Shown: piece after piece, positions 1 to 64,000 of the stretch
Layout of the letters: each line of letters starts with the position of its first letter
How positions within the stretch are numbered: the stretch's first letter is position 1
Assembly (NCBI GenBank): GCA_964594735.1
Contig: CAZQMS010000001.1
Location: forward strand, 62,523-126,522
Origin: an uncultured Candidatus Saccharibacteria bacterium
GTDB lineage: Bacteria; Patescibacteriota; Minisyncoccia; Phycocordibacterales; UBA2100
Direction of reading: 5' to 3'
Length of the DNA stretch: 64,000 bases
Made by a program: the position numbers and the translations under genes
The notes under the pieces: generated by a model
Databases searched by the model: none
Seen by the model: the letters and a program-made list of their open reading frames with translations, nothing else
Told to the model about the DNA's origin: nothing

Positions 1-766
1 TGATGTGTTCGAGAGCGGAGCATTGACGTCGGAGCTTGGAGGCGAGTTCAAATTGTTCTTTCCTTGCAGCCTCTTTCATCTCTTTTGTAAGTTGTCGCTT
101 GAGTCCGCGAAAATTACCAGAGAAAAGCTGGCAGATGTGCCGCACCGTCTGGGCATACTCCGCCTTCGACGTCTCACCGCTGCAGACACCCGGGCAGAGT
201 CCAATCTGTCGATTAAAGCAGGGCTTGCACCCCTTGCCGGCCTTGGTGGTACTGCGCTTGATTTGCTCGTCGCAAGGCGTGCACTTTGAATCTCGATACG
301 GAAATATTTTGCGCACGATTTTGAGTGCGTCTTGCAGCGCGAGCCCCTGCGGAAACGGGCCAAAGAGGTGCTTGATATCTGAGTCCTTCCAATTCTGGTA
401 CAGCTCACGGCCTCGCACGACGACAACACGCGGAAAATCCTCTTTTGTAACGACGAGGTAGTTGAAACTTTTATTGTCTTTCGATGCCGCGTTGTACGGC
501 GGCATGTGCCGCTTGATGAGGTTGGCCTCAAGTATGAGCGCTTCGAGCACCGATTGTGTCGTCTCGTAGCTCACCTTGTCCGCCTCGGCGACCATTCTTT
601 CGATGTGCAGCCCGCGCGTCTCGGGCAAATCACCACTGAAATAGCTACGTACCCTGTCGCGCAGCGACGTGGCTTTGCCGATGTAGAGAATACGCCTCCC
701 CTTCTTAAAGGTGTACACGCCCGGCTCGTCGGGCAGTTTGAACTTGGCCAATTCATCGCGCTGCAT
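1..766 (-). CDS. uvrC: Excinuclease ABC subunit C (UvrC), N-terminal ~255 aa; C-terminus lies beyond the window start. Absent from the ORF track because there is no in-window stop.
   Basis: Manual minus-strand translation from ATG at 764-766 gives MQRDELAKFKLPDEPGVYTFKKGRRILYIGKATSLRDRVRSYF (GIY-YIG motif), then ...FGPFPQG..., ...CTPCDEQIKRS..CKPCFNRQIGLCPGVCSG..., ending KEQFELASKLRRQ at position 1. This is colinear with UvrC. Confidence 0.85.
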   Translation of the reverse strand, partial: MQRDELAKFKLPDEPGVYTFKKGRRILYIGKATSLRDRVRSYFSGDLPETRGLHIERMVAEADKVSYETTQSVLEALILEANLIKRHMPPYNAASKDNKSFNYLVVTKEDFPRVVVVRGRELYQNWKDSDIKHLFGPFPQGLALQDALKIVRKIFPYRDSKCTPCDEQIKRSTTKAGKGCKPCFNRQIGLCPGVCSGETSKAEYAQTVRHICQLFSGNFRGLKRQLTKEMKEAARKEQFELASKLRRQCSALEHI

Positions 767-817
767 TGACACGTGATACCACAAGACATACCGTGACGAT
801 AGCCGAGGGAGGTCACC

Positions 818-995
818 ATGCGTTCGACGAGCGAGTGGGCAATTCCCCTGTACGCCCTTATCGTCCCGATCACCATCCTTGTTCTCATTGCCGCAATGAC
901 GTGTGCAAGACTATTCGCGAGGTCAGGTAAGGACTCGACGGCAGAGCACGACGAGCAGACGCGCGACCTGTCGATATTCGACAGGGGGTTCTAAG
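818..995 (+). CDS. Small hypothetical membrane peptide (58 aa), MRSTSEWAIPLYALIVPITILVLIAAMTCARLF...; below the ORF-track length cutoff.
   Basis: ATG is preceded by GAGGGAGG (805-812) at 5-nt spacing; a hydrophobic helix follows; an intrinsic terminator sits 9 nt after the TAA. Confidence 0.35.
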
Positions 996-1003
996 CTCAA
1001 TAT

Positions 1004-1043
1004 CTGACCGGGTGCTTCGTGCGCCCGGTCAGTACTGTTTTCC
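1004..1043 (+). terminator. Rho-independent terminator (ctgaccggg...cccggtcag stem followed by tactgttttcc)
   Basis: 9-bp GC stem plus T-tract directly after the small ORF at 818..995. Confidence 0.5.
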
Positions 1044-1058
1044 ACAGGTCATGAAGAT

Positions 1059-1086
1059 TTGACCCCCGCTCGCATGCATCTATACT
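1059..1086 (+). promoter_or_regulatory. Sigma70-like promoter for carAB: TTGACC, 16-nt spacer, TATACT
   Basis: Hexamers read directly at 1059-1064 and 1081-1086; about 100 nt upstream of the carA ATG. Confidence 0.45.
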
Positions 1087-1126
1087 GAGGCTTTAATGGC
1101 TCGGCTGATGGTTGCACAGGTTCACT

Positions 1127-1186
1127 CCCCGCTCGGGGATATTTTGTTGTCCGACTATTCACCCGCTGCTGGCGGGCTTTTTCTTG
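1127..1186 (+). promoter_or_regulatory. carA leader with two tandem hairpin plus T-tract elements (ccccgctcgggg+atattttgttg; cccgctgctggcggg+ctttttctt). Candidate transcription attenuator.
   Basis: Both hairpins lie between the -10 box and the carA ATG; the second T-tract ends 5 nt before the ATG. Confidence 0.35.
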
Positions 1187-1190
1187 CCAT

Positions 1191-2246
1191 ATGAGGCTCA
1201 TCTTGCAAGACGGCTCAGTGCTTGAAGGCGTGAGCTTCGGCGCCGACAAAGAAATGACCGGTGAAGTCGTCTTCTCGACGGGCATGACAGGGTACGTCGA
1301 ATCGCTTACCGATCCGTCTTTCGCAGGGCAAATTCTCGTCTGCACGTACCCGCTTATTGGCAACTACGGCGTTCCCAGCCCGGAACACTTTGAATCTGAC
1401 CGCATGCACATTTCCGGGCTCATCGTTACCGAGTATTCTGAAGTGTACTCTCACCACGAGGCTACCCGCTCGCTTTCCGCGTGGCTCAAAGAGAGTGGCG
1501 TGCCTGCACTCTCTGGCATCGACACGCGCGCACTCACAAAGAAGCTCCGCGAGCGTGGCGTCTTGCTCGGGCAGATAGTACGCGACGAGTCACGCGAATT
1601 CCTCGACCCCAACAGGGAAAACCTCGTCGCAAAGGTGTCGCCAAAGGAGGTGCGTCAGTATGGCGAGGGGCCAATACGCATAATCGCCGTCGACTGCGGC
1701 ATGAAAGAAAACATCGTCCGCTCGCTCGTGGGCAAAGAGACATCGGTGATGCGCGTACCCTGGAACTACGACTTTACAGAAGAGCAGTACGACGCCCTCG
1801 TCCTCTCCAACGGTCCAGGTGACCCACAGATGTGCGATGTGACGATACACCACATCCGCAAGGCGATGCGCGATGGCAAGCCCATCCTCGGCGTGTGCCT
1901 CGGCAACCAGCTTCTTGCGATTGCCGCGGGCGCGTCGACATACAAGCTCAAGTACGGACACCGTGGTCAGAATCAGCCGTGCATCGAGGCTGATTCCGGC
2001 CGGTGCTACATCACGTCGCAGAATCACGGCTTTGCAGTGGATGCATCTACACTCTCATCGAGCTGGAACGTGTGGTTTACCAATGCCAACGACGGCTCCG
2101 TAGAGGGTATCCGCCACGTGTCGAGGCCGTGGGCCTCTGTGCAGTTTCACCCAGAGGCCTCGCCGGGACCGACAGATACCGCCTGGATTTTTGAGGAATT
2201 TCTTGACTACCTCGTTGCACACCGGCGCTCCAAAACACGCGTATGA
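1191..2246 (+). CDS. carA: Carbamoyl-phosphate synthase small (glutamine amidotransferase) subunit
   Basis: 351 aa; CPSase small-chain N-domain plus class-I GATase (GVCLGNQLL, HGHRG, FHPE motifs); stop overlaps the carB start (ATGA). Confidence 0.95.
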   Translation: MRLILQDGSVLEGVSFGADKEMTGEVVFSTGMTGYVESLTDPSFAGQILVCTYPLIGNYGVPSPEHFESDRMHISGLIVTEYSEVYSHHEATRSLSAWLKESGVPALSGIDTRALTKKLRERGVLLGQIVRDESREFLDPNRENLVAKVSPKEVRQYGEGPIRIIAVDCGMKENIVRSLVGKETSVMRVPWNYDFTEEQYDALVLSNGPGDPQMCDVTIHHIRKAMRDGKPILGVCLGNQLLAIAAGASTYKLKYGHRGQNQPCIEADSGRCYITSQNHGFAVDASTLSSSWNVWFTNANDGSVEGIRHVSRPWASVQFHPEASPGPTDTAWIFEEFLDYLVAHRRSKTRV

Positions 2247-5200
2247 CGACTGGCACATTCAAGAAGCCGAAGAAAGTCCTACTGCTCGGTTCGGGCGGTC
2301 TGCGCATAGGACAGGCAGGTGAGTTTGATTACTCGGGCTCGCAAGCTATCAAGGCGATGAAAGAAGAGGGCATCGAGATCGTTCTTATGAATCCCAACAT
2401 CGCGACGGTGCAGACAGACACCGGACTTGCTGACAAAGTCTATTTTCTCCCGCTCACGCTCCCCTTCGCGACGGATGTGATTGCCAAAGAAAAACCGGAT
2501 GCAATATTCCTCTCCTTCGGCGGCCAGACGGCCCTCAATCTCGGACTCGAGCTCGAGGAGAAAGGTGTGCTCGAGAAACATGGCGTGCGTGTCCTTGGCA
2601 CACTCGTCAAAACAATTCGCGACACCGAAGACCGCGACCTATTTGTGGATCGCCTCAAAGAGATAGGAGTATTCACCGCCAAGAGTCGCGCCGCTCGCAC
2701 GGTCGAAGACGCGGCGCGCGCTGCAAAAGACATAGGCTACCCGGTCATGGTGCGCGCGGGATTTGCACTCGGCGGCGAGGGCTCTGGCATGGTCGCGTCG
2801 GAAAAAGAGCTGAGGGCGAAGCTCGGCGAGGTTTTCCGCAACGTGCCACAGGTGCTGATAGAAGAGTACCTCGGTGGATGGAAAGAGGTGGAATACGAGG
2901 TCGTACGCGACAGCGCCGACAACTGCATTACCGTCTGTAACATGGAGAACATCGACCCAATGGGCATCCACACGGGCGAGAGCATCGTGGTCGCCCCATC
3001 GCAGACACTTTCCAATCGCGACTACCACATGCTCCGCGAAGTTGCTCTCAAGACTATTCGGCACCTCGGCATCATCGGTGAGTGCAACATCCAGTATGCG
3101 CTGCATCCCACGACCGGCGAGTACCGCGTCATCGAGGTCAACGCCCGCCTCTCCCGCTCATCCGCTCTCGCATCAAAAGCCACGGGGTATCCACTCGCCT
3201 TCGTCGCCGCAAAGCTCGGCCTCGGCTACAACCTGACCGATATCAAAAACTCGGTGACAAAGAAGACAATTGCGTGCTTCGAGCCGGCACTCGACTATGT
3301 CGCGCTCAAAATGCCGCGCTGGGACTTGGCGAAGTTCGATCCGCCGACTGGCGGACGCGCACTTGACCGCATCGGCACGGAGATGAAAAGTGTCGGCGAG
3401 GTCATGGCTATAGGCCGCAGCTTCGAGGAGGCGCTCCAAAAGGCTATTCGTATGCTCAATACGGGCGCGACAGGATTTACCGCCCAGAAGAACGGTAACT
3501 TCAATCTCAAGAATCCTCGCAAAGAGATTCACGAGCCGACGACGCGCCGCATTTTTGCTATCGCGCAAGCGATGCGCGAAGGAGTCTCATCGAAACGCAT
3601 TCACGAGCTATCGCGCATAGACATGTGGTTTCTCGCGAAAATGGAGCGCATCATACGCCTCGAGAAGCAACTTCGTCGCGGTGCGCTCACGCGCGAGCGC
3701 ATGCTCGAGGCCAAGCGGGCCGGTTTTTCTGACCTACAGTTGGCGCTCATCACTCGTTCTACCGAGCACAAGGTGCGAGCGCTTCGCAAAAAACTCGGCG
3801 TACTGCCGTCGGTCAAGCAGATAGACACGCTCGCCGGTGAATTCCCCGCCAAGACCAATTACCTCTACCTCACCTACCACGGGAGCGAAAACGACACGGT
3901 GCGGGGCGAGAACCAGATGATGGTGCTTGGCTCCGGCCCGTACTGCATTGGCTCATCAGTAGAGTTCGACTGGTCGTGCGTTCAAGCCCTCAAGACATTG
4001 AAAAAGGAAGGGTACGGCACAATCATGATCAACTCGAATCCTGAGACAGTCTCGACAGACTACGACATGTCAGACCGACTCTACTTCGACGAGCTCTCGC
4101 TGGAACGCATTCTCGACATCATCGAATTCGAGAAGCCGAAATCCGTCGTCGTCTCGACCGGCGGTCAGATTCCCAACAACCTTGCGCTGCAGCTCCATAA
4201 GGCGGATGTCTCCATACTCGGCACGTCGCCTGAGAACATCAATCGTGCCGAGGACAGGCACGTGTTTTCTAAGATGCTCGACAAGCTGAGTGTCGACCAG
4301 CCCGGCTGGGCAGAGCTCTCGACACAGGGCGCGGCTCGCAAGACGGCACAAAGCCTGGGCTACCCTGTGCTCGTGCGCCCGTCGTACGTGCTTTCAGGTG
4401 CAGCAATGCGCGTAGCCTATGATGAAAAGGAGTTGCTTCAATTCCTCAAGAAGGCGGCGAGCATATCTGATGACCATCCCGTAGTCATATCGAAGTTTAT
4501 CGAGAACGCCCGGGAAATTGAAATCGACGGCGTCGCCAAGAAGGGAAAGCTCGTCGTCTATGCGATTACAGAGCATGTGGAGAACGCGGGTACGCACTCG
4601 GGAGATGCGACAGTCGTGCTCCCGCCTCAGCGTACGTACCTCGAAACTATTCGGCGCGCCAAAGAGACGGCAAAGCTCATCATCAAGGAGCTCGACATCA
4701 CGGGGCCCTTCAACATCCAATTCCTCGCCAAAGACAACAAAATCCAGGTCATCGAATGCAACCTCCGCGCATCGCGCAGCTTCCCCTTCGTCTCAAAAGT
4801 CACTGGCTACAACTTTATCGACATAGCGCTCAGAGCTATGCTCGGGCGTGATGTATCCGGCGAGTACCGCACACTAGAACTCGATACCGTCGCAGTGAAA
4901 TCGCCGCAATTTTCTTTCAATCGCATCAAGGGCGCAGACCCGCGCACCTCTGTAGAGATGGCGTCGACAGGCGAAGTCGCGTGCTTTGGCGATTCGTACG
5001 CCGAAGCGCTCATCAACTCTATGATGGCGGCCGGTTTCAGATTGCCCAAGAAGCACGTACTCGTCTCTCTCGGCGGAGTTGAAAACAAGGTGAAGCTCCT
5101 GCCCGCTATTGAGAAGCTGCGCGACATGGGCTTTGTGTTCTACGCCACGGAGCACACCGCGGATTTCCTCGCGAAGCATCGCATCAAGAGCAAAAAAGTA

Positions 5201-5455
5201 TTTAAGCTGCACCAGCGCAAGAAGCCCAACGTGCTCGACTTACTGAACTCCGGGGAACTTGACCTCATTATCAACATTCAGGAGCGCGCACTCAAGCCTA
5301 CCGAAGACGGGTTCGCCGTGAGGCGTAAAGCGGTCGATATGAACATCCCGCTTATCACGAATCGCCAACTTGCTGAGGCCTTTGTGATGGCGCTCGCGGA
5401 GCGAAACCACTCGGGAACTATAAAAACGTGGGATGAGTACCGTGCGGAAAATTAA
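2243..5455 (+). CDS. carB: Carbamoyl-phosphate synthase large subunit
   Basis: 1070 aa; two ATP-grasp halves, oligomerisation domain and a C-terminal MGS-like domain; N-terminus KVLLLGSGGLRIGQAGEFDYSGSQA is canonical. Confidence 0.97.
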   Translation: MTTGTFKKPKKVLLLGSGGLRIGQAGEFDYSGSQAIKAMKEEGIEIVLMNPNIATVQTDTGLADKVYFLPLTLPFATDVIAKEKPDAIFLSFGGQTALNLGLELEEKGVLEKHGVRVLGTLVKTIRDTEDRDLFVDRLKEIGVFTAKSRAARTVEDAARAAKDIGYPVMVRAGFALGGEGSGMVASEKELRAKLGEVFRNVPQVLIEEYLGGWKEVEYEVVRDSADNCITVCNMENIDPMGIHTGESIVVAPSQTLSNRDYHMLREVALKTIRHLGIIGECNIQYALHPTTGEYRVIEVNARLSRSSALASKATGYPLAFVAAKLGLGYNLTDIKNSVTKKTIACFEPALDYVALKMPRWDLAKFDPPTGGRALDRIGTEMKSVGEVMAIGRSFEEALQKAIRMLNTGATGFTAQKNGNFNLKNPRKEIHEPTTRRIFAIAQAMREGVSSKRIHELSRIDMWFLAKMERIIRLEKQLRRGALTRERMLEAKRAGFSDLQLALITRSTEHKVRALRKKLGVLPSVKQIDTLAGEFPAKTNYLYLTYHGSENDTVRGENQMMVLGSGPYCIGSSVEFDWSCVQALKTLKKEGYGTIMINSNPETVSTDYDMSDRLYFDELSLERILDIIEFEKPKSVVVSTGGQIPNNLALQLHKADVSILGTSPENINRAEDRHVFSKMLDKLSVDQPGWAELSTQGAARKTAQSLGYPVLVRPSYVLSGAAMRVAYDEKELLQFLKKAASISDDHPVVISKFIENAREIEIDGVAKKGKLVVYAITEHVENAGTHSGDATVVLPPQRTYLETIRRAKETAKLIIKELDITGPFNIQFLAKDNKIQVIECNLRASRSFPFVSKVTGYNFIDIALRAMLGRDVSGEYRTLELDTVAVKSPQFSFNRIKGADPRTSVEMASTGEVACFGDSYAEALINSMMAAGFRLPKKHVLVSLGGVENKVKLLPAIEKLRDMGFVFYATEHTADFLAKHRIKSKKVFKLHQRKKPNVLDLLNSGELDLIINIQERALKPTEDGFAVRRKAVDMNIPLITNRQLAEAFVMALAERNHSGTIKTWDEYRAEN

Positions 5456-5648
5456 AACCCCCGGGACTCAATTTCAGCGTACACATACGCGTGAAATTCC
5501 CGGGGGTACACAAACTCTGTACTCAACACACTGGCCGATACACTACGCGGCCTCGGAGCGCACGATTCCCATGCGCTCCCTAACGGACCCCTGGCGTGGA
5601 CGGTGTCCGTCGATACCTATTTCTATTATAGCACATCTGCGCCACAAA

Positions 5649-8327
5649 TCAAGACTTGAACGCTTTCCCCTTCTTGAGCACTTTCTTCAAATAGTAGCCC
5701 GTGTGTGAGCCGTCGGTTTTTGAGACTTCCTCCGGTGTGCCGGTCGCGACTATCTGACCGCCACGCTCTCCACCTTCCGGCCCCATATCGACGAGGTAAT
5801 CGGCGCACTTGAGTACGTCGAGGTTGTGCTCGATAACCACCACAGTGTTTCCCCTCTCGACAAGCTTTTGCAGAATCTGAACGAGTTTCGCAACATCGTC
5901 GTAGTGGAGTCCGACCGTCGGCTCATCGAGCAGGTAGATGCTTTTTGAGATGTGCGGTCGATAGAGCTCCGAAGCAATTTTCACGCGCTGCGCTTCGCCA
6001 CCCGAAAGCGTCGTCGCACTCTGGCCGAGTTCGAGGTACGAGAGCCCTACGTCGGCGAGCGACTCGAGTCTATCCGCGATGGCAGGGATGTCTTCGAAGA
6101 ATTTGAGGGCCTCCTCGACGGTCATCGAGAGCACGTCGTGAATGCTCTTCTTTCGGTACTTCACCTCGAGCGTCTCTTTCATAAAGCGCTTGCCATTGCA
6201 GACATCACAGGTCACATACACAGTCGGAAGGAAGTGCATCTCGACGGCGACAAGCCCGTTGCCTTGGCACGCCTCGCACCGCCCGCCCTTTACGTTGAAT
6301 GAGAATCGCCCCGGTCCCCACCCGCGTGCGCGCGCCTCTTCACTCATCGCAAAGAGGTCGCGGATGTGCGTCCATGCACCCGTGTACGTCGCAGGGTTCG
6401 AGCGCGGCGTGCGGCCGATGGGCGACTGATCAATAAGGATGGCACGACCGAGGTATTCGGTACCGGTAAACTCTTTGACATTGTAAATCTTCGCGGTGCG
6501 GAAACGCTTATCGAAACGCGCCTGTAGATTGCGATGGAGCATCTCGTAGAGAAATGTCGATTTACCCGAGCCGGAGACACCCGTGATGCCGACGAGCTTG
6601 CCGAGTGGGATGTCCACATTGAGATTCTTGATGTTGAATTTGTTACCACCGCGAATCTTTATCTTTCCTTTATCAGATGTGCGGCGATTCTCGGGCACCT
6701 CTATCGCTGCTTCCTCGCGCAAGTATGCGAGCGTGCGCGAGCCAGACTTGTTGGTCTTTGCAGTGAGCAAGTCATCGAGCCACCCCTGTGCCACGATGTG
6801 GCCACCATGCGTACCAGCTCCCGGGCCGATGTCTACGATGTAATCGGCGGCGTATATCGTGTCTTCGTCGTGCTCGACGACGAGCACTGTGTTGCCGAGG
6901 TCTCGGAGGTGCTTGAGCGTCTCAATGAGCTTGTCGTTGTCGCGCTGGTGTAGACCGATGGTCGGCTCGTCGAGCACGTAGAGTGCACCCACAAGACCGC
7001 TCCCCAGCTGCGATGCGAGGCGAATGCGCTGCGCTTCACCACCGGAAAGCGTGTTGGCCTTTCTGTCGAGCGTGAGGTATTCGATGCCCACATTGAGCAT
7101 GAACTGCAATCGATTCGTGATTTCCTTGATGACGGTACGCGAAATCTCCTGCTCCTTTTTCGTGAGCTTGAGGTCTTCGAAAAACTTCATCGCATCCTCG
7201 ATGGAAAGCGACGCAAGTTTGACGATGTTTGTGCCCGTAGCGGGTCCATTGTGCGCTGTGGCTCCGACAGCTGGCGGATGTACCTTACCGAGAAACACAT
7301 TAAGCGCTTCCGGCCGGAGGCGCGCACCGGAGCACACCGGACAGGCCTCGTCGCTCCAGAGGTACCGTGTACCGAGGCCGTTGCACTCCGGGCATGCTCC
7401 GTATGGGGAATTGAATGAAAAAAGGCGCGGCTCTACTTCTGGGAACGAGAAGCCGTCGTACGCGCACATAAATTTGGCCGATACGATATGCGCTTCGCCG
7501 CTCGGCTCGGTAATACGGACGAGGCCGTCGCTCTCATGCAGTGCACGCTCTATCGCTTCCGAAGCGCGCTCGAGCGAGCCCTTGGCGTCGTCGTTGAACT
7601 CCGAGACAAAAATTTCATCGACAATGATGTCAATATCATGCCGGTCGTTTTTCGAGAGCACGATACGATCACGAAGCGACTTCTCTTCGCCGTCTATCAC
7701 CGCCCTTTCGAAGCCTTTGTTCAGCATGTCGTAGAGCAGCTGGTAGTATTCGCCTTTACGACCCACGACCATAGGAGCCGAGATGCGCACTTTATCGGTC
7801 GAAATACTTGCAGTAAGTTTCCCTGGCCGGGCAGGCTTCCCTGTCACCTTTTTTAATTTGCTCGCCTCCTCCACAACCTCGAGTACTCGCTCGAGTATCT
7901 CTTCGTTGGTAAGCTTCTTGACCTCACGACCGCACTGTGGACAGTGTGGGTGGCCGACACGCGCGTAGAGGACGCGGAGGTAGTCGTATATTTCGGTGAT
8001 GGTCGCCACTGTGGAGCGTGGATTGTTGGAGCGACTCTTTTGGTCGATCGAAATGGCGGGAGAGAGCCCTGATATCTCGTCTACATCTGGCTTTTGCATT
8101 TGACGGAGAAATTGGCGTGCGTACGCGGAAAGCGATTCTACGTACTTGCGCTGACCTTCGGCAAATATGGTGTCGAAAGCGAGCGACGACTTGCCGCTTC
8201 CCGAAAGCCCCGTAAAAACCACCATCTTCCCGCGCGGCATCTCGACCGTCACGTTCTTGAGGTTGTGCGTCCGAGCACCTTTTACGATGATTTTTCCCGC
8301 ATCGAAGTTGTTTTTGTCGTCTGCCAT
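5649..8327 (-). CDS. uvrA: Excinuclease ABC subunit A (UvrA)
   Basis: Two ABC ATPase modules (GLSGSGKSS, GVSGSGKST, LSGGEAQR x2) and zinc-finger Cys clusters. ATG at 8327 (MADDKNNFDAGKIIVKGARTHNLKN) is the canonical UvrA N-terminus; the ORF track extends it to 8405. Confidence 0.95.
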   Translation of the reverse strand: MADDKNNFDAGKIIVKGARTHNLKNVTVEMPRGKMVVFTGLSGSGKSSLAFDTIFAEGQRKYVESLSAYARQFLRQMQKPDVDEISGLSPAISIDQKSRSNNPRSTVATITEIYDYLRVLYARVGHPHCPQCGREVKKLTNEEILERVLEVVEEASKLKKVTGKPARPGKLTASISTDKVRISAPMVVGRKGEYYQLLYDMLNKGFERAVIDGEEKSLRDRIVLSKNDRHDIDIIVDEIFVSEFNDDAKGSLERASEAIERALHESDGLVRITEPSGEAHIVSAKFMCAYDGFSFPEVEPRLFSFNSPYGACPECNGLGTRYLWSDEACPVCSGARLRPEALNVFLGKVHPPAVGATAHNGPATGTNIVKLASLSIEDAMKFFEDLKLTKKEQEISRTVIKEITNRLQFMLNVGIEYLTLDRKANTLSGGEAQRIRLASQLGSGLVGALYVLDEPTIGLHQRDNDKLIETLKHLRDLGNTVLVVEHDEDTIYAADYIVDIGPGAGTHGGHIVAQGWLDDLLTAKTNKSGSRTLAYLREEAAIEVPENRRTSDKGKIKIRGGNKFNIKNLNVDIPLGKLVGITGVSGSGKSTFLYEMLHRNLQARFDKRFRTAKIYNVKEFTGTEYLGRAILIDQSPIGRTPRSNPATYTGAWTHIRDLFAMSEEARARGWGPGRFSFNVKGGRCEACQGNGLVAVEMHFLPTVYVTCDVCNGKRFMKETLEVKYRKKSIHDVLSMTVEEALKFFEDIPAIADRLESLADVGLSYLELGQSATTLSGGEAQRVKIASELYRPHISKSIYLLDEPTVGLHYDDVAKLVQILQKLVERGNTVVVIEHNLDVLKCADYLVDMGPEGGERGGQIVATGTPEEVSKTDGSHTGYYLKKVLKKGKAFKS

Positions 8328-8419
8328 ATCAATGGTTTTGACCCCCGCGCTGGCGCAAGGGGTTGTATAGCCCCGCAGAGTTTTACTCTGGCTGGGCAGA
8401 GGCACTATATCGCATTTTG

Positions 8420-8448
8420 TTGACTGTATCCATTTGCACCGGTATCGT
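8420..8448 (+). promoter_or_regulatory. Candidate sigma70 promoter (TTGACT, 17-nt spacer, TATCGT) in the uvrA-divergent region, driving ORF 8471..8788
   Basis: Hexamers read directly; GGAGG RBS at 8461-8465 precedes the ATG at 8471. Confidence 0.4.
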
Positions 8449-8470
8449 CCTTTCAGCAGCGGAGGTATCT

Positions 8471-8788
8471 ATGAAAGCTATATATGTGTCTCGCGTGGAG
8501 AGCCGGGACGGCGATTTCGCCGTGTTCCATGAACATCCGTTGCCGGTCGATGAGGAGTGGGACGCGCAGGTCTGTCGAAGGCACTACCGAGCCTTTGAAC
8601 TCTCGCTGAGCGATGAGGGCGAGAACGTTCGTGGCCCCAATTGGTACGTCCTGACAGGCGTGCCGTTTGGGCTTCGCACCGCCGATCTGTTCTTCGTCGC
8701 CCCATCTGACCACGCAGCGAAAGACTTAGCAGTGAAGCAGGAGTGGGCGGCCTGTCGACTCTACCGGTGTGAAGAGTGCGCACCATGA
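8471..8788 (+). CDS. Hypothetical protein (105 aa) with C-terminal CxxxxxCEEC motif
   Basis: Good SD (GGAGG, 5-nt spacer). Sits in the gap between divergent uvrA and convergent murB. No family recognised. Confidence 0.5.
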   Translation: MKAIYVSRVESRDGDFAVFHEHPLPVDEEWDAQVCRRHYRAFELSLSDEGENVRGPNWYVLTGVPFGLRTADLFFVAPSDHAAKDLAVKQEWAACRLYRCEECAP

Positions 8789-8827
8789 ACATTCCCGAGG
8801 GCGGGCAGCTTCGCTGCCCGCCTTTGA

Positions 8828-9748
8828 CTATAGGAGCGCGGCTTCTTCCTGCAGCTCAATACCGAACTGGTTGAATACTTCCATCTTAATTTGCTGCGCG
8901 AGGTTGCGGACATCGTGCGCAGTCGCAGTGCCTTCGTTGACGATATAGTTGGGGTGTTGCAAGCTCGCTATCGCGCCGCCCACGCGCGCGCCCTTCATTC
9001 CCGCTTTTTCGATAAGCCACCCGGCAGGTACCCTGCCCTCTCGAGACTTCACACCCTTTTCTGCTTCAAACAGTGCAACTATTTCATCTGGCGCTACCGG
9101 GTTCATAAAAAATGAGCCTGCAGCCTGCACGTTCTGCAAGTGGCGGCGCTCGCGCTCCGCAATTGTCTCTGCTATTGACGCCGCAATCTTTTCAGGTTGT
9201 CCTTGTGCAAGTCTGACTTGCACACGAGTGATAATCCATTCACGATTGTCTTTGAAAAAGCTGTGTCTGTATGAAAAGTCGCACTCGGTATTCACAAACT
9301 CTTTCGTTTCACCGGTCTTGCTGTGTATTGCGCGCACGGCGACTACGAAATCTTTTATCTCCGGTCCAAATGCCCCCGCATTCCCTCTCGCTGCACCACC
9401 AACAGAGCCGGGAATACCTGCAAGCTTCTCCCAGCCGCCGTACCCCAATCGTCCCATCGCCTGTATGAGCGCAAGAAGATTGGTACCCGCCCACGCATCC
9501 ACAATGCCGTCGGTGCATTCGTAGACGTCGCCCGACATGCGCATCACGAGGGCGTCGAGTCCCCCGTCGGGCACAAGCACATTGCTACCACCAGAGAGGA
9601 CTACGAGCCGCACTTCGCGCTCCTTCGCCCACGCAATTGCTTCATGCACCTCTGACTCGCTTCGGACGTCCACGAAGTACTGCGCCTCGCCACCAATCTT
9701 GAACGTGGTTGTCGGAGCGAGCGGTAGATTTTCTTGTACATCTTGCAT
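8828..9748 (-). CDS. murB: UDP-N-acetylenolpyruvoylglucosamine reductase (MurB)
   Basis: 306 aa; FAD-binding PCMH N-terminus (TTFKIGGEAQYFVDV.S..EV.EA, LVLSGGSNVLV) plus MurB C-domain. Start lies 2 nt after the uvrB stop. Confidence 0.9.
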   Translation of the reverse strand: MQDVQENLPLAPTTTFKIGGEAQYFVDVRSESEVHEAIAWAKEREVRLVVLSGGSNVLVPDGGLDALVMRMSGDVYECTDGIVDAWAGTNLLALIQAMGRLGYGGWEKLAGIPGSVGGAARGNAGAFGPEIKDFVVAVRAIHSKTGETKEFVNTECDFSYRHSFFKDNREWIITRVQVRLAQGQPEKIAASIAETIAERERRHLQNVQAAGSFFMNPVAPDEIVALFEAEKGVKSREGRVPAGWLIEKAGMKGARVGGAIASLQHPNYIVNEGTATAHDVRNLAQQIKMEVFNQFGIELQEEAALL

Positions 9749-9750
9749 AC

Positions 9751-11796
9751 TTATTGCGCCTGCGCTGCTTTTGCCGACTTGCGTGCTTTAGACTTAAGCA
9801 GCTTCTCGAGCTCTTGAATCTCGTCGCGTATGAGCGCTGCCGTCTCGAAGTCAAGATTGTCCGCTGCCTCATGCATCTGCTGCCGCTTGTCCCGCATGAG
9901 CTTCACCGGGTCGACGCTTTCTGCCGACATGTCGAGCTGTGCAAGCTCGCGCACTGTCGCCTGCCTTGATTTCTGAATATCGCCCATGATATCGAAAATC
10001 TTTTTCTTGATGGTCTGCGGAGTGATGCCATGCTTCTCGTTGTACGCCACCTGCACCGCGCGGCGGCGATTGGTTTCGCTTATGGCGCGCTCCATAGAGC
10101 CCGTGATGCTATCTGCGTAGAGGATGACGCGTCCGTGTACATTGCGCGCAGCTCGTCCGATAGTCTGAATCAAAGACGTCTCACTGCGGAGGAATCCTTC
10201 TTTGTCCGCGTCGAGAATGCCCACAAGTTCGACTTCCGGCAAATCAAGTCCTTCGCGCAGGAGGTTGACGCCGACAAGTACGTCGAACACGCCCTTGCGG
10301 AAATCCGTGAGAATCTCAATGCGGTCAATCGTTTTCACATCCGAGTGAATGTACCGCACTTTTATCTTCTTCTCTTCAAGAAATGTTGCGAGGTCCTCGG
10401 CCATCTTCTTGGTGAGTACCGTGACCATCGAGCGTACGCCACGCTTTGTAATGGCTTCTGCCTCTTGGATGAAATCGCGCACCTGCCCCTCGTATCCCTC
10501 ACTCGATATAATTGGCCGGATAACTATCTCCGGGTCGATAAGGCCTGTCGGGCGAATCACCTGCTCAATGGGCTTTCCCGAGCGCGCAGTCTCGTACGCA
10601 CCAGGAGTAGCCGAAGTGTAGATAACCTGGCCGATGCTTCGCTCGAATTCGTCGAATTTCAGTGGCCTGTTGTCGAGCGCGCTCGGCAGTCGGAAACCGT
10701 GCTCGATGAGCGTCTCTTTGCGCGCCTTGTCGCCCGCGTACATCGCGCCAATCTGCGGGATAGTGACGTGCGACTCGTCGACTACAGTGAGAAAATCGGG
10801 TGAGCCATCGGCCTTGTGCGGGAAGTACGAGAGCAACGAATACGATGGCTCTCCTGGCGAGCGCCTGTCAAAATGCCGCGAGTAGTTCTCGATCCCGTTG
10901 CAGTATCCAAACTCCTTAATCATCGCGAGGTCTTGGCGCGTACGGCGTTTCAGTCGCTCTGCCTCGAGAATCTTTCCACTTTCGTTTAGTACCTTAAGCC
11001 GCTCTTTGAGCTCGGTCTCGATATCGGCCACTGCTGCCTCTTTTACATCGTCGGGCGTGACATAGTGCTTGTGCGGAAAGAGGTACGCCGTCTCTACTTG
11101 GCGACGTATCTCGCGAGTGATGGGGTCCATTTCCTCAATTGTCCTGATAGTGCCGCCCGCAAGGTCGATGCGATACACGACGCGCTCCTGCGCGGGCATG
11201 ACTTCCACAAGGGAGCCAAGCGGTCGGAACGTGCCAGGAGAGAGGTCTCCTGCCGTTCTATCGAAGTACATCGAGATAAGCGTGCGCGTGAGCGATGCGC
11301 GCGTGTACGCCGCACCCGTATTGAGGTGGAGAATTGCCTTACCGTATTGCACGGGACTGCCGAGGCCGTATATGCACGAAACCGAGGCGACCACGATGAC
11401 GTCTTGGCGCGTGAGAAGTGCCTGAGTGGTCGCATGGCGAAGGCGCTCGATGTCCTCGTTTATCATTGCCTCCTTTTCGATATAGGTGTCCGATACGGCG
11501 ACGTACGCCTCTGGCTGATAGTAGTCGTAGTACGAGACGAAGTAGTGCACCGCAGCGTCAGGGAAGAACTCGCGGTACTCGCTCGCGAGCTGTGCTGCGA
11601 GCGTCTTGTTGTGGGCAATCACGAGCGTCGGCTTCTGAATCCGGTCTATCACATTGGCGACCGTGAATGTCTTGCCTGAGCCCGTGACACCGAGAAGCGT
11701 CTGGTCTCGCTTTCCCTCCCTGAGGCCTTGCACGAGTGCCTCTATAGCTTTGGGTTGGTCGCCTGCTGGAGTATATGTAGACTGGATTTTCAACAT
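9751..11796 (-). CDS. uvrB: Excinuclease ABC subunit B (UvrB)
   Basis: 681 aa; helicase motifs (GVTGSGKTF), beta-hairpin region (YFVSYYDYYQPEAY) and a C-terminal UVR domain (DFETAALIRDEIQEL). Confidence 0.97.
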   Translation of the reverse strand: MLKIQSTYTPAGDQPKAIEALVQGLREGKRDQTLLGVTGSGKTFTVANVIDRIQKPTLVIAHNKTLAAQLASEYREFFPDAAVHYFVSYYDYYQPEAYVAVSDTYIEKEAMINEDIERLRHATTQALLTRQDVIVVASVSCIYGLGSPVQYGKAILHLNTGAAYTRASLTRTLISMYFDRTAGDLSPGTFRPLGSLVEVMPAQERVVYRIDLAGGTIRTIEEMDPITREIRRQVETAYLFPHKHYVTPDDVKEAAVADIETELKERLKVLNESGKILEAERLKRRTRQDLAMIKEFGYCNGIENYSRHFDRRSPGEPSYSLLSYFPHKADGSPDFLTVVDESHVTIPQIGAMYAGDKARKETLIEHGFRLPSALDNRPLKFDEFERSIGQVIYTSATPGAYETARSGKPIEQVIRPTGLIDPEIVIRPIISSEGYEGQVRDFIQEAEAITKRGVRSMVTVLTKKMAEDLATFLEEKKIKVRYIHSDVKTIDRIEILTDFRKGVFDVLVGVNLLREGLDLPEVELVGILDADKEGFLRSETSLIQTIGRAARNVHGRVILYADSITGSMERAISETNRRRAVQVAYNEKHGITPQTIKKKIFDIMGDIQKSRQATVRELAQLDMSAESVDPVKLMRDKRQQMHEAADNLDFETAALIRDEIQELEKLLKSKARKSAKAAQAQ

Positions 11797-11811
11797 GAAC
11801 TACACACTCTA

Positions 11812-11850
11812 CCAAAAAGAAATCAGGCCGGCACCTCGCGGTGCCGGCCT
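11812..11850 (-). terminator. Strong rho-independent terminator on the minus strand, 15 nt upstream of the uvrB ATG
   Basis: Minus strand reads aggccggcacc-gcga-ggtgccggcct followed by GATTTCTTTTTGG; an 11-bp GC stem with a U-tract. Confidence 0.7.
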
Positions 11851-12296
11851 GTCTGTGCGCCATTTTGGCGCTTATCGCGCTCCTTGTCTTCCTCCACACG
11901 CTACGCGTCTCCGAAGAGGTACCTGAATTCGCGCGCGACGCGCTTCATCAGCTCTGCGTCCTGCGTCGAGTCTCCGGTATCCCGTACCTCTGCCCGGTAG
12001 CACACCATGCAGATAAACGAGTCGATAGAGCACGACGCCCGCCGCATCGCTTGGCCACAGCATCGTGGCACTTCCGAGCGAACGTATCCTTCGGTCCTTT
12101 GCTGCTCGTGCAACACCCTCTCCCCCATATGCAGAATCAGCGTACTCGGTGGAGCGATCAATCAAACGCGCGTTTGTACACGACCGCTGCGCGTGACTAT
12201 ACAGGTACATTTCTGTATGAATGATGAAGATCGGCATTTTGCGCTTATATGCGTCATGGGGTAATGTGGTCGCGGCATCACCACCGAGGAGGGTAC

Positions 12297-12590
12297 ATGT
12301 CTCCAGATACAAAGCGCTCTCGAAAGCATCCCGAACGCAAGGACGTCTTGCGACTTGTCCGTAAAAGCGGCAGAGACAAAGTCCGCAAGGCGCGTGAGGA
12401 GGCCGCTCGTCGACAGCACGAAAAGCAGGCTCCGGGGTTTGCAATCGCGGAGTCGCTTGTGGCAGGAATTCTTCGCGCTCGCAAGCTGGCCAACGGCCAT
12501 TCGATATCAAAAATTGCTGATGACCCAGAGAAGCTCGCGGAGTATATCCTCAAGACATCATTGCGAATACACGACGAGCTCGGTCTCTGA
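12297..12590 (+). CDS. Hypothetical small basic protein (97 aa; MSPDTKRSRKHPERKDVLRLVRK...)
   Basis: GGAGGG RBS 6 nt upstream of the ATG; followed by terminator 12613..12644. No family recognised. Confidence 0.5.
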   Translation: MSPDTKRSRKHPERKDVLRLVRKSGRDKVRKAREEAARRQHEKQAPGFAIAESLVAGILRARKLANGHSISKIADDPEKLAEYILKTSLRIHDELGL

Positions 12591-12612
12591 CGGGCATCCG
12601 CAGATTGCGCTA

Positions 12613-13866
<1,254 letters not shown>

Positions 13867-14041
13867 CTATAGCACCGCTATCGGTGCAGTCTATTTGCTG
13901 CGCGGTATTGAGCGCCTTCCCTTTCCTCCTGCACCGAACTGGCCTGCGCGCGATGGCATTCTCACTGGTGTCGATTGACGCGACTGCGGCTTATCGAAAT
14001 GCGGCTTATTGTTCTTTTTATTGAATCCTCCTCCTTTCATA

Positions 14042-15280
14042 TTAGTCAAATCGTAGCACGGCGACGTGCCTTTTGCCTCGCTTTAGTATCGCGCCGGGCG
14101 TGAGCGTCGCCTCAGTAAGCTTAGTATCTGCAGTTACCTTGGCGCCGTTGAGCGAAATCGCACCGTCGTCGAGAAATTGACGCGCTTCACGCTTTGATGC
14201 AGCGAGCCTCGTGTTCACAAGTACGTCCACAAGCGACTCACCAGGGCTTACAGCCGTCGCGGCGGCGGATTCGACTATCATGCGCATCGTTTTGTCATCC
14301 AATTGCTTTGCATCGCCAAACAGAAGCTCGGTCACGCGCTGTGCACGTCCCGATTCCTCCTTGCCGTGTACGAGCGCCGTGACTTCCTCCGCGAGCTTGC
14401 GCTGAGCGAAGCGCGCACCCGGATTCTTGGCGTGGTCCATTACCACGTCGTCAATGGTGACTTTCGAAAGAAGTGTGAGCTTGAGCAGCAGCTCGCCGAC
14501 AGACTCGTCGTCGACATTGAGAAAAAATTGGTACATCTGGTAGGCAGAGGTCTTCTTTGCGTCGAGCCACACAGCCCCGCCCTCACTCTTACCGAATTTT
14601 TTGCCAGTCGCCTTGTTGACGATAAGCGGCCAGGTAAGAGCATACACGGTCTTCTCCTCTTTTCTGCGAATGAATTCCACACCGGCGAGTATGTTGCTCC
14701 ACTGATCTGAGCCGCCCACCTGCACATCGCATCCGTACTCAGCATTGAGGTGCAAGTAATCGTAGCCCTGGAGGAGTGAGTAGCTGAATTCTGTAAACGA
14801 TATCGGCGACTCCTTTTCGAGCCGGTCTCGCACGATGTCCTTCTTTATCATTGCATTGACCGTGAAGTACTTGCCGACGTCGCGAAGGAATTCGACGAGG
14901 TTGAGCTTGGAGAGCCACTTGGCATTGTTCTCCTCGACAAAATCTTTGTCGCCGAAGACTTTGCGTATTTGCGCCGCTACAGCTTTGGAATTTTTCGCCA
15001 CCGTCTCCTCGTCGAGCAAATTGCGTTCTTCGCTTTTTCCGCCCGGGTCTCCTATCATTCCCGTCCCGCCCCCGGTCAGGATGATGACCTTGTGACCGTT
15101 CTCAATAAAATGTCGGAGCACGAGAAGACCTACAAGATTTCCCACATGCAGCGAGTCTGCGGAGGGGTCGATACCGAGATAGACGGTGCGCTTCGCGCCA
15201 TCGGTGATCTCCTCGAGCGTTTCCGACGAGTGCTGGTGTACGTACCCCCGCTCGCGCAGCGTGTCCGAGAGCTTCTCCAT
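14042..15280 (-). CDS. tyrS: Tyrosyl-tRNA synthetase (with C-terminal S4 domain)
   Basis: 412 aa; class I HIGH-type motif (HVGNL) and KFGKS (KMSKS) motif; S4-like C-terminus. Confidence 0.95.
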   Translation of the reverse strand: MEKLSDTLRERGYVHQHSSETLEEITDGAKRTVYLGIDPSADSLHVGNLVGLLVLRHFIENGHKVIILTGGGTGMIGDPGGKSEERNLLDEETVAKNSKAVAAQIRKVFGDKDFVEENNAKWLSKLNLVEFLRDVGKYFTVNAMIKKDIVRDRLEKESPISFTEFSYSLLQGYDYLHLNAEYGCDVQVGGSDQWSNILAGVEFIRRKEEKTVYALTWPLIVNKATGKKFGKSEGGAVWLDAKKTSAYQMYQFFLNVDDESVGELLLKLTLLSKVTIDDVVMDHAKNPGARFAQRKLAEEVTALVHGKEESGRAQRVTELLFGDAKQLDDKTMRMIVESAAATAVSPGESLVDVLVNTRLAASKREARQFLDDGAISLNGAKVTADTKLTEATLTPGAILKRGKRHVAVLRFD

Positions 15281-15306
15281 ATCAATGACACAACTATATC
15301 ACGCAG

Positions 15307-15696
15307 CTACTTTCCATCCCTCTGCCGCTCGCGAAACTGCACCTCGTGCTCGTTCATACCAAAGTGGTGCGCGAACTCGTGCCAGATTGTTTCGGCGATT
15401 ACCTGCGCCACCGGCAGCCCGTCGTCTAGCGCAGCCTGTTCTATCGGCCACTTGTAAAGCGTAATGGTGTCGGGCATCGTGATGCCAACGCCGTAGTGCT
15501 CACCGCGCTCCGTGAGTGGGATGCCTTGATAGTATCCTAGGAGCGTCTCATGCTCGCCGAGACCTTCCCTCTCTCGCACCTCCTCACTCGGTTCGTCCTC
15601 AGCAAGAATGGCAACATTCTGAATCTTCTCTCGCACCCACGCAGGCAGTTTCTCAAACCCCTCTTCAATGAGCTTCTCAAATTCGTCGTCCGGCAT
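15307..15696 (-). CDS. Small zincin-like metallopeptidase (HEFAHH; DUF1025/Zincin_1-like)
   Basis: HExxH motif (WHEFAHHFGMNE) in a ~130-aa protein. ATG at 15696 is preceded by TATAGT at 6-nt spacing (leaderless-type). The ORF track starts at a TTG at 15711. Confidence 0.7.
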   Translation of the reverse strand: MPDDEFEKLIEEGFEKLPAWVREKIQNVAILAEDEPSEEVREREGLGEHETLLGYYQGIPLTERGEHYGVGITMPDTITLYKWPIEQAALDDGLPVAQVIAETIWHEFAHHFGMNEHEVQFRERQRDGK

Positions 15697-15705
15697 GACA
15701 CTACT

Positions 15706-15745
15706 ATACAAAAAATGGATGAGCCCGGCATCATGCCGGGCTCAT
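15706..15745 (-). terminator. Intrinsic terminator (25-nt perfect palindrome tgagcccggcat-c-atgccgggctca followed by TTTTTTG on the minus strand)
   Basis: Sits between the methyltransferase stop (15751) and the metallopeptidase start. Confidence 0.5.
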
Positions 15746-15750
15746 GGAAG

Positions 15751-16452
15751 CTATACGGCCATAGCGCGAATGGCGAGCCGTACGGCAGGACACTTCATAT
15801 ACCGCTCGCGAGTTTGTTGGTCAACGTCATCAAGGGGTAGGGCCAGCTCCTCCATGGTGTCGATGTGAAATCTGGCAGCGTGGGTGATATCAACGAAGTC
15901 ACTCAGCGGCCTATGATAATCAGTCAGACGTGAACCCCACGGCGCCGTCACCGACATCCATCGCCTCTTCAGATAGTCGAACCCGGGCTCAAAATTGCGT
16001 AACGGATGCGTCACGACGTACACCAGCCGCGAACCGGATTTCAGTTGCTCGCGAAGTTTCGCAATTGCCAAGAAGAGCTGTTCGTTGTCGAAGCATTCAA
16101 ACAACATGTTCGCGGTCACGAGGTCGTAGCCCCCTGGCAGATCGAGATGGCGAACGTCTTGCTCCTTAAACGTTGCGCCTGGAAGCTTCGCGCAAGCAAT
16201 GGAAAGCATCTTTTCGCTTACGTCCACGCCAGTGACGTTGGCCGGATTCAGTCCGCACTCAACAAGCCATCGCGTCAGGCGACCGGTGCCACAGCCCGCG
16301 TCCAGCAACTTCGCTGACTCGTGGATGAACGGAAGTAGCAATCGGCGAAAAGCTGGGGCTTCTACGTATGTCCACGTCGGCGAACTAGCGGCGAAGGCAT
16401 CGAATGCCTCAGCTTCAGCGTTGTACAGATCACTTTGAACTGTGTGTTGCAT
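15751..16452 (-). CDS. Class I SAM-dependent methyltransferase
   Basis: LDAGCGTGRLT motif I; ATG at 16452 is preceded by AAGGAGG at 6-nt spacing. The ORF track extends to a GTG at 16476. Confidence 0.8.
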   Translation of the reverse strand: MQHTVQSDLYNAEAEAFDAFAASSPTWTYVEAPAFRRLLLPFIHESAKLLDAGCGTGRLTRWLVECGLNPANVTGVDVSEKMLSIACAKLPGATFKEQDVRHLDLPGGYDLVTANMLFECFDNEQLFLAIAKLREQLKSGSRLVYVVTHPLRNFEPGFDYLKRRWMSVTAPWGSRLTDYHRPLSDFVDITHAARFHIDTMEELALPLDDVDQQTRERYMKCPAVRLAIRAMAV

Positions 16453-16513
16453 GTGCGCCCTCCTTGCTAGCAGCACACTACCCTCAATTTCTTACCCTCA
16501 CAAGTCGCCGCCT

Positions 16514-16545
16514 CTATTACAGTGTTTTGCAAAACACTGTAATAG
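16514..16545. promoter_or_regulatory. 32-bp perfect palindrome ctattacagtgttttgcaaaacactgtaatag; candidate operator upstream of the methyltransferase promoter
   Basis: Perfect dyad, checked base by base. Core TTTTGCAAAACACT is shared with the site at 17482-17503. It lies ~11 nt upstream of a candidate TTGTGA, 17-nt spacer, TAGTGT promoter. Confidence 0.5.
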
Positions 16546-16590
16546 CAATTGGCGCACGAGTTCCGCGAAACGTGCACACCTCTAGTGTGC

Positions 16591-16629
16591 ATAAAAAGTT
16601 AACGGCCGGCTTCCCGAAAGAAGCCGGCC
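16591..16629 (-). terminator. Intrinsic terminator after the secreted-protein gene (ggccggcttc-ccgaaa-gaagccggcc + TTAACTTTTTAT on the minus strand)
   Basis: 10-bp GC stem plus U-tract, 22 nt downstream of the stop at 16652. Confidence 0.6.
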
Positions 16630-16651
16630 GATTTCGCGTCCGTGCTGGCAA

Positions 16652-17383
16652 CTACCAGCGCAACGTCGGACCTGTCCACGCGACGAAGCCCGTGTAGCGC
16701 TGGTCGCCAGCCGCGTAGCTCGTGTGGTGCATGAAATATCGCGCGCCAAGGTTCCACGTGAGCTCTTTCGTGACTGTCCACGAGCCAACCACGTCGAACC
16801 GCGTGTTCCACCCAGCACTGTTGCCGTACAGCGGCGTGGCATAGACCGTCCGCACGGCAGACGAGAGCGTAAAAGTCTCGTCGACCTTCCACGCGTGACG
16901 CAGTCCGAGCTCAAACACCGTGCCAGGATCAGCGTTGAACGGCACCACCTGCTTGAGAGACGCGTAAGGCGTGATTGTGTGAGCGCCGTGCTTGATGTCG
17001 TAGCTGACCGTCACAAACGGCTGCACCACGTCATCGTAACTGCGCGCCTGCGGCGGCAGGCTGAAGTACGATATGCCCGCCGTTACATTGACCAGAGCTG
17101 CACGGAAATCACAGGCCGCCGTAAGGTCGATCTCGGAGTAGTTACCCCCGAGGTGGTCATTGAAGGCGCGCCAGCCCCAGACATTACCCCAGCACCCACT
17201 CGGCGTATGACGCCCTGTGAAGCTGGCCTGATGACCAGCACCGTCGTGCACCTTTTTGCCGAGATCGCCGAGCACATAGCTCGACCAGGTGCTGGTCTCG
17301 AGCGTATGGTTGAACTGCGCAGTCGCCGGCGACACGCCGAGCATCAGCGCGACGAGCGGGAGAATCAATTGAATGGCTGCCAC
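16652..17383 (-). CDS. Secreted beta-strand-rich Trp/Tyr-rich protein with signal peptide; possible beta-barrel (MipA/OmpV- or CopB-like?); ends ...GFVAWTGPTLRW
   Basis: GTG at 17383 is preceded by AGAGGGGG at 6-nt spacing and gives the signal peptide MAAIQLILPLVALMLGVSPATA/QF. Alternative ATG at 17428. The track starts at a TTG at 17440. Alternating hydrophobic pattern with an aromatic C-terminus. Confidence 0.55.
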   Translation of the reverse strand: MAAIQLILPLVALMLGVSPATAQFNHTLETSTWSSYVLGDLGKKVHDGAGHQASFTGRHTPSGCWGNVWGWRAFNDHLGGNYSEIDLTAACDFRAALVNVTAGISYFSLPPQARSYDDVVQPFVTVSYDIKHGAHTITPYASLKQVVPFNADPGTVFELGLRHAWKVDETFTLSSAVRTVYATPLYGNSAGWNTRFDVVGSWTVTKELTWNLGARYFMHHTSYAAGDQRYTGFVAWTGPTLRW

Positions 17384-17481
17384 GGCAACCCCCTCTTTTA
17401 TCTGCGGCTCATGACCGCACTGCGGCATACCGTGCCACAATGTCCATATATAGTCAACCTCATGTCCCTCGCGTATCTATA

Positions 17482-17503
17482 CTAGTCTTTTGCAAAACAC
17501 TAG
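17482..17503. promoter_or_regulatory. 22-bp near-perfect palindrome ctagtcttttgcaaaacactag (1 mismatch); second copy of the TTTTGCAAAACACT operator motif
   Basis: Lies between the msrA stop and the start of secreted-protein gene 16652..17383; shares a 14-nt core with 16514-16545. Confidence 0.4.
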
Positions 17504-17509
17504 AATGGA

Positions 17510-18052
17510 TTATTGCCTTACAAGCTCCGCGAAGCGTTTCCGAACTTTCTCCACTTTGGGCTCAATAACGAGCTGGCAATATGGCGCACTTGCGTTGTTC
17601 TTGAAGTAGTCTTTGTGGTAGTCCTCGGCGGGATAGAAAGTATCAAGTGGCAGAATCTGTGTAACGACGCGCGTGCCATCGGTAAGCGAATCTTGAATAC
17701 CTTTGGACACACGCTCGGCCGTCGCCTTCTCTTCGTCAGTCGAGTACAGAATTACTGAGCGATACTGCTCCCCCACATCGGCACCTTGCCTGTTCGGCGT
17801 CGTCGGGTCATGCGAGCCGAAAAAAACTGTGAGCAGGTCCTCGTACGAAATTACCGCCGGGTCGTAGGTCACGCGTATCACCTCAGCGTGCCCTGTTGCT
17901 CCTGTACTAACTTGTTCATACGTTGGTGCGGCTTGTAGTGAGCTTGTCGAACCACCGGCATATCCCGGCTCTACCTTGCTCACGCCCTTCAACATCGCAA
18001 ACACCGCCTCCGTGCACCAGAAGCATCCACCACCGAAAACTGCCGTCTGCAT
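17510..18052 (-). CDS. msrA: Peptide methionine sulfoxide reductase MsrA
   Basis: 180 aa; GGGCFWC active site at the N-terminus. Confidence 0.95.
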   Translation of the reverse strand: MQTAVFGGGCFWCTEAVFAMLKGVSKVEPGYAGGSTSSLQAAPTYEQVSTGATGHAEVIRVTYDPAVISYEDLLTVFFGSHDPTTPNRQGADVGEQYRSVILYSTDEEKATAERVSKGIQDSLTDGTRVVTQILPLDTFYPAEDYHKDYFKNNASAPYCQLVIEPKVEKVRKRFAELVRQ

Positions 18053-18058
18053 CCAGTC

Positions 18059-18095
18059 ATTATACAGAAACGGCTCAACACGTGTTGAGCCGTTT
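18059..18095 (-). promoter_or_regulatory. msrA promoter/operator: TATAAT located 6 nt upstream of the ATG (leaderless-type), plus a 28-bp perfect palindrome aaacggctcaacacgtgttgagccgttt (18068-18095) over the -35 region
   Basis: Minus strand reads ...aaacggctcaacacgtgttgagccgttt-ctg-TATAAT-gactgg-ATG. The palindrome was checked base by base. Confidence 0.45.
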
Positions 18096-18239
18096 AGCCA
18101 TTCAATGGGACGGACTTCAGCGAGATTTAACCTTGCTGGATTTTACAACTTCGAGACCACGGGCTATAGAATATGGTTGCGATGGTAAACGGCTCACACC
18201 ATCAAGACCGCGCGGGCGCGCGACTTTGATGGGTAGAGC

Positions 18240-18272
18240 GAAGCCGCGGCGAGGTAAGCCTCGCCGCGGCTA
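18240..18272 (-). terminator. GC-rich hairpin (agccgcggcgagg-taag-cctcgccgcggct) immediately downstream of the 76-aa ORF; putative terminator lacking a clear U-tract
   Basis: 13-bp perfect stem, 6 nt after the stop at 18278. Confidence 0.4.
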
Positions 18273-18277
18273 CTTCT

Positions 18278-18508
18278 TTATCGATTGCGATTGTAATAGC
18301 ACGCACAGTTGTTCAGAAACTCCTCGCGAGGTAAGGAAAGGGGTTTAATGGATTTCCCCTCCGGCAACGCGCGCAGAAGATTCACCCAGCATCGTCTGTT
18401 GCCCGAATTGTTCAACTCGAGCCTAAACGCGTTGCGTAGTCGCATAATCTCCTGTCTCAACTGCCCAGGAGTCATGGACTTCAAATCATCGTCAATCTTT
18501 CGGGTCAT
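18278..18508 (-). CDS. Hypothetical protein (76 aa) downstream of lysS
   Basis: GGAGGTG RBS 4 nt before the ATG; followed by the hairpin at 18240-18272. No family recognised. Confidence 0.5.
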   Translation of the reverse strand: MTRKIDDDLKSMTPGQLRQEIMRLRNAFRLELNNSGNRRCWVNLLRALPEGKSIKPLSLPREEFLNNCACYYNRNR

Positions 18509-18532
18509 CGGACACCTCCGTTGAGACTATAC

Positions 18533-19984
18533 TCATTCGTTCTTTGGCCGCAACAGCGGGAATATCTGCGCTTCGTGTGCGGGGCGATTCTCGAGGAACG
18601 CAAATAGTCGCTCCGAGAAACCGAAGCCGAATGCCGGAGGCATACCGTATTCCATCGCGCGGACATATTCTTCGTCGAGCCTCTGCGCTTCATCGTCACC
18701 TCCCTCGCGGAGCTTTTCCTGCTCTTCGAATCGCGCACGCTGGTCTTGCGGATCGTTGAGTTCGCCGTATCCATTGCCGACTTCCGAGCCAGCAATAAGC
18801 ACCTGAATGCGGTACACGAGCTCAGGATTCTCGGGTCGTCGCTTTGCGAGGGGTGTAAGGTACGCAGGCGTATTCACCAGGAATGCGGGGCCCGAGATTG
18901 TCTTGCGTATCGCCTTCCACAGATGATCGATAGCGCGGGGCTTGTTGAGCTCTTCTCCTACCTGTATCTGCGCGTCGCGCACGGCCTGAATCGCCTCTTC
19001 TTCGGAGCACGTAAGTGCGTCCACACCGTATCGTTCCAAGATGATTTGGCAAAAATCCACTTCCTGCCAATCTTCCGCGAGGTCGACCGTGTGCCCATGA
19101 ATTTCAAATGTATACTTTCCGTACGTCTCTTTTGCGATGTAGCGGTACAAATCCTGCACAAACCGTTTACCCTTTTCAATATCGCTGTATGCCTCGTACA
19201 TCTCGAGCATCGTGTAGTCCTGCAAATGCTCGCGCGACTGACCTTCGTTGCGGAACACGCGTCCAATTTCGAATACCTTCGGGAAACCTGCGACGAGTAG
19301 CCGCTTGAGCCAGAGCTCAAGAGAGATGCGCAGCGAGGCGTCGATATCGAGTGCATTGTGGTGTGTCTCAAAGGGCCGCGCATCCGCTCCGCCCGGCGTA
19401 AGTTCTATGACAGGAGTCTCCACTTCAAGAAATCCCTTTTCGGCGAGAAAACCGCGAACTGCATTCCAGAATTTCGCACGGCGCTTAAACATCTCGCGCA
19501 CTTCCGGATTCATCAGTATGTCGAGGTAGCGTTCGCGCAAAATCTTCTCCTCGTCCTTGAGACCAAACCAGCTATCCGGTATTGGAGCGAGCGACTTCGA
19601 AAGCATCTTCCACTTTGCTGCGAGCAGCGACTTCTCACCCCGCTTTGTGGTATAGGCCTTGCCGGTGACTGCGACGAAATCGCCCACGTCTACAGTCTCT
19701 TGAAATAGTGCGAGCAGCGCGTCATCCGTCTCACCTTTTTGAAGTACTGCCTGCGCCTTTGCCTTGCCCTCAAAGAGATCCGCGAAGACGATACCGCCCT
19801 GCCCGCGGAGCGACATGACCCGGCCAGCGATTGTTACCTCTCGGTCACCAAGTGTGTCGAATTCCTTGAGAAAATCCTCATTGCAAAATGTCCGGCCCGT
19901 TTCTGCCGGGTACGGGTCCATGCCCGCGTCCTGTAGTCTCTGGAGCTTTTTGAGCCTTTCAGCCCGGATGTCTTCACCGCTCAT
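18533..19984 (-). CDS. lysS: Lysyl-tRNA synthetase, class II
   Basis: 483 aa; N-terminal OB anticodon-binding domain plus class II catalytic core (motifs 1-3, e.g. FRNEG, GLGIDR-like). TATTAT sits 7 nt upstream of the ATG. Confidence 0.95.
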   Translation of the reverse strand: MSGEDIRAERLKKLQRLQDAGMDPYPAETGRTFCNEDFLKEFDTLGDREVTIAGRVMSLRGQGGIVFADLFEGKAKAQAVLQKGETDDALLALFQETVDVGDFVAVTGKAYTTKRGEKSLLAAKWKMLSKSLAPIPDSWFGLKDEEKILRERYLDILMNPEVREMFKRRAKFWNAVRGFLAEKGFLEVETPVIELTPGGADARPFETHHNALDIDASLRISLELWLKRLLVAGFPKVFEIGRVFRNEGQSREHLQDYTMLEMYEAYSDIEKGKRFVQDLYRYIAKETYGKYTFEIHGHTVDLAEDWQEVDFCQIILERYGVDALTCSEEEAIQAVRDAQIQVGEELNKPRAIDHLWKAIRKTISGPAFLVNTPAYLTPLAKRRPENPELVYRIQVLIAGSEVGNGYGELNDPQDQRARFEEQEKLREGGDDEAQRLDEEYVRAMEYGMPPAFGFGFSERLFAFLENRPAHEAQIFPLLRPKNE

Positions 19985-20020
19985 GCGGGCAATAATAGCA
20001 GAAAACGGCGCCGGAGCAGC

Positions 20021-21136
20021 CTACACGTACGTGTGTGTATGAGCGTGCGTCACTGTACCCCGTCCCGTGAGCAGCCATACCGAAATAAGCGTGGTGATGG
20101 GGACTGCGAGCACCAGGCCGATGGAGCCGACCATGGTGCGCACAATTTCCGTCGCAAAAATCTCGCGATTCATGTTGAGCAAGATGCTGTCCGTCCCGGT
20201 GTTGTAAAAGAGGAGGAGAAGCGGCAGCGACACGCCCACGTATGCGATGGCAAGCGAGTTCACCAGCGCACCTGTGTGTTCCCGCCCAATGCGAAGTGCA
20301 CGCAGGTAGACCTCACGCGGCTCTAGGTGCTGCCCCGCCCTTTTGATTTCCTCCACGCTCACCGCTTGGCCGATGGCAATGTCGTACAAGACGCCGAGAA
20401 GTCCGATGAGGACTCCCGCGAGGAGGAGTCCCGCAAAATCTATCGAACCACTTGTGTTGAAATGCAGGTACACGGCTTCTTCGGATTCAAAGCCCGTGAG
20501 GCGACCGAAGTGAATAGAAGCCCACGCGAGCGCGCTCGTAAATGATATCGTCGCAATCATGCCGAGCACTGCCGCCGATGTCGTCCTATTGAAACCGTGT
20601 GTAATGTACGAGCCCACACCAATGATGAGCGATGCGACCGCGATAGCGATGAGTACGGGAGAGTAGCCCGCGAGAATACCGGGCAAAAGCAGGTAGACAA
20701 TAAGCAAAAGCCCACCGATAAGCGACACAAGCCCGCGGATGCCTTGCATGCCGCCAAAGAGCGCGACGACGGCTACAAAAAGTGCGATGAGCCCCCAGAG
20801 CATAGGGAGCCTATAGGGATCTGAAACACTGAAATACGAGGTGCCGTCGATGTCGGTGAGTATGCGCAGGTAAAATGTCTCGCCTTCTTTGAGGCGAATG
20901 TAATCGTTTTCGACGGTGACAATCTGTCCCGCCATGTCACCCTCAATAATTTCTGCACGTATCGATTGATTGAGCGCAGAGACATCAGTCCCCTCGATGA
21001 TTTTGTTGTCCTGGGCTGTAATGGCGACCACTTTCGCGCGGACAATCGACTCCTGCTCAGGCACGAGCTCCTGAGCCACTGCCCCGAGTGGTATAAGGGA
21101 GAGCGTCAGGATTGCGGCAACGGCTCCCCACTTCAT
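20021..21136 (-). CDS. YibE/F family membrane protein (signal peptide, extracytoplasmic N-domain, polytopic TM region)
   Basis: 371 aa; Gly/Leu-rich TM core typical of YibE/F (…GLLLAGVLIGLLGVLYDIAIGQAVSVEE…). Confidence 0.75.
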   Translation of the reverse strand: MKWGAVAAILTLSLIPLGAVAQELVPEQESIVRAKVVAITAQDNKIIEGTDVSALNQSIRAEIIEGDMAGQIVTVENDYIRLKEGETFYLRILTDIDGTSYFSVSDPYRLPMLWGLIALFVAVVALFGGMQGIRGLVSLIGGLLLIVYLLLPGILAGYSPVLIAIAVASLIIGVGSYITHGFNRTTSAAVLGMIATISFTSALAWASIHFGRLTGFESEEAVYLHFNTSGSIDFAGLLLAGVLIGLLGVLYDIAIGQAVSVEEIKRAGQHLEPREVYLRALRIGREHTGALVNSLAIAYVGVSLPLLLLFYNTGTDSILLNMNREIFATEIVRTMVGSIGLVLAVPITTLISVWLLTGRGTVTHAHTHTYV

Positions 21137-21143
21137 GCGGTGA

Positions 21144-21962
21144 TTATACCAAAATCACCTGCTCGACCTTCGCGACGTGATCGTCGTCCTCGCCCTCATG
21201 TCCGTGACCAAAGTACGTCGTAAGTGTAGCCATCAGGGCGAGACCGAGGAAAAACCATGCGAGATGTTTTACGTAATCAATCCTCCTCACAGAAGAACGG
21301 ATAGAATGCGGAATGAGGTCGTGGAAGACGACGATGAGATACGAACCTGCGGCAAGTCCGAGCATGGGCAGCTCGAGCGCTTCAAACTGCTCGATAAGAA
21401 AGTACCCACCAAGCGCTCCGATAAGTATCGTGCCGGATGCAATAAAGTTGTAGACAAGTGCGCGACGCGTCGAAAGCCCGGCCTGACGTAACACAAAAAA
21501 CTCGGAAACCTCTTGAAGTAGTTCGTGGAAGAGCACGCTCACCGTGGCAAAAAGACCGAGAACGGGCGAGGCTGAAAAGGCGGCTGCGAGCAAGATACCG
21601 TCCGTCGTGTTGTGGATAGCGTCGCTCGCGAGTACCCGATTGGCATCGATACGGTCGTGCGAGTGCCCACCCGCATGTTCATCGTGGTGGTGGTGAAAGC
21701 CGGGGATGTACCGAAATACGACGAGAATAAAAAGTGCTCCCGCGACAATCCATGGCAAACCGGCTGTGAGCGACCCCGTGTGCTCAATACTTTCTTGAAT
21801 CAGACCAAACACAATTACGAGAAGCACGCCGGAGGCAAAGCTCACGAGGAAGGAAAGGTTGCGCTCGATAATTGGTCCTAGGTAGCGCACCGTCACGAGC
21901 TTGCCACTGAGTGACGAGAGCATGACCGCCAAGCACCCGAGAAGGAGGTAGATGAGTGTCAT
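21144..21962 (-). CDS. ZIP family metal (zinc) transporter
   Basis: 272 aa; His-rich loop (HHHHDEHAGGHSHD); HNxxDG and HELxxE(xxEF) ZIP motifs; directly downstream of the Fur-family regulator. Confidence 0.85.
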   Translation of the reverse strand: MTLIYLLLGCLAVMLSSLSGKLVTVRYLGPIIERNLSFLVSFASGVLLVIVFGLIQESIEHTGSLTAGLPWIVAGALFILVVFRYIPGFHHHHDEHAGGHSHDRIDANRVLASDAIHNTTDGILLAAAFSASPVLGLFATVSVLFHELLQEVSEFFVLRQAGLSTRRALVYNFIASGTILIGALGGYFLIEQFEALELPMLGLAAGSYLIVVFHDLIPHSIRSSVRRIDYVKHLAWFFLGLALMATLTTYFGHGHEGEDDDHVAKVEQVILV

Positions 21963-21963
21963 G

Positions 21964-22392
21964 CTAGGCGCTTTTTACACAATCCTTGCAATCGCCGAAG
22001 AACTCGAGTGCGTGCGAAGCAACCGACGCAAAGTTTTTCGACTGTTTGATGACTTTCTTTTCAATTGCGTCCATGCCACATTCTTCGACATCCTCCACGC
22101 GACCGCATCCACGGCACACGAGATGGTGATGGTGTCCTCGTGTAGCCAATTCGAAAAAGCTGCGGCCTTGGTGCAATTCCACATGATTCACGAGCCCAGC
22201 CTGGACGAATGTTTCAAGCGTACGGTAGATGGTGACCTGGTCGACTTTGGGGCGCTTAAGCATCGATTCGATGTCTGCAACGCTGAGCGGATATTCCGAT
22301 TGCTCAAGCACGGCGAGAACCCGCACACGAGGCTGCGTAGCGCGGAGGCTACTGCTGCGCAATAACGCCAAAAGCGGCTGCGTCTGATCCAT
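21964..22392 (-). CDS. zur: Fur-family transcriptional regulator, probably zinc uptake regulator Zur
   Basis: 142 aa; winged-helix N-domain; HHHHLVCRGCGRVEDVEEC metal site. Assignment to Zur rather than Fur/PerR is inferred from the 1-nt spacing to the ZIP transporter. Confidence 0.75.
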   Translation of the reverse strand: MDQTQPLLALLRSSSLRATQPRVRVLAVLEQSEYPLSVADIESMLKRPKVDQVTIYRTLETFVQAGLVNHVELHQGRSFFELATRGHHHHLVCRGCGRVEDVEECGMDAIEKKVIKQSKNFASVASHALEFFGDCKDCVKSA

Positions 22393-22398
22393 ATGTCA

Positions 22399-22427
22399 AC
22401 CATACACCAGATGCAAGTCGATTGCAA
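22399..22427 (-). promoter_or_regulatory. Putative zur promoter: TTGCAA, 17-nt spacer, TATGGT, then 6 nt to the ATG (leaderless-type)
   Basis: Minus strand reads ...TTGCAAtcgacttgcatctggtgTATGGTtgacatATG. Confidence 0.4.
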
Positions 22428-22510
22428 TTCCGATGCAGCAGCACAGCGTACACCAAGGCGGCTCGGTCACCCCGGACTGCAAGCAAACCTAGCCACGCAT
22501 GGACGCAGCG

Positions 22511-23422
22511 CTATATGACCGATTTGCCACCGAGCAGCATCGAGAGAAGTGCCATTCGCACACTGAGACCATACCCGACTTGCTTGAAATAGACTGCGTG
22601 CGGAGAGTCATCGACTTCGGGCGTAATCTCCCCGACGCGCGGAAGCGGATGAATGATGATGCCACCGTCTTTCATGGAATCAGCAAGCCGCCTATCGATG
22701 ATGTAGCGCCCCTTAGCGCGCTGGTATGCCTCTGGCGATAGTCGCTCTTTCTGAATACGCGTCTGGTACACGACATCCGCCTGCGCCATCGCGTCATCGA
22801 GTGAGTCAGTCCCTACATACTCAATGCCTTTCTCGTCGAGATACTCTTTGAGCTCATCGCTTATCGCGAGATCTGGGTCGGTCACGCCCGTGATGCGCAC
22901 CTTGTCGAATTTGCCGAGCAGGTACGCGAGCGAACGAGCTGCACGGTAGTACCGCATATCGCCGATGATGACGACATGGATGTCGTCGAGTCGGCCAAGC
23001 TCACGCTCAATCGTGTAGATATCGAGGAGCGCCTGCGTCGGGTGCTGCCCGGCCCCGTCACCCGCGTTGATTATGGGCACATCTGATACTGCTGCCGCTC
23101 GCTCCGCCGCCCCGGTTTCAGGGTGCCGGATGACGATTGCGTCGGCATAGCTGTTCATAACACGTATCGTATCTTCGAGCGTCTCACCCTTTGTCGATGA
23201 CGATGCTTCGGTCGCGTTCTCCGCGGTGATTACGTGCCCGCCAAGGCGGTACATGGCCGATTCAAATGAAAAACGCGTCCTGGTGGACGGCTCATAAAAT
23301 AAAGTGGCAAGTACTTTGCCGTGGAGTGAATCGTCGCGGTAGTTTTCAAACCGAGCTGCCAAATCAAACACACGACGCAGCAAATCCCTATCGAATTGCT
23401 GCGTCTCGAGCAAGTGATGCAT
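22511..23422 (-). CDS. pyrB: Aspartate carbamoyltransferase catalytic subunit
   Basis: 303 aa; STRTR, HPTQ and HPLP motifs (ATCase rather than OTCase). Confidence 0.9.
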   Translation of the reverse strand: MHHLLETQQFDRDLLRRVFDLAARFENYRDDSLHGKVLATLFYEPSTRTRFSFESAMYRLGGHVITAENATEASSSTKGETLEDTIRVMNSYADAIVIRHPETGAAERAAAVSDVPIINAGDGAGQHPTQALLDIYTIERELGRLDDIHVVIIGDMRYYRAARSLAYLLGKFDKVRITGVTDPDLAISDELKEYLDEKGIEYVGTDSLDDAMAQADVVYQTRIQKERLSPEAYQRAKGRYIIDRRLADSMKDGGIIIHPLPRVGEITPEVDDSPHAVYFKQVGYGLSVRMALLSMLLGGKSVI

Positions 23423-23424
23423 AG

Positions 23425-23946
23425 CTAATTCGCCTTAGTTGGCGCTAGTGCCGGCGCGTGCGACTCCTGCAGCCATGTATAGAGAAGCGGGCTGGCTACT
23501 GCGGCGAAGACGACTGCTCCGAGGAGGTGCAGCACGGTAAACGGAATCTGCCCGAGGAGCGCGGCCGAGAATGACTGACCGTACGCAAGCGGGCCGACTG
23601 TGAGACCTGTCACGACGTCGTACGCGAGGACCGCTACGATACTGAATCGTACAAAATTGCCGCGAGAAGGCTTACGCGTCTTGAAGTACACATGCGCACC
23701 AATTGCGAGAGAGCCGTATGCCGCAGCAGTGACGAGCGTCCAGATGCCAAAGCCGGCGGTAAACGCGTCGTAGACGACTATTGAGAGCACCGCGAAGGCA
23801 AAGCCTTCCACAGCACCAAAGCGCTTGGTGAGCGGCATGACTGCCGCGAGGAGTGGCTCGACGTTGGGGGCACGGAAAGGAATGAGGCGAATGAGCAGCA
23901 CGCCAAGGAACACTATTGCGTACTTAAGCCATGCGCCGCTCGTCAT
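23425..23946 (-). CDS. Hypothetical polytopic membrane protein (173 aa, ~5 TM helices), 2 nt upstream of pyrB; possibly an ECF-type S-component-like transporter subunit
   Basis: Hydrophobicity pattern; co-oriented and nearly overlapping with pyrB. The family assignment is tentative. Confidence 0.5.
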   Translation of the reverse strand: MTSGAWLKYAIVFLGVLLIRLIPFRAPNVEPLLAAVMPLTKRFGAVEGFAFAVLSIVVYDAFTAGFGIWTLVTAAAYGSLAIGAHVYFKTRKPSRGNFVRFSIVAVLAYDVVTGLTVGPLAYGQSFSAALLGQIPFTVLHLLGAVVFAAVASPLLYTWLQESHAPALAPTKAN

Positions 23947-23998
23947 AGGGATTTAGAGTATACTCCCCGTCCTCGTCAAACAAAAGTGGACAACTCGC

Positions 23999-24038
23999 GA
24001 TACACACATACCGGCCGACCGGTCGCTATGTGTGTATC
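23999..24038. promoter_or_regulatory. Nested palindrome (12-bp arms gatacacacata/tatgtgtgtatc around a 16-nt loop that itself contains the palindrome cgaccggtcg), upstream of the membrane-protein/pyrB operon and downstream of gene 24098..24841
   Basis: Read directly. May act as a terminator for the upstream gene and/or a leader element for the pyrB operon. Confidence 0.35.
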
Positions 24039-24097
24039 CGGGTACTGCAACTACAATACTCAAAGTAGCTGTATCGCGGTCGGATTCCGCTCGCTAA

Positions 24098-24841
24098 CTA
24101 GCGCACCGAGAGTATTCCTCTACTGCCCTTGAGCCAGCCAATAAATGACGAAAGCACATTTTCGCTGGCCATTTCGGGCAATTCTTCCTCAATGGGCGCA
24201 TTCTCCACTTCCGGAGTTACTACCGTGACGCGGCTCGCGCGGAGAATTGACTGGGCTGTATCGAGCGTGCCCGTCGCTTTGGCTGAGTCGCCTACTTGGA
24301 TGTTGGCAACACGCGCATAGTTGCCATCACGTGACATGAGCGCGCCGACCGGTACGAGTATCGTCGTCACCGCATCCGACTGCTCGAGGACAAATGTCCC
24401 GCTTTCCTCGTCGACACTTCGTACGGTCCCGACGACAGAGACGGCTTCTTTCAGTAGCTCCGCGTCCCTAAGCACTGTGGCGACAACGGTGGGCTTCGCA
24501 ATCGTGCCGCTCAAAGTACCGGTAAACGATATCGTGTGACCTTTTTTTATAGCGCGGAGTGCCTCTGAGCTTCCAAGGTCTGGCATGAAGCGGGTCGAAC
24601 CGGTCGTTTGCACGACAAACGCGATTTGCGCCGCCCCCCACTCCGCTTCTGCATGGATACTATTGCCTGATACACTCGTGACCCTTGCGCCCTTAACGAT
24701 GACCTGTCCTGTCGGCGCGATTGTAATTGAGGAGGCCGATTCATCCGCGTGGACCGCATTAACGCCCCACGTCGCAAAAAGAATCATTGCGATGCACGCA
24801 AAGACGATTCGTATGTACCAGGCAGTGTGTGATGTATTCAT
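24098..24841 (-). CDS. Secreted protein with signal peptide and repeated beta-domains (DUF5666-like)
   Basis: 247 aa; N-terminal signal peptide; repeated ~60-aa modules (…VKGARVTSVSGNSIHAEA…, …GTVRSVDEESGTFVLEQSD…, …ILRASRVTVV…). A paralogue lies at 47735..48430. Confidence 0.55.
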   Translation of the reverse strand: MNTSHTAWYIRIVFACIAMILFATWGVNAVHADESASSITIAPTGQVIVKGARVTSVSGNSIHAEAEWGAAQIAFVVQTTGSTRFMPDLGSSEALRAIKKGHTISFTGTLSGTIAKPTVVATVLRDAELLKEAVSVVGTVRSVDEESGTFVLEQSDAVTTILVPVGALMSRDGNYARVANIQVGDSAKATGTLDTAQSILRASRVTVVTPEVENAPIEEELPEMASENVLSSFIGWLKGSRGILSVR

Positions 24842-24906
24842 AGATGTCTGTTCGAGTGATGCAAGCAGTTACAAGACGTGCCCACTCATCATTCCTTACG
24901 GCAACG

Positions 24907-25065
24907 CTACGATTGCTTCTCTCCCCACACGAGCGCCGCGAGCACAATAAGAATCGAAAACACCAAAAAGAGGTGTAAGAAACCTCCGAGCTCGCGTGAA
25001 GTTGCGAGTCCTGCTATCCAGAGGATAACAAGAATTCCCGAAGCCGCGTAAAGCATTGTCGTCAT
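24907..25065 (-). CDS. lmo0937-family small membrane protein (~50 aa)
   Basis: MTTMLYAASGILVILWIAGLATSRELGGFLHLFLVFSILIVLAALVWGEKQS matches the LWIxG...GGxLHLLLV signature of this family. The ORF track extends upstream without support. Confidence 0.55.
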   Translation of the reverse strand: MTTMLYAASGILVILWIAGLATSRELGGFLHLFLVFSILIVLAALVWGEKQS

Positions 25066-25138
25066 AAATAAGATATCGACCGGACGCGATGTCCGATACA
25101 CATACTGCCCCGCTCCGACTGAAGCGCTTATGAAGTTG

Positions 25139-25777
25139 CTAGCCGAGATGCGCGTGGTCGTTCCAGACGAGCATCCACCATGCACGATGCGCATCTGATG
25201 GGTCATGCCGCAAAACCGTAATGCCCGTATTCTTTGTTCGCATTCCCCAAACGAATGGAGCGAACTCTTCGGCGCTCAATTCCTTGCCATACCACATGTA
25301 GCAAATCAGCATTCGAGTAAAAAAGCCGTGGCCAACAACCATAATGCTCTTCTCCGGTCTCTTCTCGAGGTACTCCAGCGCCTTTTCTGCCCTAACCTTC
25401 AGTTCAGCAAACGTCTCCGTGTTCTCCACCTTGTCGCCAAGTCCTTCCGATGCTCGAACCGCGGCATCGGCCGTGAGCTTCGCGGCAGTGTCACTTTTGA
25501 GTTTCCCGTATACGGACCGCGGCATTTCGCGTTCTACAAACAAATCAGAGTACTCTACCTTGTGACCGGTAGCCTGCGATATCAGTTCTGCAGTCTCCCT
25601 GGTGCGCGCGAATGGGCTCGATACAAGTGCCTCAAATGACAGATTCTTTGCCCGCTCCGCCGTATATGCGGCTTGTTCACGTCCAAGCTGCGTAAGGGGA
25701 GGCTCCCTATCGTCCATGAATGCATCGCTGACATTGATTTCACTCTCCCCGTGGCGCACGAGATATATTGTTTTCAT
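25139..25777 (-). CDS. Histidine phosphatase family protein (phosphoglycerate mutase-like)
   Basis: 212 aa; RHGES catalytic motif at the N-terminus; overlaps the folB stop by 4 nt. Confidence 0.8.
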   Translation of the reverse strand: MKTIYLVRHGESEINVSDAFMDDREPPLTQLGREQAAYTAERAKNLSFEALVSSPFARTRETAELISQATGHKVEYSDLFVEREMPRSVYGKLKSDTAAKLTADAAVRASEGLGDKVENTETFAELKVRAEKALEYLEKRPEKSIMVVGHGFFTRMLICYMWYGKELSAEEFAPFVWGMRTKNTGITVLRHDPSDAHRAWWMLVWNDHAHLG

Positions 25778-26127
25778 ACCCTCTTTCTTTCGATACTAAC
25801 ACCCGGTATACCACTTTTTAATGCGGCGGGTTTCTGGATAGTCACGCGCACCGATGCGAGCCGATCATCTTTTCTCAGCAACTCGTGAGCTATGGTGTCG
25901 GCGAGGCGCTCGATGAGATAGAACGAATTCTTCTTTACGATATCTTGCGCCACTTGTGCAAATGCGTCGTAATCCACGGTATCTTCGAGCTTGTCAGAAG
26001 CGGCCGCAGGCTTTGTGTCAAAAACCGCCTCTATGTCGATGAGAAATTCCTGTTCGCCGGTGCGCTCGTGCTCATAGACACCATGCTTTCCGTGCACTGA
26101 GAGATTGCGAATGAATACCGTGTCCAT
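25774..26127 (-). CDS. folB: Dihydroneopterin aldolase
   Basis: MDTVFIRNLSVHGKHGVYEHERTGEQEFLIDIEA is a typical FolB N-terminus. The ORF track adds 5 residues upstream. Confidence 0.85.
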   Translation of the reverse strand: MDTVFIRNLSVHGKHGVYEHERTGEQEFLIDIEAVFDTKPAAASDKLEDTVDYDAFAQVAQDIVKKNSFYLIERLADTIAHELLRKDDRLASVRVTIQKPAALKSGIPGVSIERKRV

Positions 26128-26131
26128 GCGC

Positions 26132-27370
26132 TTAGAGCACAAACTCGCCGTCTTTGTAGATGATTTTGGTCGATCCGTCTTTGAGGTGGGCGGTCACCGT
26201 GCGGCGAGTCGTCGAGATAATGTCGGTGTGTACCGAGGAGTCGTTGAAGCCGAGCTTCTCTGCCTCTTTCGTCGTGAGCTTGCTCACATCGCCCGAATAC
26301 GTGTCGCGGTACGACATGCCGAGCGCGAGGTGCGTGTTGCCATAACGGCCACCCATGTTTTCATCGAAGAGCGTCTCCGCCATAAATTTCGTGATGCGGG
26401 AGTGCCGTCTGTCGGTGAGTGAGTATTCACCTATCTTGTTCGCCCCCTTCGTCGCAATCATTTCCTTGAGCAGTTTTTCGTTCTGTTTCGCCTTCGCCTT
26501 GACGACAAGACCGTTCTTGAACTCGAGCTCGATACCCGTCACCTTGTTGCCATAGCGATAGAGCGGCTGGTTGAACCGTATCCAGCCCTCGGTACCACGC
26601 CAATCCGGCGATGTGAATATTTCGAACGACGGGATGTTGCGACCGCTCCCCGCGTGCCACGCACGCTTCTCGCCGAGACGTACCCAGAGGTCCATGTCGG
26701 GCCCCACCGCATGCAGCCTATCGATTTTTGGACTGAGCTTGTTGAGACGCGAGCGGTACTTTTCGATATCACGATACACTTCGCGCCACTTTTTTATGGG
26801 GTCCTTCTCGTCGAGGAAACACGCCCTGATTATTTGGTTCCAGTATTCTTTCTCGCTGAGTCCCGCCTCCTTCGCCATCGCGGGCGTGCCATAGAGGCCG
26901 ATAGTCCACGTGAACTTTCCTTTCCACTCCTTTTGATTCAGCCAGTCCTTAAAGGGCTTGAGCGACACGCCGCGCTGCATGATTTTCTTGGGCTCGACTC
27001 CCTTGAGCGCATGGGGGTCGGCATCCGAGAGGATGTATATCGAGTGGTCTATCGTGTCGGCGAGGCCCTTGAGGTACTTCTCGGGAAAATAGGAAATCTG
27101 GTGCGGCTGAGCCTTCTCATAAAAGTAGCGCGAGAAGCTCTCATTGCGGCGCTTGTCCCCCTTCTCGTCGTCGGGCGCGTAATTAGATATCACATGTCCA
27201 CCTGCATCGACTATCGCTTTGCAGACAGCCACATAGAGCGGCTTCGCACTCTCGGCGCTCGATACTCGCACCACCTCGCCCCTTTTCATACCCTTGCCGC
27301 CCCCGAGCGCGAAATTGACGAGTACGTCAGCGTATTTCTTGAGTAATGCATCCGAAGGTGTGTAGGCCAT
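26132..27370 (-). CDS. M29-family aminopeptidase (AmpS/PepS-like)
   Basis: ATG at 27370 (MAYTPSDALLKKYADVLVNFAL...) matches M29 N-termini. The track's longer form (to 27502) adds a non-conserved Ser/Arg-rich extension. Confidence 0.8.
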   Translation of the reverse strand: MAYTPSDALLKKYADVLVNFALGGGKGMKRGEVVRVSSAESAKPLYVAVCKAIVDAGGHVISNYAPDDEKGDKRRNESFSRYFYEKAQPHQISYFPEKYLKGLADTIDHSIYILSDADPHALKGVEPKKIMQRGVSLKPFKDWLNQKEWKGKFTWTIGLYGTPAMAKEAGLSEKEYWNQIIRACFLDEKDPIKKWREVYRDIEKYRSRLNKLSPKIDRLHAVGPDMDLWVRLGEKRAWHAGSGRNIPSFEIFTSPDWRGTEGWIRFNQPLYRYGNKVTGIELEFKNGLVVKAKAKQNEKLLKEMIATKGANKIGEYSLTDRRHSRITKFMAETLFDENMGGRYGNTHLALGMSYRDTYSGDVSKLTTKEAEKLGFNDSSVHTDIISTTRRTVTAHLKDGSTKIIYKDGEFVL

Positions 27371-27534
27371 AGAGTCACAGGGTACGCGCCACAGGCTGGT
27401 TTGTCTAGAAATGCTGCAACCCCAGGAGACGGAGCCCCGGCGGACTCCGTATTCTGGGGTTGAGCTGCTTCTTTCGGGATGCTCTGTCATGAAGACGGGC
27501 ACGCTATCCGCTTCTTACAGACCCACGCAGCTCT

Positions 27535-29019
27535 CTAGCCCAGCATCTTGACCTCTTTCGCACGCGCGCCGATATCTATCGGATACTTTCCGGTAAAGCA
27601 CGAGGTGCAGAATTGCTCTTCAAGCAACCCCGTAGCGCGAATCATGCCTTCGTAGGAGAGATACGCGAGCGATGTGGCGCCAAGAAACTCGCGCATCTCA
27701 GAGACACTCTTCACCGCACCGAGCAAATCGGCTTGCTTCGGCGTATCGATGCCGTAAAAGTCGGGGTACCGCACCGGAGGTGATGAGGAGAGGAAGTGCA
27801 CTTCCTTTGCGCCACTTTCAAAAAGCATCGCGATAATTTTCTTGGAGGTCGTGCCGCGCACGATGGAATCATCAAGAATTATAAGCTTCTTTCCGCGGAT
27901 GATTTCGCCAATCGGCGTCAGCTTTGCTTTGACACCCTGGTCGCGTATGTGCTGCTCTGGCTGAATAAATGTCCGGTGGATATACCGATTCTTCGTAAGT
28001 GCCATTTCAAAAGGTATGCCGCTTTCCTGAGCGAAACCAATGGCAGCGGGCACCGCCGTTTCGGGGACAGGTATGACGATGTCGGCATCTATCGTGTTCT
28101 CGCGCGCCAGTTCGACTCCGAACTGTTTGCGCACTTCATACACCGAGCGGCCGAGCAGCGTGCTGTCGGGACGGGCAAAATAGACAAACTCGAAGATGTC
28201 GAGCTTCTGCGACGCAGGAGCGAGCTGTTCGCTCCTTGTGCCACTCTCATCGATGACGAGCATCTCTCCCGGCATAATGTCCCGCACAAATTCCGCACCG
28301 ATAGGATGGAAGGCGCACGTCTCAGACGCGAGGACGTAGCCACCGTTGAGTTTTGCGAGCGAAAGCGGCCGGATGCCGCAGCTGTCTCTCAGCGCGATGA
28401 GCTTTTTCTCCGTCATTATCAGAATTGAGAATGCGCCTGTCATAAGCGGGAAAACGCTGCGCACCGCATCTTCTAGTATTGCGCCGCCGCGCATGTGACC
28501 AGCGATTGCCTCTACTATCATGCGCGAATCGGAGAACTCCGCATGCACTATCCCCTCTGCGTCCAGATATGCGGCCAGCTGCGCCGTGTCTGGGAGGTTG
28601 CCATTGTGCACGAGTGCGATCGCTTCATCGCCCGGCGCGGAGCAGAGCGAGACCGATGCATTGAGCGATGGATTGGGGTCATCGTACGTGACCTTCTGAA
28701 GCGCACCCGCGCCTGCGGCGAGCATCGGCTGCGCGTGCTTCACCTTGGAGCCACCCGTGGTCGAGTAGCGATTGTGGCCGACCGCGATGTGCCCCTTCAG
28801 ATTCTGTATGAGCTCTTCCGAGAACACCTGTGAGACGAGACCCATGCCCTTGTGCAAAGTAAGACTTTCGCCGTCGGCACAGGCGATTCCCGCGCTCTCC
28901 TGACCGCGGTGCTGCAGCGCATAGAGGCCGAAAAATGAAAGGCGGCTCACATCGAGCCCCTTGCCATACACGCCAAAGACTGCGCACTTCTCTCCCAGTC
29001 GCTCCTCCATGCGAGGCAT
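27535..29019 (-). CDS. purF: Amidophosphoribosyltransferase (glutamine-PRPP amidotransferase)
   Basis: 494 aa; 11-residue propeptide before catalytic Cys (MPRMEERLGEK-CAVFG) as in B. subtilis-type PurF; C-terminal Cys cluster consistent with an Fe-S site. Confidence 0.95.
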   Translation of the reverse strand: MPRMEERLGEKCAVFGVYGKGLDVSRLSFFGLYALQHRGQESAGIACADGESLTLHKGMGLVSQVFSEELIQNLKGHIAVGHNRYSTTGGSKVKHAQPMLAAGAGALQKVTYDDPNPSLNASVSLCSAPGDEAIALVHNGNLPDTAQLAAYLDAEGIVHAEFSDSRMIVEAIAGHMRGGAILEDAVRSVFPLMTGAFSILIMTEKKLIALRDSCGIRPLSLAKLNGGYVLASETCAFHPIGAEFVRDIMPGEMLVIDESGTRSEQLAPASQKLDIFEFVYFARPDSTLLGRSVYEVRKQFGVELARENTIDADIVIPVPETAVPAAIGFAQESGIPFEMALTKNRYIHRTFIQPEQHIRDQGVKAKLTPIGEIIRGKKLIILDDSIVRGTTSKKIIAMLFESGAKEVHFLSSSPPVRYPDFYGIDTPKQADLLGAVKSVSEMREFLGATSLAYLSYEGMIRATGLLEEQFCTSCFTGKYPIDIGARAKEVKMLG

Positions 29020-29037
29020 TGTAACAGACCGAAATAA

Positions 29038-29484
29038 TCAGATTGTGCGCAGAAGCTCTCGCAGTTCTGCAATCGAATGCACGGTGTATTGAGGCAAGCA
29101 TGGCGGAGTGCCGTCGGCAATCGCACCGAATCGAGACTGCTGGAACCACACCGTCTTCATGCCGAGTTCTCCGCCGACACAAATTTCATCGCTCAGCATA
29201 TCGCCCACTATGACGCATTCCTTGGGATCGAGATTGTGGGAGTCGAGTATGTGCCTCAAATTCTCGGGCGTCTTTTTTTCTACAAAGTGCGCGTCGGCAA
29301 AATAGTCGCTAATACCGAGCTGGTCGAGCAGGGCCTTTCTGTCCCAGCTTTTCCTACTAAAGAGGATAAGCGGCCTGTCCCGCTGAAGCTCTTCAAGCAT
29401 CGGTGTAACACCTTGGTAGAGCGCGTATATCGTCGGATCGAAGAGCGTCCGATTAAAATCAAAAATTACAGCGCCTTTTGCCAT
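29038..29484 (-). CDS. HAD-superfamily hydrolase (small, ~148 aa)
   Basis: VIFDFNRTLFD motif I; GDMLSDE motif IV region. Confidence 0.7.
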   Translation of the reverse strand: MAKGAVIFDFNRTLFDPTIYALYQGVTPMLEELQRDRPLILFSRKSWDRKALLDQLGISDYFADAHFVEKKTPENLRHILDSHNLDPKECVIVGDMLSDEICVGGELGMKTVWFQQSRFGAIADGTPPCLPQYTVHSIAELRELLRTI

Positions 29485-29543
29485 ACGGATAATTCTTATT
29501 GAAAGTGCTGCAAGTATGAAGACGTTTGAACACTACACGTCTG

Positions 29544-29918
29544 TCATGGAATTTGTGGTGAAGTATTTCCCCTGTTTACGTGCATAAGCGCGAGTGCGAG
29601 CGCCGCAGCGGCGATAGAGACATCTCGGAAGAGCACCTCAAAGGTGTAGAAATCGACAATGACTATGGCGAGGAGCATCACAGCAGCAGCAATGGACGGC
29701 CAAAAAATACGCCAACCAGAGAGAATCCAGAGCGCTATCACGACTTCAATCACCCCAAAGCCATGCAAAAGCACTTCGTCGGGTACGTAGCCAAAGGCCC
29801 ACGCGGGAAAGTACCCCAGCCAGGAGTACGGGTTCCAGATAGCGTTGATGGGCGGGTAGAGGAAAGCAAACGCGACTCCGCCTCGCAAAAGAAGATCCGC
29901 CATCCTGTGCGTGTCCAT
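29544..29918 (-). CDS. DoxX-like membrane protein
   Basis: 124 aa; 3-4 TM helices; LLLRGGVAFAFLY... pattern. Confidence 0.5.
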   Translation of the reverse strand: MDTHRMADLLLRGGVAFAFLYPPINAIWNPYSWLGYFPAWAFGYVPDEVLLHGFGVIEVVIALWILSGWRIFWPSIAAAVMLLAIVIVDFYTFEVLFRDVSIAAAALALALMHVNRGNTSPQIP

Positions 29919-29930
29919 GCCAAAAGTATA

Positions 29931-30911
29931 TCAAAGCAGTGCCGACACGCTCGCTGCCTGCGAAGGCGCTGGGACTTCGCCCGTACCACGAGATGCATTG
30001 TATGCGAGGATACCGAGACCCATGACAAGAATGATAATGCCACCCAAGAGTATCTCAGTATGCAGATACTTGTTGCGTGCATGCGCAAGGACAGTAATCG
30101 AGTAGAGTACTGCGACGAGCGCAGTAAATGCAGTAACCATGTACCACACCAGTTGCGATGGCGACGTCGCAAGTACCGCGACGCTGTTCATTGCCGCTGC
30201 ATGAGAGGGCGAAGGTCGCGACTCATCGCCGAGGACTTGTGGCTGCGCGTCGCTTTGAACAATGATAGCGGGCTCTCGCGTCGGTACCTCTAAAATCTTT
30301 TCCTCGACAGGCACGCGAGACTCGCCCGCCCTTGGCTTTGCCGCAAGGAACTGCGCAATAAACGTAACCTCCCTGCCCTGGTACACACCTCTCGCAATTC
30401 CGAACCCGACATGCGTGTATTCGGACTTCAGAATATTTGCGCGGTGCGTTGGTGAATTCATCCAGGCGCGCTCCACATCAACCGATTCCTCAAAATCGAC
30501 CGCAAGATTCTCTCCAGCGTATGTATACGAGTACCCGGCACCATCTAGTATCTGCCGAAATGTCGTCCCATCAGGTGAGACGTGGGCGAAATATCCCCCA
30601 CGAGCCATGTCGTCTGCCTTTGCCTGGGCAGCTCTGGCGAGAGACGGGTCCTCTGTGAGCGTACTGAGCGCGTACGCAGCCCTGTCCGCGTTTGTGAGCG
30701 TGTAGAGAGCCGAGGGCAGCACCGATGCGGCAAATCCTTCACTCAGCATCACCACCTTGAGCTGCACGAGGTACGCGACCTCCACGAGAAGCAGCGCTAT
30801 GGCTATGGCTGCCACCGACTGCTTCGCAAACATTTTCGGACGGAACCCGTTGCCCGCATTCGGTAGGAAGAATTGCTTCGCGCGATGCGTGAGCTTTCTG
30901 CGCTTTGCCAT
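29931..30911 (-). CDS. CAP/SCP (PR-1-like) domain membrane protein
   Basis: N-terminal TM anchor, a CAP domain (…YAGENLAVDFEESVDVERAWMNSPTHRANILKSEYTHVGFGI…) and two C-terminal TM helices. ATG at 30911 is preferred over the track start at 30968. Confidence 0.7.
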   Translation of the reverse strand: MAKRRKLTHRAKQFFLPNAGNGFRPKMFAKQSVAAIAIALLLVEVAYLVQLKVVMLSEGFAASVLPSALYTLTNADRAAYALSTLTEDPSLARAAQAKADDMARGGYFAHVSPDGTTFRQILDGAGYSYTYAGENLAVDFEESVDVERAWMNSPTHRANILKSEYTHVGFGIARGVYQGREVTFIAQFLAAKPRAGESRVPVEEKILEVPTREPAIIVQSDAQPQVLGDESRPSPSHAAAMNSVAVLATSPSQLVWYMVTAFTALVAVLYSITVLAHARNKYLHTEILLGGIIILVMGLGILAYNASRGTGEVPAPSQAASVSALL

Positions 30912-30986
30912 CGGTTTTATGATAGCACCGCGAAGAGACCGTCCCGCTTCAAGCGGGGCCGTCTCCATGCTGACTCAAGTACCTCC

Positions 30987-31712
30987 CTATATTCTGCCGC
31001 GGCGAATGTACAGCCACGCAGCGAGCGCAGCAAGCACAACAAGTCCCAACACAACGTACAGCCAGTTGCTCTCAAGCAAGCCCGCCGCGGCAATCTGTTC
31101 AGTCGCAGTGGCATCGGACTCAGCTATGACGACGGGGGTTGAGGTCGACTCAGTGTCTGTGGGTTCTTCCTCGGCGACAGCCGTGCTTGCGGCCACCTGG
31201 GGTCGTACAGGTGCAGCCTCTTCCTCTGCGACCACGGGCGCAGGTGCTGGCGTAGCAATGGTCACTTGCGAAGCGCCTTGTGTCCCTGCAATTTTGTTAA
31301 CGCTCTGAGCGTCGTACGCTGCAGATCCAGACACAACTGAAATCGTTGCACTTCCGGCAGATTTTGCCCGGAACGTCATCGTACCGAATCGCTTTGTCTC
31401 AGTGAATCCTCCAGTAAAACCCGCTGACTGCGTCACCTTGCCGGAAGCATTATCTATCGAGTTCCCCGGCGGAGTAAGGGGCCAAGACGAGTCAATCGAG
31501 AAGTTCGTGACTTCTAACAGATTCGCTGGGTAGTTTACAATCGCCTTAACTGTGTAGATTTTGACTCCCTCAGGGTTCGCATTCACCGTCACCGAAAATG
31601 TCTGCCCCGGGGTCACACTCACCACTGTGGGAGCGAGTTGTATCGATGCCGCAGCTGCAGGGTGTGCGATGAGCAGAGCCGCGATTGCAAGAATGCTTAT
31701 CAAGGATTTCAT
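30987..31712 (-). CDS. Membrane-anchored cohesin-like domain protein (signal peptide, ~140-aa cohesin-like beta-sandwich, Ala/Glu/Pro-rich linker, C-terminal TM helix and RRGRI tail)
   Basis: Pattern GQTFSVTVNANPEGVKIYTVKAIVNYPANLLEV....GTMTFRAKSAGSATISVVSGSAAYD resembles cohesin domains. C-terminal TM helix WLYVVLGLVVLAALAAWLYI. Confidence 0.45.
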   Translation of the reverse strand: MKSLISILAIAALLIAHPAAAASIQLAPTVVSVTPGQTFSVTVNANPEGVKIYTVKAIVNYPANLLEVTNFSIDSSWPLTPPGNSIDNASGKVTQSAGFTGGFTETKRFGTMTFRAKSAGSATISVVSGSAAYDAQSVNKIAGTQGASQVTIATPAPAPVVAEEEAAPVRPQVAASTAVAEEEPTDTESTSTPVVIAESDATATEQIAAAGLLESNWLYVVLGLVVLAALAAWLYIRRGRI

Positions 31713-31714
31713 AG

Positions 31715-32338
31715 TTAGACGGTCCAGTTGACTACTAAGATGTTGAAGTCGAGGAGGTCGACGACACCGTCGTGATTTAGGTCTGAAGCCAAGCTCGAGC
31801 CTGTGCTACCCCACGCGACCACGAGCGCGTTGAAGTCGAGGAGGTCAACGATTCCGTCCGGCGTACCTGACGGACCAGTGAGGTCTCCGTTGGATTGTGC
31901 TGGTGTTGATGGCGGCAAAATCCCTCCACCACCACCACCGCCACCGCCTCCTCCGCCTCCGCCTCCGCCTCCGCTCGGTGCAGTGACGTTGATTCCATAG
32001 GCGAACGTACCTACCGTAGAAGCAACTGCGCTGTAACAGCCGACTGCGCGTATCGTGGCCGATGCGGAGACGCTAATCGCGCCAGAGTAGAGCGTCCCAG
32101 TAGAGCAAGTCGGAGCCGAGCTATCAATTGTGTAGCGAATAGAATCCGCATTCGGCGCCGAGAGTGTCACATTCTGTGCTTCGCTGTACGTGCCCGGTGC
32201 AGGCGACGCTGACGGCGTCGTCGCGACCGTCGCCTCAATCCCTGTCGAGACACCCGTCGATATCGTACCCGTGACCTCTGAGGCCGCTACAGGGAGCGCT
32301 AACCCGAGAGTGAGAATTACTGCAATGAATTGCTTCAT
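31715..32338 (-). CDS. Secreted protein: signal peptide, CHB_HEX_C-like (Fn3-like) domain, 17-Gly linker, C-terminal dockerin-like double repeat
   Basis: …GTYSEAQNVTLSAPNADSIRYTIDSSAPTCSTGTLYSGAISVSASATIRAVG… (CHB_HEX_C_1-like); G17; PDGIVDLLDFNALVVAW and DLNHDGVVDLLDFNILVVNW (DxNxDGxVDxxDxxxL calcium-loop repeats). Confidence 0.5.
   Translation of the reverse strand: MKQFIAVILTLGLALPVAASEVTGTISTGVSTGIEATVATTPSASPAPGTYSEAQNVTLSAPNADSIRYTIDSSAPTCSTGTLYSGAISVSASATIRAVGCYSAVASTVGTFAYGINVTAPSGGGGGGGGGGGGGGGGGILPPSTPAQSNGDLTGPSGTPDGIVDLLDFNALVVAWGSTGSSLASDLNHDGVVDLLDFNILVVNWTV
31922..31972 (-). repeat. Perfect tract of 17 consecutive glycine codons (GGN)17; simple-sequence repeat encoding the poly-Gly linker
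   Basis: Plus strand reads ccctccaccaccaccaccgccaccgcctcctccgcctccgcctccgcctcc; the antisense frame reads as poly-Pro (track ORF 31803..32000). Confidence 0.9.
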
Positions 32339-32357
32339 AGAATTCGTACGTTACTAG

Positions 32358-35300
32358 CTAGAACGGGTCAGGTCCACTGCCATCGTCCGATGCGACGCCG
32401 TAGCTCGCTGAGTATGAGCCGCCCGTGGTGCCAACCGGCACCTTCATTTCGACCGTGACCGCAATCTGCCTGCCCGCTGTACCACTGTCGAGATCGCTGT
32501 CGAGCTCAATGGCACCAGGGTACGTATCAGCACCTGCAATCGTGACAGCCTCAGTGTCATCCTCCGCTTCGCTCGATTGCGCTGTGTAGTAGCGGATGTT
32601 GTCGGCAGCATCTATGGTGTTGCCACCGCTGATGAAGTCTGCGAATTTCATCGCGAAGTCCGTTTCATCCGTCGGGACGGTGATGTAGAAGATCCAACTC
32701 CAGCCGTTCTCGAACGTATCGTCCGCTGTCGCGAATGTCTTGATTGCACTGATTCCGGTTACTTCGAGTATCGCCGTCGAATCATCGAACGTCGTCTCGA
32801 AAGTATTGTCACCAGAAGTCGTGGTATTGCCCGATGCATCCGTCGAGAGGACTCGGAAGTGGTACGTTGTCGAGCTATCGAGGCCGGTAATCGTTACCGA
32901 GTGGTTCAATACCCCGTCTGTAGCTACCGGAGTATCCGCGAGAACTGTGAGTGTGCCGTAGCCAGATGTTGGACCATATTCAACCTGTGAATCCGCACTC
33001 TCGTCTGTAACCCACTCAATCGTGACGCTCTCGTGATCAATCGACACAGCCTGAATGCCTTGGATAACAGGACCAGTACTATCATTGGAATCCGTTGTGA
33101 ATTCTACCTGGACTGCTTCCGAGGTGTTACCCGCCGCATCCTGACAGCGCACGAAGAAGTCGTACTCGGTGCCGTCACTGAGACCAGTAAGCTCGTACAG
33201 ATGGCCTGTATCCGGCGAGCCACCAGACAACTCCGTCGGCAGCGAGCCGAAGGCGGCATCGGTAGGACCCACGCGGCATACCGCGCTCTCGTTCACCGTT
33301 ATCTCAATATCCGCTTCAGTGTCTGTTACGTTGTTCGCGACGGCTGACACGACAGGCGCTGTCGAGTCGCTCGGTGTCTCGGTAATCGTCACTGAAGTAC
33401 TTTCGTCGCTGAGGTTACCTGAAATATCCATCGATCGCGCCGTGAACTCGTTGGCTCCATTCTGACTCAAGAGCGCGCTGATTGACCAATCAGTCTCTCC
33501 GGCACCAAGAATGTCAGTCCCTGCAGTGAGCCCGTTGTTGTAGAGCTTCACGAAGCGGACACTACCATCGTCTGCGAGCGTGCCGTAGACGTTGTAGACA
33601 TCAGCATCCAGAGAATCCGGCGCAATTCCGAGCGCGGGTACTGCTGGCGCCGTCAGGTCGAGACTCGCTGACTCGTTGTCACCGATATCAACACTGTTGC
33701 TCGCGACGCTTTCGTTTCCATTTGTGTCCTTCGACGTCGCTGTGAACGTGGATGTAGCGTTTTGTGTCAGTGGCACTACGACTGCCCAACTCGTCTGTCC
33801 TGTCGCGATAGTTACATCTCCGACAACATTAGCGCCGTTGAATACAGTAATTGTCCGAGGACCGTTGACCGGAGTATCTGCACCGGCGGTACCTGCAATG
33901 ACGTAGCTGTCGGCGTTGACCGTGGCCTCTACTGTTGTGATGACCGGTGCAGGTGGCGCGACCGTGTCGCTCAGGAGTGTCGTGAAGTTCACGCTCGCCT
34001 GCGAACTTTCGTTCGTTGCAGCGTCGCGGCAGCGGACATACATCGTGTATGCGGTGTTTTCTGTAAGGCCATCAACGTTGACGAGGTGCGTTGTGCTACC
34101 GCTGTCAAACGGATCCATATCGCCGTACGCCTCAGGTGTGTCGCTAATGCGGCAGACCGCGGGCTCGTTGGTTGTCACCGTAATGTCGGCTGAATCCGAG
34201 TCCACGTTGCTTGCGAGTATCGAGAGAATGAGCGGTGCGACAGTATCAATCTCTGTGGTGAAGCAGCGTACCTCAGTATCCTGCGTCGTTGTGTTGCCCG
34301 CCGCGTCGCGCACCGATCCCGAGAGAATCGTAAGGCAGTATGTCGTCCCGCCCGCGAGGCCTGCGTACGGCACCTCAAGGATGCGTGAGCTGTCGTTGCC
34401 GCCTTGCACTGCTATTGAGCCGGTCGTCTGGTAGTCAGTGCCGTCTGCCTGATCCTCCACGAAGACGCCATTCTGGTCGAGAAGCGTAATCATGTCTGAG
34501 CCCGCACCGTTGAACTGACGGAAGTGAGCAAAGAGAGTGCCGTCGCTGGTTGAGACTCCGGTCGAGAGGTGCGGCGGGTTGATGAATTCCAATACTGGTG
34601 CGCGTGTGTCCCAGATGAGGTTCATCGTGTCCGTGGCACTGTTCCCGGCTTCGTCTTCAGCGAAAAGCTGCAGCTCGTACACTCCATCCTGGTTTGTAGA
34701 GATGAGCGCCTGGATTGTCGCGGTTGTCGTGAACGAGACGGTGCCAGGACCGGTCACTTTAGACCACGTCACAAAGTCGAGTCCGCTACCGGCGTCGCTC
34801 GCCGAAGCAGTCGTCTGTGTGAAGGCTGCATTGATTTCATTGTCATCGCCGGCGCTCACTGAGGGATTAGTCCTGTCGTAGGTGATGTTGGTCCCCCCCG
34901 TAATCGCGGTGACTTGTGTACCGACGTTATGCGTCGGCGTAGCAACATCTTCAAAGTCGATGGCGAAAGCAATCTGCCCTTCAGGATCGTCGCCGTCCAT
35001 CACGAGGGTCGCCTGCCAGTTGTTGCTACCAAGGTCGCTGACTGTTGCCGATTCGCCCGCAATAGTGACCACAGGATCAACAGCGAGTTGTTCTGAGCCA
35101 GTGAACAGCAGTGTTACCGTGTTCCCCTCCTTGGCCCAGAGCGCGCCGTCCTTGGCATTGTTCGAAGAAATCGTGACCGATGTGAGTACCGGTGCGACAC
35201 CGTCAACAGCTTCGACAGTGACGGGCGTGACAGCAGTATTCGGAACGGCTGCGAGGTCATCGAGCTGGTCGACTTGTGTGTACGTCACGTCTGGAGTCGC

Positions 35301-37784
35301 ATCAGTGGGCATTGTTGCGACGGTAAGTGTAATGACTCCTGGAGCCGATTCTGTCGCGGCAGAGACGGCGAAGCCCGTTACCGTGAACTCGTTGCCGCTA
35401 CCATTGACCGTAGCCCCATTGAGGTCTTCGGAGAAGTGCGCATTGATTGTCGTCACCGATGTCGTGATAGCCGAAATAAGTACCGGCTTTGCAACGTCAG
35501 TTGAAGCAAACGAGAAGTTGGCAATTGTATTCCCCGCGAGATCGAGTGCACCTCCCTGCGTGTACGCTACTGTTTTCGATTCGGTGCCGGCGACCTGGGT
35601 TCCCATCGTGAGGACGATGGTGTTGTCATCCGGTGTACCGCCTGTTCCTATTGCAGTAGGCACAACGCCTCCAACTGTGAAATCAGCAGCCGAAAAAGTG
35701 GAGTCATCCACAGGATCATCAAAGACGATGGTCACCGTGTCGATGCTGCCGTTGAGGTCAACGTCGGCAGTCGTGATACCCGCCGTGTTGGTGAAGGCCG
35801 GCACAGTATCAACCTCAAAGTCGTTAATCTCGAGTACAGCACTAGCATTGCCCGCGAAGTCCGTAACGGTGATATCGCAGTCTGTGTACGTTGCATCACC
35901 AAGCGGGCCCGTGAACGTAATTACGTTGTTGCCATCTAGCGCGGCACTAGGCGTCCACGCCCCGCAGGAGCCAACGATGTTGATAGTCCCAGTGTTGCCA
36001 GGAAGCCACGCTGCCTTGTCGACGCTAAATGTGTAGCCCGGTGTCGTGTCATTTGTCGGAGTCGGGACGAGCGTGACTGCCGCGAGATTCGGCGCAGTCG
36101 TGTCGCGCACGAACGTCGCTTCATCGAAAGTGCTGTTGCCGGCCGTGTCGAAGACCGTAAGTCGGATGACGTAAGTATCATCGGCATTTGCATCTACTGT
36201 CGTATCCTCTGCGGCTGCAGTACCAAACGTAACGGTTCCGCTACCGCTCTCTTTAGTCCACGCATAGCTTGCGATTCCTGAGCCGCCGCCGTCAGAAACT
36301 GTTGCATCCTGGTTGATCAGCACGTTATCTTCCTGGTCTACGCCCGCATTTACGGCAGGAGCTTCTTGGTCGACATCGAGATCGCTCGCACTCACGGGCG
36401 CACCGGTCGTCGAGTTCTCAGCAATGTCAGTGATAATCGCAGTAAAGGTGATGTTGTCGCCGTCGCTGAAGCCAGCGAGACCTTCCAGCTCCGCGGCGAT
36501 AAACGAAAGTGTCTTATTGCCGTTGATGTCACCCAGCAGAATCGTATAGGCGCTCCCAAGATTCTCCATCGCCCCGTCTGCCTCTGCCTGTACTTGAATC
36601 GTTCCTCCGACGAGTGAGGCATCGTTATCAAGGGAAATGGTCACGTCGACACCAGTATTCGTATTGTTCCACCATCCCGCAACCACATTGCCTCCGGTCG
36701 TGGTCACCGCTCCTACCTGAAATGCGATAGGTGCCGTGGTATCGATGACGATGTTGCTCGTAGCAGCGAGGTTTGATGTCGGGACGAGTGTCGAATCATT
36801 CCCGGCGATGTCTTCGACTACACCTGAGTTGGGGACAATCGATGTGACGGTCAAATCTGCTGAATTGTGTCCGCCAGCGACAGTGTAAGTGCACGTTCCC
36901 ACGTTCGTATTCGCCAATCCCCCTATCACACAGCTACCACCAGAATCCAGATTCACTGTGAGGAAATCTGTTGACGAGACGTTTTCAGAGAATGTAAGAG
37001 TGACGTTGATAAGGTCCCCAGCGTTGTATGCGCCATCAACCGTCGTTGAGGTGACCGCGACGGTGGGAGCGATAGTATCAACACTGATGGTCTGCGACTG
37101 TATGGCTTCGACGTTGTGAGCACCGAGCGCATCCACAGCCTCGTCTTGAGAGCGCCATTCAAGGAGATTCGACCCCTCGAGCGCCGCAAATGGAGCCGCA
37201 TACGGCGTCCACGCACCGCCATTCCACCGATATTCAGTGCTACCGGCGAGACAACCGCTGTTCCCGGTGGCACTGTCGTCGCACGTGAGCGTGATGGTCG
37301 GAACAGTTATATACCACCCGTTTAGGCCGTTGGGAGCCGCAGGTGCAAGTGAGATAGACGTAACGGGCGCTGTGTTATCAACGAGAAAGTCGGTGATGCT
37401 CGCTCCATCGAGGCCGGTACCGGGGTCGAACACGCGAATCCTGTATGTCGCTCCATCGGGAAGCACTCCGACACCGCTCATCGTCGTGTCCCATGAGTAC
37501 GTACCGTCTGCAGACGAAATCGAATTCACGAGATTAGAGTACGAACCACCACTGTTCGTTGAAAGCAAAATAGAAATATTGTTCGGCGTGCCGTTGTCTG
37601 TCGCTGTCCACGTGATGTCCTGTAGGCCGCGCCACTCTTCACCGCCTGTGGGGTCCGTGAGCGTGAGGCTTGTAATCAACGCCTCAGCGTGAGAAACAAA
37701 AAAACCGCTAACGAGTGCGGCGCCGAGAACGACAGCAAGTGTCGCGCGAACTTTTGAGGAAAACAGGTTTTGTAAAGAATTCAT
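32358..37784 (-). CDS. Giant secreted surface protein (~1809 aa) with signal peptide and many tandem Ig-like/Fn3 domains (including purple-acid-phosphatase-N-type Fn3)
   Basis: ATG at 37784 gives the signal peptide MNSLQNLFSSKVRATLAVVLGAALVSGFFVSHAEA. Repeated D(T/S)TAP(V/I) domain boundaries; Fn3 modules (…VEYGPTSGYGTLTV…TYHFRVLSTDASGN…). No TM or LPXTG motif found. The track extends to 37844. Confidence 0.85.
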   Translation of the reverse strand: MNSLQNLFSSKVRATLAVVLGAALVSGFFVSHAEALITSLTLTDPTGGEEWRGLQDITWTATDNGTPNNISILLSTNSGGSYSNLVNSISSADGTYSWDTTMSGVGVLPDGATYRIRVFDPGTGLDGASITDFLVDNTAPVTSISLAPAAPNGLNGWYITVPTITLTCDDSATGNSGCLAGSTEYRWNGGAWTPYAAPFAALEGSNLLEWRSQDEAVDALGAHNVEAIQSQTISVDTIAPTVAVTSTTVDGAYNAGDLINVTLTFSENVSSTDFLTVNLDSGGSCVIGGLANTNVGTCTYTVAGGHNSADLTVTSIVPNSGVVEDIAGNDSTLVPTSNLAATSNIVIDTTAPIAFQVGAVTTTGGNVVAGWWNNTNTGVDVTISLDNDASLVGGTIQVQAEADGAMENLGSAYTILLGDINGNKTLSFIAAELEGLAGFSDGDNITFTAIITDIAENSTTGAPVSASDLDVDQEAPAVNAGVDQEDNVLINQDATVSDGGGSGIASYAWTKESGSGTVTFGTAAAEDTTVDANADDTYVIRLTVFDTAGNSTFDEATFVRDTTAPNLAAVTLVPTPTNDTTPGYTFSVDKAAWLPGNTGTINIVGSCGAWTPSAALDGNNVITFTGPLGDATYTDCDITVTDFAGNASAVLEINDFEVDTVPAFTNTAGITTADVDLNGSIDTVTIVFDDPVDDSTFSAADFTVGGVVPTAIGTGGTPDDNTIVLTMGTQVAGTESKTVAYTQGGALDLAGNTIANFSFASTDVAKPVLISAITTSVTTINAHFSEDLNGATVNGSGNEFTVTGFAVSAATESAPGVITLTVATMPTDATPDVTYTQVDQLDDLAAVPNTAVTPVTVEAVDGVAPVLTSVTISSNNAKDGALWAKEGNTVTLLFTGSEQLAVDPVVTIAGESATVSDLGSNNWQATLVMDGDDPEGQIAFAIDFEDVATPTHNVGTQVTAITGGTNITYDRTNPSVSAGDDNEINAAFTQTTASASDAGSGLDFVTWSKVTGPGTVSFTTTATIQALISTNQDGVYELQLFAEDEAGNSATDTMNLIWDTRAPVLEFINPPHLSTGVSTSDGTLFAHFRQFNGAGSDMITLLDQNGVFVEDQADGTDYQTTGSIAVQGGNDSSRILEVPYAGLAGGTTYCLTILSGSVRDAAGNTTTQDTEVRCFTTEIDTVAPLILSILASNVDSDSADITVTTNEPAVCRISDTPEAYGDMDPFDSGSTTHLVNVDGLTENTAYTMYVRCRDAATNESSQASVNFTTLLSDTVAPPAPVITTVEATVNADSYVIAGTAGADTPVNGPRTITVFNGANVVGDVTIATGQTSWAVVVPLTQNATSTFTATSKDTNGNESVASNSVDIGDNESASLDLTAPAVPALGIAPDSLDADVYNVYGTLADDGSVRFVKLYNNGLTAGTDILGAGETDWSISALLSQNGANEFTARSMDISGNLSDESTSVTITETPSDSTAPVVSAVANNVTDTEADIEITVNESAVCRVGPTDAAFGSLPTELSGGSPDTGHLYELTGLSDGTEYDFFVRCQDAAGNTSEAVQVEFTTDSNDSTGPVIQGIQAVSIDHESVTIEWVTDESADSQVEYGPTSGYGTLTVLADTPVATDGVLNHSVTITGLDSSTTYHFRVLSTDASGNTTTSGDNTFETTFDDSTAILEVTGISAIKTFATADDTFENGWSWIFYITVPTDETDFAMKFADFISGGNTIDAADNIRYYTAQSSEAEDDTEAVTIAGADTYPGAIELDSDLDSGTAGRQIAVTVEMKVPVGTTGGSYSASYGVASDDGSGPDPF

Positions 37785-37911
37785 ATAAAAATCGAACAAT
37801 GATAAACGAGTAATGCCGCGCACGCGGATACCGCAACCGTACACTTTTCATGAATCCCGTCTAGTTGACAGTCCAACGCCAACTGTGTTCTCTCATGAAT
37901 TTTTCGTGTGC

Positions 37912-39147
37912 TTACGCTGACTTACCCTGTGCCAAACGCCGGAGAGCCACGATGTATGCAGCTTCGCGGAGTGTTAGAGAATCTTTTTTTGCCTCTGTAA
38001 AGACCGCGCGAGCTGCCGACCGCATCTTGTCCTCGAGCTTTCTAAAGACGTCGTCCTTCCCCCATTTCTCGTCGTGTACGTTTTGATACCACTCAAAGTA
38101 CGACACCGCGACACCGCCCGCGTTGGCCAAGATGTCTGGAATCACAGTGACACCGCGCTCGCGCAATATTTCGTCTGCTTCCGGCGTTGTCGGGCCGTTG
38201 GCCATTTCTAAAATCGTTTTAGCGCGAATGTTTTGCGCATTTGCACTCGTTATCGAGTTCTCGAGAGCAGCGGGAACTGCGATATCGACATCGAGCGTCA
38301 GGACTTCGGATGCATCCAGTGCCTCCGTGCCACCAAAACCCGCTAGTGACCCGGTCGCCTTTTTGTGCGCTTCAAGTGAGTCGATATTCGATATGCCATT
38401 TTCGCTGCGAATCGCGCTGCGCGAGTCCGATATCGCGAGGATGCGTGCACCGGAAGCGAGCAAAAACCGGGCCAAATAGCTCCCCACGTTGCCAAACCCT
38501 TGAATCGCCACCCGCTTCCCCTCCAAGGGGACACCTTGGAGTGCGAGGATTTCAGAGAGTACGTAGCTCCCGCCGAGGCCTGTGGCCTCTGTGCGGCCCT
38601 CAGAGCCTCCCAGGGCGACGGGCTTGCCCGTCACAACGCCAGGCGCCGCCTTACCGACTACTTTTTCATATTCTTCCCGAATCCAAGCCATAATTTGGCC
38701 ATTGGTATTCACATCGGGCGCGGGGACATCGATTTCAGGCCCTATGTACGGCGCTAGCTGCCGGGCGAACTCCCGCGTGAGGCGCTCGAGCTCCCCCACG
38801 GAGAGCGACTTCGGGTCTACCTTCACGCCGCCCTTGCCGCCCCCGAAAGGCACATCGACGAGCGCATTCTTCATCGTCATCCAAAACGAAAGCGCCTTCA
38901 CCTCGTCCATGTCCACATGCGGATGGTAGCGGAGGCCTCCCTTGTAGGGCCCGAGGATGTTGTTGTGCTGGACGCGGTACCCTTCGAAGACGACGCGTGG
39001 ACCCTCGTCCATTTGTAGCGCCACGGGCACCTCGACGATGCGGTCGGGCGCTGTGAGACGCTGGTAGAGCGAGTCGCTGACGCCAGAGCGCGCCCGCGCT
39101 TTTTCGAGCTGCGCGAGTGCAGATTGCCAGGGATTTGCGGCAGACAT
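37912..39147 (-). CDS. gdhA: NAD(P)-dependent glutamate dehydrogenase
   Basis: GGLRYHPHVDMDEVKALSFWMTMKNALVDVPFGGGKGG signature; Rossmann GFGNVGS. ATG at 39147 is preceded by TAGGAT at 7-nt spacing. The track starts at a GTG at 39153. Confidence 0.92.
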   Translation of the reverse strand: MSAANPWQSALAQLEKARARSGVSDSLYQRLTAPDRIVEVPVALQMDEGPRVVFEGYRVQHNNILGPYKGGLRYHPHVDMDEVKALSFWMTMKNALVDVPFGGGKGGVKVDPKSLSVGELERLTREFARQLAPYIGPEIDVPAPDVNTNGQIMAWIREEYEKVVGKAAPGVVTGKPVALGGSEGRTEATGLGGSYVLSEILALQGVPLEGKRVAIQGFGNVGSYLARFLLASGARILAISDSRSAIRSENGISNIDSLEAHKKATGSLAGFGGTEALDASEVLTLDVDIAVPAALENSITSANAQNIRAKTILEMANGPTTPEADEILRERGVTVIPDILANAGGVAVSYFEWYQNVHDEKWGKDDVFRKLEDKMRSAARAVFTEAKKDSLTLREAAYIVALRRLAQGKSA

Positions 39148-39166
39148 GGGCACTATCCTAGCACCC

Positions 39167-39748
39167 TTATGGGAGGCGGACGGTGTCGAGCAGCTGCTCG
39201 AAATCTTCGATGATGTCGTCCTCTCGCGTTATCCATGCGACAGAGAAATGATACGCCCTGCCACCTTGCAGAAGAACGACGTTGTTGGTCGAGTAGAGAC
39301 CATCAGACTGGTACGAGAGCGCCGGCATACCATTCACCGTCATGCTCGAGAGCGTAGTAGTCGCAGCGAGTGCGAAATTTGAGACGCTCGACGTCCGTAT
39401 CCAGCTTTCAGTCGACGTAGCCGTGGTCGAAGAGATGCTTACATTTATAGATGGCGGCCCTTCACCATTGAGCGGTGCTTGTGCAAGCGCCTCTGTGTCC
39501 GAAAGCGTAACGACATGGATAGACGTGCCCTGGAAAGTCGCATCATCTTCTCGCAGTGTGTACGAAGCCGGGTACTGGAAGGAAATGCCGTAGGTCGTGC
39601 TCGTAAACGTGCGCGCCTGCGTACCTGGGGTGCTTGTAGAAACCGTGGTCGTCCCATTGTCCGGCAAGCCGCCAAATGCACCTGGCATGAAGTAGTAGAC
39701 GCCGAGCAGCGCAAGGATGAGTAGCGCGAGTATCACGAAATATCGCAT
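39167..39748 (-). CDS. Hypothetical membrane-anchored/secreted protein (193 aa, N-terminal TM, Ser/Thr-rich)
   Basis: TACAAT lies 8 nt upstream of the ATG. No family recognised. Confidence 0.5.
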   Translation of the reverse strand: MRYFVILALLILALLGVYYFMPGAFGGLPDNGTTTVSTSTPGTQARTFTSTTYGISFQYPASYTLREDDATFQGTSIHVVTLSDTEALAQAPLNGEGPPSINVSISSTTATSTESWIRTSSVSNFALAATTTLSSMTVNGMPALSYQSDGLYSTNNVVLLQGGRAYHFSVAWITREDDIIEDFEQLLDTVRLP

Positions 39749-39791
39749 AGGTGTGCATTGTACACCGTGGGCACCTGAATTTTCTATGAGG

Positions 39792-40502
39792 CTAGATCTC
39801 CTGCTTCGCTTCCCTCAGCGTCGGGTCTTTCACGACACTCACAATACGTCCGTCGTCGAGATGGACGAGCCGCTCTGCCATCTGCGCGTACTCAGGTTCG
39901 TGCGTCACCATGATGATGGTCTGGCCTTTTTTGTGCAGCTCGAGAAATATATCCATTACGGTGTGCGACGAGTGGTTGTCGAGGTTGGCCGTCGGCTCGT
40001 CGGCGAACAGAATTTTGGGCTCGTGGCCGATGGCACGCGCGATAGATACGCGCTGCTGCTCGCCGCCCGACATCTGACTCGGGAGGTTGTGCAGACGGTG
40101 TCCGAGCCCCACGCGCTCGAGCGCCTTTGCAGCCTTCTTCGATGCATCGCTCTTGGTAAGGCCCTGCATCATGAGGGGAAGCGCCACGTTTTCGAGCGCG
40201 GTGAGCTCGGGGAGGAGTGCGTAGTCTTGAAACACGTAGCCAAACTTCGAAAGGCGGAAGTTCATCTTCTCATCGGCACTCATCGTGTGTGTTTTCTGCC
40301 CGTCGATAACAATCTCCCCGCTCGTCGGTTCATCGAGGAGGCTTATCTGGTAGAGAAAAGTGCTCTTGCCGGCTCCCGAGCGCCCCATGATTGCGATGAA
40401 CTCTCCATTCTTCGCCTCAAAATCGATACCCTTGAGGACTTCGGTAATCATATCCCCGTTCTTAAACGACCTTCGCAATTCTTTTGTGCTGATGATGTTC
40501 AT
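39792..40502 (-). CDS. ABC transporter ATP-binding protein (MacB/LolD/FtsE-like)
   Basis: Walker A GRSGAGKST, LSGGEQQRVSIARA signature, Walker B ILFADEPT. ATG at 40502 is 3 nt from the permease stop. Confidence 0.9.
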   Translation of the reverse strand: MNIISTKELRRSFKNGDMITEVLKGIDFEAKNGEFIAIMGRSGAGKSTFLYQISLLDEPTSGEIVIDGQKTHTMSADEKMNFRLSKFGYVFQDYALLPELTALENVALPLMMQGLTKSDASKKAAKALERVGLGHRLHNLPSQMSGGEQQRVSIARAIGHEPKILFADEPTANLDNHSSHTVMDIFLELHKKGQTIIMVTHEPEYAQMAERLVHLDDGRIVSVVKDPTLREAKQEI

Positions 40503-40504
40503 AG

Positions 40505-41758
40505 TTAGTTTCTGCCGAGGATTGAATCGAGTGTATTTTTTCGGACTATCATCCACGCCGGGACGTATCCTGCGATGACGGTAGAGACCACCAGAAGCCC
40601 GACACGGAAGAGCGTCTCGCCAAGGTTCGCAACCAAGATGCCGTCGCTAAACGGGAAGTCGATCGGATTGGCGGCAAAGGTGGGTACGAGGAGGCCGTAC
40701 ACGAGCGCAAGGCCTATGCCCGAGCCGATGACCGCATAAAAGATGGATTGAAAAACGTACGAAATCTCAATCGCTTTACCGTGGATGCCTATGCCCTTGA
40801 GAATGCCGATGAATTTACGGCGCGTGAGTGCGTTGATGAATATGACAATAAATATCGTAATTGATGAGACCACGAGACCGAAGCTCGAGAAGCCCGCTCC
40901 AAGCATATTGAATGTCTGGATCATGTCTTTGAGGAATTTCGGCTGACCGTCTTCAAATGTCTGCACCTTCGCGTACTGGTCCACGCCCCGCAGCTTGATC
41001 GCATCGCGCACCTTTGCAGGATCTATTCCGGGGGCAAGTTTTATCGAGATTTCGTCGACGTTGCCATCTGCGCGCCCTATCATGCTGCGAAACTGCGTCT
41101 GGTCCATAAAGACGCGGAGCGCTATTTCATCCACCTTGCTCTTGAGAATTCCTTTGACAGTGACTTCGCGCGTCACATCACCGACTTTCATACGGATCTT
41201 TGTGCCTATTCCGACATCCTCCAGGGTAGAAAAACCCGGTGTTTCCACGGGAAAATACTGTTTGAGGAGGTAGTTGCCGACAACGACCTTGTCGTAATCT
41301 CCAGGCACCAGAAATTCACCCTCAATAAGGTCGCCGCCGATACCGGTAACAGCGTGCTCTGCCACCGGGTCGATACCGACGACTTGCGCGCCGACAATGT
41401 TTGCTTTGTCGGATTCCTTTCGCGTCTTGTAGTTGGCCTCGAGTGTGCCGGATTCCCGATACCGTGCCGTGTAGGTATCCACCCCCTCGAGAAGCTCGAT
41501 GATGGCAATGATGTTTTGGCTGTTCTCGATGTAGGTCTTGTCATCGAGCGTCGAGACGATAACATCGCTCGTGTATTTTGTTCTCACCGCTTCGACAGCC
41601 CCCTGGATGAGACCCACTAGAATGCCCGAGACCACAACGAGGTTGAGGAATGTGAGCACCATTATGAAAATGATGAGGCTGGTCGTCCAGAGAGACGCAC
41701 GGCGAATCTGACGAATTGCCAGATAGAAACCTATCCGGATATTGAGCGGAGAAAACAT
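40505..41758 (-). CDS. ABC transporter permease, FtsX/MacB-like (4 TM helices with a large extracytoplasmic domain)
   Basis: 417 aa; N-terminal TM, ~200-aa periplasmic-type domain, C-terminal FtsX 3-TM bundle. Confidence 0.85.
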   Translation of the reverse strand: MFSPLNIRIGFYLAIRQIRRASLWTTSLIIFIMVLTFLNLVVVSGILVGLIQGAVEAVRTKYTSDVIVSTLDDKTYIENSQNIIAIIELLEGVDTYTARYRESGTLEANYKTRKESDKANIVGAQVVGIDPVAEHAVTGIGGDLIEGEFLVPGDYDKVVVGNYLLKQYFPVETPGFSTLEDVGIGTKIRMKVGDVTREVTVKGILKSKVDEIALRVFMDQTQFRSMIGRADGNVDEISIKLAPGIDPAKVRDAIKLRGVDQYAKVQTFEDGQPKFLKDMIQTFNMLGAGFSSFGLVVSSITIFIVIFINALTRRKFIGILKGIGIHGKAIEISYVFQSIFYAVIGSGIGLALVYGLLVPTFAANPIDFPFSDGILVANLGETLFRVGLLVVSTVIAGYVPAWMIVRKNTLDSILGRN

Positions 41759-41764
41759 ATCCGC

Positions 41765-43336
41765 CTACCTCAGCTCGGAGACAATGACCACGTCCCCCTC
41801 TCCCAATCCGGTGAGAACCTCAATGTTGCCGAGACTCGATACCGCGCCCGTCGAAACTTCGCGCTCTACCACTATCTTACCGTCGGCTTCGAGCACTTTC
41901 ACGTACTTCTTACCGTTGCGCTCGGTCACGAGTCCTTGCGGGATGCTCACGACACCGCTTTTCTCCTCGGTCGTGACAACAATGTTGGCCGTCATACCCG
42001 AGCGGATGCGCACATCCTCGACATCAAACTGCAAGATTGCCCGGTAGGTCGGCACACCATCGCGAATCGTCTCCGCCGGGTCGATAGATACCACTTTCGC
42101 TGCGAAAGGAACGTCACTTCCGTACGCATCGAGCGTCACGACCGCAGTGTTACCCACTTGTACGTACGCGATGTTGACCTCTGGGACATAGCTCTCTATC
42201 TGGAATGCAGACGCTGTGTTTACTGTAATCTCTGGTGTGTTGGGCGATACGATCTTGCCCGCCTTCGCATCGACTTTTGTCACGACACCCGAAAAAGGCG
42301 CCGCAATTACGGTCTTTGAGAGCATGGCGCGCGCATTTGCGACATCAGCTTCGGCGGCTTTTACCTGTGCGGCCTGTGCAGCAATGTCAGCGGGCACCGT
42401 ACCAGCCTTTTTGAGTGCGAGCGTATTTTGCGACGATGCAAGAGCTGCTGCGGCGCTCTTTTGAGCTGTGACGGCAGATGTCAGCGCCGAAGACGCCGTG
42501 CTCACGTTGGTGCGCGCTGTCGCAATCGACGCGATGTATGCATCGAGCGTGGTCTGCGTGATATTGGTAAGCGCTGTGCTACCGAGCACGCGACTCACGG
42601 TGCTCAAAAGCGCAGTGACCTGACTCATGTGCTGTTGCGCGCGAAATACATGACCCGAGAGGTCGGTCTCGCCGACGAGCGTCGCATTGTCGGCCGCCCA
42701 TGCAGCAAGCACGGCTTCTACCACGGTAACGCCGGCGTTGGCATCGACGACCGCCTGCGTATCGGATGACACGATATTTATCTGGGGGTTCGTCCGCGGA
42801 TTGCTGACAAACTGGTAGAGCTTGTTGCGTATTGCATCGTCGGTCTTGATGTACGCATCGCGGAGCGCATCGGCAAGCGCCATGTTGGCTTGCATCAGGG
42901 CTGCAGTGTCTCGCTCTACATTGCCCTCTGCGACGAGGATTTCCTCCGGCCGCGTACCCTGCTGGAGTGAGAGGAGCTTTGCTCTTTGCACCTCAAGCGC
43001 CGCTTCACGCTGCAGGAGCTGTGCGTACAAATCCCCGCTGTCGATTTCTGCGAGCACCCTTCCTGCAATGACGCGGTCACCCACTTTCACATTGACCCGT
43101 GCGATGCGACCGCTTTGGGTAAAACCGAGGTCCACCTCTTGAGCGGGCACTACGGTGCCCGAAACAGACACCTGCTGAACGAATGCATCGGCTTTCACTG
43201 TGAGCGTCTCAAACTCCGGTCCACTGTCGGAAAAGATGATGTAGGCACCACCTCCTACGATGACAATCGCAGCGACCGCGATACCCGCTTTTGTTTTCAG
43301 AAATGCAATTATTTTTGACATAGAGAAATGAGACAT
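41765..43336 (-). CDS. HlyD/MacA-family membrane-fusion (periplasmic adaptor) protein
   Basis: N-terminal TM, biotinyl/lipoyl-like hairpin (VKVGDRVIAGRVLAEID), a long coiled-coil and C-terminal beta-barrel domains. TAGAGT lies 7 nt upstream of the ATG. Confidence 0.8.
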   Translation of the reverse strand: MSHFSMSKIIAFLKTKAGIAVAAIVIVGGGAYIIFSDSGPEFETLTVKADAFVQQVSVSGTVVPAQEVDLGFTQSGRIARVNVKVGDRVIAGRVLAEIDSGDLYAQLLQREAALEVQRAKLLSLQQGTRPEEILVAEGNVERDTAALMQANMALADALRDAYIKTDDAIRNKLYQFVSNPRTNPQINIVSSDTQAVVDANAGVTVVEAVLAAWAADNATLVGETDLSGHVFRAQQHMSQVTALLSTVSRVLGSTALTNITQTTLDAYIASIATARTNVSTASSALTSAVTAQKSAAAALASSQNTLALKKAGTVPADIAAQAAQVKAAEADVANARAMLSKTVIAAPFSGVVTKVDAKAGKIVSPNTPEITVNTASAFQIESYVPEVNIAYVQVGNTAVVTLDAYGSDVPFAAKVVSIDPAETIRDGVPTYRAILQFDVEDVRIRSGMTANIVVTTEEKSGVVSIPQGLVTERNGKKYVKVLEADGKIVVEREVSTGAVSSLGNIEVLTGLGEGDVVIVSELR

Positions 43337-43365
43337 CGGTACTACTCTAGCACGCGAAAAAAATG

Positions 43366-44412
43366 CTATTCAGCGCGCCGATACACGTCTCGATAAATTG
43401 AAAGCAGTACGAAAAGCAGACTCATCGAAAGCGGGCCGAGGAAGAGGCCTATCGGACCAAACAGCATGATGCCGCCGATGACTGCCAGAATGACGATGAG
43501 CGGATGCAGGTGAAGTCCGGAGCTCATAAATTTCGGACCGAGGATATTGTCTACGAGTCCCACCGCAACAGCACCCCACGCACCGAGTCCTATGGCAGCT
43601 CCGAGAGAACCGGTGAGTGCGAGATATGCCACCGCGGGCGCGATGACGAGTGCGGTTCCAAGCGACGGCACGAGCGCCGCGACCGCAGCTACCACGCCCC
43701 ACAAGACCGCATTGGGAATACCGAAGAGGAAAAAGCCGATACCCGTGAGCGTACCTTGGATGAGCGCCACAAAGAGCTGACCCTTGATGACCGAATCAAT
43801 CGCCTTGCCAAGTCTGTCGAAAATCGTGGTGTCGTCACGGTCGGAGAGCGGACTGAGGTCGACGAGCCTGCGCACGACGAGGTGACCATCGCGGATGAGG
43901 TAGTACAGCGCCACGTAGAAAATGAACAAGGCGAGGAGAAATGTCGCCACGCCAGAGAATGCGGTGCCGATGTTGCGGATTATCCAATCAAGTCCCTGCC
44001 TCGCATACACGTCGATGTTGGCGACAAATGCATCCATGCGCTCTGCTGCGTCAGGTACGAACGGCGTGAGCAGCGATTCTGCCGCACTGAGCATAATGCC
44101 GAAGGTCTCCTCTGCGCCACGCTCGGAAACAGATGTGTACAGCTCCTGCGCCTCAAAAACGAGCTGGCTCGCGACAAAGGTAGCGGGCACGAGCAAGCAG
44201 ACCGTGAATATGAGGATGGTGAGGAGCGATGCGATTGACTCGTATCCGCCGAGGCGCCTGCCGACAAAGCGATACACGGGCTGTAGAACCACGGCAAAAA
44301 TCACCGCCAGAAGAAGCGGCGCGAGAAAGGGCTTCAGAATATTGAATGCGAGGAGGGTGGCTCCCACGAGAAGCGCGAGAAGAAAGTAGGGCTGGAGCGT
44401 CTTACTTTGCAT
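43366..44412 (-). CDS. AI-2E family transporter (PerM/YhhT-like)
   Basis: 348 aa; 8 TM helices; conserved …IIRNIGTAFSGVATFLLALFIFYVALYYLIRDG… region. TATACT lies 6 nt upstream of the ATG. Confidence 0.85.
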   Translation of the reverse strand: MQSKTLQPYFLLALLVGATLLAFNILKPFLAPLLLAVIFAVVLQPVYRFVGRRLGGYESIASLLTILIFTVCLLVPATFVASQLVFEAQELYTSVSERGAEETFGIMLSAAESLLTPFVPDAAERMDAFVANIDVYARQGLDWIIRNIGTAFSGVATFLLALFIFYVALYYLIRDGHLVVRRLVDLSPLSDRDDTTIFDRLGKAIDSVIKGQLFVALIQGTLTGIGFFLFGIPNAVLWGVVAAVAALVPSLGTALVIAPAVAYLALTGSLGAAIGLGAWGAVAVGLVDNILGPKFMSSGLHLHPLIVILAVIGGIMLFGPIGLFLGPLSMSLLFVLLSIYRDVYRRAE

Positions 44413-44465
44413 ATGTATAGTATACCATAAAACGAGGTAGCTAGCAACGAGTTGCCAGGGGATGA

Positions 44466-45434
44466 CTACGCCTGAAGCTCCTTTTGTATGCCGTTGAGGA
44501 CTTTCTGTACCTTTTCCATACTATCCGGCTCAAGAATGGAAATCGGCGTCGCCTTCACCTTGATTTTCTTGAGAGCGGCAAGCTTTTCTTTTACCGCTTT
44601 CGCATCGACTTCGTCGCACTTCGTGAGGAAGACGTACTCCTCCTTTTCCGCGAGTAGGTCGCTGTACTTTTCGAGCTCGCCGCGGATAGTGCGGTAATCG
44701 CGCACCGGATCATCGGACTCCGCAGAGATAAGATGAAACAGCACGCGCGTGCGCTCAATGTGTTTGAGGAATTTTACGCCAAGACCTTTCCCCTCTGATG
44801 CACCTTCGATAATGCCCGGAATGTCGGCGATGATGAGTTTGTAGTAGGCGCCAAGATGTGGCTCGAGCGTGGTAAACGCGTAGCTCGCCACGCGCGAGCG
44901 CGCACGAGTAAGCTCATTAAGCAGGCTCGACTTCCCCGCATTGGGAAGTCCGACAAGTCCCACATCGGCGATAAGTCGCAGTTCGAGATGATAGTTCGCG
45001 ACATCTCCAGGCCGCCCCTCCTCGAATTCTTTCGGGCTCGTGTTCGTAGAGGAGCGGAATTTGAAGTTCCCTCTGCCGCCCGTGCCGCCTCCCGCCGCAA
45101 GAATGCGCTGGCCGCTCTCGAGCATCTCCTGCACGTAGCCAGTGTCCAGATTCGTGATGCGCGTGCCCGTTGGGATTTTCAGCACGAGGTCCGCGCCGTC
45201 GCGCCCGTCGATGAATTGCCCGCGGCCGTTCTTGCCATCTTCCGCCTGCATTTCCTTCCTGCTCGCGTAGTTTTGGAGCGCGGCAATATCATGCACACCC
45301 TCAAAATAGACACTGCCGCCCCTGCCTCCGTCGCCTCCTACGGGACCGAGGTTCATGCGCACCTTGTTGAATGCTGCAGCGCCACGCCCGCCATTTCCGG
45401 CGAGGAGTCGAATCCTGATGTCATCGATAAGCAT
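44466..45434 (-). CDS. obg: GTPase Obg (short form, no C-terminal TGS/OCT domain)
   Basis: Gly-rich Obg fold (GNGGRGAAAF…GGDGGRGGSVYF), then the G-domain (GLPNAGKSSLLN, DIPGIIEGAS, TKCD). 322 aa ends right after the G-domain. Confidence 0.92.
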   Translation of the reverse strand: MLIDDIRIRLLAGNGGRGAAAFNKVRMNLGPVGGDGGRGGSVYFEGVHDIAALQNYASRKEMQAEDGKNGRGQFIDGRDGADLVLKIPTGTRITNLDTGYVQEMLESGQRILAAGGGTGGRGNFKFRSSTNTSPKEFEEGRPGDVANYHLELRLIADVGLVGLPNAGKSSLLNELTRARSRVASYAFTTLEPHLGAYYKLIIADIPGIIEGASEGKGLGVKFLKHIERTRVLFHLISAESDDPVRDYRTIRGELEKYSDLLAEKEEYVFLTKCDEVDAKAVKEKLAALKKIKVKATPISILEPDSMEKVQKVLNGIQKELQA

Positions 45435-45464
45435 GGCCTGATACTAGCACAAAGTCACTTTTTA

Positions 45465-46217
45465 ATGTCTTATATGCGGATGGACGTCCCCATTCGTATC
45501 AACAAGTACCTCTCCGAGAAAGGCTACGCTACGCGCCGTGGTGCCGACGAGCTCATTGAAAGGGGCCTCGTAACGGTCAACGGCACGCGCGCCGTTATCG
45601 GTCAGAAGGTCACCGCCGCCGACACCGTGGAGGTGCGCGGAAAGCAGAAGACGTATCGGTACTTCGCGTACAACAAGCCGCGGCACGTCATCACCCATTC
45701 TCCGCAAGAAGGCGAAGCCGACATCGCGAGCATCTCCGGCCTCAGCGGTGTCTTCCCTATCGGCCGACTCGACAAGGACTCGCACGGACTCATAATCCTC
45801 ACCGACGACGGACGCGTCACCGACAGACTTCTCAATCCCGACTCGGAACACGAGAAAGAATACCGTGTGACGACCGTGCAAAAACTCCGTCCATCATTTG
45901 CGATGCATATGGAGAAAGGCGTAAAACTTGAAGACGGCTACGTGACGCGTCCGTGCAAAGTAAAAGTGGAGGGCGACCGGACTTTTTTCATTGTGCTATC
46001 AGAAGGAAAGAAGCATCAGATACGACGCATGTGTGCAGCGCTTCACACCGATGTCGTGGGACTTGAGCGCATCCGCATTATGAATGTGCGGCTCGGTCGG
46101 CTGAGAGAAGGTGAGCACCGCGCCCTCGAGGGCGCCGAGCTCGACGGATTCCTACAAAGCCTCGATCTCAGCGCCGCACCACGTCAAAAACAAACACGTA
46201 GTCGGGTTCGGCGATAG
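45465..46217 (+). CDS. Pseudouridine synthase, RsuA/RluB family (S4 domain plus PseudoU_synth_2)
   Basis: INKYLSEKGYATRRGADELIERGLVTVNG (S4); PIGRLDKDSHGLIILTDDG catalytic Asp motif. The track's 453-aa form extends antisense through obg and is rejected. Start at 45465, or at 45474. Confidence 0.85.
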   Translation: MSYMRMDVPIRINKYLSEKGYATRRGADELIERGLVTVNGTRAVIGQKVTAADTVEVRGKQKTYRYFAYNKPRHVITHSPQEGEADIASISGLSGVFPIGRLDKDSHGLIILTDDGRVTDRLLNPDSEHEKEYRVTTVQKLRPSFAMHMEKGVKLEDGYVTRPCKVKVEGDRTFFIVLSEGKKHQIRRMCAALHTDVVGLERIRIMNVRLGRLREGEHRALEGAELDGFLQSLDLSAAPRQKQTRSRVRR

Positions 46218-46590
46218 ACTCTCCGGCCCGCGCATCGGGTCGTACCTCGACAAGCGTAAACGCGTTGACTTCAGACGTATTGGTAGTGCCGAGCTCAAAT
46301 GTAAGTTGCCCCAGCCCCATCCCGCCGAGGACTGTGCCGGCGGCACGCACCGTGCCTGCCTGGATACACTGCACATCGAGTGGGCAGCGACTGTCTTCGA
46401 GCACCCGGAGCACCGTAATCGTCTCCCCAAGAGCCTGCACGCCTTGTCCGAGCCTCGCTTCCACACGGATGCTCTGACCCTGCGTTGGCACTTCCTGGCT
46501 CGTCTCGGGACTGGGCGAAATCGAGTACCATACGGCGCCCACAACGATGACAAGGACAGCAACAATGAATGCGATGTATATTCTGTTCAT
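46168..46590 (-). CDS. Hypothetical membrane-anchored protein (~141 aa; N-terminal TM, Cys pair CPLDVQC)
   Basis: Starts with a TM helix (MNRIYIAFIVAVLVIVVGAVWY). Its 3' end overlaps the convergent pseudouridine synthase gene by ~50 nt, which lowers confidence. Confidence 0.4.
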   Translation of the reverse strand: MNRIYIAFIVAVLVIVVGAVWYSISPSPETSQEVPTQGQSIRVEARLGQGVQALGETITVLRVLEDSRCPLDVQCIQAGTVRAAGTVLGGMGLGQLTFELGTTNTSEVNAFTLVEVRPDARAGESIAEPDYVFVFDVVRR

Positions 46591-46621
46591 AGAGGAAAGT
46601 ATCTCACGTACGAATGCACTC

Positions 46622-46879
46622 TCAAAGACGCTCCTCTTCTTCGTCATCTTTCACATCTGCGCGCCCTAAGCGCATTCTCGCCCACCTGACGAGCCTCCGC
46701 CAGGCGAGGAGTCGGATGCCGATAAATTCGAGGCCGATAAAGACGAGCCAGGAGCCCGGGGTCAGTGGCGTCACGAGCGCGAGAAGCCCCAGCGCGATAA
46801 AGAGAATGCCGATAAGCATCTTCAGTCGCGAATCGAGCGACCTGAGCCATGCGAGCAGACGTGTCATGAGCTTTGTCAT
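46622..46879 (-). CDS. Small two-TM membrane protein, PGPGW-like
   Basis: 85 aa; …LVTPLTPGSWLVFIGLEFIGIRLL… and an acidic C-tail. Confidence 0.45.
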   Translation of the reverse strand: MTKLMTRLLAWLRSLDSRLKMLIGILFIALGLLALVTPLTPGSWLVFIGLEFIGIRLLAWRRLVRWARMRLGRADVKDDEEEERL

Positions 46880-46947
46880 AAAGTGGCGCGCATTATTTCA
46901 TGAATCTTGGACACACAAAATGAAGTCGCTTACGATTCAATACGTTC

Positions 46948-47673
46948 ATGCAAAAAACATTGTTCGCCGGCGCGACCATAGCAATCGCACTCATCGGGTT
47001 TGATACGACAATCTTTGTTTCTCCGCAGTTGCGCATTGAGCCCAGTATAGCCTCTGCACGAGAACTTCTCCCTATCCCTCTCGCGACGACAACGCTCGCC
47101 GTGGCGCCCCTCGAAGCGTGGCAATCGCCGCAAGACGAGGGCCTCTTCGACGATGAATTGCAGAGTGAAGCACAGCCCGCCCCTACTAAGGCAGCTGCTG
47201 AGAGCGCAACGATGAAGCAAAAGAACGCATTGCCCCCACCCGCGGAGACTCCGGCGCGCGTTTCCATCGCCTCGATTGGACTCAGCACCAGCGTCATTCC
47301 CGTCGGTATTAACAAAAAGGGTGAAATGGATGTGCCCGACGGATCGACAATGAACGTCGGCTGGTACCGCGGTGGTCCCAAGCCCGGAGAAGTCGGCAGC
47401 GCCGTCCTCGATGCGCACGTCTTTGCCGCGTTTAAAAATCTGCGTTATGTAAAAGTTGGCGAAGAGATTGTTGTAGAGACCACAGAGGGGACGCGACTTC
47501 GCTTTGTTGTTGAAGACTCACGGGTGTATAAGCTCAGCGAGCTGACACCGCAGATGCTCTTTGGGCAAAACGACGGAAGACGCCTGCACCTCATTACATG
47601 CGCCGGTACACCTGTCGGTGATACGTATTCGCATCGGCTCGTCGTATACGCACGGTACGTGGGAGAAGCATAA
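46948..47673 (+). CDS. Sortase (class E/F-like transpeptidase)
   Basis: N-terminal TM anchor; …VLDAHVF…GEEIVVETTEGTRLRFVVE…LHLITCAG (TLxTC catalytic Cys motif) …R. Confidence 0.8.
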   Translation: MQKTLFAGATIAIALIGFDTTIFVSPQLRIEPSIASARELLPIPLATTTLAVAPLEAWQSPQDEGLFDDELQSEAQPAPTKAAAESATMKQKNALPPPAETPARVSIASIGLSTSVIPVGINKKGEMDVPDGSTMNVGWYRGGPKPGEVGSAVLDAHVFAAFKNLRYVKVGEEIVVETTEGTRLRFVVEDSRVYKLSELTPQMLFGQNDGRRLHLITCAGTPVGDTYSHRLVVYARYVGEA

Positions 47674-47734
47674 CGAGAAGAGGCACTGCTCTGCCAGCTG
47701 ACAGAGCAGTGCTTCTTACAAGGCCGCACGCTGC

Positions 47735-48430
47735 TTATGAGCGCACGAGGAAGTGCTTCAGCCAGCCAAATCCTTTCGTGATGACGTGTATCACGCCCCC
47801 GACGACGGTATCAGGGCTCGTGGTACCACTCGTGCCGAGCACCACGACTGCAGAGCCGGGCGTTATTGCCGCAGTCGTAGTGGCCTTACCGTTTATCTTC
47901 ACCGTCGTCGACGCGTTCGTCGTGACAGACGCTGTTGTACCGGTCCCGAAGCGCGTGAGCGTGACGACACCATTCGCCACAGAGGTCACGATGCCCGCGC
48001 GAAGATTGTCGAGCTGCGCCCGCGTCTCGCGTCTTCCCACGTGCTTGTCGTCGATGCGTGTCGCGACAATCATCGTGCCGTTTACAGTCCCCTTCACCTT
48101 GACCGTGTCGCCGACTGCGATGTCGCTGAGTACCCCATCGTCGATAGTCGCGTTTGCAGCCTGTACGGTGTAAACCGCCGCGTTTTTGCCGACGATGCTG
48201 AGAATGCTGCCGTTTATAGCGCTTACTGTCCCCCTAATTGATACGGTGCCCTCAGTTTGTGTGGATTCACTCCGCTTTTCCTCGCGCCTCTCATCACCGA
48301 GCAACTTGACGATGCCGCCCAAATGTAAGTCGAGACCCTCACCGTGTCCCTTATCAGAGTCCGCATACGCGGGCGCTGCCGCTAGGACGGTACCGAGAAC
48401 GAGTGCTGCTATTGAATATGTCTTGTGCAT
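47735..48430 (-). CDS. Secreted DUF5666-like repeat protein (paralogue of 24098..24841)
   Basis: Signal peptide MHKTYSIAALVLGTVLAAAPAYA; repeated modules (GTVSAINGSILSIVGKNAAVYTVQAANATI; GTVNGTMIVATRIDD; GIVTSVANGVVTLTRFGTGTTASVTTNASTTVKINGKATTTAAITPGSAVVV). Confidence 0.55.
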   Translation of the reverse strand: MHKTYSIAALVLGTVLAAAPAYADSDKGHGEGLDLHLGGIVKLLGDERREEKRSESTQTEGTVSIRGTVSAINGSILSIVGKNAAVYTVQAANATIDDGVLSDIAVGDTVKVKGTVNGTMIVATRIDDKHVGRRETRAQLDNLRAGIVTSVANGVVTLTRFGTGTTASVTTNASTTVKINGKATTTAAITPGSAVVVLGTSGTTSPDTVVGGVIHVITKGFGWLKHFLVRS

Positions 48431-48547
48431 GATGTGTGCGTTATACCTTTTGTAAGTGTCGCTCTAGATGCGACACAGATATAGACGGCCACGGCGCCGC
48501 TTCTTTACCGCGTATAGACTACGCGTCATTACTCACATATATGCAAG

Positions 48548-49303
48548 TCACCCCTGCTTTGCCGTTTTGAGAAATCCTTCAAATGCTTTTATCGTCTCGA
48601 GCGGTACGGTGAAGACGACTGTGTTGGACTGGTCACTTGAGAGGTCGTTGATGGACTGTAGTGTGCGCAAATGCAGAGCACCGGGCACCGCAGAGAGCAT
48701 CTCGGCAGCGCGCGCCATATTCTGCGCCGCAGCGAGCTCGCCTTCTGAATTGATGATGACGGCGCGCTTTTCGCGTTCGGCCTCTGCTTGCTTGGCGATA
48801 GTGCGTTCCATGTCGGCCGGGAGACTCACATCTTTGAGTTCGACGTTGTTGACCTTGAGACCCCACGCATCTGTCTCTTTGTCGACTATCTCGCGTATTC
48901 TGTCGGCGAGCTTGTCGCGATTGGCGAGCACTTCGTCGAGCGTCGCTTCACCCACGATGTTGCGCATCGTGGTCTGCGCATACTGCGAAATAGCGTATCG
49001 AAAATCTTCCACTTCGAGTATCGCTTTCTCGGCAGATTCAACGCGGTAGTAAATGACGGCGTTGACCGTGACGGAGACGTTGTCTCGCGTGATGGCTCTC
49101 TGGTCCGGCACATCGACTGCTTTCACGCGCATGTCGACCTTGCTGTATCCTTGGAAAATCGGAATCACGAGCCGCCAACCAGGATTCATCATCCCGGTAA
49201 ATCGCCCGAGAGTAAATTTGAGACCGCGCTCGTATTGGTTGATCTGTTTGATGCTAAGCACGAGCACGATAAAAGCGAGTGCACCGAGAATGATGTACGT
49301 CAT
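48548..49303 (-). CDS. SPFH/Band-7 (stomatin/prohibitin-like) membrane protein
   Basis: ATG at 49303 (MTYIILGALAFIVLVLSIKQINQYERGLKFTLGRF...) is a typical SPFH start. The track's N-terminal His/Arg-rich extension is rejected. Confidence 0.85.
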   Translation of the reverse strand: MTYIILGALAFIVLVLSIKQINQYERGLKFTLGRFTGMMNPGWRLVIPIFQGYSKVDMRVKAVDVPDQRAITRDNVSVTVNAVIYYRVESAEKAILEVEDFRYAISQYAQTTMRNIVGEATLDEVLANRDKLADRIREIVDKETDAWGLKVNNVELKDVSLPADMERTIAKQAEAEREKRAVIINSEGELAAAQNMARAAEMLSAVPGALHLRTLQSINDLSSDQSNTVVFTVPLETIKAFEGFLKTAKQG

Positions 49304-49344
49304 GACCCCATTGTAGATGGGAGATGCGGGAAGTCCAGGTGAAG

Positions 49345-49608
49345 TCAGAAGCTGCGCACTTCCACGGCAACGCGACGGAAATAGTCGATGAGGTCTGAGA
49401 GCCCCGGGATGATGCCGAGGATTGAAAGCGCCCAGCCGAGCAAGACCGCAGCGAGTATCGTGCCGATGATGATGCCGGCACCCTGGAGTATGCCGCGAAC
49501 AAACCACCCCTTCCAACTGCCGCTGTTTTCCTTTATCTCCGTGAGCTCCCCCTCTATCCTCTCGAGGTGCTTGAGTCCCTCTTGTTCAAACTGTGTGTCT
49601 GCCATCTG
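49345..49608 (-). CDS. Small hypothetical membrane protein (~88 aa; amphipathic N-terminus then a TM hairpin)
   Basis: MADTQFEQEGLKHLERIEGELTEIKEN… then two hydrophobic helices. Confidence 0.4.
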   Translation of the reverse strand, partial: QMADTQFEQEGLKHLERIEGELTEIKENSGSWKGWFVRGILQGAGIIIGTILAAVLLGWALSILGIIPGLSDLIDYFRRVAVEVRSF

Positions 49609-49672
49609 GAGATTATACCTAACGCAAGACGCCCCGCAGGGTGCGGGGCGCTTCGGCAATGCGAGGGGGCTT

Positions 49673-50101
49673 TTACGCTCGCTTCATCTTGCCGTCGAGC
49701 GAGTACGCACCTGCGCCAGAGATCATGAGCGAGATACTCGCGGCAAGTAGTACCAGAATGAATTCAATGCCGCCCTCAGAGATAAAGAAGCCGTTGCTCG
49801 CGTGCACGGTGAGGAGCGCGACGAGCGCCACGACCGCTGTGAGCTTGGCTGCCCAATGGGTGAAGAGGCCGAGGATAAGCGCGATGCCGCCGAGAAGTTC
49901 CACAGCGATAAGTATCGCAGCGAACAGTGTCGCGAGCGGGAATCCAAGCGTCGCGAGGAAGCCCGCGACACCCTCGACGCCCATTTGGGTGAGCTTCTGG
50001 TAACCGTGCATCGCGAAGACGAGGCCGGTGGCCACGCGCAAGACGAGCGGCGCGTATGCACCCCATCCGCCTGAGCAGTCACAATAGAGTAATGCTTTCA
50101 T
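49673..50101 (-). CDS. DoxX family membrane protein
   Basis: …LVLRVATGLVFAMHGYQKL…G…G…LGGIALILGLFT… is the typical DoxX pattern. Start at the internal Met of the track ORF. Confidence 0.7.
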   Translation of the reverse strand: MKALLYCDCSGGWGAYAPLVLRVATGLVFAMHGYQKLTQMGVEGVAGFLATLGFPLATLFAAILIAVELLGGIALILGLFTHWAAKLTAVVALVALLTVHASNGFFISEGGIEFILVLLAASISLMISGAGAYSLDGKMKRA

Positions 50102-50228
50102 ATGAATAGATACTGTCTCAATGAATAATGCATACATCGTAGCGCTCTTAGGCGTGCTGCATAGTGGATAGCCGTGTACGAGAATCGGCCCCATAGGGGC
50201 CGATTCTCAAGAAATACTGATTGTGAAG

Positions 50229-50480
50229 CTAGGCTCCGCGGAAAATGCGGACGAGCCAGAGGAGCACTATTGCGCCGAGGGTCGCTACAGCAAGGCTGTA
50301 GATATTGAACCCCGTCACCCCGGCCGAGCCAAAGGTGTTGAACAGCATGCCTCCGACAAACGCACCTATGACGCCGACAACAACATTGAGGAATATTCCC
50401 TGCGATGCGTCGGTTCCCATGATAAGGGATGCAATCCACCCGGCGAGACCGCCGAGTACGAGAAATGCGATGATTTCCAT
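50229..50480 (-). CDS. GlsB/YeaQ/YmgE family stress-response membrane protein
   Basis: 83 aa; MEIIAFLVLGGLAGWIASLIMG…GIFLNVVVGVIGAFVGG… matches the family. Confidence 0.8.
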   Translation of the reverse strand: MEIIAFLVLGGLAGWIASLIMGTDASQGIFLNVVVGVIGAFVGGMLFNTFGSAGVTGFNIYSLAVATLGAIVLLWLVRIFRGA

Positions 50481-50523
50481 ACTAAGTATTTAAGCGGATA
50501 ATTCCGTATGTAAGCGTACCGCT

Positions 50524-51093
50524 CTATACGTGTACTGTAGATGAAGAGCTATCGAGCTTCGCCAAGAATACAATCATGTTCGCAATGTGCTCGTCGAGAG
50601 GGACCCCAAGCGCCTCACATCCCCGATCTATCACCTTCCTGTCGATTTTCGCAGCGAAGCGCGACTCCCCGTACCGCTTTTTGATGGAACTCGCCTTCAT
50701 GTCCCTGTACGGTATTGGATTGATTTGCTTGTAGGCGTAGAAGATTCCGCACATTTCATCGCATGCGATGAGCGCAGCAGCGAGCTTTGTCTGCGGCAAT
50801 GTCGTGAAGCCGTTGTAGCCGTATGCATGTGCCTCTACTGCGTGGATGAGTTCCTGCGGGTATCCCCACTCAGCAAACCATTTGAGCGACTCCCCAGGAT
50901 GCTCGTGAGGGTGCTTCTCAAAGTCTATATCGTGCAAGAGCCCTGTGATGTACCAGAGGTCTATGTCCTCCCCGAGCTTCTCCGCATATCCCTCCATTGC
51001 CGCCCCAACCATACGCGCGTGATGACGCTGGTATGTGTCGACGACATGCTCGTCTAACAATGTGTGAGCCTGTTCTCTTGTCGGGAGTCCCAT
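50524..51093 (-). CDS. HD-domain phosphohydrolase
   Basis: H…HD…H…H…D metal-binding pattern (GLLHDIDFEKHPHEHP…). Confidence 0.75.
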   Translation of the reverse strand: MGLPTREQAHTLLDEHVVDTYQRHHARMVGAAMEGYAEKLGEDIDLWYITGLLHDIDFEKHPHEHPGESLKWFAEWGYPQELIHAVEAHAYGYNGFTTLPQTKLAAALIACDEMCGIFYAYKQINPIPYRDMKASSIKKRYGESRFAAKIDRKVIDRGCEALGVPLDEHIANMIVFLAKLDSSSSTVHV

Positions 51094-51144
51094 GTTGGTA
51101 GATGCCGAAGATACCCACTATTGAAATCCAGTATACACCGCCGT

Positions 51145-53817
51145 CTACCGCCGCCCACCGCGTCGTGCAAATGCTTTGCGCACCTCTTCCACGACCACGA
51201 TGCTCGCCGCTACCGGCATAAGAATGAGCCAGTCCACCAAAGAGAGCGGCGCAGTATGCAAGATGCTCTGGAGTACGGGCGTATAGACAGCGAGAAGCTG
51301 TAACCCCACGACGAGGCCGGTCGCCGCGAGCAGGTATGCATTGCCGCCCCGCCATGCAAAAACAGATTCAGTTTCCGAGCGACAGTTCCACGCGTTGAAC
51401 CACTGGAAGACGGCGAGCACCGTAAGAGACATCGTAAGCGCTTTCGCCATGTCTGATTCATAGTGCAGACTAAAGACAAAGAGCGTGCCGAGCGCCATCG
51501 TGATCGCCATTGGCATCATGCGCGTCGCCATCGCACGGTCGATGAGATACTTTTTTGGCTTCTCAAATTTCTTCTTGAGCAAATCTTTCTCCTTGGGCTC
51601 CATCGCGAGTGCCACAGTGAGAAAACCGTCGGTGACGAAGTTGAGCCAGATAATCTGCGAAGCAAGCAGCGGCAGCGGGAAGCCAAGCACGAGTGCGCCG
51701 GAAATCGTGAGCACTTCTCCGAGACTCGTGGAGAATAAGTAGAGAATCACTTTCTTGATGGTCTTATAGATGCTACGACCCTCCTCTACCGCCGAGACAA
51801 TGCTGCCAAAATTGTCATCGAGCAGTACGATGTCTGCGGCCTCCTTCGCCACTTCAGTACCGATGGTGCCCATCGCCACACCGAGATCCGCAGCGACGAG
51901 CGGCGGCGCGTCGTTGACACCATCGCCCGTCATCGCGATGGTGTCACCCCTGCGCTTGTACGCCTCCACAATGCGGAGCTTGTCTTCCGGCGTGACCCGT
52001 GCAAATACAGACACTCGCGCGAGCGCCTCCGTGAGCTGCAGCTCCGACATGCTTCCTATTTCCTCTCCGGTGACAACCCTATCGCCGTCACGCCATATGC
52101 CCGCTTCGCGTGCGATAGCGCGTGCCGTGACTTTGTGATCCCCCGTTATCATAACGACGCGAATACCCGCGGCTTTCGCCTTTTCGAGCGCAGCGTGCAC
52201 TTCCGGCCGAAGCACATCCTGCATTCCATACAGCCCGACAAAGACAAGATCTCCGACGTCCTCTGCGGTGAGTGAATCGTGCTCGTACGGTGCGTACGCT
52301 CCTGCGATAACACGAAGTCCCTTTTCCGACATGCTTTCCTGCGCAGCTGCGACGAGCGCAGAATCTTCTGCAGACATCGAGCGCACGACACCATTGTGCA
52401 AAATGTGCGTACACAGTGGGAGCGTTTTTTCGGGCGCACCGAGCACGCTCAAAACGCGCGAGCCGGCCGCGCCATGGACTGTCGCGTGATACTTGAGCCG
52501 ATAGTCGAATGGTATCTCTGCTACAAGCGGCATGCCGCGCTCGAGCTCGGCGCGTTCGAGCCCGAGCTTTTCCCCAAAAACGCCGAGGGCAGCTTCGGTG
52601 GGGTCACCCGTGACTCTCCAACGCTTCTCACTCTCGATATATGCAGCAGTTGCACTCGCACAAAGCCCCGCGATTCGCGCAAGCTGCGCGAGATCCGGCT
52701 CCCGCTCGAGATGTATCGCGGCCGCGTTCTTTAAGACTCGTCCGACCGGTTCGTAGCCGTCGCCCGAAACTGAGAAGTACGACCCCATCGTCCAGGCCTT
52801 CCTGACTACGAGCTCGTTCTTCGTAATCGTGCCGGTCTTGTCGACAGCAATGACACTCGCTTGGCCAAGCGCCTCCACCGCCTGGAGTTTTTTCACGAGC
52901 GCGTGCCGCTTTGACATGCGCCACACACCTGTCGCGAGGACGAGCGTTATCACGATGGGCAAACCTTCGGGAATGACAGACACCGCGAGCGAGACAACAG
53001 TCACAAATATGTCGCGCAGTGGGACTCCGCGAAACATGCCGAGCGCGAAAATGGCGACCGAGATGAGAGCAACGACGGCGATTATCGCGTGAGAGAGATG
53101 CCGGATGCTCGCCTTGAGCGGAATTTCAGATTCTATCCCTGAGAGCGTCTCGGCGATGCCGCCGATTACTGTCGAACTTCCCGTCGCGACGACGATTGCA
53201 CGACCTCTTCCGGATACGACCGTCGTGCCTTTAAAGAGCATGTTGCGCTGCTCCGCCGGCTGTAGCTTGTCTCTATCGATTAACTCCACCGACTTGCTCA
53301 CGGGTTCGGATTCACCCGTAAGCGACGACTCGTCGGTCTTGAGGCCGCGCACATCGAGAAGCCTCGCATCCGCCGGGACTTTCTCGCCCTCTTGCAGCAC
53401 GATGATGTCGCCACGCACCACATCGGTGTCGGGTATGACGTGCTCTGCCCCATCGCGCATCACGGTCGCGCTGGTAGCAACAAAGTTTTTGAGCGCACGT
53501 AGTGTGTTCTGCGCACGGCCCTCCTGTATCGATCCCACCACCGCATTGAAAAAAAGAACCGCAAAAATGATGGCAGCATCGACAGACTCACCGAGGGCAA
53601 AGACGACGGCGCACGCGACAAGCAGTAGGTAGATGAGCGGGCTTTCAAACTGACGCAGGAATATGCGCAGCGTAGAATCGGCCTTCGTCTCAGGAAGCGT
53701 GTTGCGACCATCACGCGCAAGTCGCTCGCGTGCCGCGGCATACGAAAGGCCGTGCTCGCCCGATGCGAGCTCGTCGAAAATCGCGTGAGCGTCTTCTCTG
53801 TACCAAAAACGTATCAC
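51145..53817 (-). CDS. P2-type cation-transporting P-type ATPase (Ca2+-ATPase-like)
   Basis: 890 aa; cation-ATPase N-terminal domain, TGES actuator motif, DKTGTIT phosphorylation site, PEGL in TM4 (P2-type, not CPC), TGDGVNDAP hinge. GTG start. Confidence 0.92.
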   Translation of the reverse strand: MIRFWYREDAHAIFDELASGEHGLSYAAARERLARDGRNTLPETKADSTLRIFLRQFESPLIYLLLVACAVVFALGESVDAAIIFAVLFFNAVVGSIQEGRAQNTLRALKNFVATSATVMRDGAEHVIPDTDVVRGDIIVLQEGEKVPADARLLDVRGLKTDESSLTGESEPVSKSVELIDRDKLQPAEQRNMLFKGTTVVSGRGRAIVVATGSSTVIGGIAETLSGIESEIPLKASIRHLSHAIIAVVALISVAIFALGMFRGVPLRDIFVTVVSLAVSVIPEGLPIVITLVLATGVWRMSKRHALVKKLQAVEALGQASVIAVDKTGTITKNELVVRKAWTMGSYFSVSGDGYEPVGRVLKNAAAIHLEREPDLAQLARIAGLCASATAAYIESEKRWRVTGDPTEAALGVFGEKLGLERAELERGMPLVAEIPFDYRLKYHATVHGAAGSRVLSVLGAPEKTLPLCTHILHNGVVRSMSAEDSALVAAAQESMSEKGLRVIAGAYAPYEHDSLTAEDVGDLVFVGLYGMQDVLRPEVHAALEKAKAAGIRVVMITGDHKVTARAIAREAGIWRDGDRVVTGEEIGSMSELQLTEALARVSVFARVTPEDKLRIVEAYKRRGDTIAMTGDGVNDAPPLVAADLGVAMGTIGTEVAKEAADIVLLDDNFGSIVSAVEEGRSIYKTIKKVILYLFSTSLGEVLTISGALVLGFPLPLLASQIIWLNFVTDGFLTVALAMEPKEKDLLKKKFEKPKKYLIDRAMATRMMPMAITMALGTLFVFSLHYESDMAKALTMSLTVLAVFQWFNAWNCRSETESVFAWRGGNAYLLAATGLVVGLQLLAVYTPVLQSILHTAPLSLVDWLILMPVAASIVVVEEVRKAFARRGGRR

Positions 53818-53856
53818 TGTGACTACAGTGTAATACGGAATCCAAGCTTCGTAGCG

Positions 53857-54234
53857 TTACTCCACCTCTACAGTGAATCCGCCGGACGAGAAACGCTTCA
53901 TGTCCATCGGCATTGGCATGGTCTGCCATTTCGGGTCGTTCATGGCCGGATCGCTCATGACCTTTTTGTTGACCTGGTCGCGATGCTTCTTGTTCTTGTA
54001 CACGATAAAGGAGAACCACACCGTCTCACCAGCTTTAGCTTTCGCGGCATCGATGAATGAGCGAGCCTTGTGTCCACCCATCGGCTTAATGCGCAAGTCA
54101 TCGCCCTTGCATTCCTTGTAGTCGAGTGCGCCGTACTTCATCCAAATCTTTTTTCCGAGCTGCGCCATCTTTTTGTACTCCCCAGCCTTATTCTTCGGGA
54201 CCACGAGTAAAAATCCGTCAACATATTTAGCCAT
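53857..54234 (-). CDS. DUF1428 family protein
   Basis: 125 aa; MAKYVDGFLLVVPKNKAGEYKKMA… N-terminus typical of DUF1428. Confidence 0.65.
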   Translation of the reverse strand: MAKYVDGFLLVVPKNKAGEYKKMAQLGKKIWMKYGALDYKECKGDDLRIKPMGGHKARSFIDAAKAKAGETVWFSFIVYKNKKHRDQVNKKVMSDPAMNDPKWQTMPMPMDMKRFSSGGFTVEVE

Positions 54235-54293
54235 ACGTGTTCTGCTACGTGATATCGACGCATCATATCAGGCGTCGTGAAAAATCATATGAA

Positions 54294-54566
54294 CTATTTT
54301 TCGTCTTTCGGCTCTCCCCATTGCCAGCGCGGAGGCTCGCCATGGCGGTAGCAGATACCTATGAGCGCCGCGACAAGCATGAGCGTGTAGAGGAAAAAGT
54401 ACACGAAAATCTCTGGTGCAGGATTCTCATCGAGCCTTGAGAAGAATTCAAGTTCTCCCGCGATAAAAAGCCCGAGCCACACGAGGATAACAAGCCACCC
54501 TTGCCACGACGATGGGTACCATCCCCATCCGTAGCGCTTTCTCTTAAACCAGATTTCTCGCTCCAT
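54294..54566 (-). CDS. Small Trp-rich membrane protein (hypothetical)
   Basis: MEREIWFKRKRYGWGWYPSSWQGWLVILVWLGLFIAGE…; two TM helices. Confidence 0.4.
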   Translation of the reverse strand: MEREIWFKRKRYGWGWYPSSWQGWLVILVWLGLFIAGELEFFSRLDENPAPEIFVYFFLYTLMLVAALIGICYRHGEPPRWQWGEPKDEK

Positions 54567-54567
54567 T

Positions 54568-54903
54568 CTAGTGACCAAACCATTCGTTCATCCACTGACG
54601 CATCTGTGCAATCTCCGAAGTTTGAGCTGCGATGATATCTTCGGCGAGCTTTCGTAATTCAGCTCTTTGCGACTTCTCGAGCACTTGTTCAGCCATCGCA
54701 ACAGCCCCCTCGTGGTGCACAACCATTTCCATAAGAAACGCGTGCTCAAAATCAGCTCCCTGTTTCGGTTCGAGCGTCGCGGTCATCGCATCCATCGCAC
54801 CATGCATCTCCATCTCTGAAACGCTGTTCGTTCCGTACGCCAATCCTACGATGACGGCACCGATCACAACCCCGACGAGCCCGAATGCTATCTCTTTTCT
54901 CAT
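54568..54903 (-). CDS. DUF305 family protein (four-helix bundle, metal-resistance associated)
   Basis: …FEHAFLMEMVVHHEGAVAMAEQVL… and …LAEDIIAAQTSEIAQMRQWMNEWFG… are the DUF305 HH / Q..EI..M..W motifs. Confidence 0.7.
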   Translation of the reverse strand: MRKEIAFGLVGVVIGAVIVGLAYGTNSVSEMEMHGAMDAMTATLEPKQGADFEHAFLMEMVVHHEGAVAMAEQVLEKSQRAELRKLAEDIIAAQTSEIAQMRQWMNEWFGH

Positions 54904-54904
54904 G

Positions 54905-55510
54905 TTACCCATTGTACCCTACAAAGGGTTCCCCTTTGTAGTCCATTGCTCGTATCTCGTCGCGACTATACAGACTCGATTCCAAAAGACGACTTTCCGG
55001 TCGCGCAAACTCAAAATAATCGACATAACTAGTGTACCTGCGATGCTTCCGATCAACAGGATTTCCGTGAATGTAGGAAAACAACCAGCGCAAGTAGTCA
55101 TCATCATCGATATGGCGCGATCGGAATGGGCGCGTAAAAAGTGGACCGCTCCGCTCGTACCGAGTATTGAAGTACATAGAGTATGCGGTCATAAGTTTTA
55201 GCATAAATCGGGAGACCCCGTCGTCTATCTTTTCGCGCAGTAAAAGATGCAAATGATTCGGCATCAACGCATACGCCGCTATCTCGACAAGCGTTTCCTT
55301 TCGCTGATGTTCGAATAATTTCACCAAGGGTTCCCCTTTGTATTTTGAGAGCAACTCCCTCATATTCACCGGGGTCGTGCTGTTGCACAGATATAGCAGC
55401 AACTGCAGTCGCCCAAAATCAGATTCACCTTTGCACACAACCATTTTGTCCACTCCGCGGGTATAGATGTGATAGTGCTCACCGACTACGAATGGCACCT
55501 TTCTCTCCAT
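54905..55510 (-). CDS. IS200/IS605-family Y1 (HUH) transposase-like protein / REP-associated tyrosine transposase (RAYT)-like
   Basis: ~201 aa; HYHIYTRG, HUH motif MPNHLHLLL, catalytic Tyr region YIHGNPV. Start at 55510 (MERKVPFVVGEHYHIY). No tnpB partner. Confidence 0.75.
   Translation of the reverse strand: MERKVPFVVGEHYHIYTRGVDKMVVCKGESDFGRLQLLLYLCNSTTPVNMRELLSKYKGEPLVKLFEHQRKETLVEIAAYALMPNHLHLLLREKIDDGVSRFMLKLMTAYSMYFNTRYERSGPLFTRPFRSRHIDDDDYLRWLFSYIHGNPVDRKHRRYTSYVDYFEFARPESRLLESSLYSRDEIRAMDYKGEPFVGYNG
54920..54940. repeat. REP-like imperfect palindrome caaagggTTCCCctttg (copy 1, overlaps the transposase 3' end)
   Basis: Read directly. Confidence 0.8.
55324..55342. repeat. REP-like palindrome ccaagggttcccctttgta (copy 2, inside the transposase ORF)
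   Basis: Read directly. Confidence 0.8.
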
Positions 55511-55524
55511 CGCATCATTGTCGT

Positions 55525-55545
55525 GCAAAGGGGAACCCTTTGCAA
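55525..55545. repeat. REP-like palindrome tgcaaaggggaaccctttgca (copy 3, inverted orientation, 15 nt upstream of the transposase ATG)
   Basis: Read directly. Confidence 0.8.
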
Positions 55546-55629
55546 TGGGAATACTGCGCAAACGCAGGCCCTGCATCCTGTCAGGGTTGCTTCGCGACGC
55601 AGGAGGTAGCGGCGCGTCATCGAGATGCA

Positions 55630-55962
55630 CTACTTGAGCTTGACCGCTGTGCCGTATGCAAGAATCTCAGCGCCGCCGTTCATTATTTGCGAAGTCGAGT
55701 ACCTGGTGCATATGATTGCATCCGCACCCATCGTGTGCGCCTCTTCTATCATGCGCGAAGTCGCTTCCTCGCGAGCTTTCTTCACGGCCTTTACGTAGCC
55801 GCGCACTTCGCCTCCGACGATTGTCATCAGACCTGCGAGGATATGGCTCCCGATGTGACGCGTCTGTATCGTGCTTCCCTCGACGAGTCCGAGGACTTGC
55901 GAAATCTCTCGCCCTGCAATCTGCTCGGTTGTTGTAATGATGATGTCGTGGTGCATATACAT
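55630..55962 (-). CDS. YbjQ/UPF0145 family protein (putative heavy-metal-binding)
   Basis: ~110 aa from the internal Met (MYMHHDIIITTTEQIAGREISQVLGLVEGSTIQTRHIG…). The track's upstream extension would overlap the next gene and is rejected. Confidence 0.75.
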   Translation of the reverse strand: MYMHHDIIITTTEQIAGREISQVLGLVEGSTIQTRHIGSHILAGLMTIVGGEVRGYVKAVKKAREEATSRMIEEAHTMGADAIICTRYSTSQIMNGGAEILAYGTAVKLK

Positions 55963-55970
55963 GCAGTATA

Positions 55971-57218
55971 TCAAACAGCGTCTCTTTCTTCCCAACGCGC
56001 GAGCATATCGACGACGAGCCCGCCCCACGTAAAGTCCCGTGCACCGAGACCCGCGCCTGTCTCCGGATGGTAGTACTCGCGAAATCCCGAAAGTTCGAGC
56101 AGCCGAAGTGATTGCTCGAGGATGCGCCCCGCGACATCCGTATACCCATAATTGAGGAGGCCCTGGAAAACGAACCAGTTTACCCCTATCCACACGGGCC
56201 CGCGCCAGAAGCCCTCCGGGTCGTAGGTCGCCTCGTCTGCGGATACCGTCGGCACCATGAAGTGCGTGCGAAATTCGTGCGGATTGAGGAGGTGCTTGTC
56301 GACGAGCACCCGCGCTTCGTCTTGCGAAAGCAGCTTCGCATATAGTGGCGCGAAGATGTGCCAGGTCTTGAGCTTCACCTTGAGGTACCCTTCGCTATAC
56401 GTCGGCCAATACAGCTCTCCGTCGTACATACGCTCGCGCATCGCCATCGCCACATGCATCGCCTGGTCGGTATATTTCGCGGCGTCCGCGTGCTCTTCGA
56501 GCGTCTCGGCGATGCGCGAGAGCGCGCGCAATTCCTCGACGAGAATGGCGTTGAACGGCACGTCTTTGACCCAAAAGTATTGCTTCATAAAGGGCGCGTC
56601 GAAGTGCCCTGCACGCAGAGCCTCCACGAGCTTCAGCCGGCTCTCAAAATTTTGCTGCAGCGATTGCACAGGCGGTAGTCCCAAGACACCGTCGAATCGG
56701 GGACTGTTGTCTTCCCCGCTCTCATCGGGATTGATAATGCCGGCAAGGTGATTCCCCCTCGGATCGCGAGCACTGAGGAGGTACGCCATGCATTCGCAAA
56801 GGTCTTTGTAGACTTCCCGCAAAAATGCTTTGTCACCATCTTTGCGGTAGATGCGCCACGCTGCCTCTGCGATAAGTGGCGGCTGCGTGATAGTGCTCGT
56901 CGTCTCTTTGCCCCAGTCGATTTTCACAAACCCGTCGCCGAGTTTCATCAAATCACCCTCGCCTCGATAAATCATGTGCGGCACCATCCCGTTGTCGAAC
57001 TGTGCCGAGAGGAGCGAGCGCAGCTCTTCCTTTGCATCGTTAGGAGAAAAATGATTGAGTACTATCGCGTGAAAGCACGAATCCCACATCCACTGAAATG
57101 GGTACGACATCGGCGATGGCACCGTAAACTGATGCCCGTCGACCACGCGACGATTGCGCAGAAGGAGTTCGTGCGAGAGCTCGCGAATATTTTGAATCCG
57201 TTCGCGAGCGATATCCAT
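55971..57218 (-). CDS. (alpha/alpha)6-barrel glycoside hydrolase, GH63/MGH1-like (mannosyl-/glucosyl-glycerate hydrolase- or trehalase-like)
   Basis: …FQWMWDSCFHAIVL…, …FWRGPVWIGVNWFVFQGL…, …GFREYYHPETG… are typical of GH63/GH37-type six-hairpin hydrolases. The exact family is uncertain. Confidence 0.65.
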   Translation of the reverse strand: MDIARERIQNIRELSHELLLRNRRVVDGHQFTVPSPMSYPFQWMWDSCFHAIVLNHFSPNDAKEELRSLLSAQFDNGMVPHMIYRGEGDLMKLGDGFVKIDWGKETTSTITQPPLIAEAAWRIYRKDGDKAFLREVYKDLCECMAYLLSARDPRGNHLAGIINPDESGEDNSPRFDGVLGLPPVQSLQQNFESRLKLVEALRAGHFDAPFMKQYFWVKDVPFNAILVEELRALSRIAETLEEHADAAKYTDQAMHVAMAMRERMYDGELYWPTYSEGYLKVKLKTWHIFAPLYAKLLSQDEARVLVDKHLLNPHEFRTHFMVPTVSADEATYDPEGFWRGPVWIGVNWFVFQGLLNYGYTDVAGRILEQSLRLLELSGFREYYHPETGAGLGARDFTWGGLVVDMLARWEERDAV

Positions 57219-57291
57219 TGCCCTAGCATACCAAAACGATGCGCGCGCCCCTCCCGGGGCGCGCGCTCGCAAGAGAGACGTTCACACAATC

Positions 57292-57675
57292 TTACACAAA
57301 GTACCCGAGCCAGGAGAGGTACGCGCCGATAAGCAACACAACCGCACCAGCAGCGGGGATGACTTTCGAGTCCACGGCAAAGTCGGCGCCCTTGTCAGCG
57401 ATGCTAGGCGCGACCGTGCAGACGATGCCTTTGAGGAGGAGCCCCCAACCGAGCAGAGACACGATGACCTGCGGCAGTGTTTCCCAGGCATTGTGCGCGA
57501 GGACTTGCGCGATGCCAGCAGCCATCGCCGCCATTCCAAAGAAGAGCACCGCAAAGGGCGCCTTCTCAAGGTCGCGATATATCTTCAAATAAAAACTCTT
57601 GCTCCAGAAGAAACCGACACCCACGGCGAAAAGGACTGGTCCCCAGAGCTGGGCGAGGAACATCGTTGTTTCCAT
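57292..57675 (-). CDS. Hypothetical 4-TM membrane protein
   Basis: 127 aa, hydrophobic throughout. No family recognised. Confidence 0.5.
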   Translation of the reverse strand: METTMFLAQLWGPVLFAVGVGFFWSKSFYLKIYRDLEKAPFAVLFFGMAAMAAGIAQVLAHNAWETLPQVIVSLLGWGLLLKGIVCTVAPSIADKGADFAVDSKVIPAAGAVVLLIGAYLSWLGYFV

Positions 57676-57789
57676 ATCTCGTCAAAAAGTTAGAGAGTAA
57701 TCGCTTTCGTAATTGTACCAACGTCGTCGCCCTCGGAGTACCTCTGCAGTGTATAACCCAACTACGCAGAATGTACTGTCGCTATGGTG

Positions 57790-59718
57790 CTAGTCAGTGA
57801 GTTCAATAACTTTCTTTCTCGATAGCTGTGCGAAAACGCCCGTACCCTTTTCCAAACCAATTGGAAACAATACGTCAGCTGCGTGCGCCTCTTGAAAACG
57901 TATGAGTGCTGCCTGTGTTCTATCCGCAAAGAGATTCGTTTCATTGCCGGGAGATCCTGGCCCATCCTCAGCGAGCGCGAAGCCAAGACAATTCAGAATC
58001 CGCTGTAGTGCACGAATGTCCTCCCCCACCATTCTGATTCTGATCGTTCGTACAAACGAAAACGGCGCACATGACGGAGTGCTCAAAACAGGTGCCGCGG
58101 CAAGAACACACCCACCTCCCGGAAGACCTGCGTTCCAACCGGGGGCATTCGGGCTTGAACACCACGGCAAGCTTGCGCTCGATGTGAACGAGCCTGAAGA
58201 ACTGCTCGACGCGGGTGCTGTGCCAAATATGGCGAATACTGAGAAATGCGGCGCTTCACAGGTAATAGTGTTCGCAGCTGTATCTACTGTGCAATCGTCA
58301 AGCTCTGTCCAAGAACCGCTCGCATAGTGATACATAGAAAGCGTGCTCTCATCGAGACCGCTTACATCGGCATCAGTGTACGTGTACGTTACAGTCACCG
58401 GCGAAGCAAATGAGTCGAGCTCGGTCACGTTGTTGATGAGTGCTTTCACGTCGAAGACGATACTGGCTCCACTCTGCAAAGTACTGTTTGGCTTCCCGAT
58501 GGAATCGAGCACCGTACTCGCAGTCAAACCTTTTATCTGTATGACGACGGTGGACGATGTCGCAGTAAAGTTGGCGGGTGTTACCACTTGGAGACTTCGG
58601 TTCGCATCAGTGAGTGTCGTTGTAGCCGCGGAGCTCACAGTGACCGGCGTCGTGGTCGCTGAAGACGGCGAAGCACTGCCCGCACAACCAGTTGTCGTGA
58701 ACGAGCTGGAGGTCGACGTTGCAGCATTCCCCGCAGCATCTCTCGAAACAACCTTGAAGTTGTAGATGGTACACGAGAGAAGCCCGGAAAGTGCCTGACT
58801 ATGGCTCGTGACACGAGTGCTCGTGTCAGTCTCTGTGGTCGTCGACGCGAAATTCAAATCCGCGGAATATACCACCTTAGTCGACGCTTCTTCGTTGCTT
58901 GTCCATGAAATCGTCGCGCCCGAAGTCGTGATACTTGAAGTCGCTATTGCGGATAGCGTAGGAGCAGTTTCGTCCGGCGGTGTGTCCGGGTCATCGGAAC
59001 CAGCCGTGAGGTTTTCTATCTGTTCAAACGTGAGCGCATGATCATAGACCTTTACGTCGTCGATGATGCCGTTGATGCCCTCATTCACCTCCCAACGCAC
59101 ACCGATGTACATATTGCCACTCTGATCACGACCGCCGAGTGTGCCCGAGAATTTCTCATCCGTATCGACATACAGTTTTACGTTGGTTCCGTCGTACGTA
59201 AACGTAATGTTGTACCATGTACCGACCGTCAAATTGTAGCCCGTATCGCGCCATGACCCGTCATAGAATGCGAGGCGATGTACCGCAACATCGCCCAAAG
59301 TTCCTGCGATTTCAAAAGCGTCGCTTGTCCAACTCATGATACGGTCGTAATTGCCCGCGGCTGTTTCCCCGTCTGCAGTCGGCTTGTACCAGAATGAGAA
59401 CGAGCGCGGTGCCGTTCCAGAAAAATTGAGCGCGGACGGCCACGCGATTTGCACGCCGTCCTGCAAACCTGCAAAGCTGAGCGCGTACGGGTTTGAGTAT
59501 GCGACAGGAGGTGTGTCGGCAGTCCAACTAGGATACGCGGAACCACCTGCGCTCCCTTTGATGAAAATGCCCGAGATCTCGTCGACAGTATCTACGGTGG
59601 TTGAGCCCGTGCCTTCGTCAAACTTCCACCTCGCTACGAGTTCCGCGTGAGCGCCCGCAGGAACAAAGAAAGCGAGCACCACGAAACTCGCAAAGAAGAC
59701 TTTGCTCATATCACGCAT
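57790..59718 (-). CDS. Secreted multidomain protein: signal peptide, LamG/concanavalin-A-like lectin domain, Fn3 domain, Thr/Ser-rich linker, C-terminal peptidoglycan-binding (PG_binding_1) domain
   Basis: ATG at 59718 (MRDMSKVFFASFVVLAFFVPAGAHA/ELVARWKFDEGTG… LamG_3 start); …TLSAIATSSITTSGATISWTSNEEASTKVVYS… (Fn3); …GEDIRALQRILNCLGFALAEDGPGSPGNETNLFADRTQAALIRFQEAH… (PGBD). The track extends to 59901. Confidence 0.75.
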   Translation of the reverse strand: MRDMSKVFFASFVVLAFFVPAGAHAELVARWKFDEGTGSTTVDTVDEISGIFIKGSAGGSAYPSWTADTPPVAYSNPYALSFAGLQDGVQIAWPSALNFSGTAPRSFSFWYKPTADGETAAGNYDRIMSWTSDAFEIAGTLGDVAVHRLAFYDGSWRDTGYNLTVGTWYNITFTYDGTNVKLYVDTDEKFSGTLGGRDQSGNMYIGVRWEVNEGINGIIDDVKVYDHALTFEQIENLTAGSDDPDTPPDETAPTLSAIATSSITTSGATISWTSNEEASTKVVYSADLNFASTTTETDTSTRVTSHSQALSGLLSCTIYNFKVVSRDAAGNAATSTSSSFTTTGCAGSASPSSATTTPVTVSSAATTTLTDANRSLQVVTPANFTATSSTVVIQIKGLTASTVLDSIGKPNSTLQSGASIVFDVKALINNVTELDSFASPVTVTYTYTDADVSGLDESTLSMYHYASGSWTELDDCTVDTAANTITCEAPHFSVFAIFGTAPASSSSSGSFTSSASLPWCSSPNAPGWNAGLPGGGCVLAAAPVLSTPSCAPFSFVRTIRIRMVGEDIRALQRILNCLGFALAEDGPGSPGNETNLFADRTQAALIRFQEAHAADVLFPIGLEKGTGVFAQLSRKKVIELTD

Positions 59719-59774
59719 ATTGTACCAACAGACGAAGCCAGCCGAACGGCCGTCTGTTGAAAGATTCGGACCTG

Positions 59775-60023
59775 TTACCGATGTGGGCAGCCGGCCCAGC
59801 AGCACGGGCGGCGCATGCCTCCACTGAGCTTGGACAGCGCTTTCTTGATGCGGATGCCGCGCGTCTCCGCCTTTTTGCCGGATGTCACCCAGCAAATCCA
59901 CTCACTCCTCGCAAGCGGCGTTATGTCCTCCCATATGGCTCGTGCCTTGGGAGCCGCCGCGATTGCGGCGCGTAAATCCGCGGGGAGCTTGTGTACTGAG
60001 CCGCCTGCAAGCGTAGTAGTCAT
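59775..60023 (-). CDS. YdeI/OmpD-associated (OmdA) family protein (short)
   Basis: …LPADLRAAIAAAPKARAIWEDITPLARSEWICWVTSGKKAETRGIRIKKALSKLSGG… matches the OmdA domain. Confidence 0.55.
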   Translation of the reverse strand: MTTTLAGGSVHKLPADLRAAIAAAPKARAIWEDITPLARSEWICWVTSGKKAETRGIRIKKALSKLSGGMRRPCCWAGCPHR

Positions 60024-60067
60024 GCAGCTATCTTAGCAAATCACTCCTGTGCCCCCATGCTGCGCGG

Positions 60068-60096
60068 TTGACAAGCAAAACGGGACATGATATTAT
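60068..60096 (+). promoter_or_regulatory. Near-consensus sigma70 promoter for the cold-shock gene: TTGACA, 17-nt spacer, TATTAT; ~130-nt 5' UTR
   Basis: Hexamers read directly. A long leader is typical of csp genes. Confidence 0.6.
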
Positions 60097-60233
60097 TGAT
60101 ATATCAAACCGGGGCCTGATCCAGTTAAGTGAGGATCGAGCTTCAACTCCAGACTCCTGTCTTGATGCCAACCGAAAGAAAAATCATTTCATTCGGAGGA
60201 ATTAGTAAAGACAACCATTGATTTCTCATTGCT

Positions 60234-60434
60234 ATGCAAGAAGGAACTATCGCCCGTCTCACCGACAAGGGTTTCGGGTTCATCAAAGTTGACGGTCAGG
60301 AAAAGGATCTCTTTTTCCACTCCAACGAGCTCCAGAACGTAAAGTTCGACGAGCTTCGCGAAGGCGACAAGGTCACCTTTGAGGTCGCGGAAAGTCCCAA
60401 GGGACCGAACGCCATCAAGGTCAACCGCGCATAA
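60234..60434 (+). CDS. Cold-shock protein (CspA family)
   Basis: 66 aa; RNP1 KGFGFI and RNP2 FFHSN-like motifs. Confidence 0.95.
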   Translation: MQEGTIARLTDKGFGFIKVDGQEKDLFFHSNELQNVKFDELREGDKVTFEVAESPKGPNAIKVNRA

Positions 60435-60447
60435 ACTGCCGGTTCAA

Positions 60448-60481
60448 GCAAAAGCGCCCCTCACGGGGCGCTTTTGCTTTG
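60448..60481 (+). terminator. Intrinsic terminator (gcaaaagcgcccc-tcac-ggggcgcttttgc + tttg); palindromic, probably bidirectional for convergent csp and the DUF2200 gene
   Basis: 13-bp stem with U-tract, 13 nt after the csp stop. Confidence 0.7.
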
Positions 60482-60492
60482 TACGAACAGTT

Positions 60493-60858
60493 CTACTTCC
60501 GCAGAATTGTCTCCATCGCTTTCCCTCTCGCAAGTTCGTCTATCAATTTATCCAAATACCGGATTTCCCGCATGAGCGGTTCCTTGATGTCTTCGACGCG
60601 CACGCCACACACGACGCCCGTGATACGGCGCCGCGCAGGATTCTTCTTGGGCGCTTTCGAGAAGAAGGCCTCGATATCCGACTCCTTTTTCAGTTGCGCT
60701 TCTAGACCTTTCGGCGTGTACCCAGTGAGCCAGCGGATGATTTCATCCACCTCCTTTTTTGTCCTACCCTTTCGTTCTGCTTTTGTGATGTAAAGCGGAT
60801 ACACTCGCGCAAAACTCATGCTGTAGATCCGCTGTACATTTCTCCTTTTCGCATCCAT
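60493..60858 (-). CDS. DUF2200 family protein
   Basis: …[38 protein letters not shown]…[41 protein letters not shown] matches DUF2200. Confidence 0.7.
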
Positions 60859-60876
60859 ACGAACATTCTAGCAGGT

Positions 60877-60911
60877 ACTAAAAAGTGCAGGCCCCGCCGA
60901 CTGGCGAGGCC
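60877..60911 (-). terminator. Intrinsic terminator on the minus strand after ORF 60941..61324 (ggcctcgcc…ggcggggcc stem + CACTTTTTAG)
   Basis: 9-bp stem (1 mismatch) followed by a U-tract in the minus-strand reading. Confidence 0.5.
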
Positions 60912-60940
60912 TTGAATAGATTTGGGGATTAATTGTTCGG

Positions 60941-61324
60941 CTACGATTTCCGTCCCTTACCCCACCGACTCTCCGATATTGGTATGACCTCTTCGCCGCG
61001 CGCTTCGGCCTGAATGGTATCTAGTGACCGTATGAGCTCCTGCGCAAACGCGAGCACGAACGCGGCCTGGGCGCTCTTTTCATTCAGGCCAATTTTGTCG
61101 CAATATTTTCTCAAGTCTTTTGTGATGTGCGGTATCGAGTCACTACGTACGATTCCAACTCGCTCTACAGCGAACGAATCGGTGATCTCCGGCATAGCGA
61201 GCGCTCTCTTCAGGGCGACTCCGTTGGTTCCCACATTTTGAATGATGCACACAATCTCTACTTTGAGCGGATGCCGCGTTTCCATGCCGAGCACGAAACG
61301 CATCTGGCTTCTGTCATATGGCAT
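60941..61324 (-). CDS. Hypothetical protein (127 aa)
   Basis: ORF bounded by the terminator and a TauE/SafE gene. No family recognised. Confidence 0.45.
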   Translation of the reverse strand: MPYDRSQMRFVLGMETRHPLKVEIVCIIQNVGTNGVALKRALAMPEITDSFAVERVGIVRSDSIPHITKDLRKYCDKIGLNEKSAQAAFVLAFAQELIRSLDTIQAEARGEEVIPISESRWGKGRKS

Positions 61325-61404
61325 GGCCTGCCACCTCCCACGCGGTTATATCACGCTGGGAAGACCTCTGCACGTGACGTCAGCGCGAGTACATCGCGCT
61401 ACGT

Positions 61405-62160
61405 CTAAAAGAACAAAAGCTTAACCCCCGCTGCGACCACCATCACGACGAAGAGCCTCTTGATCCACACCGATCCCTTCACGATGGCCACGTGCGCGCC
61501 CAAATACCCGCCGAGCCCGTTGCCCGCGAGGAGCAGGAGACCTGCCTTGTAGTCGATGAGCCCGTGCATCGCAAACACAATGGTCGACGACACTGCGAGG
61601 ACGAGGTACGGGAGCATCTGCGTCGCCACAGCTTCGACGATCGTGAGTCCGAAACCGATGACGAGCGTGTAGTACTTCAGGGGCCCTGTCCCAGCCGCGA
61701 AAAACCCCGTCACCGTCTCAATGAGGAGGAACAGCGACGCAGCTATTCCTTTCGAAAGCCGTCCCACCTCACGCCGCACCGTGCCGAGTTCTTTTTTGAA
61801 GAGGACGACTGGCAGCAGCGCAAACAAAAGTACGGCCGCCACTTTGCGAAGCGAATCCGCCTCGATAGCAAGCAATATATTGGCGCCGACGAGCGAGCCC
61901 CCGAGGCTCAAGACCGCAAGCAGCGGTACGTATCGCCACACAATACTGCCTTCTCGCCAATACTTGTACGACGAGACAACTCCCATCCCAATGTCACCGA
62001 ATCGCGCAGAAGCGACAGCCACCTGCGGCGCGAGTCCCGTGAACATCAGGTATGGAATCATGATGAGTCCGCCCCCGCCCACGGTAGCGCCCAGAAATCC
62101 GCCGAGTGCGCCCAGTGCAAAGTACGAAACCAGTGTGAGAATTTCCATCGGTACATCCAT
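61405..62160 (-). CDS. TauE/SafE (DUF81) family sulfite-exporter-like membrane protein
   Basis: ~251 aa; two internally repeated 4-TM halves with GxGGG motifs (LGALGGFLGATVGGGGLIMIPYL; TGFFAAGTGPLK). Confidence 0.8.
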   Translation of the reverse strand: MDVPMEILTLVSYFALGALGGFLGATVGGGGLIMIPYLMFTGLAPQVAVASARFGDIGMGVVSSYKYWREGSIVWRYVPLLAVLSLGGSLVGANILLAIEADSLRKVAAVLLFALLPVVLFKKELGTVRREVGRLSKGIAASLFLLIETVTGFFAAGTGPLKYYTLVIGFGLTIVEAVATQMLPYLVLAVSSTIVFAMHGLIDYKAGLLLLAGNGLGGYLGAHVAIVKGSVWIKRLFVVMVVAAGVKLLFF

Positions 62161-62284
62161 TGTATCCCCGTTTGCGAACAAGATTGGTCAAACACTGCGG
62201 CATGTATGCCAGGGTTTCCCAGCCGCGTCAACCCGCAAGACCAGGATGCGATTTCTACTCCTTGGCGAGCTCTACATTCATTTC

Positions 62285-62818
62285 TCAAAAATGGTCAGGG
62301 TTCTCAAGATGCATGAGCGCCATGATGACCGCGCCCTTGTTGTATTCAGTGCGATTCGTTCTGCCCTTCGCAAATACCCCGACAAAGCCTTCGTGCTCGC
62401 CTAGCTTCTCGTGCTGAGTGAGACCCGCCGCTTTCATGGCCTGACTTCCGTCCATGCCATTTTTCAAAATTGCTTCTATAACTTTCTTAGGCCACTCGTA
62501 CGCCTGCGAAAGACCCATGTGAATCTGCGCGCCGTCATAAATCGCACACACGGCCACTTCCATGTATCCGCTTTTCGTTTGAGGCACCGACATGAGCCCG
62601 CTTTCTATTCCAAAGCCGTAGTCGTTGCCAACAAACGCCTGCTTCGCCCTGTCGACAGCTCCGGCCACAGTTTCTTCGAGACTTTTTGGATGACCAAACT
62701 GGTCAATCTGTACATCGACACCGTACACCTCCGCTCCCTCGAACATGGGATAGTCTCGCAATATCTCGGCGACGGCGTTCACCTTTGTTCGATTCTTGGA
62801 ACCAACCCCGACTTTCAT
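62285..62818 (-). CDS. Inosine/xanthosine triphosphatase, YjjX/DUF84 family (non-canonical purine NTPase)
   Basis: 177 aa; MKVGVGSKNRTKVNAVAEIL… N-terminus and …GFGIESGL… are typical of YjjX. Confidence 0.7.
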   Translation of the reverse strand: MKVGVGSKNRTKVNAVAEILRDYPMFEGAEVYGVDVQIDQFGHPKSLEETVAGAVDRAKQAFVGNDYGFGIESGLMSVPQTKSGYMEVAVCAIYDGAQIHMGLSQAYEWPKKVIEAILKNGMDGSQAMKAAGLTQHEKLGEHEGFVGVFAKGRTNRTEYNKGAVIMALMHLENPDHF

Positions 62819-62830
62819 ACCGCGAGTATA

Positions 62831-63079
62831 TCAACGGCTTACGCGCCCCACGAGATTGAGCTTCTTCTCTCGTGCCCATCCCTTTATCTCCGCTTCTCGC
62901 TTTGAGGCCGACGAGCGGTCGGGGTGTTTCTCTGTGTAGAGGACGCGCTTCGCGCCTTTTGCACGAGTGTAGTGGCTCGCCGTGCCATCTTTGTGCCGCG
63001 CAAGGCGTTTCTGCATGTCGGTCGTGATGCCGGTGTAGATTGAACCGTCTGTGCATTCGAGGAGGTAGACGAAATACAT
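62831..63079 (-). CDS. Small GIY-YIG nuclease-family protein (UPF0213/YhbQ-YazA-like)
   Basis: MYFVYLLECTDGSIYTGITTDMQKRLARHKDG…YTEKHPDRSSASKREAEIKGW… (GIY…YIG…R…E core). Start at internal ATG 63079. Confidence 0.7.
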   Translation of the reverse strand: MYFVYLLECTDGSIYTGITTDMQKRLARHKDGTASHYTRAKGAKRVLYTEKHPDRSSASKREAEIKGWAREKKLNLVGRVSR

Positions 63080-63099
63080 ACGCTGCAGCATCTCGGGCT

Positions 63100-63972
63100 T
63101 CACAAGACAAGAGTGGGTATCTCCCCTTCTAAACGCAGAATCACTGCGATATCCTCTGCAGTTCTCTTTTCGGGCCACAGAGCGAGTCGCACCGCGCCAA
63201 TCACGTAGTTGCGGAAAAATATAATGTCACGAAGAATTGCTCGCTCTATCTGCGCGAGCGGACGTACCTTCTCGTACGTCGCAAGATAGTGCCGCATCGC
63301 GTCAACTCCCACATCGCTTAAAACGCTCCAAAGACTGTACCCGAGACAGACCACTGTGGGTGAAAACTGGAGGTCATCGAAATCGATTATTGCCTTTACA
63401 CGCCGTCCATCTGTAATGACGTTTCCATCGAAGTCGACATCCAAATGGTTGTAGCTATGGGGCAAAGAGGTTGGTAGCAAAAAGCGGTACGATGCGACTC
63501 TTTTGATAAAATCTACAACCTCTGCATCGGCAATTGAACCGCACTCAATCTCTGCCGCAAATGAATCGCGCAAATCTACCCACTTCGCGCTGGAAGGCTC
63601 CGCGCCTTTGCCCAATTCTGCACCAAGCATGTGCATCCGTGCATGAATCGTCGCCAAGTCTTCAATGAGTTCATGGCTTGGCTTCTCCGTGACACTGCTC
63701 CCCTCCACGTACTCCATCAGAATAGATTGCCAGCGCTTACCATGTATCTCTGTAACGCCAAGCTTTTTCCCGTCTTTATTCGCAATAATCTGAGGTATCG
63801 GAATACCATGCAATCTCAAGTAATCCTGGAACGATAATTCAAATTGTATCGATTCGTCACTCTTTCTTTCCTGTGAATACACGCGCAGTGCGTACGTCGA
63901 ATCCGCGGTTTGGACGCGAAAGGACGAGTTCTCTATGCCGTTATGAATCGGCTGGAATGCAAACTTGAACAC
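63100..63972 (-). CDS. Phosphotransferase (APH/choline-kinase/homoserine-kinase-II-like) family protein
   Basis: 290 aa; Brenner motif YNHLDVDFDGNVI and IDFDD (DFG-like). Confidence 0.75.
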   Translation of the reverse strand: MFKFAFQPIHNGIENSSFRVQTADSTYALRVYSQERKSDESIQFELSFQDYLRLHGIPIPQIIANKDGKKLGVTEIHGKRWQSILMEYVEGSSVTEKPSHELIEDLATIHARMHMLGAELGKGAEPSSAKWVDLRDSFAAEIECGSIADAEVVDFIKRVASYRFLLPTSLPHSYNHLDVDFDGNVITDGRRVKAIIDFDDLQFSPTVVCLGYSLWSVLSDVGVDAMRHYLATYEKVRPLAQIERAILRDIIFFRNYVIGAVRLALWPEKRTAEDIAVILRLEGEIPTLVL

Positions 63973-64000
63973 TCCGTACTGACTGAGAATCTGCGCGAGC

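Follow-up and report, generated by a model that had tools for sequence, protein, structure and literature searches.

The seemingly empty gap upstream of uvrB in this genome very probably holds two small divergent genes packed closely together, and the hairpin just ahead of uvrB is best explained as the ordinary intrinsic terminator of one of them. We analysed a 64-kb window, meaning the whole stretch of DNA under study, of which the gap is a small part. The first-pass annotation had reasoned that some minus-strand product between ~12296 and 11851 ends at this hairpin. That core proposal is supported, with promoters, transcription starts and termination all inferred from sequence and from the comparison of three lineages.

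In the arrangement we propose, a small gene for a Cys-containing protein (the Cys gene) would be transcribed from the −10 box TATAGT at 12201..12196, with a leader of ~70 nt, and translated from a GTG or TTG that follows GGGGGAGAGG. Its transcript would stop at 11851..11814. The next gene, uvrB, would be transcribed separately from the box TGgTAGAGT (11814..11806), whose first base is the last T of the terminator tail. Because this extended −10 box lies 9 nt from the ATG, the uvrB mRNA would carry no more than 0–5 nt of leader. The terminator would insulate the uvrB promoter from upstream transcription. Its closeness to the start codon would thus follow from the insulation of an adjoining promoter whose box starts right at the end of the T-run and which makes a near-leaderless mRNA. 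The remainder of the gap would be a back-to-back promoter region serving, on the other strand, a divergent 97-aa ORF with a plus-strand terminator of its own. The features are collected in Table 1; the identities first given to uvrB and tgt agree with Pfam.

Table 1. Features of the gap upstream of uvrB and of the neighbouring genes, in window coordinates
Feature	Coordinates	Strand	Evidence or remark
murB	8828..9748	minus	Pfam
uvrB, 681 aa	11796..9751	minus	Pfam UvrB, UvrB_inter, Helicase_C and UVR domains
Proposed uvrB extended −10 box, TGgTAGAGT	11814..11806	minus	9 nt before ATG
Terminator T-run, ATTTCTTTTT	11823..11814	minus	last T doubles as the T of the TG in the proposed uvrB extended −10 box
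Predicted terminator stem-loop of the Cys gene, CAGGCCGGCACC-GCGA-GGTGCCGGCCTG	11851..11824	minus	hairpin scan and folding
3' UTR of the Cys gene	11900..11852	minus	5-bp hairpin GCGCC-AAAAT-GGCGC (11871..11857) before the terminator
Cys gene, 71 codons counted from GTG, with a TAG stop	11901..12116	minus	codon GC, orthologues, pS/pN
SD-like GGGGGAGAGG	12126..12117	minus	directly before the GTG/TTG start
Palindrome caaacgcgcgtttg, 14 nt	12165..12178		in the Cys-gene 5' UTR, within an 11–13-nt insertion
Candidate −10 box of the Cys gene, TATAGT	12201..12196	minus	hexamer kept: TATATT in L003, TATAGT in L004
Conserved block ATCTTCAT-nn-TTCATACA	12231..12214	minus	between the two divergent promoters
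Candidate promoter of the 97-aa ORF, TTGCGC-17 nt-TAATGT	12239..12267	plus	TTGCnn-17-TAnnnT kept in three loci
Divergent small basic ORF, predicted all-helical, 97 aa	12297..12590	plus	SD GAGGAGGG at 12286..12293
Terminator of the 97-aa ORF, 11-bp stem, tail ATTTTATAGA	12611..12636	plus	after the ORF stop; hairpin shared with convergent tgt
tgt, 405 aa	13857..12640	minus	Pfam TGT, E = 4e-131
tyrS	14042..15280	minus	Pfam

The two divergent small genes

The Cys protein has two orthologues, each of exactly 71 codons. P0002 (61% identical) is encoded on Logan contigs L001 and L002 and on the 150-kb contig L003, from an uncultured Candidatus Saccharibacteria MAG; P0003 (45% identical, E = 2e-13) is encoded on Logan contig L004. 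All loci share one order, namely the 3' end of tgt with its hairpin, a small ORF on the opposite strand, the Cys ORF, the hairpin terminator, TTTGGTAGAGTG and uvrB, which in the compared loci opens with MLKIQS.YTPAGDQP. Background identity between the window and L003 is ~85% (dS is 1.1 in tgt and 0.85 in the 3' portion of uvrB), and a tract of ~1.15 kb, from 11837 down to ~10690 and into uvrB, is 100% identical. Because of this tract, the conservation that the window and L003 show in the terminator and the uvrB 5' end carries no information, which leaves L004 as the one independent locus there. For the same reason, we rejected the near-invariance of the 3' UTR and terminator between these two loci as a sign of selective constraint.

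The first-pass annotation recognised no minus-strand gene upstream of the hairpin, but a conserved protein gene is found in the 11901..12161 frame. In NCBI this ORF appears in truncated form, as a 48-aa call that starts at an internal Met (P0001, equal to 11901..12047). Among the six frames of the gap, this is the only one with a gene-like GC content by codon position (0.59/0.48/0.73, compared with 0.61/0.39/0.68 in uvrB and similar values in tgt). The three sequences align gap-free over 71 columns with 24 invariant residues, including P17, C19, C20, G21, M24, R25, F34, C36, C39 and the C-terminal FGDA. Nei-Gojobori (NG86) counts on this alignment give pS/pN values of 0.68/0.24 between the window and L003, 0.78/0.39 between the window and L004, and 0.78/0.45 between L003 and L004; in the other two frames of the same alignments, which serve as a control, pS does not rise above roughly the level of pN. 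Codons 1–23, the segment that the NCBI call omits, show the excess of pS as well. Differences between lineages are denser at third codon positions (0.45–0.65 against 0.28–0.42), and the coding region is free of indels in all three lineages whereas the flanking UTRs carry them. These substitution patterns indicate that minus-strand 11901..12116 encodes a protein of ~71 aa that is under purifying selection in three Saccharibacteria lineages. Its amino acids change about five times faster than those of its neighbours (dN of 0.29, compared with 0.06 for tgt). The protein contains the peptides SIDSFICMVCYR and VAREFR.

Where does this gene begin? The alignment of the three loci has a 2-nt indel in L003 and an 11–13-nt indel 5' of the GTG. 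Since the 2-nt indel puts L003 in a different upstream frame, the common coding region begins at the GTG (12116) or at the alternative TTG (12113); a further alternative, the ATG at 12128, 12 nt upstream of the GTG, is common to the window and L004 and is out of frame in L003. The ORF was initially described as having no SD. However, GGGGGAGAGG runs directly up to the GTG/TTG, and GGGGGA(GAGG) stands immediately ahead of the common start in the window, L003 and L004, with GGGGGA kept in all. The argument for GGGGGAGAGG as a ribosome-binding site is weakened by the fact that SD motifs are not enriched in this genome, and the start may be GTG, TTG or ATG.

Farther upstream, the TATAGT/TATATT hexamer that we take as a candidate −10 box lies about 70–80 nt before the Cys gene in all three loci, and no canonical −35 was recognised upstream of TATAGT. 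The 5' UTR shows no more folding than shuffled sequences do (z = +0.9). The 14-nt palindrome in this UTR belongs to the 11–13-nt segment, which is absent from both L003 and L004, and is a lineage-specific insertion, probably without function. Of the intergenic sequence, the block ATCTTCAT-nn-TTCATACA is the best conserved among the three loci, and it may be a −35 region or an operator.

On the other strand, the 97-aa protein has no database relatives besides an identical copy. Its 99-aa positional counterpart in L004 scores z = 5.7 against 1000 shuffles (Smith-Waterman and global scores), BLASTP between the two is not significant, and L003 has a 35-aa remnant at this position. AlphaFold2 without an alignment predicts a helical protein at low confidence (pTM 0.28). 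The candidate promoter (TTGCCT/TAGTCT in L004, TTGCCT/TAGGCT in L003) lies 26–30 nt before the ATG of this ORF in all three loci. The hairpin beyond this ORF was first assigned to tgt, as a terminator at 12613-12644. Its T-run is on the plus strand, however, so that it is predicted to end the 97-aa ORF, and on the minus strand it is followed by GCGCAATC, with no T-run on the tgt side. L004 has the same orientation, with the hairpin and CTATTTTT on the strand of the divergent gene.

The Cys protein itself belongs to a real but very rare family, found in three lineages and outside the described families. A search of its translation against 5.8 billion clustered proteins returned two entries, P0001 and P0002. 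When 1.84 billion cluster representatives were searched exhaustively with HMMER, P0003 came up in addition; the other matches were zinc-ribbon proteins of a repetitive kind or proteins of low complexity. No further relatives emerged from a profile search or from two scans of metagenome contigs, and a scan of genome contigs gave only L003. Scans of both small proteins and their orthologues with Pfam, NCBIfam, PHROGs and PADLOC produced no match that reached threshold.

AlphaFold2, run on the three-sequence alignment, models the Cys protein with a mean pLDDT of 70, with residues 1–13 disordered, strands at 25–28, 33–35 and 42–44, and a helix at 50–68. Foldseek found nothing significant in the PDB for this model (E ≥ 0.79); the leading non-significant matches are zinc ribbons or small zinc-finger proteins (the Brf1 ribbon, ZifS 8yoz, eL43, Rpb9, NudC and MqsA). 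Zinc-ribbon matches in Pfam and NCBIfam are likewise sub-threshold (E ≥ 0.01), a profile search of the PDB gave E ≥ 0.59, and hhalign puts a match to a phage zinc-ribbon repeat at 46% probability. A zinc ribbon has two CxxC knuckles on two β-hairpins. In the Cys protein the second knuckle, C36-x-x-C39, is invariant as F-x-C-x-x-C, the first is C19-C20 within P-x-C-C-G rather than CxxC, and Cys29 is not conserved among the three orthologues. Given this first knuckle and the sub-threshold matches, we describe the protein as zinc-ribbon-like without assigning it to the zinc ribbons. Most likely, it folds into a short zinc-ribbon-like unit of three strands, centred on Cys19/Cys20 and Cys36-x-x-Cys39, after which comes a C-terminal helix that closes with FGDA. 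At a guess, the protein may be a small metal-binding partner of another protein or of nucleic acid.

The terminator and the proposed uvrB promoter

The hairpin before uvrB has the makings of a strong terminator. It forms 12 pairs, 10 of them G-C, around a 4-nt loop, with the ATTTCTTTTT tail directly after the stem, and is the top-scoring minus-strand terminator-like site between 9.5 and 14.2 kb in a consensus scan. A 109-nt segment that includes it folds at −43.5 kcal/mol (z = −3.7 relative to dinucleotide shuffles). The TAG stop of the Cys gene (11903..11901) is on the same strand, and the stem starts 49 nt downstream of it. The first-pass annotation had raised the prospect that the hairpin is a structural repeat occurring elsewhere in the DNA. 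Its sequence is found once in the 64-kb window, where 0 copies are expected by chance, and once at the orthologous site of each related locus, so it is not a dispersed repeat. Three other minus-strand hairpins in the window combine a stem of at least 11 pairs with a T-run. Two of these (15745..15719 and 16630..16603) each come after the stop codon of a same-strand gene, and the third (57266..57241) sits within an ORF. With the Cys gene recognised upstream, the 11851 hairpin matches the gene-end pattern of the first two.

The independent locus also has the hairpin. In L004, GGAGGCGGACACC-ACA-GGTGCCCGCCTCC occupies the same position, with changes on both arms, among them C-G to G-C exchanges, and it is followed by TTACTATTT, an interrupted T-run. 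As far as this one independent lineage indicates, the terminator has been kept as a structure rather than as a sequence. A small hairpin in the 3' UTR is likewise found in L003 and L004. Altogether, the sequence evidence points to a genuine intrinsic (Rho-independent) terminator at 11851, with 3'-end formation predicted there. The strong minus-strand terminator of the first-pass annotation therefore stands, and its spacing needs correction: 17 nt, not 15, separate the end of the T-run from the uvrB ATG (11796), and 27 nt separate the stem from it. Terminator, proposed promoter and start codon fit within 56 nt.

The uvrB promoter would lie in this narrow interval. The 12-mer TTTGGTAGAGTG is identical in the window, in L003 and in the divergent L004, where the surroundings differ. 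TAGAGT matches TATAAT at four of six positions, and no SD precedes uvrB. In L004 the distance from this box to the uvrB ATG is 16 nt, which would give a leader of ~10 nt, so that the mRNA would not be leaderless in the strict sense. Among the 32 gene starts in the window, a −10-like hexamer (at least 5/6 match to TATAAT) is found 5–10 nt upstream at 7, as compared with 0.6% of random positions. SD-like tetramers are not enriched, occurring at 3/32 starts and at 10.6% of random positions. The starts of long ORFs tend to have TATAAT-like hexamers 6–10 nt upstream and no SD, and a hairpin, a T-run, TATAAT, 6 nt and the ATG follow one another in this way at the gene 17510..18052 too. We infer from these patterns that uvrB has its own promoter and a leader of at most a few nucleotides.

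Other explanations of the gap and the hairpin

It is tempting to read so close a hairpin as a regulated attenuator, in which case uvrB would have no promoter of its own and would be expressed by read-through at a level set by the small ORF or by the 3'-UTR hairpins. The 27 nt between stem and ATG and the adjacency of the Cys gene and uvrB on one strand in three lineages fit this; so do the mutually exclusive hairpins GCGC-GATAA-GCGC and GCGCC-AAAAT-GGCGC that precede the terminator in the window and L003, and the interrupted T-run TTACTATTT makes some read-through plausible in L004. However, L004 has a single small hairpin, which means that the alternative pairing is not conserved, and we rejected an alternative-hairpin attenuator in the 3' UTR as unsupported by that locus. 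The upstream ORF is a conserved protein of 71 codons and not a short leader peptide, the conserved TGgTAGAGT stands between hairpin and ATG at the usual −10 distance of this genome, and the gene at 17510..18052 has the same junction. Attenuation is therefore unlikely. The hairpin could instead end long tgt transcripts that pass the 97-aa ORF in antisense and then cross the gap, since after the tgt stop the hairpin 12636..12611 is followed by GCGCAATC rather than a T-run and no other minus-strand terminator comes before that at 11851. We regard this as improbable: a GC hairpin of 11 bp is still able to pause or end transcription and can work in both directions, the Cys gene has a conserved −10-like box of its own together with the intergenic block, and the divergent promoter is conserved in three lineages, so that convergent transcription would collide. 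Such transcripts would in any case be compatible with a Cys gene that ends at the hairpin, the reading that we prefer.

The first-pass annotation offered two candidates for the minus-strand product, a Cys-rich ORF and an ncRNA, and the selection on the ORF in three lineages decides for the former. An ncRNA ended by the hairpin, with the ORF present by chance, would suit the well-formed hairpin and T-run, a 3' part with additional small hairpins that folds better than shuffles, and a Cys protein that has no known family. Yet Rfam gave no match at gathering thresholds in the 64-kb window and only noise at E ≤ 10 in 11700..12700, so that the scan suggested for the gap returned no RNA family at either gathering or relaxed thresholds, and ARAGORN found no tRNA or tmRNA in the gap. 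The 5' UTR does not fold better than shuffles, and 71 codons without indels lie between UTRs that have them. Above all, the substitutions are codon-periodic, concentrating at third positions with pS far above pN in the ORF frame only, which largely refutes an ncRNA and leaves it highly improbable. Control elements for uvrB within the gap had also been suggested. The uvrB gene is a classic SOS gene in many bacteria, and both the palindrome and the CGAAC-containing string CGAACGTATCCTTCG (12080..12094), read as a Cheo-box half-site, are present where they were reported. But the string lies within the variable N-terminal part of the Cys coding sequence, is separated from the uvrB start by ~280 nt and a terminator, and is not conserved in L003 or L004, and the palindrome is a lineage-specific insertion. 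The motif GAAC-N4-GTTC occurs twice in 64 kb, close to the expected 1.28, once inside tgt and once at 34003, and is missing from 11797..11860, where the uvrB promoter would be. No lexA gene accompanied by a conserved box across 11797..11830 is visible here either. With neither element conserved and the LexA-box search of the window negative near uvrB, the chance that the gap carries LexA or Cheo-box control of uvrB is close to nil. One could further imagine that the fast-evolving 71-aa and 97-aa genes, which three lineages retain along with their promoters between tgt and uvrB, serve together as a lineage-specific module of regulation, such as a switch responding to DNA damage or stress. If so, it might act on the uvrB promoter or on terminator read-through, with no LexA-type box visible. 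We found no support in this analysis for regulation that would tie uvrB to the two small genes, and regard such a module as a long shot.

Significance and comparison with known systems

What looked like an empty gap is, on our reading, a mis-annotated region with a small protein gene, cut to 48 aa in the public call, and two divergent promoters. The arrangement of gene, terminator and promoter is ordinary; what is new is a very narrow small-protein family, seen in three lineages among ~5.8 billion clustered proteins and 1.8 billion representatives and represented by no Pfam or NCBIfam model. The dominance of −10 boxes over SD motifs at the gene starts of this CPR genome also affects how small ORFs are called in such MAGs.

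The 11851 hairpin resembles ordinary intrinsic terminators in its GC-rich 12-bp stem, 4-nt loop and T-run after a same-strand stop codon. It differs from them in that the T-run overlaps the TG of the next gene's proposed extended −10 box. The Cys protein invites comparison with small zinc-ribbon proteins, and its best matches, all sub-threshold, are to such families (FmdB/CxxC_CxxC_SSSS TIGR02605, Zn_ribbon_8/9, ZifS of Thermus thermophilus PDB 8yoz, and eL43/L37a). With these it shares a length of ~70 aa, a CxxC second knuckle after an aromatic residue and, in the model, short β-strands. In contrast to them, it has the P-x-C-C-G first knuckle and an added amphipathic helix at the C terminus with the invariant FGDA, and it is confined to three known lineages.

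The gene starts have a counterpart in the leaderless-pattern genomes that Lomsadze et al. (2018, GeneMarkS-2; PMC6028130) placed in group C, which include Actinobacteria and Deinococcus-Thermus. Judged by the sequence at its gene starts, the present genome would be of the leaderless type and matches the group C pattern: a Pribnow-like box stands 6–10 nt before the start, with no SD, at uvrB and tgt and, elsewhere in the window, at seven or more further genes. The uvrB box departs from this pattern in being TAGAGT with an upstream TG rather than TATAAT, and in its 16-nt distance from the ATG in L004. The host differs as well, since here the pattern is found in a Saccharibacteria (CPR) bacterium.

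The 97-aa reading frame and a second gap

Between tgt and the gene for the 71-aa zinc-ribbon-like protein lies a 97-aa basic, helical ORFan followed by its own terminator (see table). A 99-aa counterpart is carried by L004, a Logan contig with an independent, divergent version of the locus. In L003, a 150-kb Saccharibacteria contig with the orthologous tgt–uvrB locus, the ORF is reduced to a 35-aa remnant, yet the promoter-like site is retained. On the tgt strand, the hairpin is present and the T-run is absent.

Another apparent gap occurs at 18053..18532, containing a 76-aa ORF and a 13-bp-stem hairpin; on the plus strand, no obvious ORF precedes this hairpin. This gap could hold a further small gene or a small RNA.

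Coordinates of features in the window
Feature	Position	Strand	Remarks
97-aa basic helical ORFan	12297..12590	plus	strong SD; convergent with tgt
Terminator of 97-aa ORF	12611..12636	plus	T-run on plus strand
Hairpin GGCTCAACACGTGTTGAGCC	within 18053..18092	minus	upstream of gene 17510..18052
Hairpin, 13-bp stem	18242..18271		T-run on plus strand
76-aa ORF	18278..18508	minus	GGAGGTG SD
Starts of genes with TATAAT-like boxes	13857, 18052, 19984, 21136, 23946, 44412, 62818, among others	minus (all)	

Mosaic divergence from L003

Sequence comparison of the window with L003 reveals mosaic divergence along the locus. A tract of ∼1.15 kb (window 10690..11837, L003 10281..11430), spanning the 3' arm of the terminator and the initial 1.1 kb of uvrB, shows 100% identity (dS = 0), and tyrS (window 14042..15280) has a dS of 0.05, compared to 0.85 for the rest of uvrB and 1.1 for tgt. 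Logan contigs L002 and L005, one per variant, come from the same run, SRR15237806, and end exactly 30 nt beyond the last difference, as expected from a k=31 graph. Altogether, the mosaic dS, the presence of both variants in one run, and these contig ends point to either recombination among co-occurring strains or an assembly/binning chimera.

Resemblance to a phage-like protein

A search of cluster representatives recovered P0004, a 1,062-aa phage-like protein. A prohead serine protease domain lies at its N-terminus, and it carries seven zinc-ribbon repeats in tandem (…CVSCG…FLCPRCYRE…). There is a weak resemblance between these repeats and C36-x-x-C39, the small protein's second knuckle (hhalign probability, 46%), which is probably just generic zinc-ribbon similarity.

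Gene-start architecture

Of 32 genes, 7 have a TATAAT-like box 5 to 10 nt upstream of the start codon, compared with 0.6% of random positions. Gene starts in the window show no enrichment of SD-like motifs (3/32, versus 10.6% at random). Before gene 17510..18052, hairpin GGCTCAACACGTGTTGAGCC leads into TTTCTG and then TATAAT, with the ATG 6 nt further on. This compact junction, made up of a hairpin, a T-run, a −10 box, and the start codon, is the same as that preceding uvrB. Judging from sequence, the start architecture of this Saccharibacteria genome is leaderless-type, a matter relevant to small-ORF gene calling, and corresponds to the “group C” genomes of Lomsadze et al. 2018 (PMC6028130).

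Follow-up and report, generated by a model that had tools for sequence, protein, structure and literature searches.

The question raised by this locus, a stretch of 64,000 nucleotides analysed here as a whole (the window), is how its genes initiate translation, given that many of them carry a TAnnnT hexamer a few bases before the start codon. A preliminary description had quoted ten such hexamers, all of which are present in the window, and had placed the pattern at 15696-45434. The pattern is real there but the range was too narrow: the window scan evidences 27 starts of the leaderless type over 11796-62818, among ~65 genes (~40%) (Table 1). The obg spacer, given there as 5 nt, is in fact 6 nt (start 45434). 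The window is from a Kaiserbacteria-like Patescibacteria (CPR) genome, in agreement with the earlier suggestion of a Patescibacteria-type taxon. Scanning the window for tRNAs and Rfam families yielded no RNA genes, so that the intergenic regions are not confounded by them.

Table 1. Positions of the leaderless-type promoters and of the Shine-Dalgarno (SD)-led starts in the window.
Gene	Position	Strand	Upstream signal and start	Remarks
uvrB	11794..11814	-	TGG TAGAGT -9 nt- ATG	
tgt	13855..13874	-	TGC TATAGT -8 nt- GTG	
zincin metallopeptidase	15694..15711	-	TTG TATAGT -6 nt- ATG	longest-ORF TTG 15711 within promoter; 12-bp terminator hairpin (15719-15745) directly upstream
msrA	18050..18067	-	CTG TATAAT -6 nt- ATG	
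lysS	19982..20000	-	TGC TATTAT -7 nt- ATG	
YibE/F	21134..21151	-	TGG TATAAT -6 nt- ATG	hexamer includes TAA stop of upstream ZIP gene
zur/Fur	22390..22407	-	GTG TATGGT -6 nt- ATG	
hypothetical 173 aa	23944..23965	-	TATACT -10 nt- ATG	borderline, possibly 3-4 nt leader
M29 aminopeptidase	27368..27387	-	TACCCT -8 nt- ATG	true start 27370, not 27502 or 27490
purF	29008..29026	-	TGT TACAAT -7 nt- ATG	
hypothetical 124 aa	29916..29933	-	TGA TATACT -6 nt- ATG	
CAP-domain protein	30909..30927	-	TGC TATCAT -7 nt- ATG	
gdhA	39145..39163	-	TGC TAGGAT -7 nt- ATG	
hypothetical 193 aa	39746..39765	-	GTG TACAAT -8 nt- ATG	
HlyD-family protein	43334..43352	-	TGC TAGAGT -7 nt- ATG	
AI-2E transporter	44410..44427	-	TGG TATACT -6 nt- ATG	
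obg	45432..45449	-	TGC TAGTAT -6 nt- ATG	TGCTAGTAT-caggcc-ATG
hypothetical 140 aa	46588..46604	-	TACTTT -5 nt- ATG	weak
SPFH/Band-7 protein	49301..49318	-	TACAAT -6 nt- ATG	true start 49303, not TTG 49516
P-type ATPase	53815..53835	-	TACACT -9 nt- GTG	
DUF305 protein	54901..54919	-	TACAAT -7 nt- ATG	
YbjQ/UPF0145-family gene (55630-55956)	55954..55973	-	TGA TATACT -8 nt- ATG	
MGH1-like glycoside hydrolase	57216..57233	-	TGG TATGCT -6 nt- ATG	11-bp GC hairpin (57241-57266) directly upstream
laminin-G/PG-binding protein	59707..59727	-	TGG TACAAT -9 nt- ATG	
candidate 82-aa ORF (59775-60023)	60021..60038	-	TGC TAAGAT -6 nt- ATG	no family match in PHROGs or NCBIfam
DUF2200 protein	60856..60873	-	TGC TAGAAT -6 nt- ATG	
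NTPase (DUF84)	62816..62833	-	TGA TATACT -6 nt- ATG	
105-aa near-ORFan, SD-led	8452..8473	+	GGAGGT 4 nt before ATG 8471	
97-aa ORFan, SD-led	12278..12299	+	AGGAGGG 4 nt before ATG 12297	
methyltransferase, SD-led	16450..16476	-	AAGGAGGG 5 nt before ATG 16452	
76-aa conserved small protein, SD-led	18506..18540	-	TATAGT, ~18 nt with GGAGGT, then ATG	short leader

Enrichment, anatomy and spacing of the upstream box

The hexamer fixes just three bases, and plain TAnnnT-N6/7-ATG is only ~1.5-fold enriched over the whole window on both strands (23 versus 15.6-16.0 expected per spacer, z ~2), which would fit loose, compositional matches in AT-rich intergenic DNA near starts. A distinct picture results from the extended form TGnTAnnnT, which is found 8 times against 0.9 expected at a spacer of 6 nt (z = 7.2) and 6 times against 1.0 at 7 nt (z = 5.1), together 14 occurrences versus ~1.9 over the whole window; at most of the other spacers from 0 to 20 it occurs at the background level, apart from a slight excess at 9 nt (3 versus 0.86, z = 2.1). 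Using a motif-blind rule, in which the first ATG of each ORF is taken as the start (62 genes versus 1960 other ATGs), TAnnnT at spacer 5-9 was observed at 18/62 genes versus 74/1960 other ATGs (3.8%; p = 9e-12), and the extended form at 11/62 versus 7/1960 (p = 5e-16), while control spacers in the same 62 genes gave 8/62 (10-14 nt) and 4/62 (15-19 nt). The hexamer enrichment, which the preliminary description had proposed to scan for, thus persists against the background. The motif was in view when starts 29010, 30911, 54903 and 59709 were chosen, and the blind test holds without them. In a blind 5-mer test of the 20 nt preceding first ATGs, the highest-ranking words are GCTAG, TGCTA, GTATA and TGGTA, and the top list contains no SD words. 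All gene-start matches are on the minus strand, which carries nearly all genes, and the five plus-strand matches are non-genic. This strand asymmetry, same-gene control spacers that are 3-5 fold lower, a box that is conserved in orthologs and its absence from non-CPR loci whose GC content is similar add to the z values above: the shuffle and spacer controls refute a chance origin, to which we assign a negligible probability.

In respect to its anatomy, the extended form is present in 17/27 starts, with TG at -15/-14, one base before the hexamer; within an aligned subset of 23 starts, 17 have T at -15, 16 have G at -14 and 17 have A at the fourth hexamer position. The free positions of the motif yield the sigma-70 consensus TATAAT plus TG at -15/-14, and the consensus of the extended -10 promoters in the window is tttTGnTAtaaT, with a T-rich tract upstream of the boxes. 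No -35 element was detected in silico, the best match averaging 2.74 of 6 positions versus 2.58 at random positions, and a classical two-hexamer -35/-10 scan is not enriched (7 versus 10.7 and 17 versus 11.3 expected). In all these traits the boxes resemble the extended -10 (TGn) sigma-70 promoters; that class is a minority in model bacteria, whereas in the window it is the standard promoter type at a large proportion of genes, where it is fused to the start codon. The form TAnnnT-AGTnnn-ATG, earlier described as shared by several genes, occurs at 3/27 starts and is unsupported as a separate motif. A pyrimidine at -1 was considered as a signature of the transcription start site (TSS) and is not discriminating (18/23 leaderless-type versus 33/39 other genes).

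The spacer between hexamer and start codon is 6 nt in 12 starts, 7 in 6, 8 in 4, 9 in 3, 10 in 1 and 5 in 1, and a per-gene histogram over the window also peaks at 6 nt (10/56 genes). With a mode of 6 followed by 7, the canonical TSS falls on the A of the ATG, so that mRNAs from boxes placed 6-9 bases before the start codon probably begin at that codon and have no ribosome-binding leader; this positioning follows from the canonical -10-to-TSS distance. Still, 9/27 starts have spacers other than 6-7 nt, namely 8-10 nt in eight and 5 nt in one, and in the window the tyrS box has a spacer of 12. These values, and the 1-2 nt by which the -10-to-TSS distance varies in bacteria, speak for very short leaders of 1-6 nt, the boxes being real -10 promoters with a TSS few bases before the ATG, followed by SD-independent scanning or 5'-end binding. 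Against this stand the preference for 6 and 7 nt and the tyrS spacer, which is back at 6-7 in 7/8 relatives, and we consider such leaders improbable as a general explanation, although transcripts of the genes spaced 8-10 nt could have leaders of 1-3 nt, and some of the nine outlying starts leaders of 1-4 nt.

Whole intergenic regions measure 25-60 nt, and the promoters either follow immediately on the terminator of the preceding gene, with its hairpin and T-run, or lie within the last codons of that gene. A strict restriction to first genes of operons fails, as three leaderless-type promoters are only 1-12 nt past the upstream gene, a gap that is unusual for promoters.

Start codons and conservation in relatives

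The 27 leaderless-type genes have 25 ATG and 2 GTG start codons, and several lines of evidence bear on their assignment. Pfam profiles begin at residues 3-14 from the box-adjacent ATGs of msrA, obg, Fur, AI-2E, DUF2200 and NTPase (residue 3 for both PMSR in msrA and GTP1_OBG in obg), and Cation_ATPase_N begins at residue 5 of the GTG-started P-type ATPase. Public gene calls agree with the box-adjacent start for 4/5 genes checked, namely msrA (180 aa), obg (322 aa), AI-2E (348 aa) and SPFH/Band-7 (251 aa), the last having an ortholog in locus L076 that aligns from residue 1; the public call for the HlyD-family protein uses the next ATG, 5 codons downstream. That for the hypothetical 140-aa protein is likewise 140 aa. 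Ortholog N-termini align at residue 1 of box-adjacent starts, and the N-terminus MAYTPSD of the M29 aminopeptidase is conserved in four relatives, which supports start 27370. As judged from these comparisons, the codon beside the box is the true translation start, with no SD between the two. The earlier suspicion that several upstream TTG/GTG starts of ORFs are wrong was well placed, the corrections being 15711 to 15696, 49516 to 49303, 27502 to 27370 and 56193 to 55956, with errors of 5 to 79 codons. The YbjQ/UPF0145-family gene, previously unlisted, was found through the motif scan and has a full-length match to NCBIfam PRK03732 from residue 3.

The box is also maintained in relatives. For lysS it is kept at 6-9 nt in 10 of them (L001-L005, L007, L014, L021, L026 and L078), for tyrS at 6-7 nt in the 7/8 mentioned above, and for uvrB at 6-9 nt in 5/7 (6 in L002, L003, L006 and L009, 9 in L001); in the orthologs of these three genes the box distance is constant while the spacer sequence has diverged. 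The tgt orthologs of L006 and L009 have an ATG at the aligned position and a box at spacer 6-7, the YibE/F ortholog of L006 has TATACT at spacer 6, and orthologs of the hypothetical 173-aa protein have spacers of 9 (L011) and 6 (L005). Using first-ATG starts in Kaiser-like loci (10 relatives), the box precedes 50/118 starts (42%) versus 3% at control spacers, with SD at 5%; in 29 loci of other Patescibacteria the figures are 26% versus 12%, with a peak at spacer 6-9, and in non-CPR loci 6% versus 13%, with SD at 41%. Within this sample, the box architecture is common across Patescibacteria and lacking in non-CPR bacteria.

Overall, sigma-70 consensus, spacer mode of 6, ATG starts and ortholog conservation agree with the leaderless-type promoters earlier proposed, and we infer that ~27 of the ~65 genes very probably have -35-less extended -10 promoters abutting the start codon, the leaderless mRNAs being predicted from promoter geometry. 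RNA polymerase would begin transcription on the A of the ATG or no more than 1-3 nt away from it, yielding an mRNA devoid of 5' UTR and SD, which would be translated by the leaderless route, with ribosome and initiator tRNA binding the 5'-terminal AUG (GUG in two genes). Two further modes would operate beside it, namely stop-start coupling without SD and short GGAGG-containing leaders.

Shine-Dalgarno-led and probably coupled genes

Two initiation regimes had been proposed for this genome, and both leaderless-type and SD-led starts are indeed seen; the SD regime is, however, a small minority of ~5-6 genes, mostly small accessory, lineage-specific ORFs, and a third regime, stop-start coupling, had gone unmentioned. 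The GGAGG-led starts previously listed (8471, 12297, 16452 and 18508) are all present. GGAGG at 4-10 nt precedes 5/62 starts versus a background of 0.4% (p = 6e-6), and a 4-mer criterion finds SD in 5/56 genes. As a generic ORF-start signal, raw GGAGG counts resemble those of control pentamers; the matches stand apart by their location at ORF 5' ends in intergenic gaps. The SD-led ORFs lie at synteny breaks and have atypical codon usage, and searches of the small ones against PHROGs and NCBIfam gave no match except for the methyltransferase. The SD of the 76-aa family is conserved in loci L081-L083.

Coupling without SD is suggested by geometry for ~8 of the non-leaderless genes (2243, 9748, 21962, 23422, 25777, 26127, 31712 and 40502), which either overlap the preceding gene by ATGA or have their ATG 1-4 nt after its stop. 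Termination-reinitiation coupling with this arrangement is known from archaea and bacteria, and we regard it as a companion feature and not as the main finding. Among tightly coupled internal genes (gap ≤4 nt or overlap), 8/9 have no SD. Some 20 genes have no proximal -10 box, SD or coupling. Ribosomal-protein genes of relative L083 have another AT-rich motif upstream.

The rarity of SD and this L083 motif are what would be expected if TAnnnT were a non-SD ribosome-binding site or A/U-rich translation enhancer within mRNAs that have ordinary leaders, as is the case in GeneMarkS-2 group B and in Bacteroidota. Such a role is contradicted by the promoter features of the motif, a TATAAT consensus preceded by TG at -15/-14, and by its frequent position right beside a terminator, where a further promoter would not fit upstream. 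Unlike in group B, where first and internal genes share the same motif, only 1/9 close-packed genes, in which a ribosome-binding site is most needed, carries it here. We consider this role very unlikely and retain the leaderless promoters as the preferred reading.

Relation to known systems and significance

The architecture itself is already known: in GeneMarkS-2 group C, a Pribnow box at 6-8 nt from the start marks bacterial leaderless transcription in Actinobacteria (Mycobacterium, Streptomyces, Corynebacterium) and Deinococcus-Thermus (PMC6028130). The window shares with this group a Pribnow-type box at a short fixed distance, its occurrence in ~25-50% of transcription units, ATG and occasionally GTG starts, SD at some other genes, and starts that longest-ORF rules mis-call. 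It differs in its Kaiserbacteria-like taxon, which is not among the phyla named in that work (PMC6028130), in promoters that are mainly TGn extended -10 with no detectable -35, in the much rarer SD among the remaining genes, and in operon-internal genes that are mostly stop-start juxtaposed.

The anti-SD motif is lost in about half of Parcubacteria 16S rRNAs, an rRNA feature whose report does not settle how initiation proceeds (Tsurumaki et al. 2022, PMC9297842). Both cases belong to the same broad lineage and point toward SD-independent initiation; unlike in that loss, the conserved GGAGG sites of this genome and of relative L083 imply that the anti-SD is probably still functional in this particular lineage. 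Neither the window nor 80 further loci (L001-L080) contain a 16S rRNA 3' end in which the anti-SD could be read. The spacer peak at 6-9 in the 29 loci and the SD-led ORFs at synteny breaks with atypical codons, taken with the rRNA report (PMC9297842), tentatively suggest that -35-less leaderless expression might be the main mode across much of Patescibacteria (at least Paceibacteria/Parcubacteria) and lie behind the anti-SD loss, surviving SD belonging mainly to small lineage-specific, possibly horizontally acquired, genes. In the literature searched, whose incomplete coverage is no proof of absence, no paper was seen to describe leaderless expression for Patescibacteria, CPR, Parcubacteria or Saccharibacteria.

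CPR proteomes are heavily used for phylogeny and protein-family discovery, and in such genomes longest-ORF and SD-trained callers misplace starts and can miss small genes. CPR also have reduced ribosomes, some being devoid of certain ribosomal proteins and some of the anti-SD, and a dominant leaderless route would explain their translation initiation in a concrete and testable way. This route predicts that promoter strength and translation are both set by one 20-nt cassette, and TGnTAnnnT-N6-ATG would be a ready-made expression signal for culturable CPR such as Saccharibacteria. If it holds across much of Patescibacteria, leaderless promoters would be the missing mechanism behind the absence of the anti-SD in Parcubacteria (PMC9297842).

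Enrichment and anatomy of the proximal −10 motif

The sequence has a GC content of 53–57% and carries nearly all of its ~65 genes on the minus strand; scans of the whole window returned no tRNA and no Rfam family. Pfam agrees with the gene names used in the preliminary description (msrA, Fur/zur, gdhA, HlyD, AI-2E, obg, uvrB, lysS and the zincin peptidase). That description had reported a −10-like hexamer (TAnnnT) just before ten start codons, and all ten upstream sequences are present as quoted, although the spacer between hexamer and start codon is 6 nt in obg and not 5. The pattern is indeed found between 15.7 and 45.4 kb, to which it had been assigned, but also outside: we list 27 starts with a box 5–10 nt upstream, from 11796 to 62818.

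In its loose form (TAnnnT-N6/7-ATG) the motif is enriched about 1.5-fold over the whole window (z about 2). The majority of these promoters have TG one base before the hexamer, and in this extended form, TGnTAnnnT, the enrichment survives comparison with the background, with 8 occurrences versus 0.9 expected at a spacer of 6 (z 7.2) and 6 versus 1.0 at a spacer of 7 (z 5.1). Other spacers between 0 and 20 are mostly at background, with a slight excess at 9 (3 versus 0.86, z 2.1). Matches at gene starts are confined to the strand that carries the genes; the plus strand has five matches, all non-genic. Using a motif-blind rule which takes the first ATG of each ORF (62 genes, against 1960 other ATGs), TAnnnT at spacers 5–9 precedes 18 genes versus 3.8% of the other ATGs (p = 9e-12), and the extended motif 11 genes versus 0.36% (p = 5e-16); control spacers in the same genes gave 8 at 10–14 and 4 at 15–19. 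Also, when the 5-mers in the 20 nt before first ATGs are ranked by enrichment in a motif-blind way, the top words are GCTAG, TGCTA, GTATA and TGGTA, which are pieces of the extended −10, and no SD word is among them. The observation of proximal hexamers is thus confirmed, both in the sequences themselves and in their spacer-specific enrichment.

When 23 of these starts are aligned by their hexamers, T occupies −15 in 17 and G occupies −14 in 16, and the third, fourth and fifth hexamer positions, left free in the search, prefer T, A and A, which gives the consensus tttTGnTATAAT. The best −35 match scores about as well as random positions do (2.74/6 versus 2.58), and a scan for classical two-hexamer promoters found no excess (7 versus 10.7 and 17 versus 11.3 expected). 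Spacers are of 6 nt in 12 of the 27 starts, 7 in six, 8 in four, 9 in three, and 10 and 5 in one each, the 6-nt spacer being the canonical distance that would place the transcription start on the A of the ATG. Three strong hairpins with T-runs lie directly upstream of boxes (Table), and there the terminator T-run also serves as the T-rich tract before TGn. Two boxes, at 21144–21151 and 54905–54919, overlap the final codons of the preceding gene; in the first, that of YibE/F, the hexamer TATAAT includes the TAA stop of the ZIP transporter gene. Termination, promoter and start signals are here packed to an extreme degree.

Start codons and conservation among relatives

The positions of the start codons were compared with several sources. 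Pfam profiles begin at residue 3 in msrA and obg, 5 in the P-type ATPase (GTG start), 6 in the NTPase, 10 in DUF2200 and AI-2E and 14 in Fur, and ortholog N-termini of relatives match at residue 1 for lysS, tyrS, tgt, zincin, YibE/F and SPFH. In an independent assembly of this organism, the publicly called products of msrA, obg, AI-2E and SPFH (251 aa) are identical to those listed here, and that of HlyD differs by 5 codons. Orthologs moved the start of the M29 peptidase to 27370, where the N-terminus MAYTPSD is conserved and TACCCT lies 8 nt upstream. The motif scan itself predicted a gene absent from the first gene list; this gene encodes a full-length YbjQ/UPF0145 protein, matched by the family profile from residue 3.

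A LysS search with one genome per species matched almost exclusively Patescibacteria/CPR, comprising a 99% identical MAG contig (L013) and loci at 63–70% identity (L001–L009, L011) that carry the labels Candidatus Kaiserbacteria, Nomurabacteria or Paceibacterota. In ten relatives the lysS start is preceded at 6–9 nt by TGnTAnnnT or, at the minimum, TAnnnT, and the box stays while spacer and flanking sequence differ. For uvrB the box is at spacer 6–9 in 5/7 relatives, and for tyrS TGnTATAnT is at spacer 6–7 in 7/8; the spacer of 12 nt in the window's tyrS apparently results from a 6-nt insertion (attgat), which would create a short leader. Where a gene is operon-internal in a relative, as is msrA right behind lysS, no box precedes it, as expected of a promoter. 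Promoter geometry, start-codon evidence and conservation support the proposed reading of these 27 starts as leaderless, as far as sequence can indicate.

Shine-Dalgarno-led, coupled and other genes

A second regime of GGAGG-led genes had also been proposed; such genes are present, but as a minority. GGAGG at 4–10 nt precedes 5/62 starts versus 0.4% of other ATGs; at 8471, 12297 and 16452 the start was chosen knowing of the SD. The 76-aa ORF, without any Pfam, NCBIfam or PHROG match, belongs to an uncharacterised conserved family of small proteins in this clade (39 metagenome homologs of equal length, 60–79% identity). Its SD is kept in three loci (L081–L083), and in L083, a 58%-GC relative, small ORFs with strong SDs follow one another, one SD being a perfect AAGGAGGTGA; judged from these sequences, the lineage probably keeps a functional anti-SD. 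All four GGAGG-led ORFs (Table) sit at breaks in the block lysS-msrA-zincin-tyrS-(tgt)-uvrB-murB-uvrA, syntenic in relatives, and the codon usage of SD-led genes is atypical (median score 0.07 versus about 0.3, p = 0.009, n = 6). Possibly these ORFs were acquired together with their SD.

Eight operon-internal genes start at an ATGA overlap or after a stop and 1–4 nt, none with an SD, which suggests termination-reinitiation coupling. Before start codons, TCTAA, CTAAC and TAACT rank near the top in 5-mer enrichment. About 20 window genes match neither proximal box, SD nor coupling. In L083 (2430–4016), copies of an AT-rich palindrome, ATATTTAAATAT, precede each gene of the rpsM-rpsK-rpsD-rpoA operon (11 matches at ≤2 mismatches versus 0.16 expected; no copy in the window); the palindrome may enhance translation of operon-internal genes independently of an SD, or bind S1. 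The hairpin before uvrA, a gene without proximal box, is found again, with another loop sequence, in the orthologs of L006 and L001 and may be a 5′-UTR regulatory structure; that before carA may serve in pyrimidine attenuation, or may terminate an upstream ORF that is not annotated. The cold-shock gene, one of the few on the plus strand, has neither proximal −10 box nor SD within 15 nt, which suggests a long 5′ UTR of the kind usual in csp genes. The giant protein is followed by cohesin, CHB_HEX_C and CAP-domain proteins, with which it probably forms a cell-surface or attachment gene cluster.

Table. Window coordinates of the features discussed
Feature	Position	Strand	Remark
carA hairpin	1151-1190	plus	terminator-like, cccgctgctggcggg + T-run; ends ~10 nt before ATG 1191
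uvrA hairpin	8330-8372	minus	CCCC...N...GGGGG, about 15-40 nt before ATG 8327
GGAGG-led ORF	8471-8788	plus	
Hairpin before box	11824-11851	minus	11-12 bp, GC
GGAGG-led ORF	12297-12590	plus	
tyrS box	15280-15301		12 nt from ATG
Hairpin before box	15719-15745	minus	11-12 bp, GC
GGAGG-led ORF	15751-16452	minus	
GGAGG-led 76-aa ORF	18278-18508	minus	
−10 box	21144-21151		overlaps final codons of preceding gene
Coupled genes	31712, 40502	minus	identical junction cTAActATG
Giant protein	32358-37784	minus	~1808 aa; PKD, fn3, purple-acid-phosphatase-N
−10 box	54905-54919		overlaps final codons of preceding gene
ORF with IS200-like Y1 transposase match	54905-55630	minus	weak Pfam Y1_Tnp match (2e-8); between YbjQ-family and DUF305 genes
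YbjQ/UPF0145 gene	55630-55956		
Hairpin before box	57241-57266	minus	11-12 bp, GC
Cold-shock protein	60234-60434	plus	CspA-like, 66 aa

Distribution and relation to known systems

The blind first-ATG statistic was run on all fetched loci, with control spacers of 13–17 and 21–25 and the SD scored as a 4-mer. In Kaiser-like relatives (10 loci, 118 genes) TAnnnT at spacers 5–9 precedes 42% of genes versus 3% and 4% at the controls, with an SD in 5%, and the spacer histogram gives 25, 12, 8 and 8 at spacers 6, 7, 8 and 9 and about 1 elsewhere. The corresponding values are 26%, 12% and 12%, with an SD in 10%, for other Patescibacteria-like loci (29 loci, 436 genes), and 6%, 13% and 14%, with an SD in 41%, outside the CPR (40 loci, 489 genes). 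One locus of 46% GC (L084, JGI 3300027819) has GGAGG before 6/22 called genes and almost no proximal −10 box; it probably is a relative, as it carries a homolog of the 76-aa protein, and if it is a Patescibacteria genome, lineages differ in their mode of initiation.

The starts of the window have the architecture of GeneMarkS-2 group C, in which a Pribnow box lies 6–8 nt from the start in 25–50% of operons, typically in Actinobacteria and Deinococcus-Thermus (PMC6028130). The window differs in its taxon, in the near absence of SDs among the remaining genes and in the dominance of −35-less extended −10 promoters. GeneMarkS-2+, cited in PMC7441243 as used by the NCBI pipeline, may already model such starts implicitly. 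The literature searched, whose coverage is incomplete so that novelty is not proven, did not describe leaderless expression for Patescibacteria. Closest to it came Tsurumaki et al. 2022, who left open the consequence of their finding that only 48% of Parcubacteria 16S genes have the anti-SD motif (PMC9297842).

Follow-up and report, generated by a model that had tools for sequence, protein, structure and literature searches.

Two related palindromes beside msrA as putative operators of a small ArsR-type winged-helix protein of Patescibacteria

The msrA region and its two palindromes

Three genes, all on the minus strand and laid out as the first-pass annotation had described, occupy the part of the window (the whole 64-kb stretch of DNA that was analysed) considered here. 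These are msrA (17510..18052), which encodes peptide methionine sulfoxide reductase (Pfam PMSR, E value 1e-59), a gene for a secreted beta-rich protein of 258 aa (16652..17428), and a gene for a SAM-dependent methyltransferase (15751..16452; Pfam Methyltransf_25/11/12). The predicted promoter of msrA, TCAACA-18-TATAAT, ends 6 nt 5' of the ATG, so that its transcript is probably leaderless, and the ATG of the methyltransferase gene is preceded by the Shine–Dalgarno sequence AAGGAGG. About 130 remote homologues of the beta-rich protein were found, some of them with a match to Gcw_chp (PF09694), and we therefore rejected the notion that its gene is an orphan; that it is a degraded copy of msrA was rejected as well, since it has no similarity to msrA. 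An intrinsic terminator of the beta-rich gene (16603..16630, minus strand), with a 12-bp stem of which nine pairs are GC and a T-run, separates this gene from the unit formed by the palindrome S1 and the methyltransferase gene. The window contains no tRNA genes.

The palindrome S1 is a 36-nt family motif (16512..16547, no strand assigned) that contains the perfect 32-bp palindrome previously noted at 16514–16545, with arms of 16 nt that are 100% complementary and have no spacer between them. Its centre lies ~77 nt 5' of the ATG of the methyltransferase gene, its candidate target, and it carries in both arms the rare A at position ±11. The second palindrome, S2, had been described as a 22-bp dyad at 17482–17503; the dyad is real, but it extends over 17475..17510 (no strand assigned) as an imperfect palindrome of ~36 bp of the same family, with arms of 21 nt each (17475–17495 and 17490–17510) that are 86% complementary. 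S2 begins at the final base of the stop codon of msrA and is centred ~65 nt 5' of the called ATG of the beta-rich gene, its candidate target.

Both palindromes have the core AGTSTTTTGCAAAACACT in common, as the first-pass annotation had noted, and the shared 14-mer has no third occurrence in the 64 kb (0.27 expected by chance). When up to three mismatches were allowed, the 18-mer AGTGTTTTGCAAAACACT likewise matched only S1 and S2, against an expectation of 0.01. A 36-nt weight matrix trained on related genomes and run over the window gave 42.5 bits for S1 and 53.5 bits for S2, the best score in the window, with the next best position at −25 bits; neither the mismatch search nor the matrix detected weaker sites in the window. 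The likeliest transcription starts lie roughly 50–60 nt downstream of the centres of S1 and S2; the two sites overlap no recognisable −35 or −10 element and are followed by no −10 box, unlike the copy at the regulator's own promoter described below. Promoter occlusion of the simple kind is thus not apparent at S1 and S2, and the conserved promoter placement of an operator was not found at the two genes.

The palindrome family and its ArsR-type gene

An exact-pattern scan with YAGTSTTTTGCAAAASACTR returned at least 118 loci. Among the matches listed (at least 118), ~103–105 came from Patescibacteria or unclassified MAGs and carried the extended motif, and nine were singletons from other phyla that did not carry it; by an arithmetic estimate, 9–17 chance matches were predicted for the exact pattern. 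Groundwater of the Hainich and of Rifle-type sites was the source of many of the loci. The distribution of the motif, together with protein similarity to Patescibacteria loci, suggests that the window itself comes from this group. The family consensus, yCTATkSYAGTSTTTTG|CAAAASACTRSmATAGr, spans ~32–36 bp and holds roughly 40–48 bits, and the same palindrome sequence was found in many candidate phyla. Its TAT/ATA blocks at ±13–15 are 90–98% conserved even though they lie outside the search pattern. For ~10 sites in a genome of ~1 Mb, arithmetic gives a requirement of ~17 bits, as compared with at least 40 bits in the site, far in excess of that figure and unusual among ordinary operators.

Intergenic DNA immediately 5' of gene starts is strongly enriched in the sites, which in four loci (L056, L082, L111 and L140) stand between the genes of small-gene arrays. 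We judged site position by an open-frame depletion test together with homology-verified cases, and found sites depleted from long open frames (19%, versus 53% for random positions). Scores across 1.14 Mb of related loci fell into two modes and showed no tail of degraded copies, which together with this depletion argues for selection rather than decay. Extra sites were rare within each 8-kb block. About 14–19% of the family sites are intragenic, always in-frame and conserved, in genes that include purN, tatD, mutY-like, pyrC, tsaD and iscS-like genes. For PurN and TatD the placement differs between genomes, the site being intragenic in some and upstream in others, and in the protein alignments the decapeptide that the element encodes falls on a native helix of the same length. 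Intragenic copies are orthologous across genomes and retain the same asymmetric variant, suggesting vertical inheritance under selection. The first-pass annotation had set its regulatory reading against a known REP family that is present in coding regions too, and this holds in part, since copies do occur in coding sequence but no known REP family matched the element. In the literature searched, by sequence and for regulators or palindromes of CPR/Parcubacteria, no relevant description came up.

Pairs of sites ~290 bp apart (288–311) bracket a conserved gene for an ArsR-type winged-helix protein of 90–93 aa, for which a protein from a Kaiserbacteria MAG (P0002) served as reference. The link to this gene made it unnecessary to read the palindrome as the LexA box of Patescibacteria, a subject for which the 2017 paper of Sanchez-Osuna et al. 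is said to be relevant. The protein matched Pfam HTH_5 with 27–32 bits (cut-off 22) and HTH_20 with 27.5–27.7 bits (cut-off 27), and its best PDB matches were HlyU, ArsR-family proteins, CadC and CzrA, which gives the regulator of the related genomes a winged helix-turn-helix of the ArsR/SmtB type. It forms at least 795 clusters at 90% identity, for which the sources have no other name than wHTH or ArsR-family regulator, and its conservation extends over Paceibacteria/Parcubacteria-type Patescibacteria. The palindrome is kept across class-level lineages alongside a protein that is 75–90% identical. No regulator gene lies in the 64-kb window, where tblastn with three regulator sequences matched only peptides encoded by the palindromes.

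The association was also found from the protein side. In 80 metagenome loci picked by similarity to the regulator protein, the upstream site was present in 67 of 79 loci and the 3' site in 72 of 79. The first-pass annotation had suggested a wider search for the regulator, noting that regulators are often autoregulated, and when all copies of the ArsR-type wHTH gene were taken together the palindrome did bracket it, the upstream core being present in 100 of 110 copies and the 3' core in 104 of 110. In 64 of these 100 copies the upstream site is centred 29–36 nt 5' of the ATG, most often at 30 nt. Of the 40 distinct promoters in which this spacing is 29–33 nt, most have TAnnAT exactly 6 nt before the ATG, this −10 hexamer starting at the edge of the palindrome, and in most regulator copies the promoter is a leaderless one of which the upstream site covers −49 to −13. 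Since the upstream copy covers this interval, binding there should auto-repress the regulator gene. The 3' core occupies an identical codon position in 101 of 104 copies, the downstream site being written into the last ten codons of the regulator (ILVFCKxL followed by the stop).

Diverged paralogues of the regulator (L186, L190, L178, L028, L168, L185 and L170) have variant palindromes in which both arms are changed, and each variant is identical 5' and 3' of its gene. In the related genomes the palindrome thus co-occurs and co-varies with a gene for a DNA-binding protein and has an autoregulatory placement. Inspection of 110 regulator sequences revealed no CXC in the ELSVEDISERL region (alpha3) and no alpha5 ligand pattern D/H-x-H...H-x-x-E, and the sole conserved Cys was that of the C-terminal VFCK, which is encoded by the centre of the palindrome. 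These features suggest that the regulator, if it senses anything, would belong to the non-metal branch of ArsR/SmtB.

Interpretation, history of the locus and alternative explanations

We consider it probable, at roughly two chances in three, that S1 and S2 are operator copies of this small ArsR/SmtB-type winged-helix protein of 90–93 aa, a reading that draws on computational evidence throughout. The bound form would be symmetric and oligomeric: a dimer or, given the length of the site, a pair of dimers. The protein would be encoded outside the 64-kb window, bind both S1 and S2 and so couple expression of the beta-rich protein and the methyltransferase to the signal of the regulator.

The two window copies share more than the dyad, as positions 16548–16573 match 17512–17537 at the 3' end of msrA. 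Directly upstream of S1 there is thus a remnant of an msrA 3' end (16548..16573, minus strand) that encodes RFAELVRQ, and the remnant and S1 together form a ~61-nt copy of the junction between the msrA 3' end and S2. Remnant and msrA have 19 of 27 identities (p~6e-6), and over eight shared codons they differ at six nucleotides, all six differences being synonymous. Because S1 and S2 both copy one junction of an msrA 3' end with a palindrome, they are not independent evidence; of the earlier claim that two dyads point to one dimeric transcription factor, the site of a symmetric factor is strongly supported by comparison but the independence of the dyads is not.

Co-regulation of the two genes, as the first-pass annotation had proposed, was not conserved in the relatives L200–L203. 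Equivalents of S1 and S2 were absent from the relatives with the same gene order, L200 and L203; in L200, msrA is followed by the orthologue of the beta-rich gene in the same position with no site, which also led us to reject this gene as an inserted cassette. Methyltransferase homologues had no site in L201 and L202, and those of the relatives adjoin msrA or Zincin_1. Among the at least 118 matches listed, none had a homologue of msrA or of the methyltransferase near the motif. In L203 the same locus holds a Y1-transposase-like (RAYT-like) gene flanked by a different palindrome, which overlaps the stop codons of both msrA and the transposase gene. The interval between msrA and the Zincin gene varies among relatives as a variable island and is a recombination hot spot, and the methyltransferase unit looks like an imported part. 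As the sites are absent from close relatives, S1 and S2 appear to have been recently gained or lost at this locus, and a site of 40–50 bits would not arise quickly via point mutation. Local point mutation is not their probable source; they were probably brought in, through recombination or horizontal transfer, on DNA in which an msrA 3' end was already joined to the site.

It is possible, although we regard it as doubtful, that the wHTH protein and its ~45-bit palindrome constitute an undescribed clade-wide DNA-recognition system that is more than a regulon, whether genome-organising, a roadblock insulator or a domesticated palindromic element. The traits that we associate with such a system are sites in essential genes, a site within the C-terminal codons of the binding protein itself, orthogonal classes of protein and site, and movement with flanking DNA.

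In one unlikely alternative, the wHTH protein would bind the palindrome, but the site would serve mainly an architectural or segregational role, or that of a roadblock insulator, S1 and S2 being landmarks and not operators. A role of this kind can be likened to parS/ParB, Noc–NBS, MatP–matS and the AspA centromere. The very high information of the site at about 10 copies per genome would fit it, as would the selection at the DNA level suggested by in-frame sites in housekeeping genes and in the gene of the binding protein itself, and parS too lies within a gene, spo0J. AspA, an ArsR-like centromere binder, was among the weak PDB matches of the regulator (E~0.007), and S1 and S2 do not lie over core promoters. 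However, no ParA-like or other conserved partner gene stood beside the regulator in 107 loci, the close match between the position of the upstream site and the leaderless promoter indicates control of transcription at least of the regulator gene, and the enrichment of sites just 5' of gene starts also favours operators.

We likewise consider it improbable that we are dealing with a mobile palindromic element of the REP/REPtron, MITE or RPE kind, selfish or domesticated, that has the wHTH gene as its associated gene, with the window copies as non-regulatory passengers on imported DNA. The arrangement of site, gene and site does mirror a REPtron, the regulator gene has no conserved synteny, and the in-frame genic copies recall the Rickettsia palindromic elements, of which in-frame copies lie inside genes. 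The Y1-transposase-like gene at the same locus of L203, the transfer of S1 along with a piece of foreign msrA, and the recent gain or loss of a site too complex for quick point mutation point in the same direction. Against this, the flanked gene encodes a 92-aa wHTH protein with no nuclease or transposase domain and is thus no RAYT, copy number is low (two in 64 kb, with extra copies per 8-kb block rare), and the tail of decayed copies is absent. REPs are species-specific, whereas this palindrome is conserved at class level with its protein. The intragenic copies are length-neutral, replacing a native helix and being orthologous across genomes, and in PurN and TatD they do not add the peptide segment of a Rickettsia-type element.

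That the palindromes are core sites of site-specific recombination (tyrosine/Xer- or integron-like) at cassette boundaries seems very unlikely, even though two inverted arms of 11 bp on either side of a central 6-bp TTGCAA can be made out in the sequence. On this view the cassette would be the beta-rich gene in the window and the wHTH gene in other loci. The direct repeats that contain the palindromes, 963 bp apart, flank one gene and its terminator, and both the site-separated arrays of small genes and the variable msrA–Zincin island are compatible with such cassettes. Nevertheless, none of the 107 regulator loci had a recombinase linked to the sites, and the beta-rich gene is ancestral at this locus, being present without sites in L200. 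The repeat runs asymmetrically into the msrA coding sequence, which indicates homologous and not site-specific exchange; a fully palindromic crossover region gives no directionality, and length-neutral intragenic copies are hard to account for. In comparison with attC or Xer dif-like sites, the palindrome is symmetric, has no GTTRRRY boxes and has no recombinase cluster near its copies.

Finally, a reading of the palindromes as RNA or single-strand DNA hairpins (an msrA terminator, attenuator or stability element) can be dismissed as having next to no probability, for although S1 can form a 14-bp hairpin (−24 kcal/mol, z −6.2) and each copy follows an msrA 3' end (that of S1 being the remnant), S2 folds weakly (−8.1 kcal/mol, z −1.1), no U-tract or T-run lies 3' of either copy, the terminator scan lists neither, and many family copies precede leaderless genes and would not be transcribed. 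Bases at the degenerate positions 6 and 10 of one arm show no dependence on those of the other (0.58/0.59 observed, 0.59/0.55 expected; mutual information 0), so that the palindrome has two-fold symmetry with independently conserved half-sites and it is the half-site sequence, not pairing, that is conserved. Taken together, the independent arms, the poor fold of S2 and the absence of any match to an Rfam covariance model argue for recognition by a protein and not for a hairpin.

Comparison with known systems

The putative operators and their regulator resemble the SmtB, CzrA, CadC and HlyU/BigR branch in that a small HTH_5/HTH_20 winged-helix protein has a palindrome over its own promoter. The 12-2-12 sites of SmtB and CzrA are reported to be bound by two dimers, and the length of the present site is compatible with the same arrangement. 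In contrast to ArsR/SmtB repressors, neither the alpha3 CXC nor the alpha5 metal ligands are visible here, no metal or sulfur genes are linked to the regulator, the site is 32–36 bp long with at least 40 bits, a second site lies within the last codons of the regulator, and conserved sites occur inside unrelated housekeeping genes.

Like the present site, lac O2 in lacZ and parS in spo0J/parB are palindromes kept inside an open reading frame by selection at the DNA level, which may be that of the binding protein itself, but the protein here is neither LacI- nor ParB-like, and the site sets a conserved C-terminal peptide, ILVFCKxL. With REPtrons and Rickettsia elements the system shares a gene between two copies of a dispersed palindrome and some in-frame copies; it differs from them by the absence of an HUH/Y1 domain, low copy number, class-level conservation, no added length and no decay. 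AspA of the Sulfolobus plasmid pNOB8 is also an ArsR-like wHTH protein of ~90 aa, and it binds a palindrome upstream of its own gene, whereas no ParA/ParB partners are present here and sequence similarity to AspA is marginal.

Patescibacteria (CPR) account for a large part of the diversity of bacteria; their genomes are tiny and encode very few regulators, hardly any of them have been cultured, and we know of no regulator–operator pair characterised from them. The protein of ~92 aa, the 32–36 bp consensus and the defined promoter architecture offer a concrete candidate pair, through which the almost unexplored gene regulation of this group becomes open to testing, and classes A–E provide natural variants of specificity. 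The excess information of the site, an operator placed in stop-proximal codons and the in-frame genic copies raise the general question of how streamlined genomes preserve and disseminate binding sites. The gene for the beta-rich secreted protein and the methyltransferase gene would be lineage-specific candidate additions to the network.

Palindromic sites S1 and S2 and their neighbourhood

Re-analysis of the sequence bore out the perfect 32-bp palindrome at 16514–16545 (site S1, 16512–16547) described in the first-pass annotation, while the second dyad was present but larger than had been given, forming an imperfect palindrome at 17475–17510 (site S2). The core common to S1 and S2 was found nowhere else in the 64-kb window: the shared 14-mer gave four strand-hits at two sites (0.27 expected), an 18-mer with up to three mismatches allowed gave two hits (0.01 expected), and the half-site AGTGTTTTG was confined to S1 and S2. 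With a 36-nt matrix, S2 scored 53.5 bits and S1 42.5 bits, both within the family range, and the third-best position in the window scored −25 bits. At position ±11, S1 carries on both arms the rare base A, present in 1–2 of 126 family half-sites, so that its arms are identical even where they are off consensus.

Every local gene around the sites lies on the minus strand, in the order LysRS, 76-aa ORF, msrA, secreted beta-rich protein, SAM methyltransferase, Zincin_1, TyrRS and TGT. S2 begins on the final base of the stop codon of msrA (17510–18052, minus), and its centre lies ~65 nt upstream of the called ATG of the 258-aa beta-rich protein (16652–17428, minus; its terminator at 16603–16630, minus). 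The centre of S1 lies ~77 nt upstream of the ATG of the methyltransferase (15751–16452, minus). For the beta-rich protein there are ~130 remote homologues, ~245 aa long, none of which was recovered by a word-indexed protein search, and two of the ten homologues scanned reached Gcw_chp (PF09694), a family of predicted outer-membrane beta-barrel proteins. This link is odd for a Patescibacteria-type genome, since such bacteria are generally considered to have no outer membrane. The C-terminus of the protein is aromatic (..TLRW-stop).

A putative regulator gene bracketed by palindromes in related genomes

An exact scan with YAGTSTTTTGCAAAASACTR, using one genome per species, returned at least 118 loci. 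Nine were singletons in unrelated phyla without flanking arms, close to chance expectation (9–17 by our own arithmetic), and four, with different flanks, fell in one 'Roseicyclus' MAG; the other matches listed were from Kaiserbacteria, Paceibacterota, Parcubacteria, 'Saccharibacteria'-labelled MAGs and similar. The 'Roseicyclus sp.' loci (MAG CAYWTM01; L003, L054, L061 and L085) belong to a different repeat, present in several copies in that MAG. It shares the 20-mer core CCAGTCTTTTGCAAAAGACTGG, here bordered by hairpins of the CCTTGCAAGG type, and bears no relation to the arms of the Patescibacteria motif. The full Patescibacteria-type motif also occurred in a 'Gammaproteobacteria' MAG (L084), where the left flank does not differ from the one at Patescibacteria locus L057, and as a MutY-like in-frame copy in an 'Omnitrophica' MAG (L091); for both, a mis-binned CPR contig or a recent transfer is the probable explanation.

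In Patescibacteria-type loci the palindrome extends over about 32–36 bp, with TAT/ATA blocks at ±13–15 that are 90–98% conserved though outside the search pattern. The 36-nt matrix holds about 48 bits, the core share of which is inflated by site selection, and the unselected flanks alone hold about 16 bits. Family scores over 1.14 Mb of related loci were bimodally distributed.

At many loci, site pairs 288–311 bp apart enclosed a gene of 90–93 aa with Pfam HTH_5/HTH_20 matches above threshold. The nearest solved relatives of this ArsR-type winged helix-turn-helix (wHTH) regulator are HlyU, ArsR-family proteins, CadC and CzrA, AspA being a weak match. At 90% identity the family falls into at least 795 clusters, with members 75–89% identical to the query, and in the sources of the listed members it carries generic names only. 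In a protein-side test of 80 metagenome loci picked by protein similarity, the upstream site was present in 67 of 79 and the 3′ site in 72 of 79; the 3′ count alone is slightly circular, as one of the six peptide seeds is palindrome-encoded. Across 110 gene copies, the core was present upstream in 100 and at the 3′ end in 104, of which 101 were at an identical position encoding ..ILVFCK(R/T/K)L-stop. No conserved neighbour of the regulator gene was found.

Of the 100 copies with a core upstream, 64 had this site centred 29–36 nt ahead of the ATG (mode 30 nt). When 40 distinct promoters with a site–ATG spacing of 29–33 nt were compared, most showed a TAnnAT hexamer (TAAAAT, TAGAAT, TACAAT and similar) that began at the palindrome's end and lay exactly 6 nt ahead of the ATG. 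The regulator promoter is predicted to be leaderless, with the palindrome as its −49 to −13 region, which would correspond to a classic auto-repression geometry. The wider search for an autoregulated regulator advised in the first-pass annotation thus yields a candidate bracketed by sites in related genomes, but not in the window.

Variant classes, in-frame copies and mode of recognition

The low scorers in the family were rejected as eroded copies, since they are different perfect palindromes: besides class A there are class B (TCTAACRTTTTGCAAAAYGTTAGA), class C (TCTAGCTTTTTGCAAAAAGCTGTA), class D (AGCATTTTGCAAAA.GCT) and class E (core TTCTTGAGAA). Diverged regulator paralogues are flanked by these variants, each gene having one and the same variant on its upstream side and at its 3′ end, and the wing residues are G-(R/K) in class B proteins and G-(S/P/T) in class A. 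Both arms and the protein change in concert, as a symmetric protein–DNA pair predicts, and the sequences point to protein recognition rather than a hairpin and to selection rather than decay. We put the probability that the palindrome is the binding site of the wHTH regulator at about 0.85. The concerted change would also be compatible with a transposase and its ends, so by itself it leaves room for a mobile unit. A mobile palindromic element is given a lower probability than an operator, as are a recombination site and an architectural or roadblock site. A pure RNA hairpin is disfavoured: S1 folds into a strong hairpin, but S2 folds weakly (z −1.1), the arms vary independently at the degenerate positions 6 (G/C) and 10 (C/T), and no Rfam family matched the palindrome. 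Unlike positions 6 and 10, positions 11–12 show some arm-to-arm dependence across the family (mutual information 0.12–0.35 bits), possible causes being arm homogenisation or sub-class preferences.

Two paralogous regulators lie side by side or on one contig in L186 (2800–4850), L028, L165 and L170; L186 has class C palindromes at 3174/3460 and class B at 4509/4807. Since each paralogue on one contig has its own palindrome class, orthogonal regulator/site pairs inside one cell are suggested.

Sites were depleted within long open frames (19%, versus 53% of random positions; at least 60 flanking codons), and many lay 18–75 nt ahead of long ORFs, where a −10 box often stood 4–8 nt before the ATG. 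The downstream genes were mixed (six Formyl_trans_N, two PurT, three TatD, SHMT, methyltransferases, PemK and others), and no homologue of msrA or of the methyltransferase was found near other motif loci. At least 17 of 126 sites (~14%) were in frame inside conserved genes: PurN, at the same position in five genomes (L018, L046, L058, L071 and L079), a MutY-like glycosylase in four (L030, L087, L091 and L107), and PyrC (L005 and L021), TatD (L016 and L114), an IscS-like protein (L020 and L051) and TsaD (L024 and L074) in two each. The intragenic position was constant across the listed genomes of each enzyme family, and the site always read Y-x-S-(V/L)-L-Q-(N/K)-T-x-I. Copies in coding regions, which the earlier reading would have counted against a regulatory role, thus do occur for part of the sites, yet being in frame and conserved they do not imply randomness.

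Insertion was rejected as the origin of the in-frame copies, because in the two families aligned, PurN and TatD, the decapeptide matches an equal-length native helix of site-less homologues and protein length is unchanged. This replacement, together with an asymmetric variant common to four of five orthologous PurN copies, speaks for vertical inheritance and for selection at the level of DNA. The site lies upstream of the gene instead of inside it for purN in L039 and tatD in L103, which argues that genes, and not just DNA, are the targets. The internal position of L039 purN is identical to a class-E site at 22 of 23 nt.

Interpretation and origin of the window sites

The best explanation of S1 and S2 is that they are operators of this ArsR-type regulator family. 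Control of the beta-rich and methyltransferase genes by the regulator is the weaker part of the reading, because the regulator gene was not found in the 64-kb window, no −10 box follows S1 or S2, unlike at the autoregulated promoter, both would lie ~50–60 nt upstream of the likeliest starts, and relatives lack the sites. The earlier proposal of one dimeric factor for both genes gains from the palindrome–regulator link in related genomes but is weakened by the site-less loci of close relatives and by the absence of the regulator gene from the window. The ~50–60 nt placement could reflect activation, upstream promoter elements, looping between S1 and S2 (963 bp apart), or nothing.

Since further sites in 8-kb blocks, beyond the regulator's own pair, were rare, we put the number of sites per genome at the order of ten. 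A simple regulon model does not account for at least 40 bits where roughly 17 are needed, nor for the apparent recent arrival of the long site at the window locus. ArsR-type autoregulated factors with their operators are a known kind of system, and the likeness would lie in the proposed autoregulatory operator; the regulator here differs by a site within its own coding end, and this, the in-frame copies elsewhere, the very high information and the orthogonal protein/site classes make the combination atypical. Apart from one paper on a Patescibacteria regulon, that of LexA, the literature searched yielded nothing on the sequence or on CPR regulators or palindromes.

The likeness of S1 and S2 continues beyond the palindrome, 16548–16573 resembling 17512–17537 at the msrA 3′ end (19/27 identities, p~6e-6). 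The remnant beside S1 encodes RFAELVRQ, eight codons that read the same in protein as the real msrA end, the six nucleotide differences being synonymous throughout, indicating that the remnant diverged while part of a functional msrA and was truncated recently; it would stem from another, functional msrA. The two dyads do share a core, as the first-pass annotation stated, but they are not independent copies, the likeness taking in an msrA 3′ end.

The msrA–Zincin interval is a variable island, since its gene content differs across relatives. L200 (70–83% protein identity to the window) has the order LysRS – x – msrA – beta-rich – Zincin – TyrRS – TGT, the locus lacking both the methyltransferase and the palindrome; L201 has a methyltransferase homologue 27 nt past msrA, with no palindrome there; L202 has the order methyltransferase, IS element, Zincin. 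In the closest relative, L203 (GCA_964654205.1; flanking genes 88–97% identical in nucleotides, msrA just ~80%), the slot between msrA and Zincin_1 holds a Y1-transposase-like (RAYT-like) gene of 206 aa (L203 7840–8515), and no S site was found across 21 kb. On the most economical reading, the stretch 'pseudo-msrA end – S1 – methyltransferase' would have come in as a unit from a genome that had an msrA–S–methyltransferase junction. The L203 gene is accompanied by three copies of a different palindrome, TTGGAGGTTGAACCTCCAA, not present in the window; the outer two each overlap a stop codon, that of msrA and that of the transposase gene, and both proteins end ..LGG-stop through this overlap.

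Upstream of msrA in the window, a perfect 28-bp palindrome (AAACGGCTCAACAC/GTGTTGAGCCGTTT, 18068–18095; RNA hairpin −19.6 kcal/mol, z −5.3) overlaps the −35 box and the spacer of the promoter predicted for msrA (TCAACA-18-TATAAT) and could be a separate operator or the terminator of the upstream gene. With its predicted −10 box ending 6 nt ahead of the start codon, msrA probably has a leaderless transcript. The 76-aa ORF and msrA are separated by 225 nt, and this gap also carries, on the plus strand, a promoter-like TTTACA-17-TATAGA (within ~18140–18275) and, ~100 nt past it, a strong intrinsic terminator (18242–18271). This region had no Rfam match and is missing from L203, where the LysRS–msrA gap is 3 nt; it may encode a small antisense or independent RNA.
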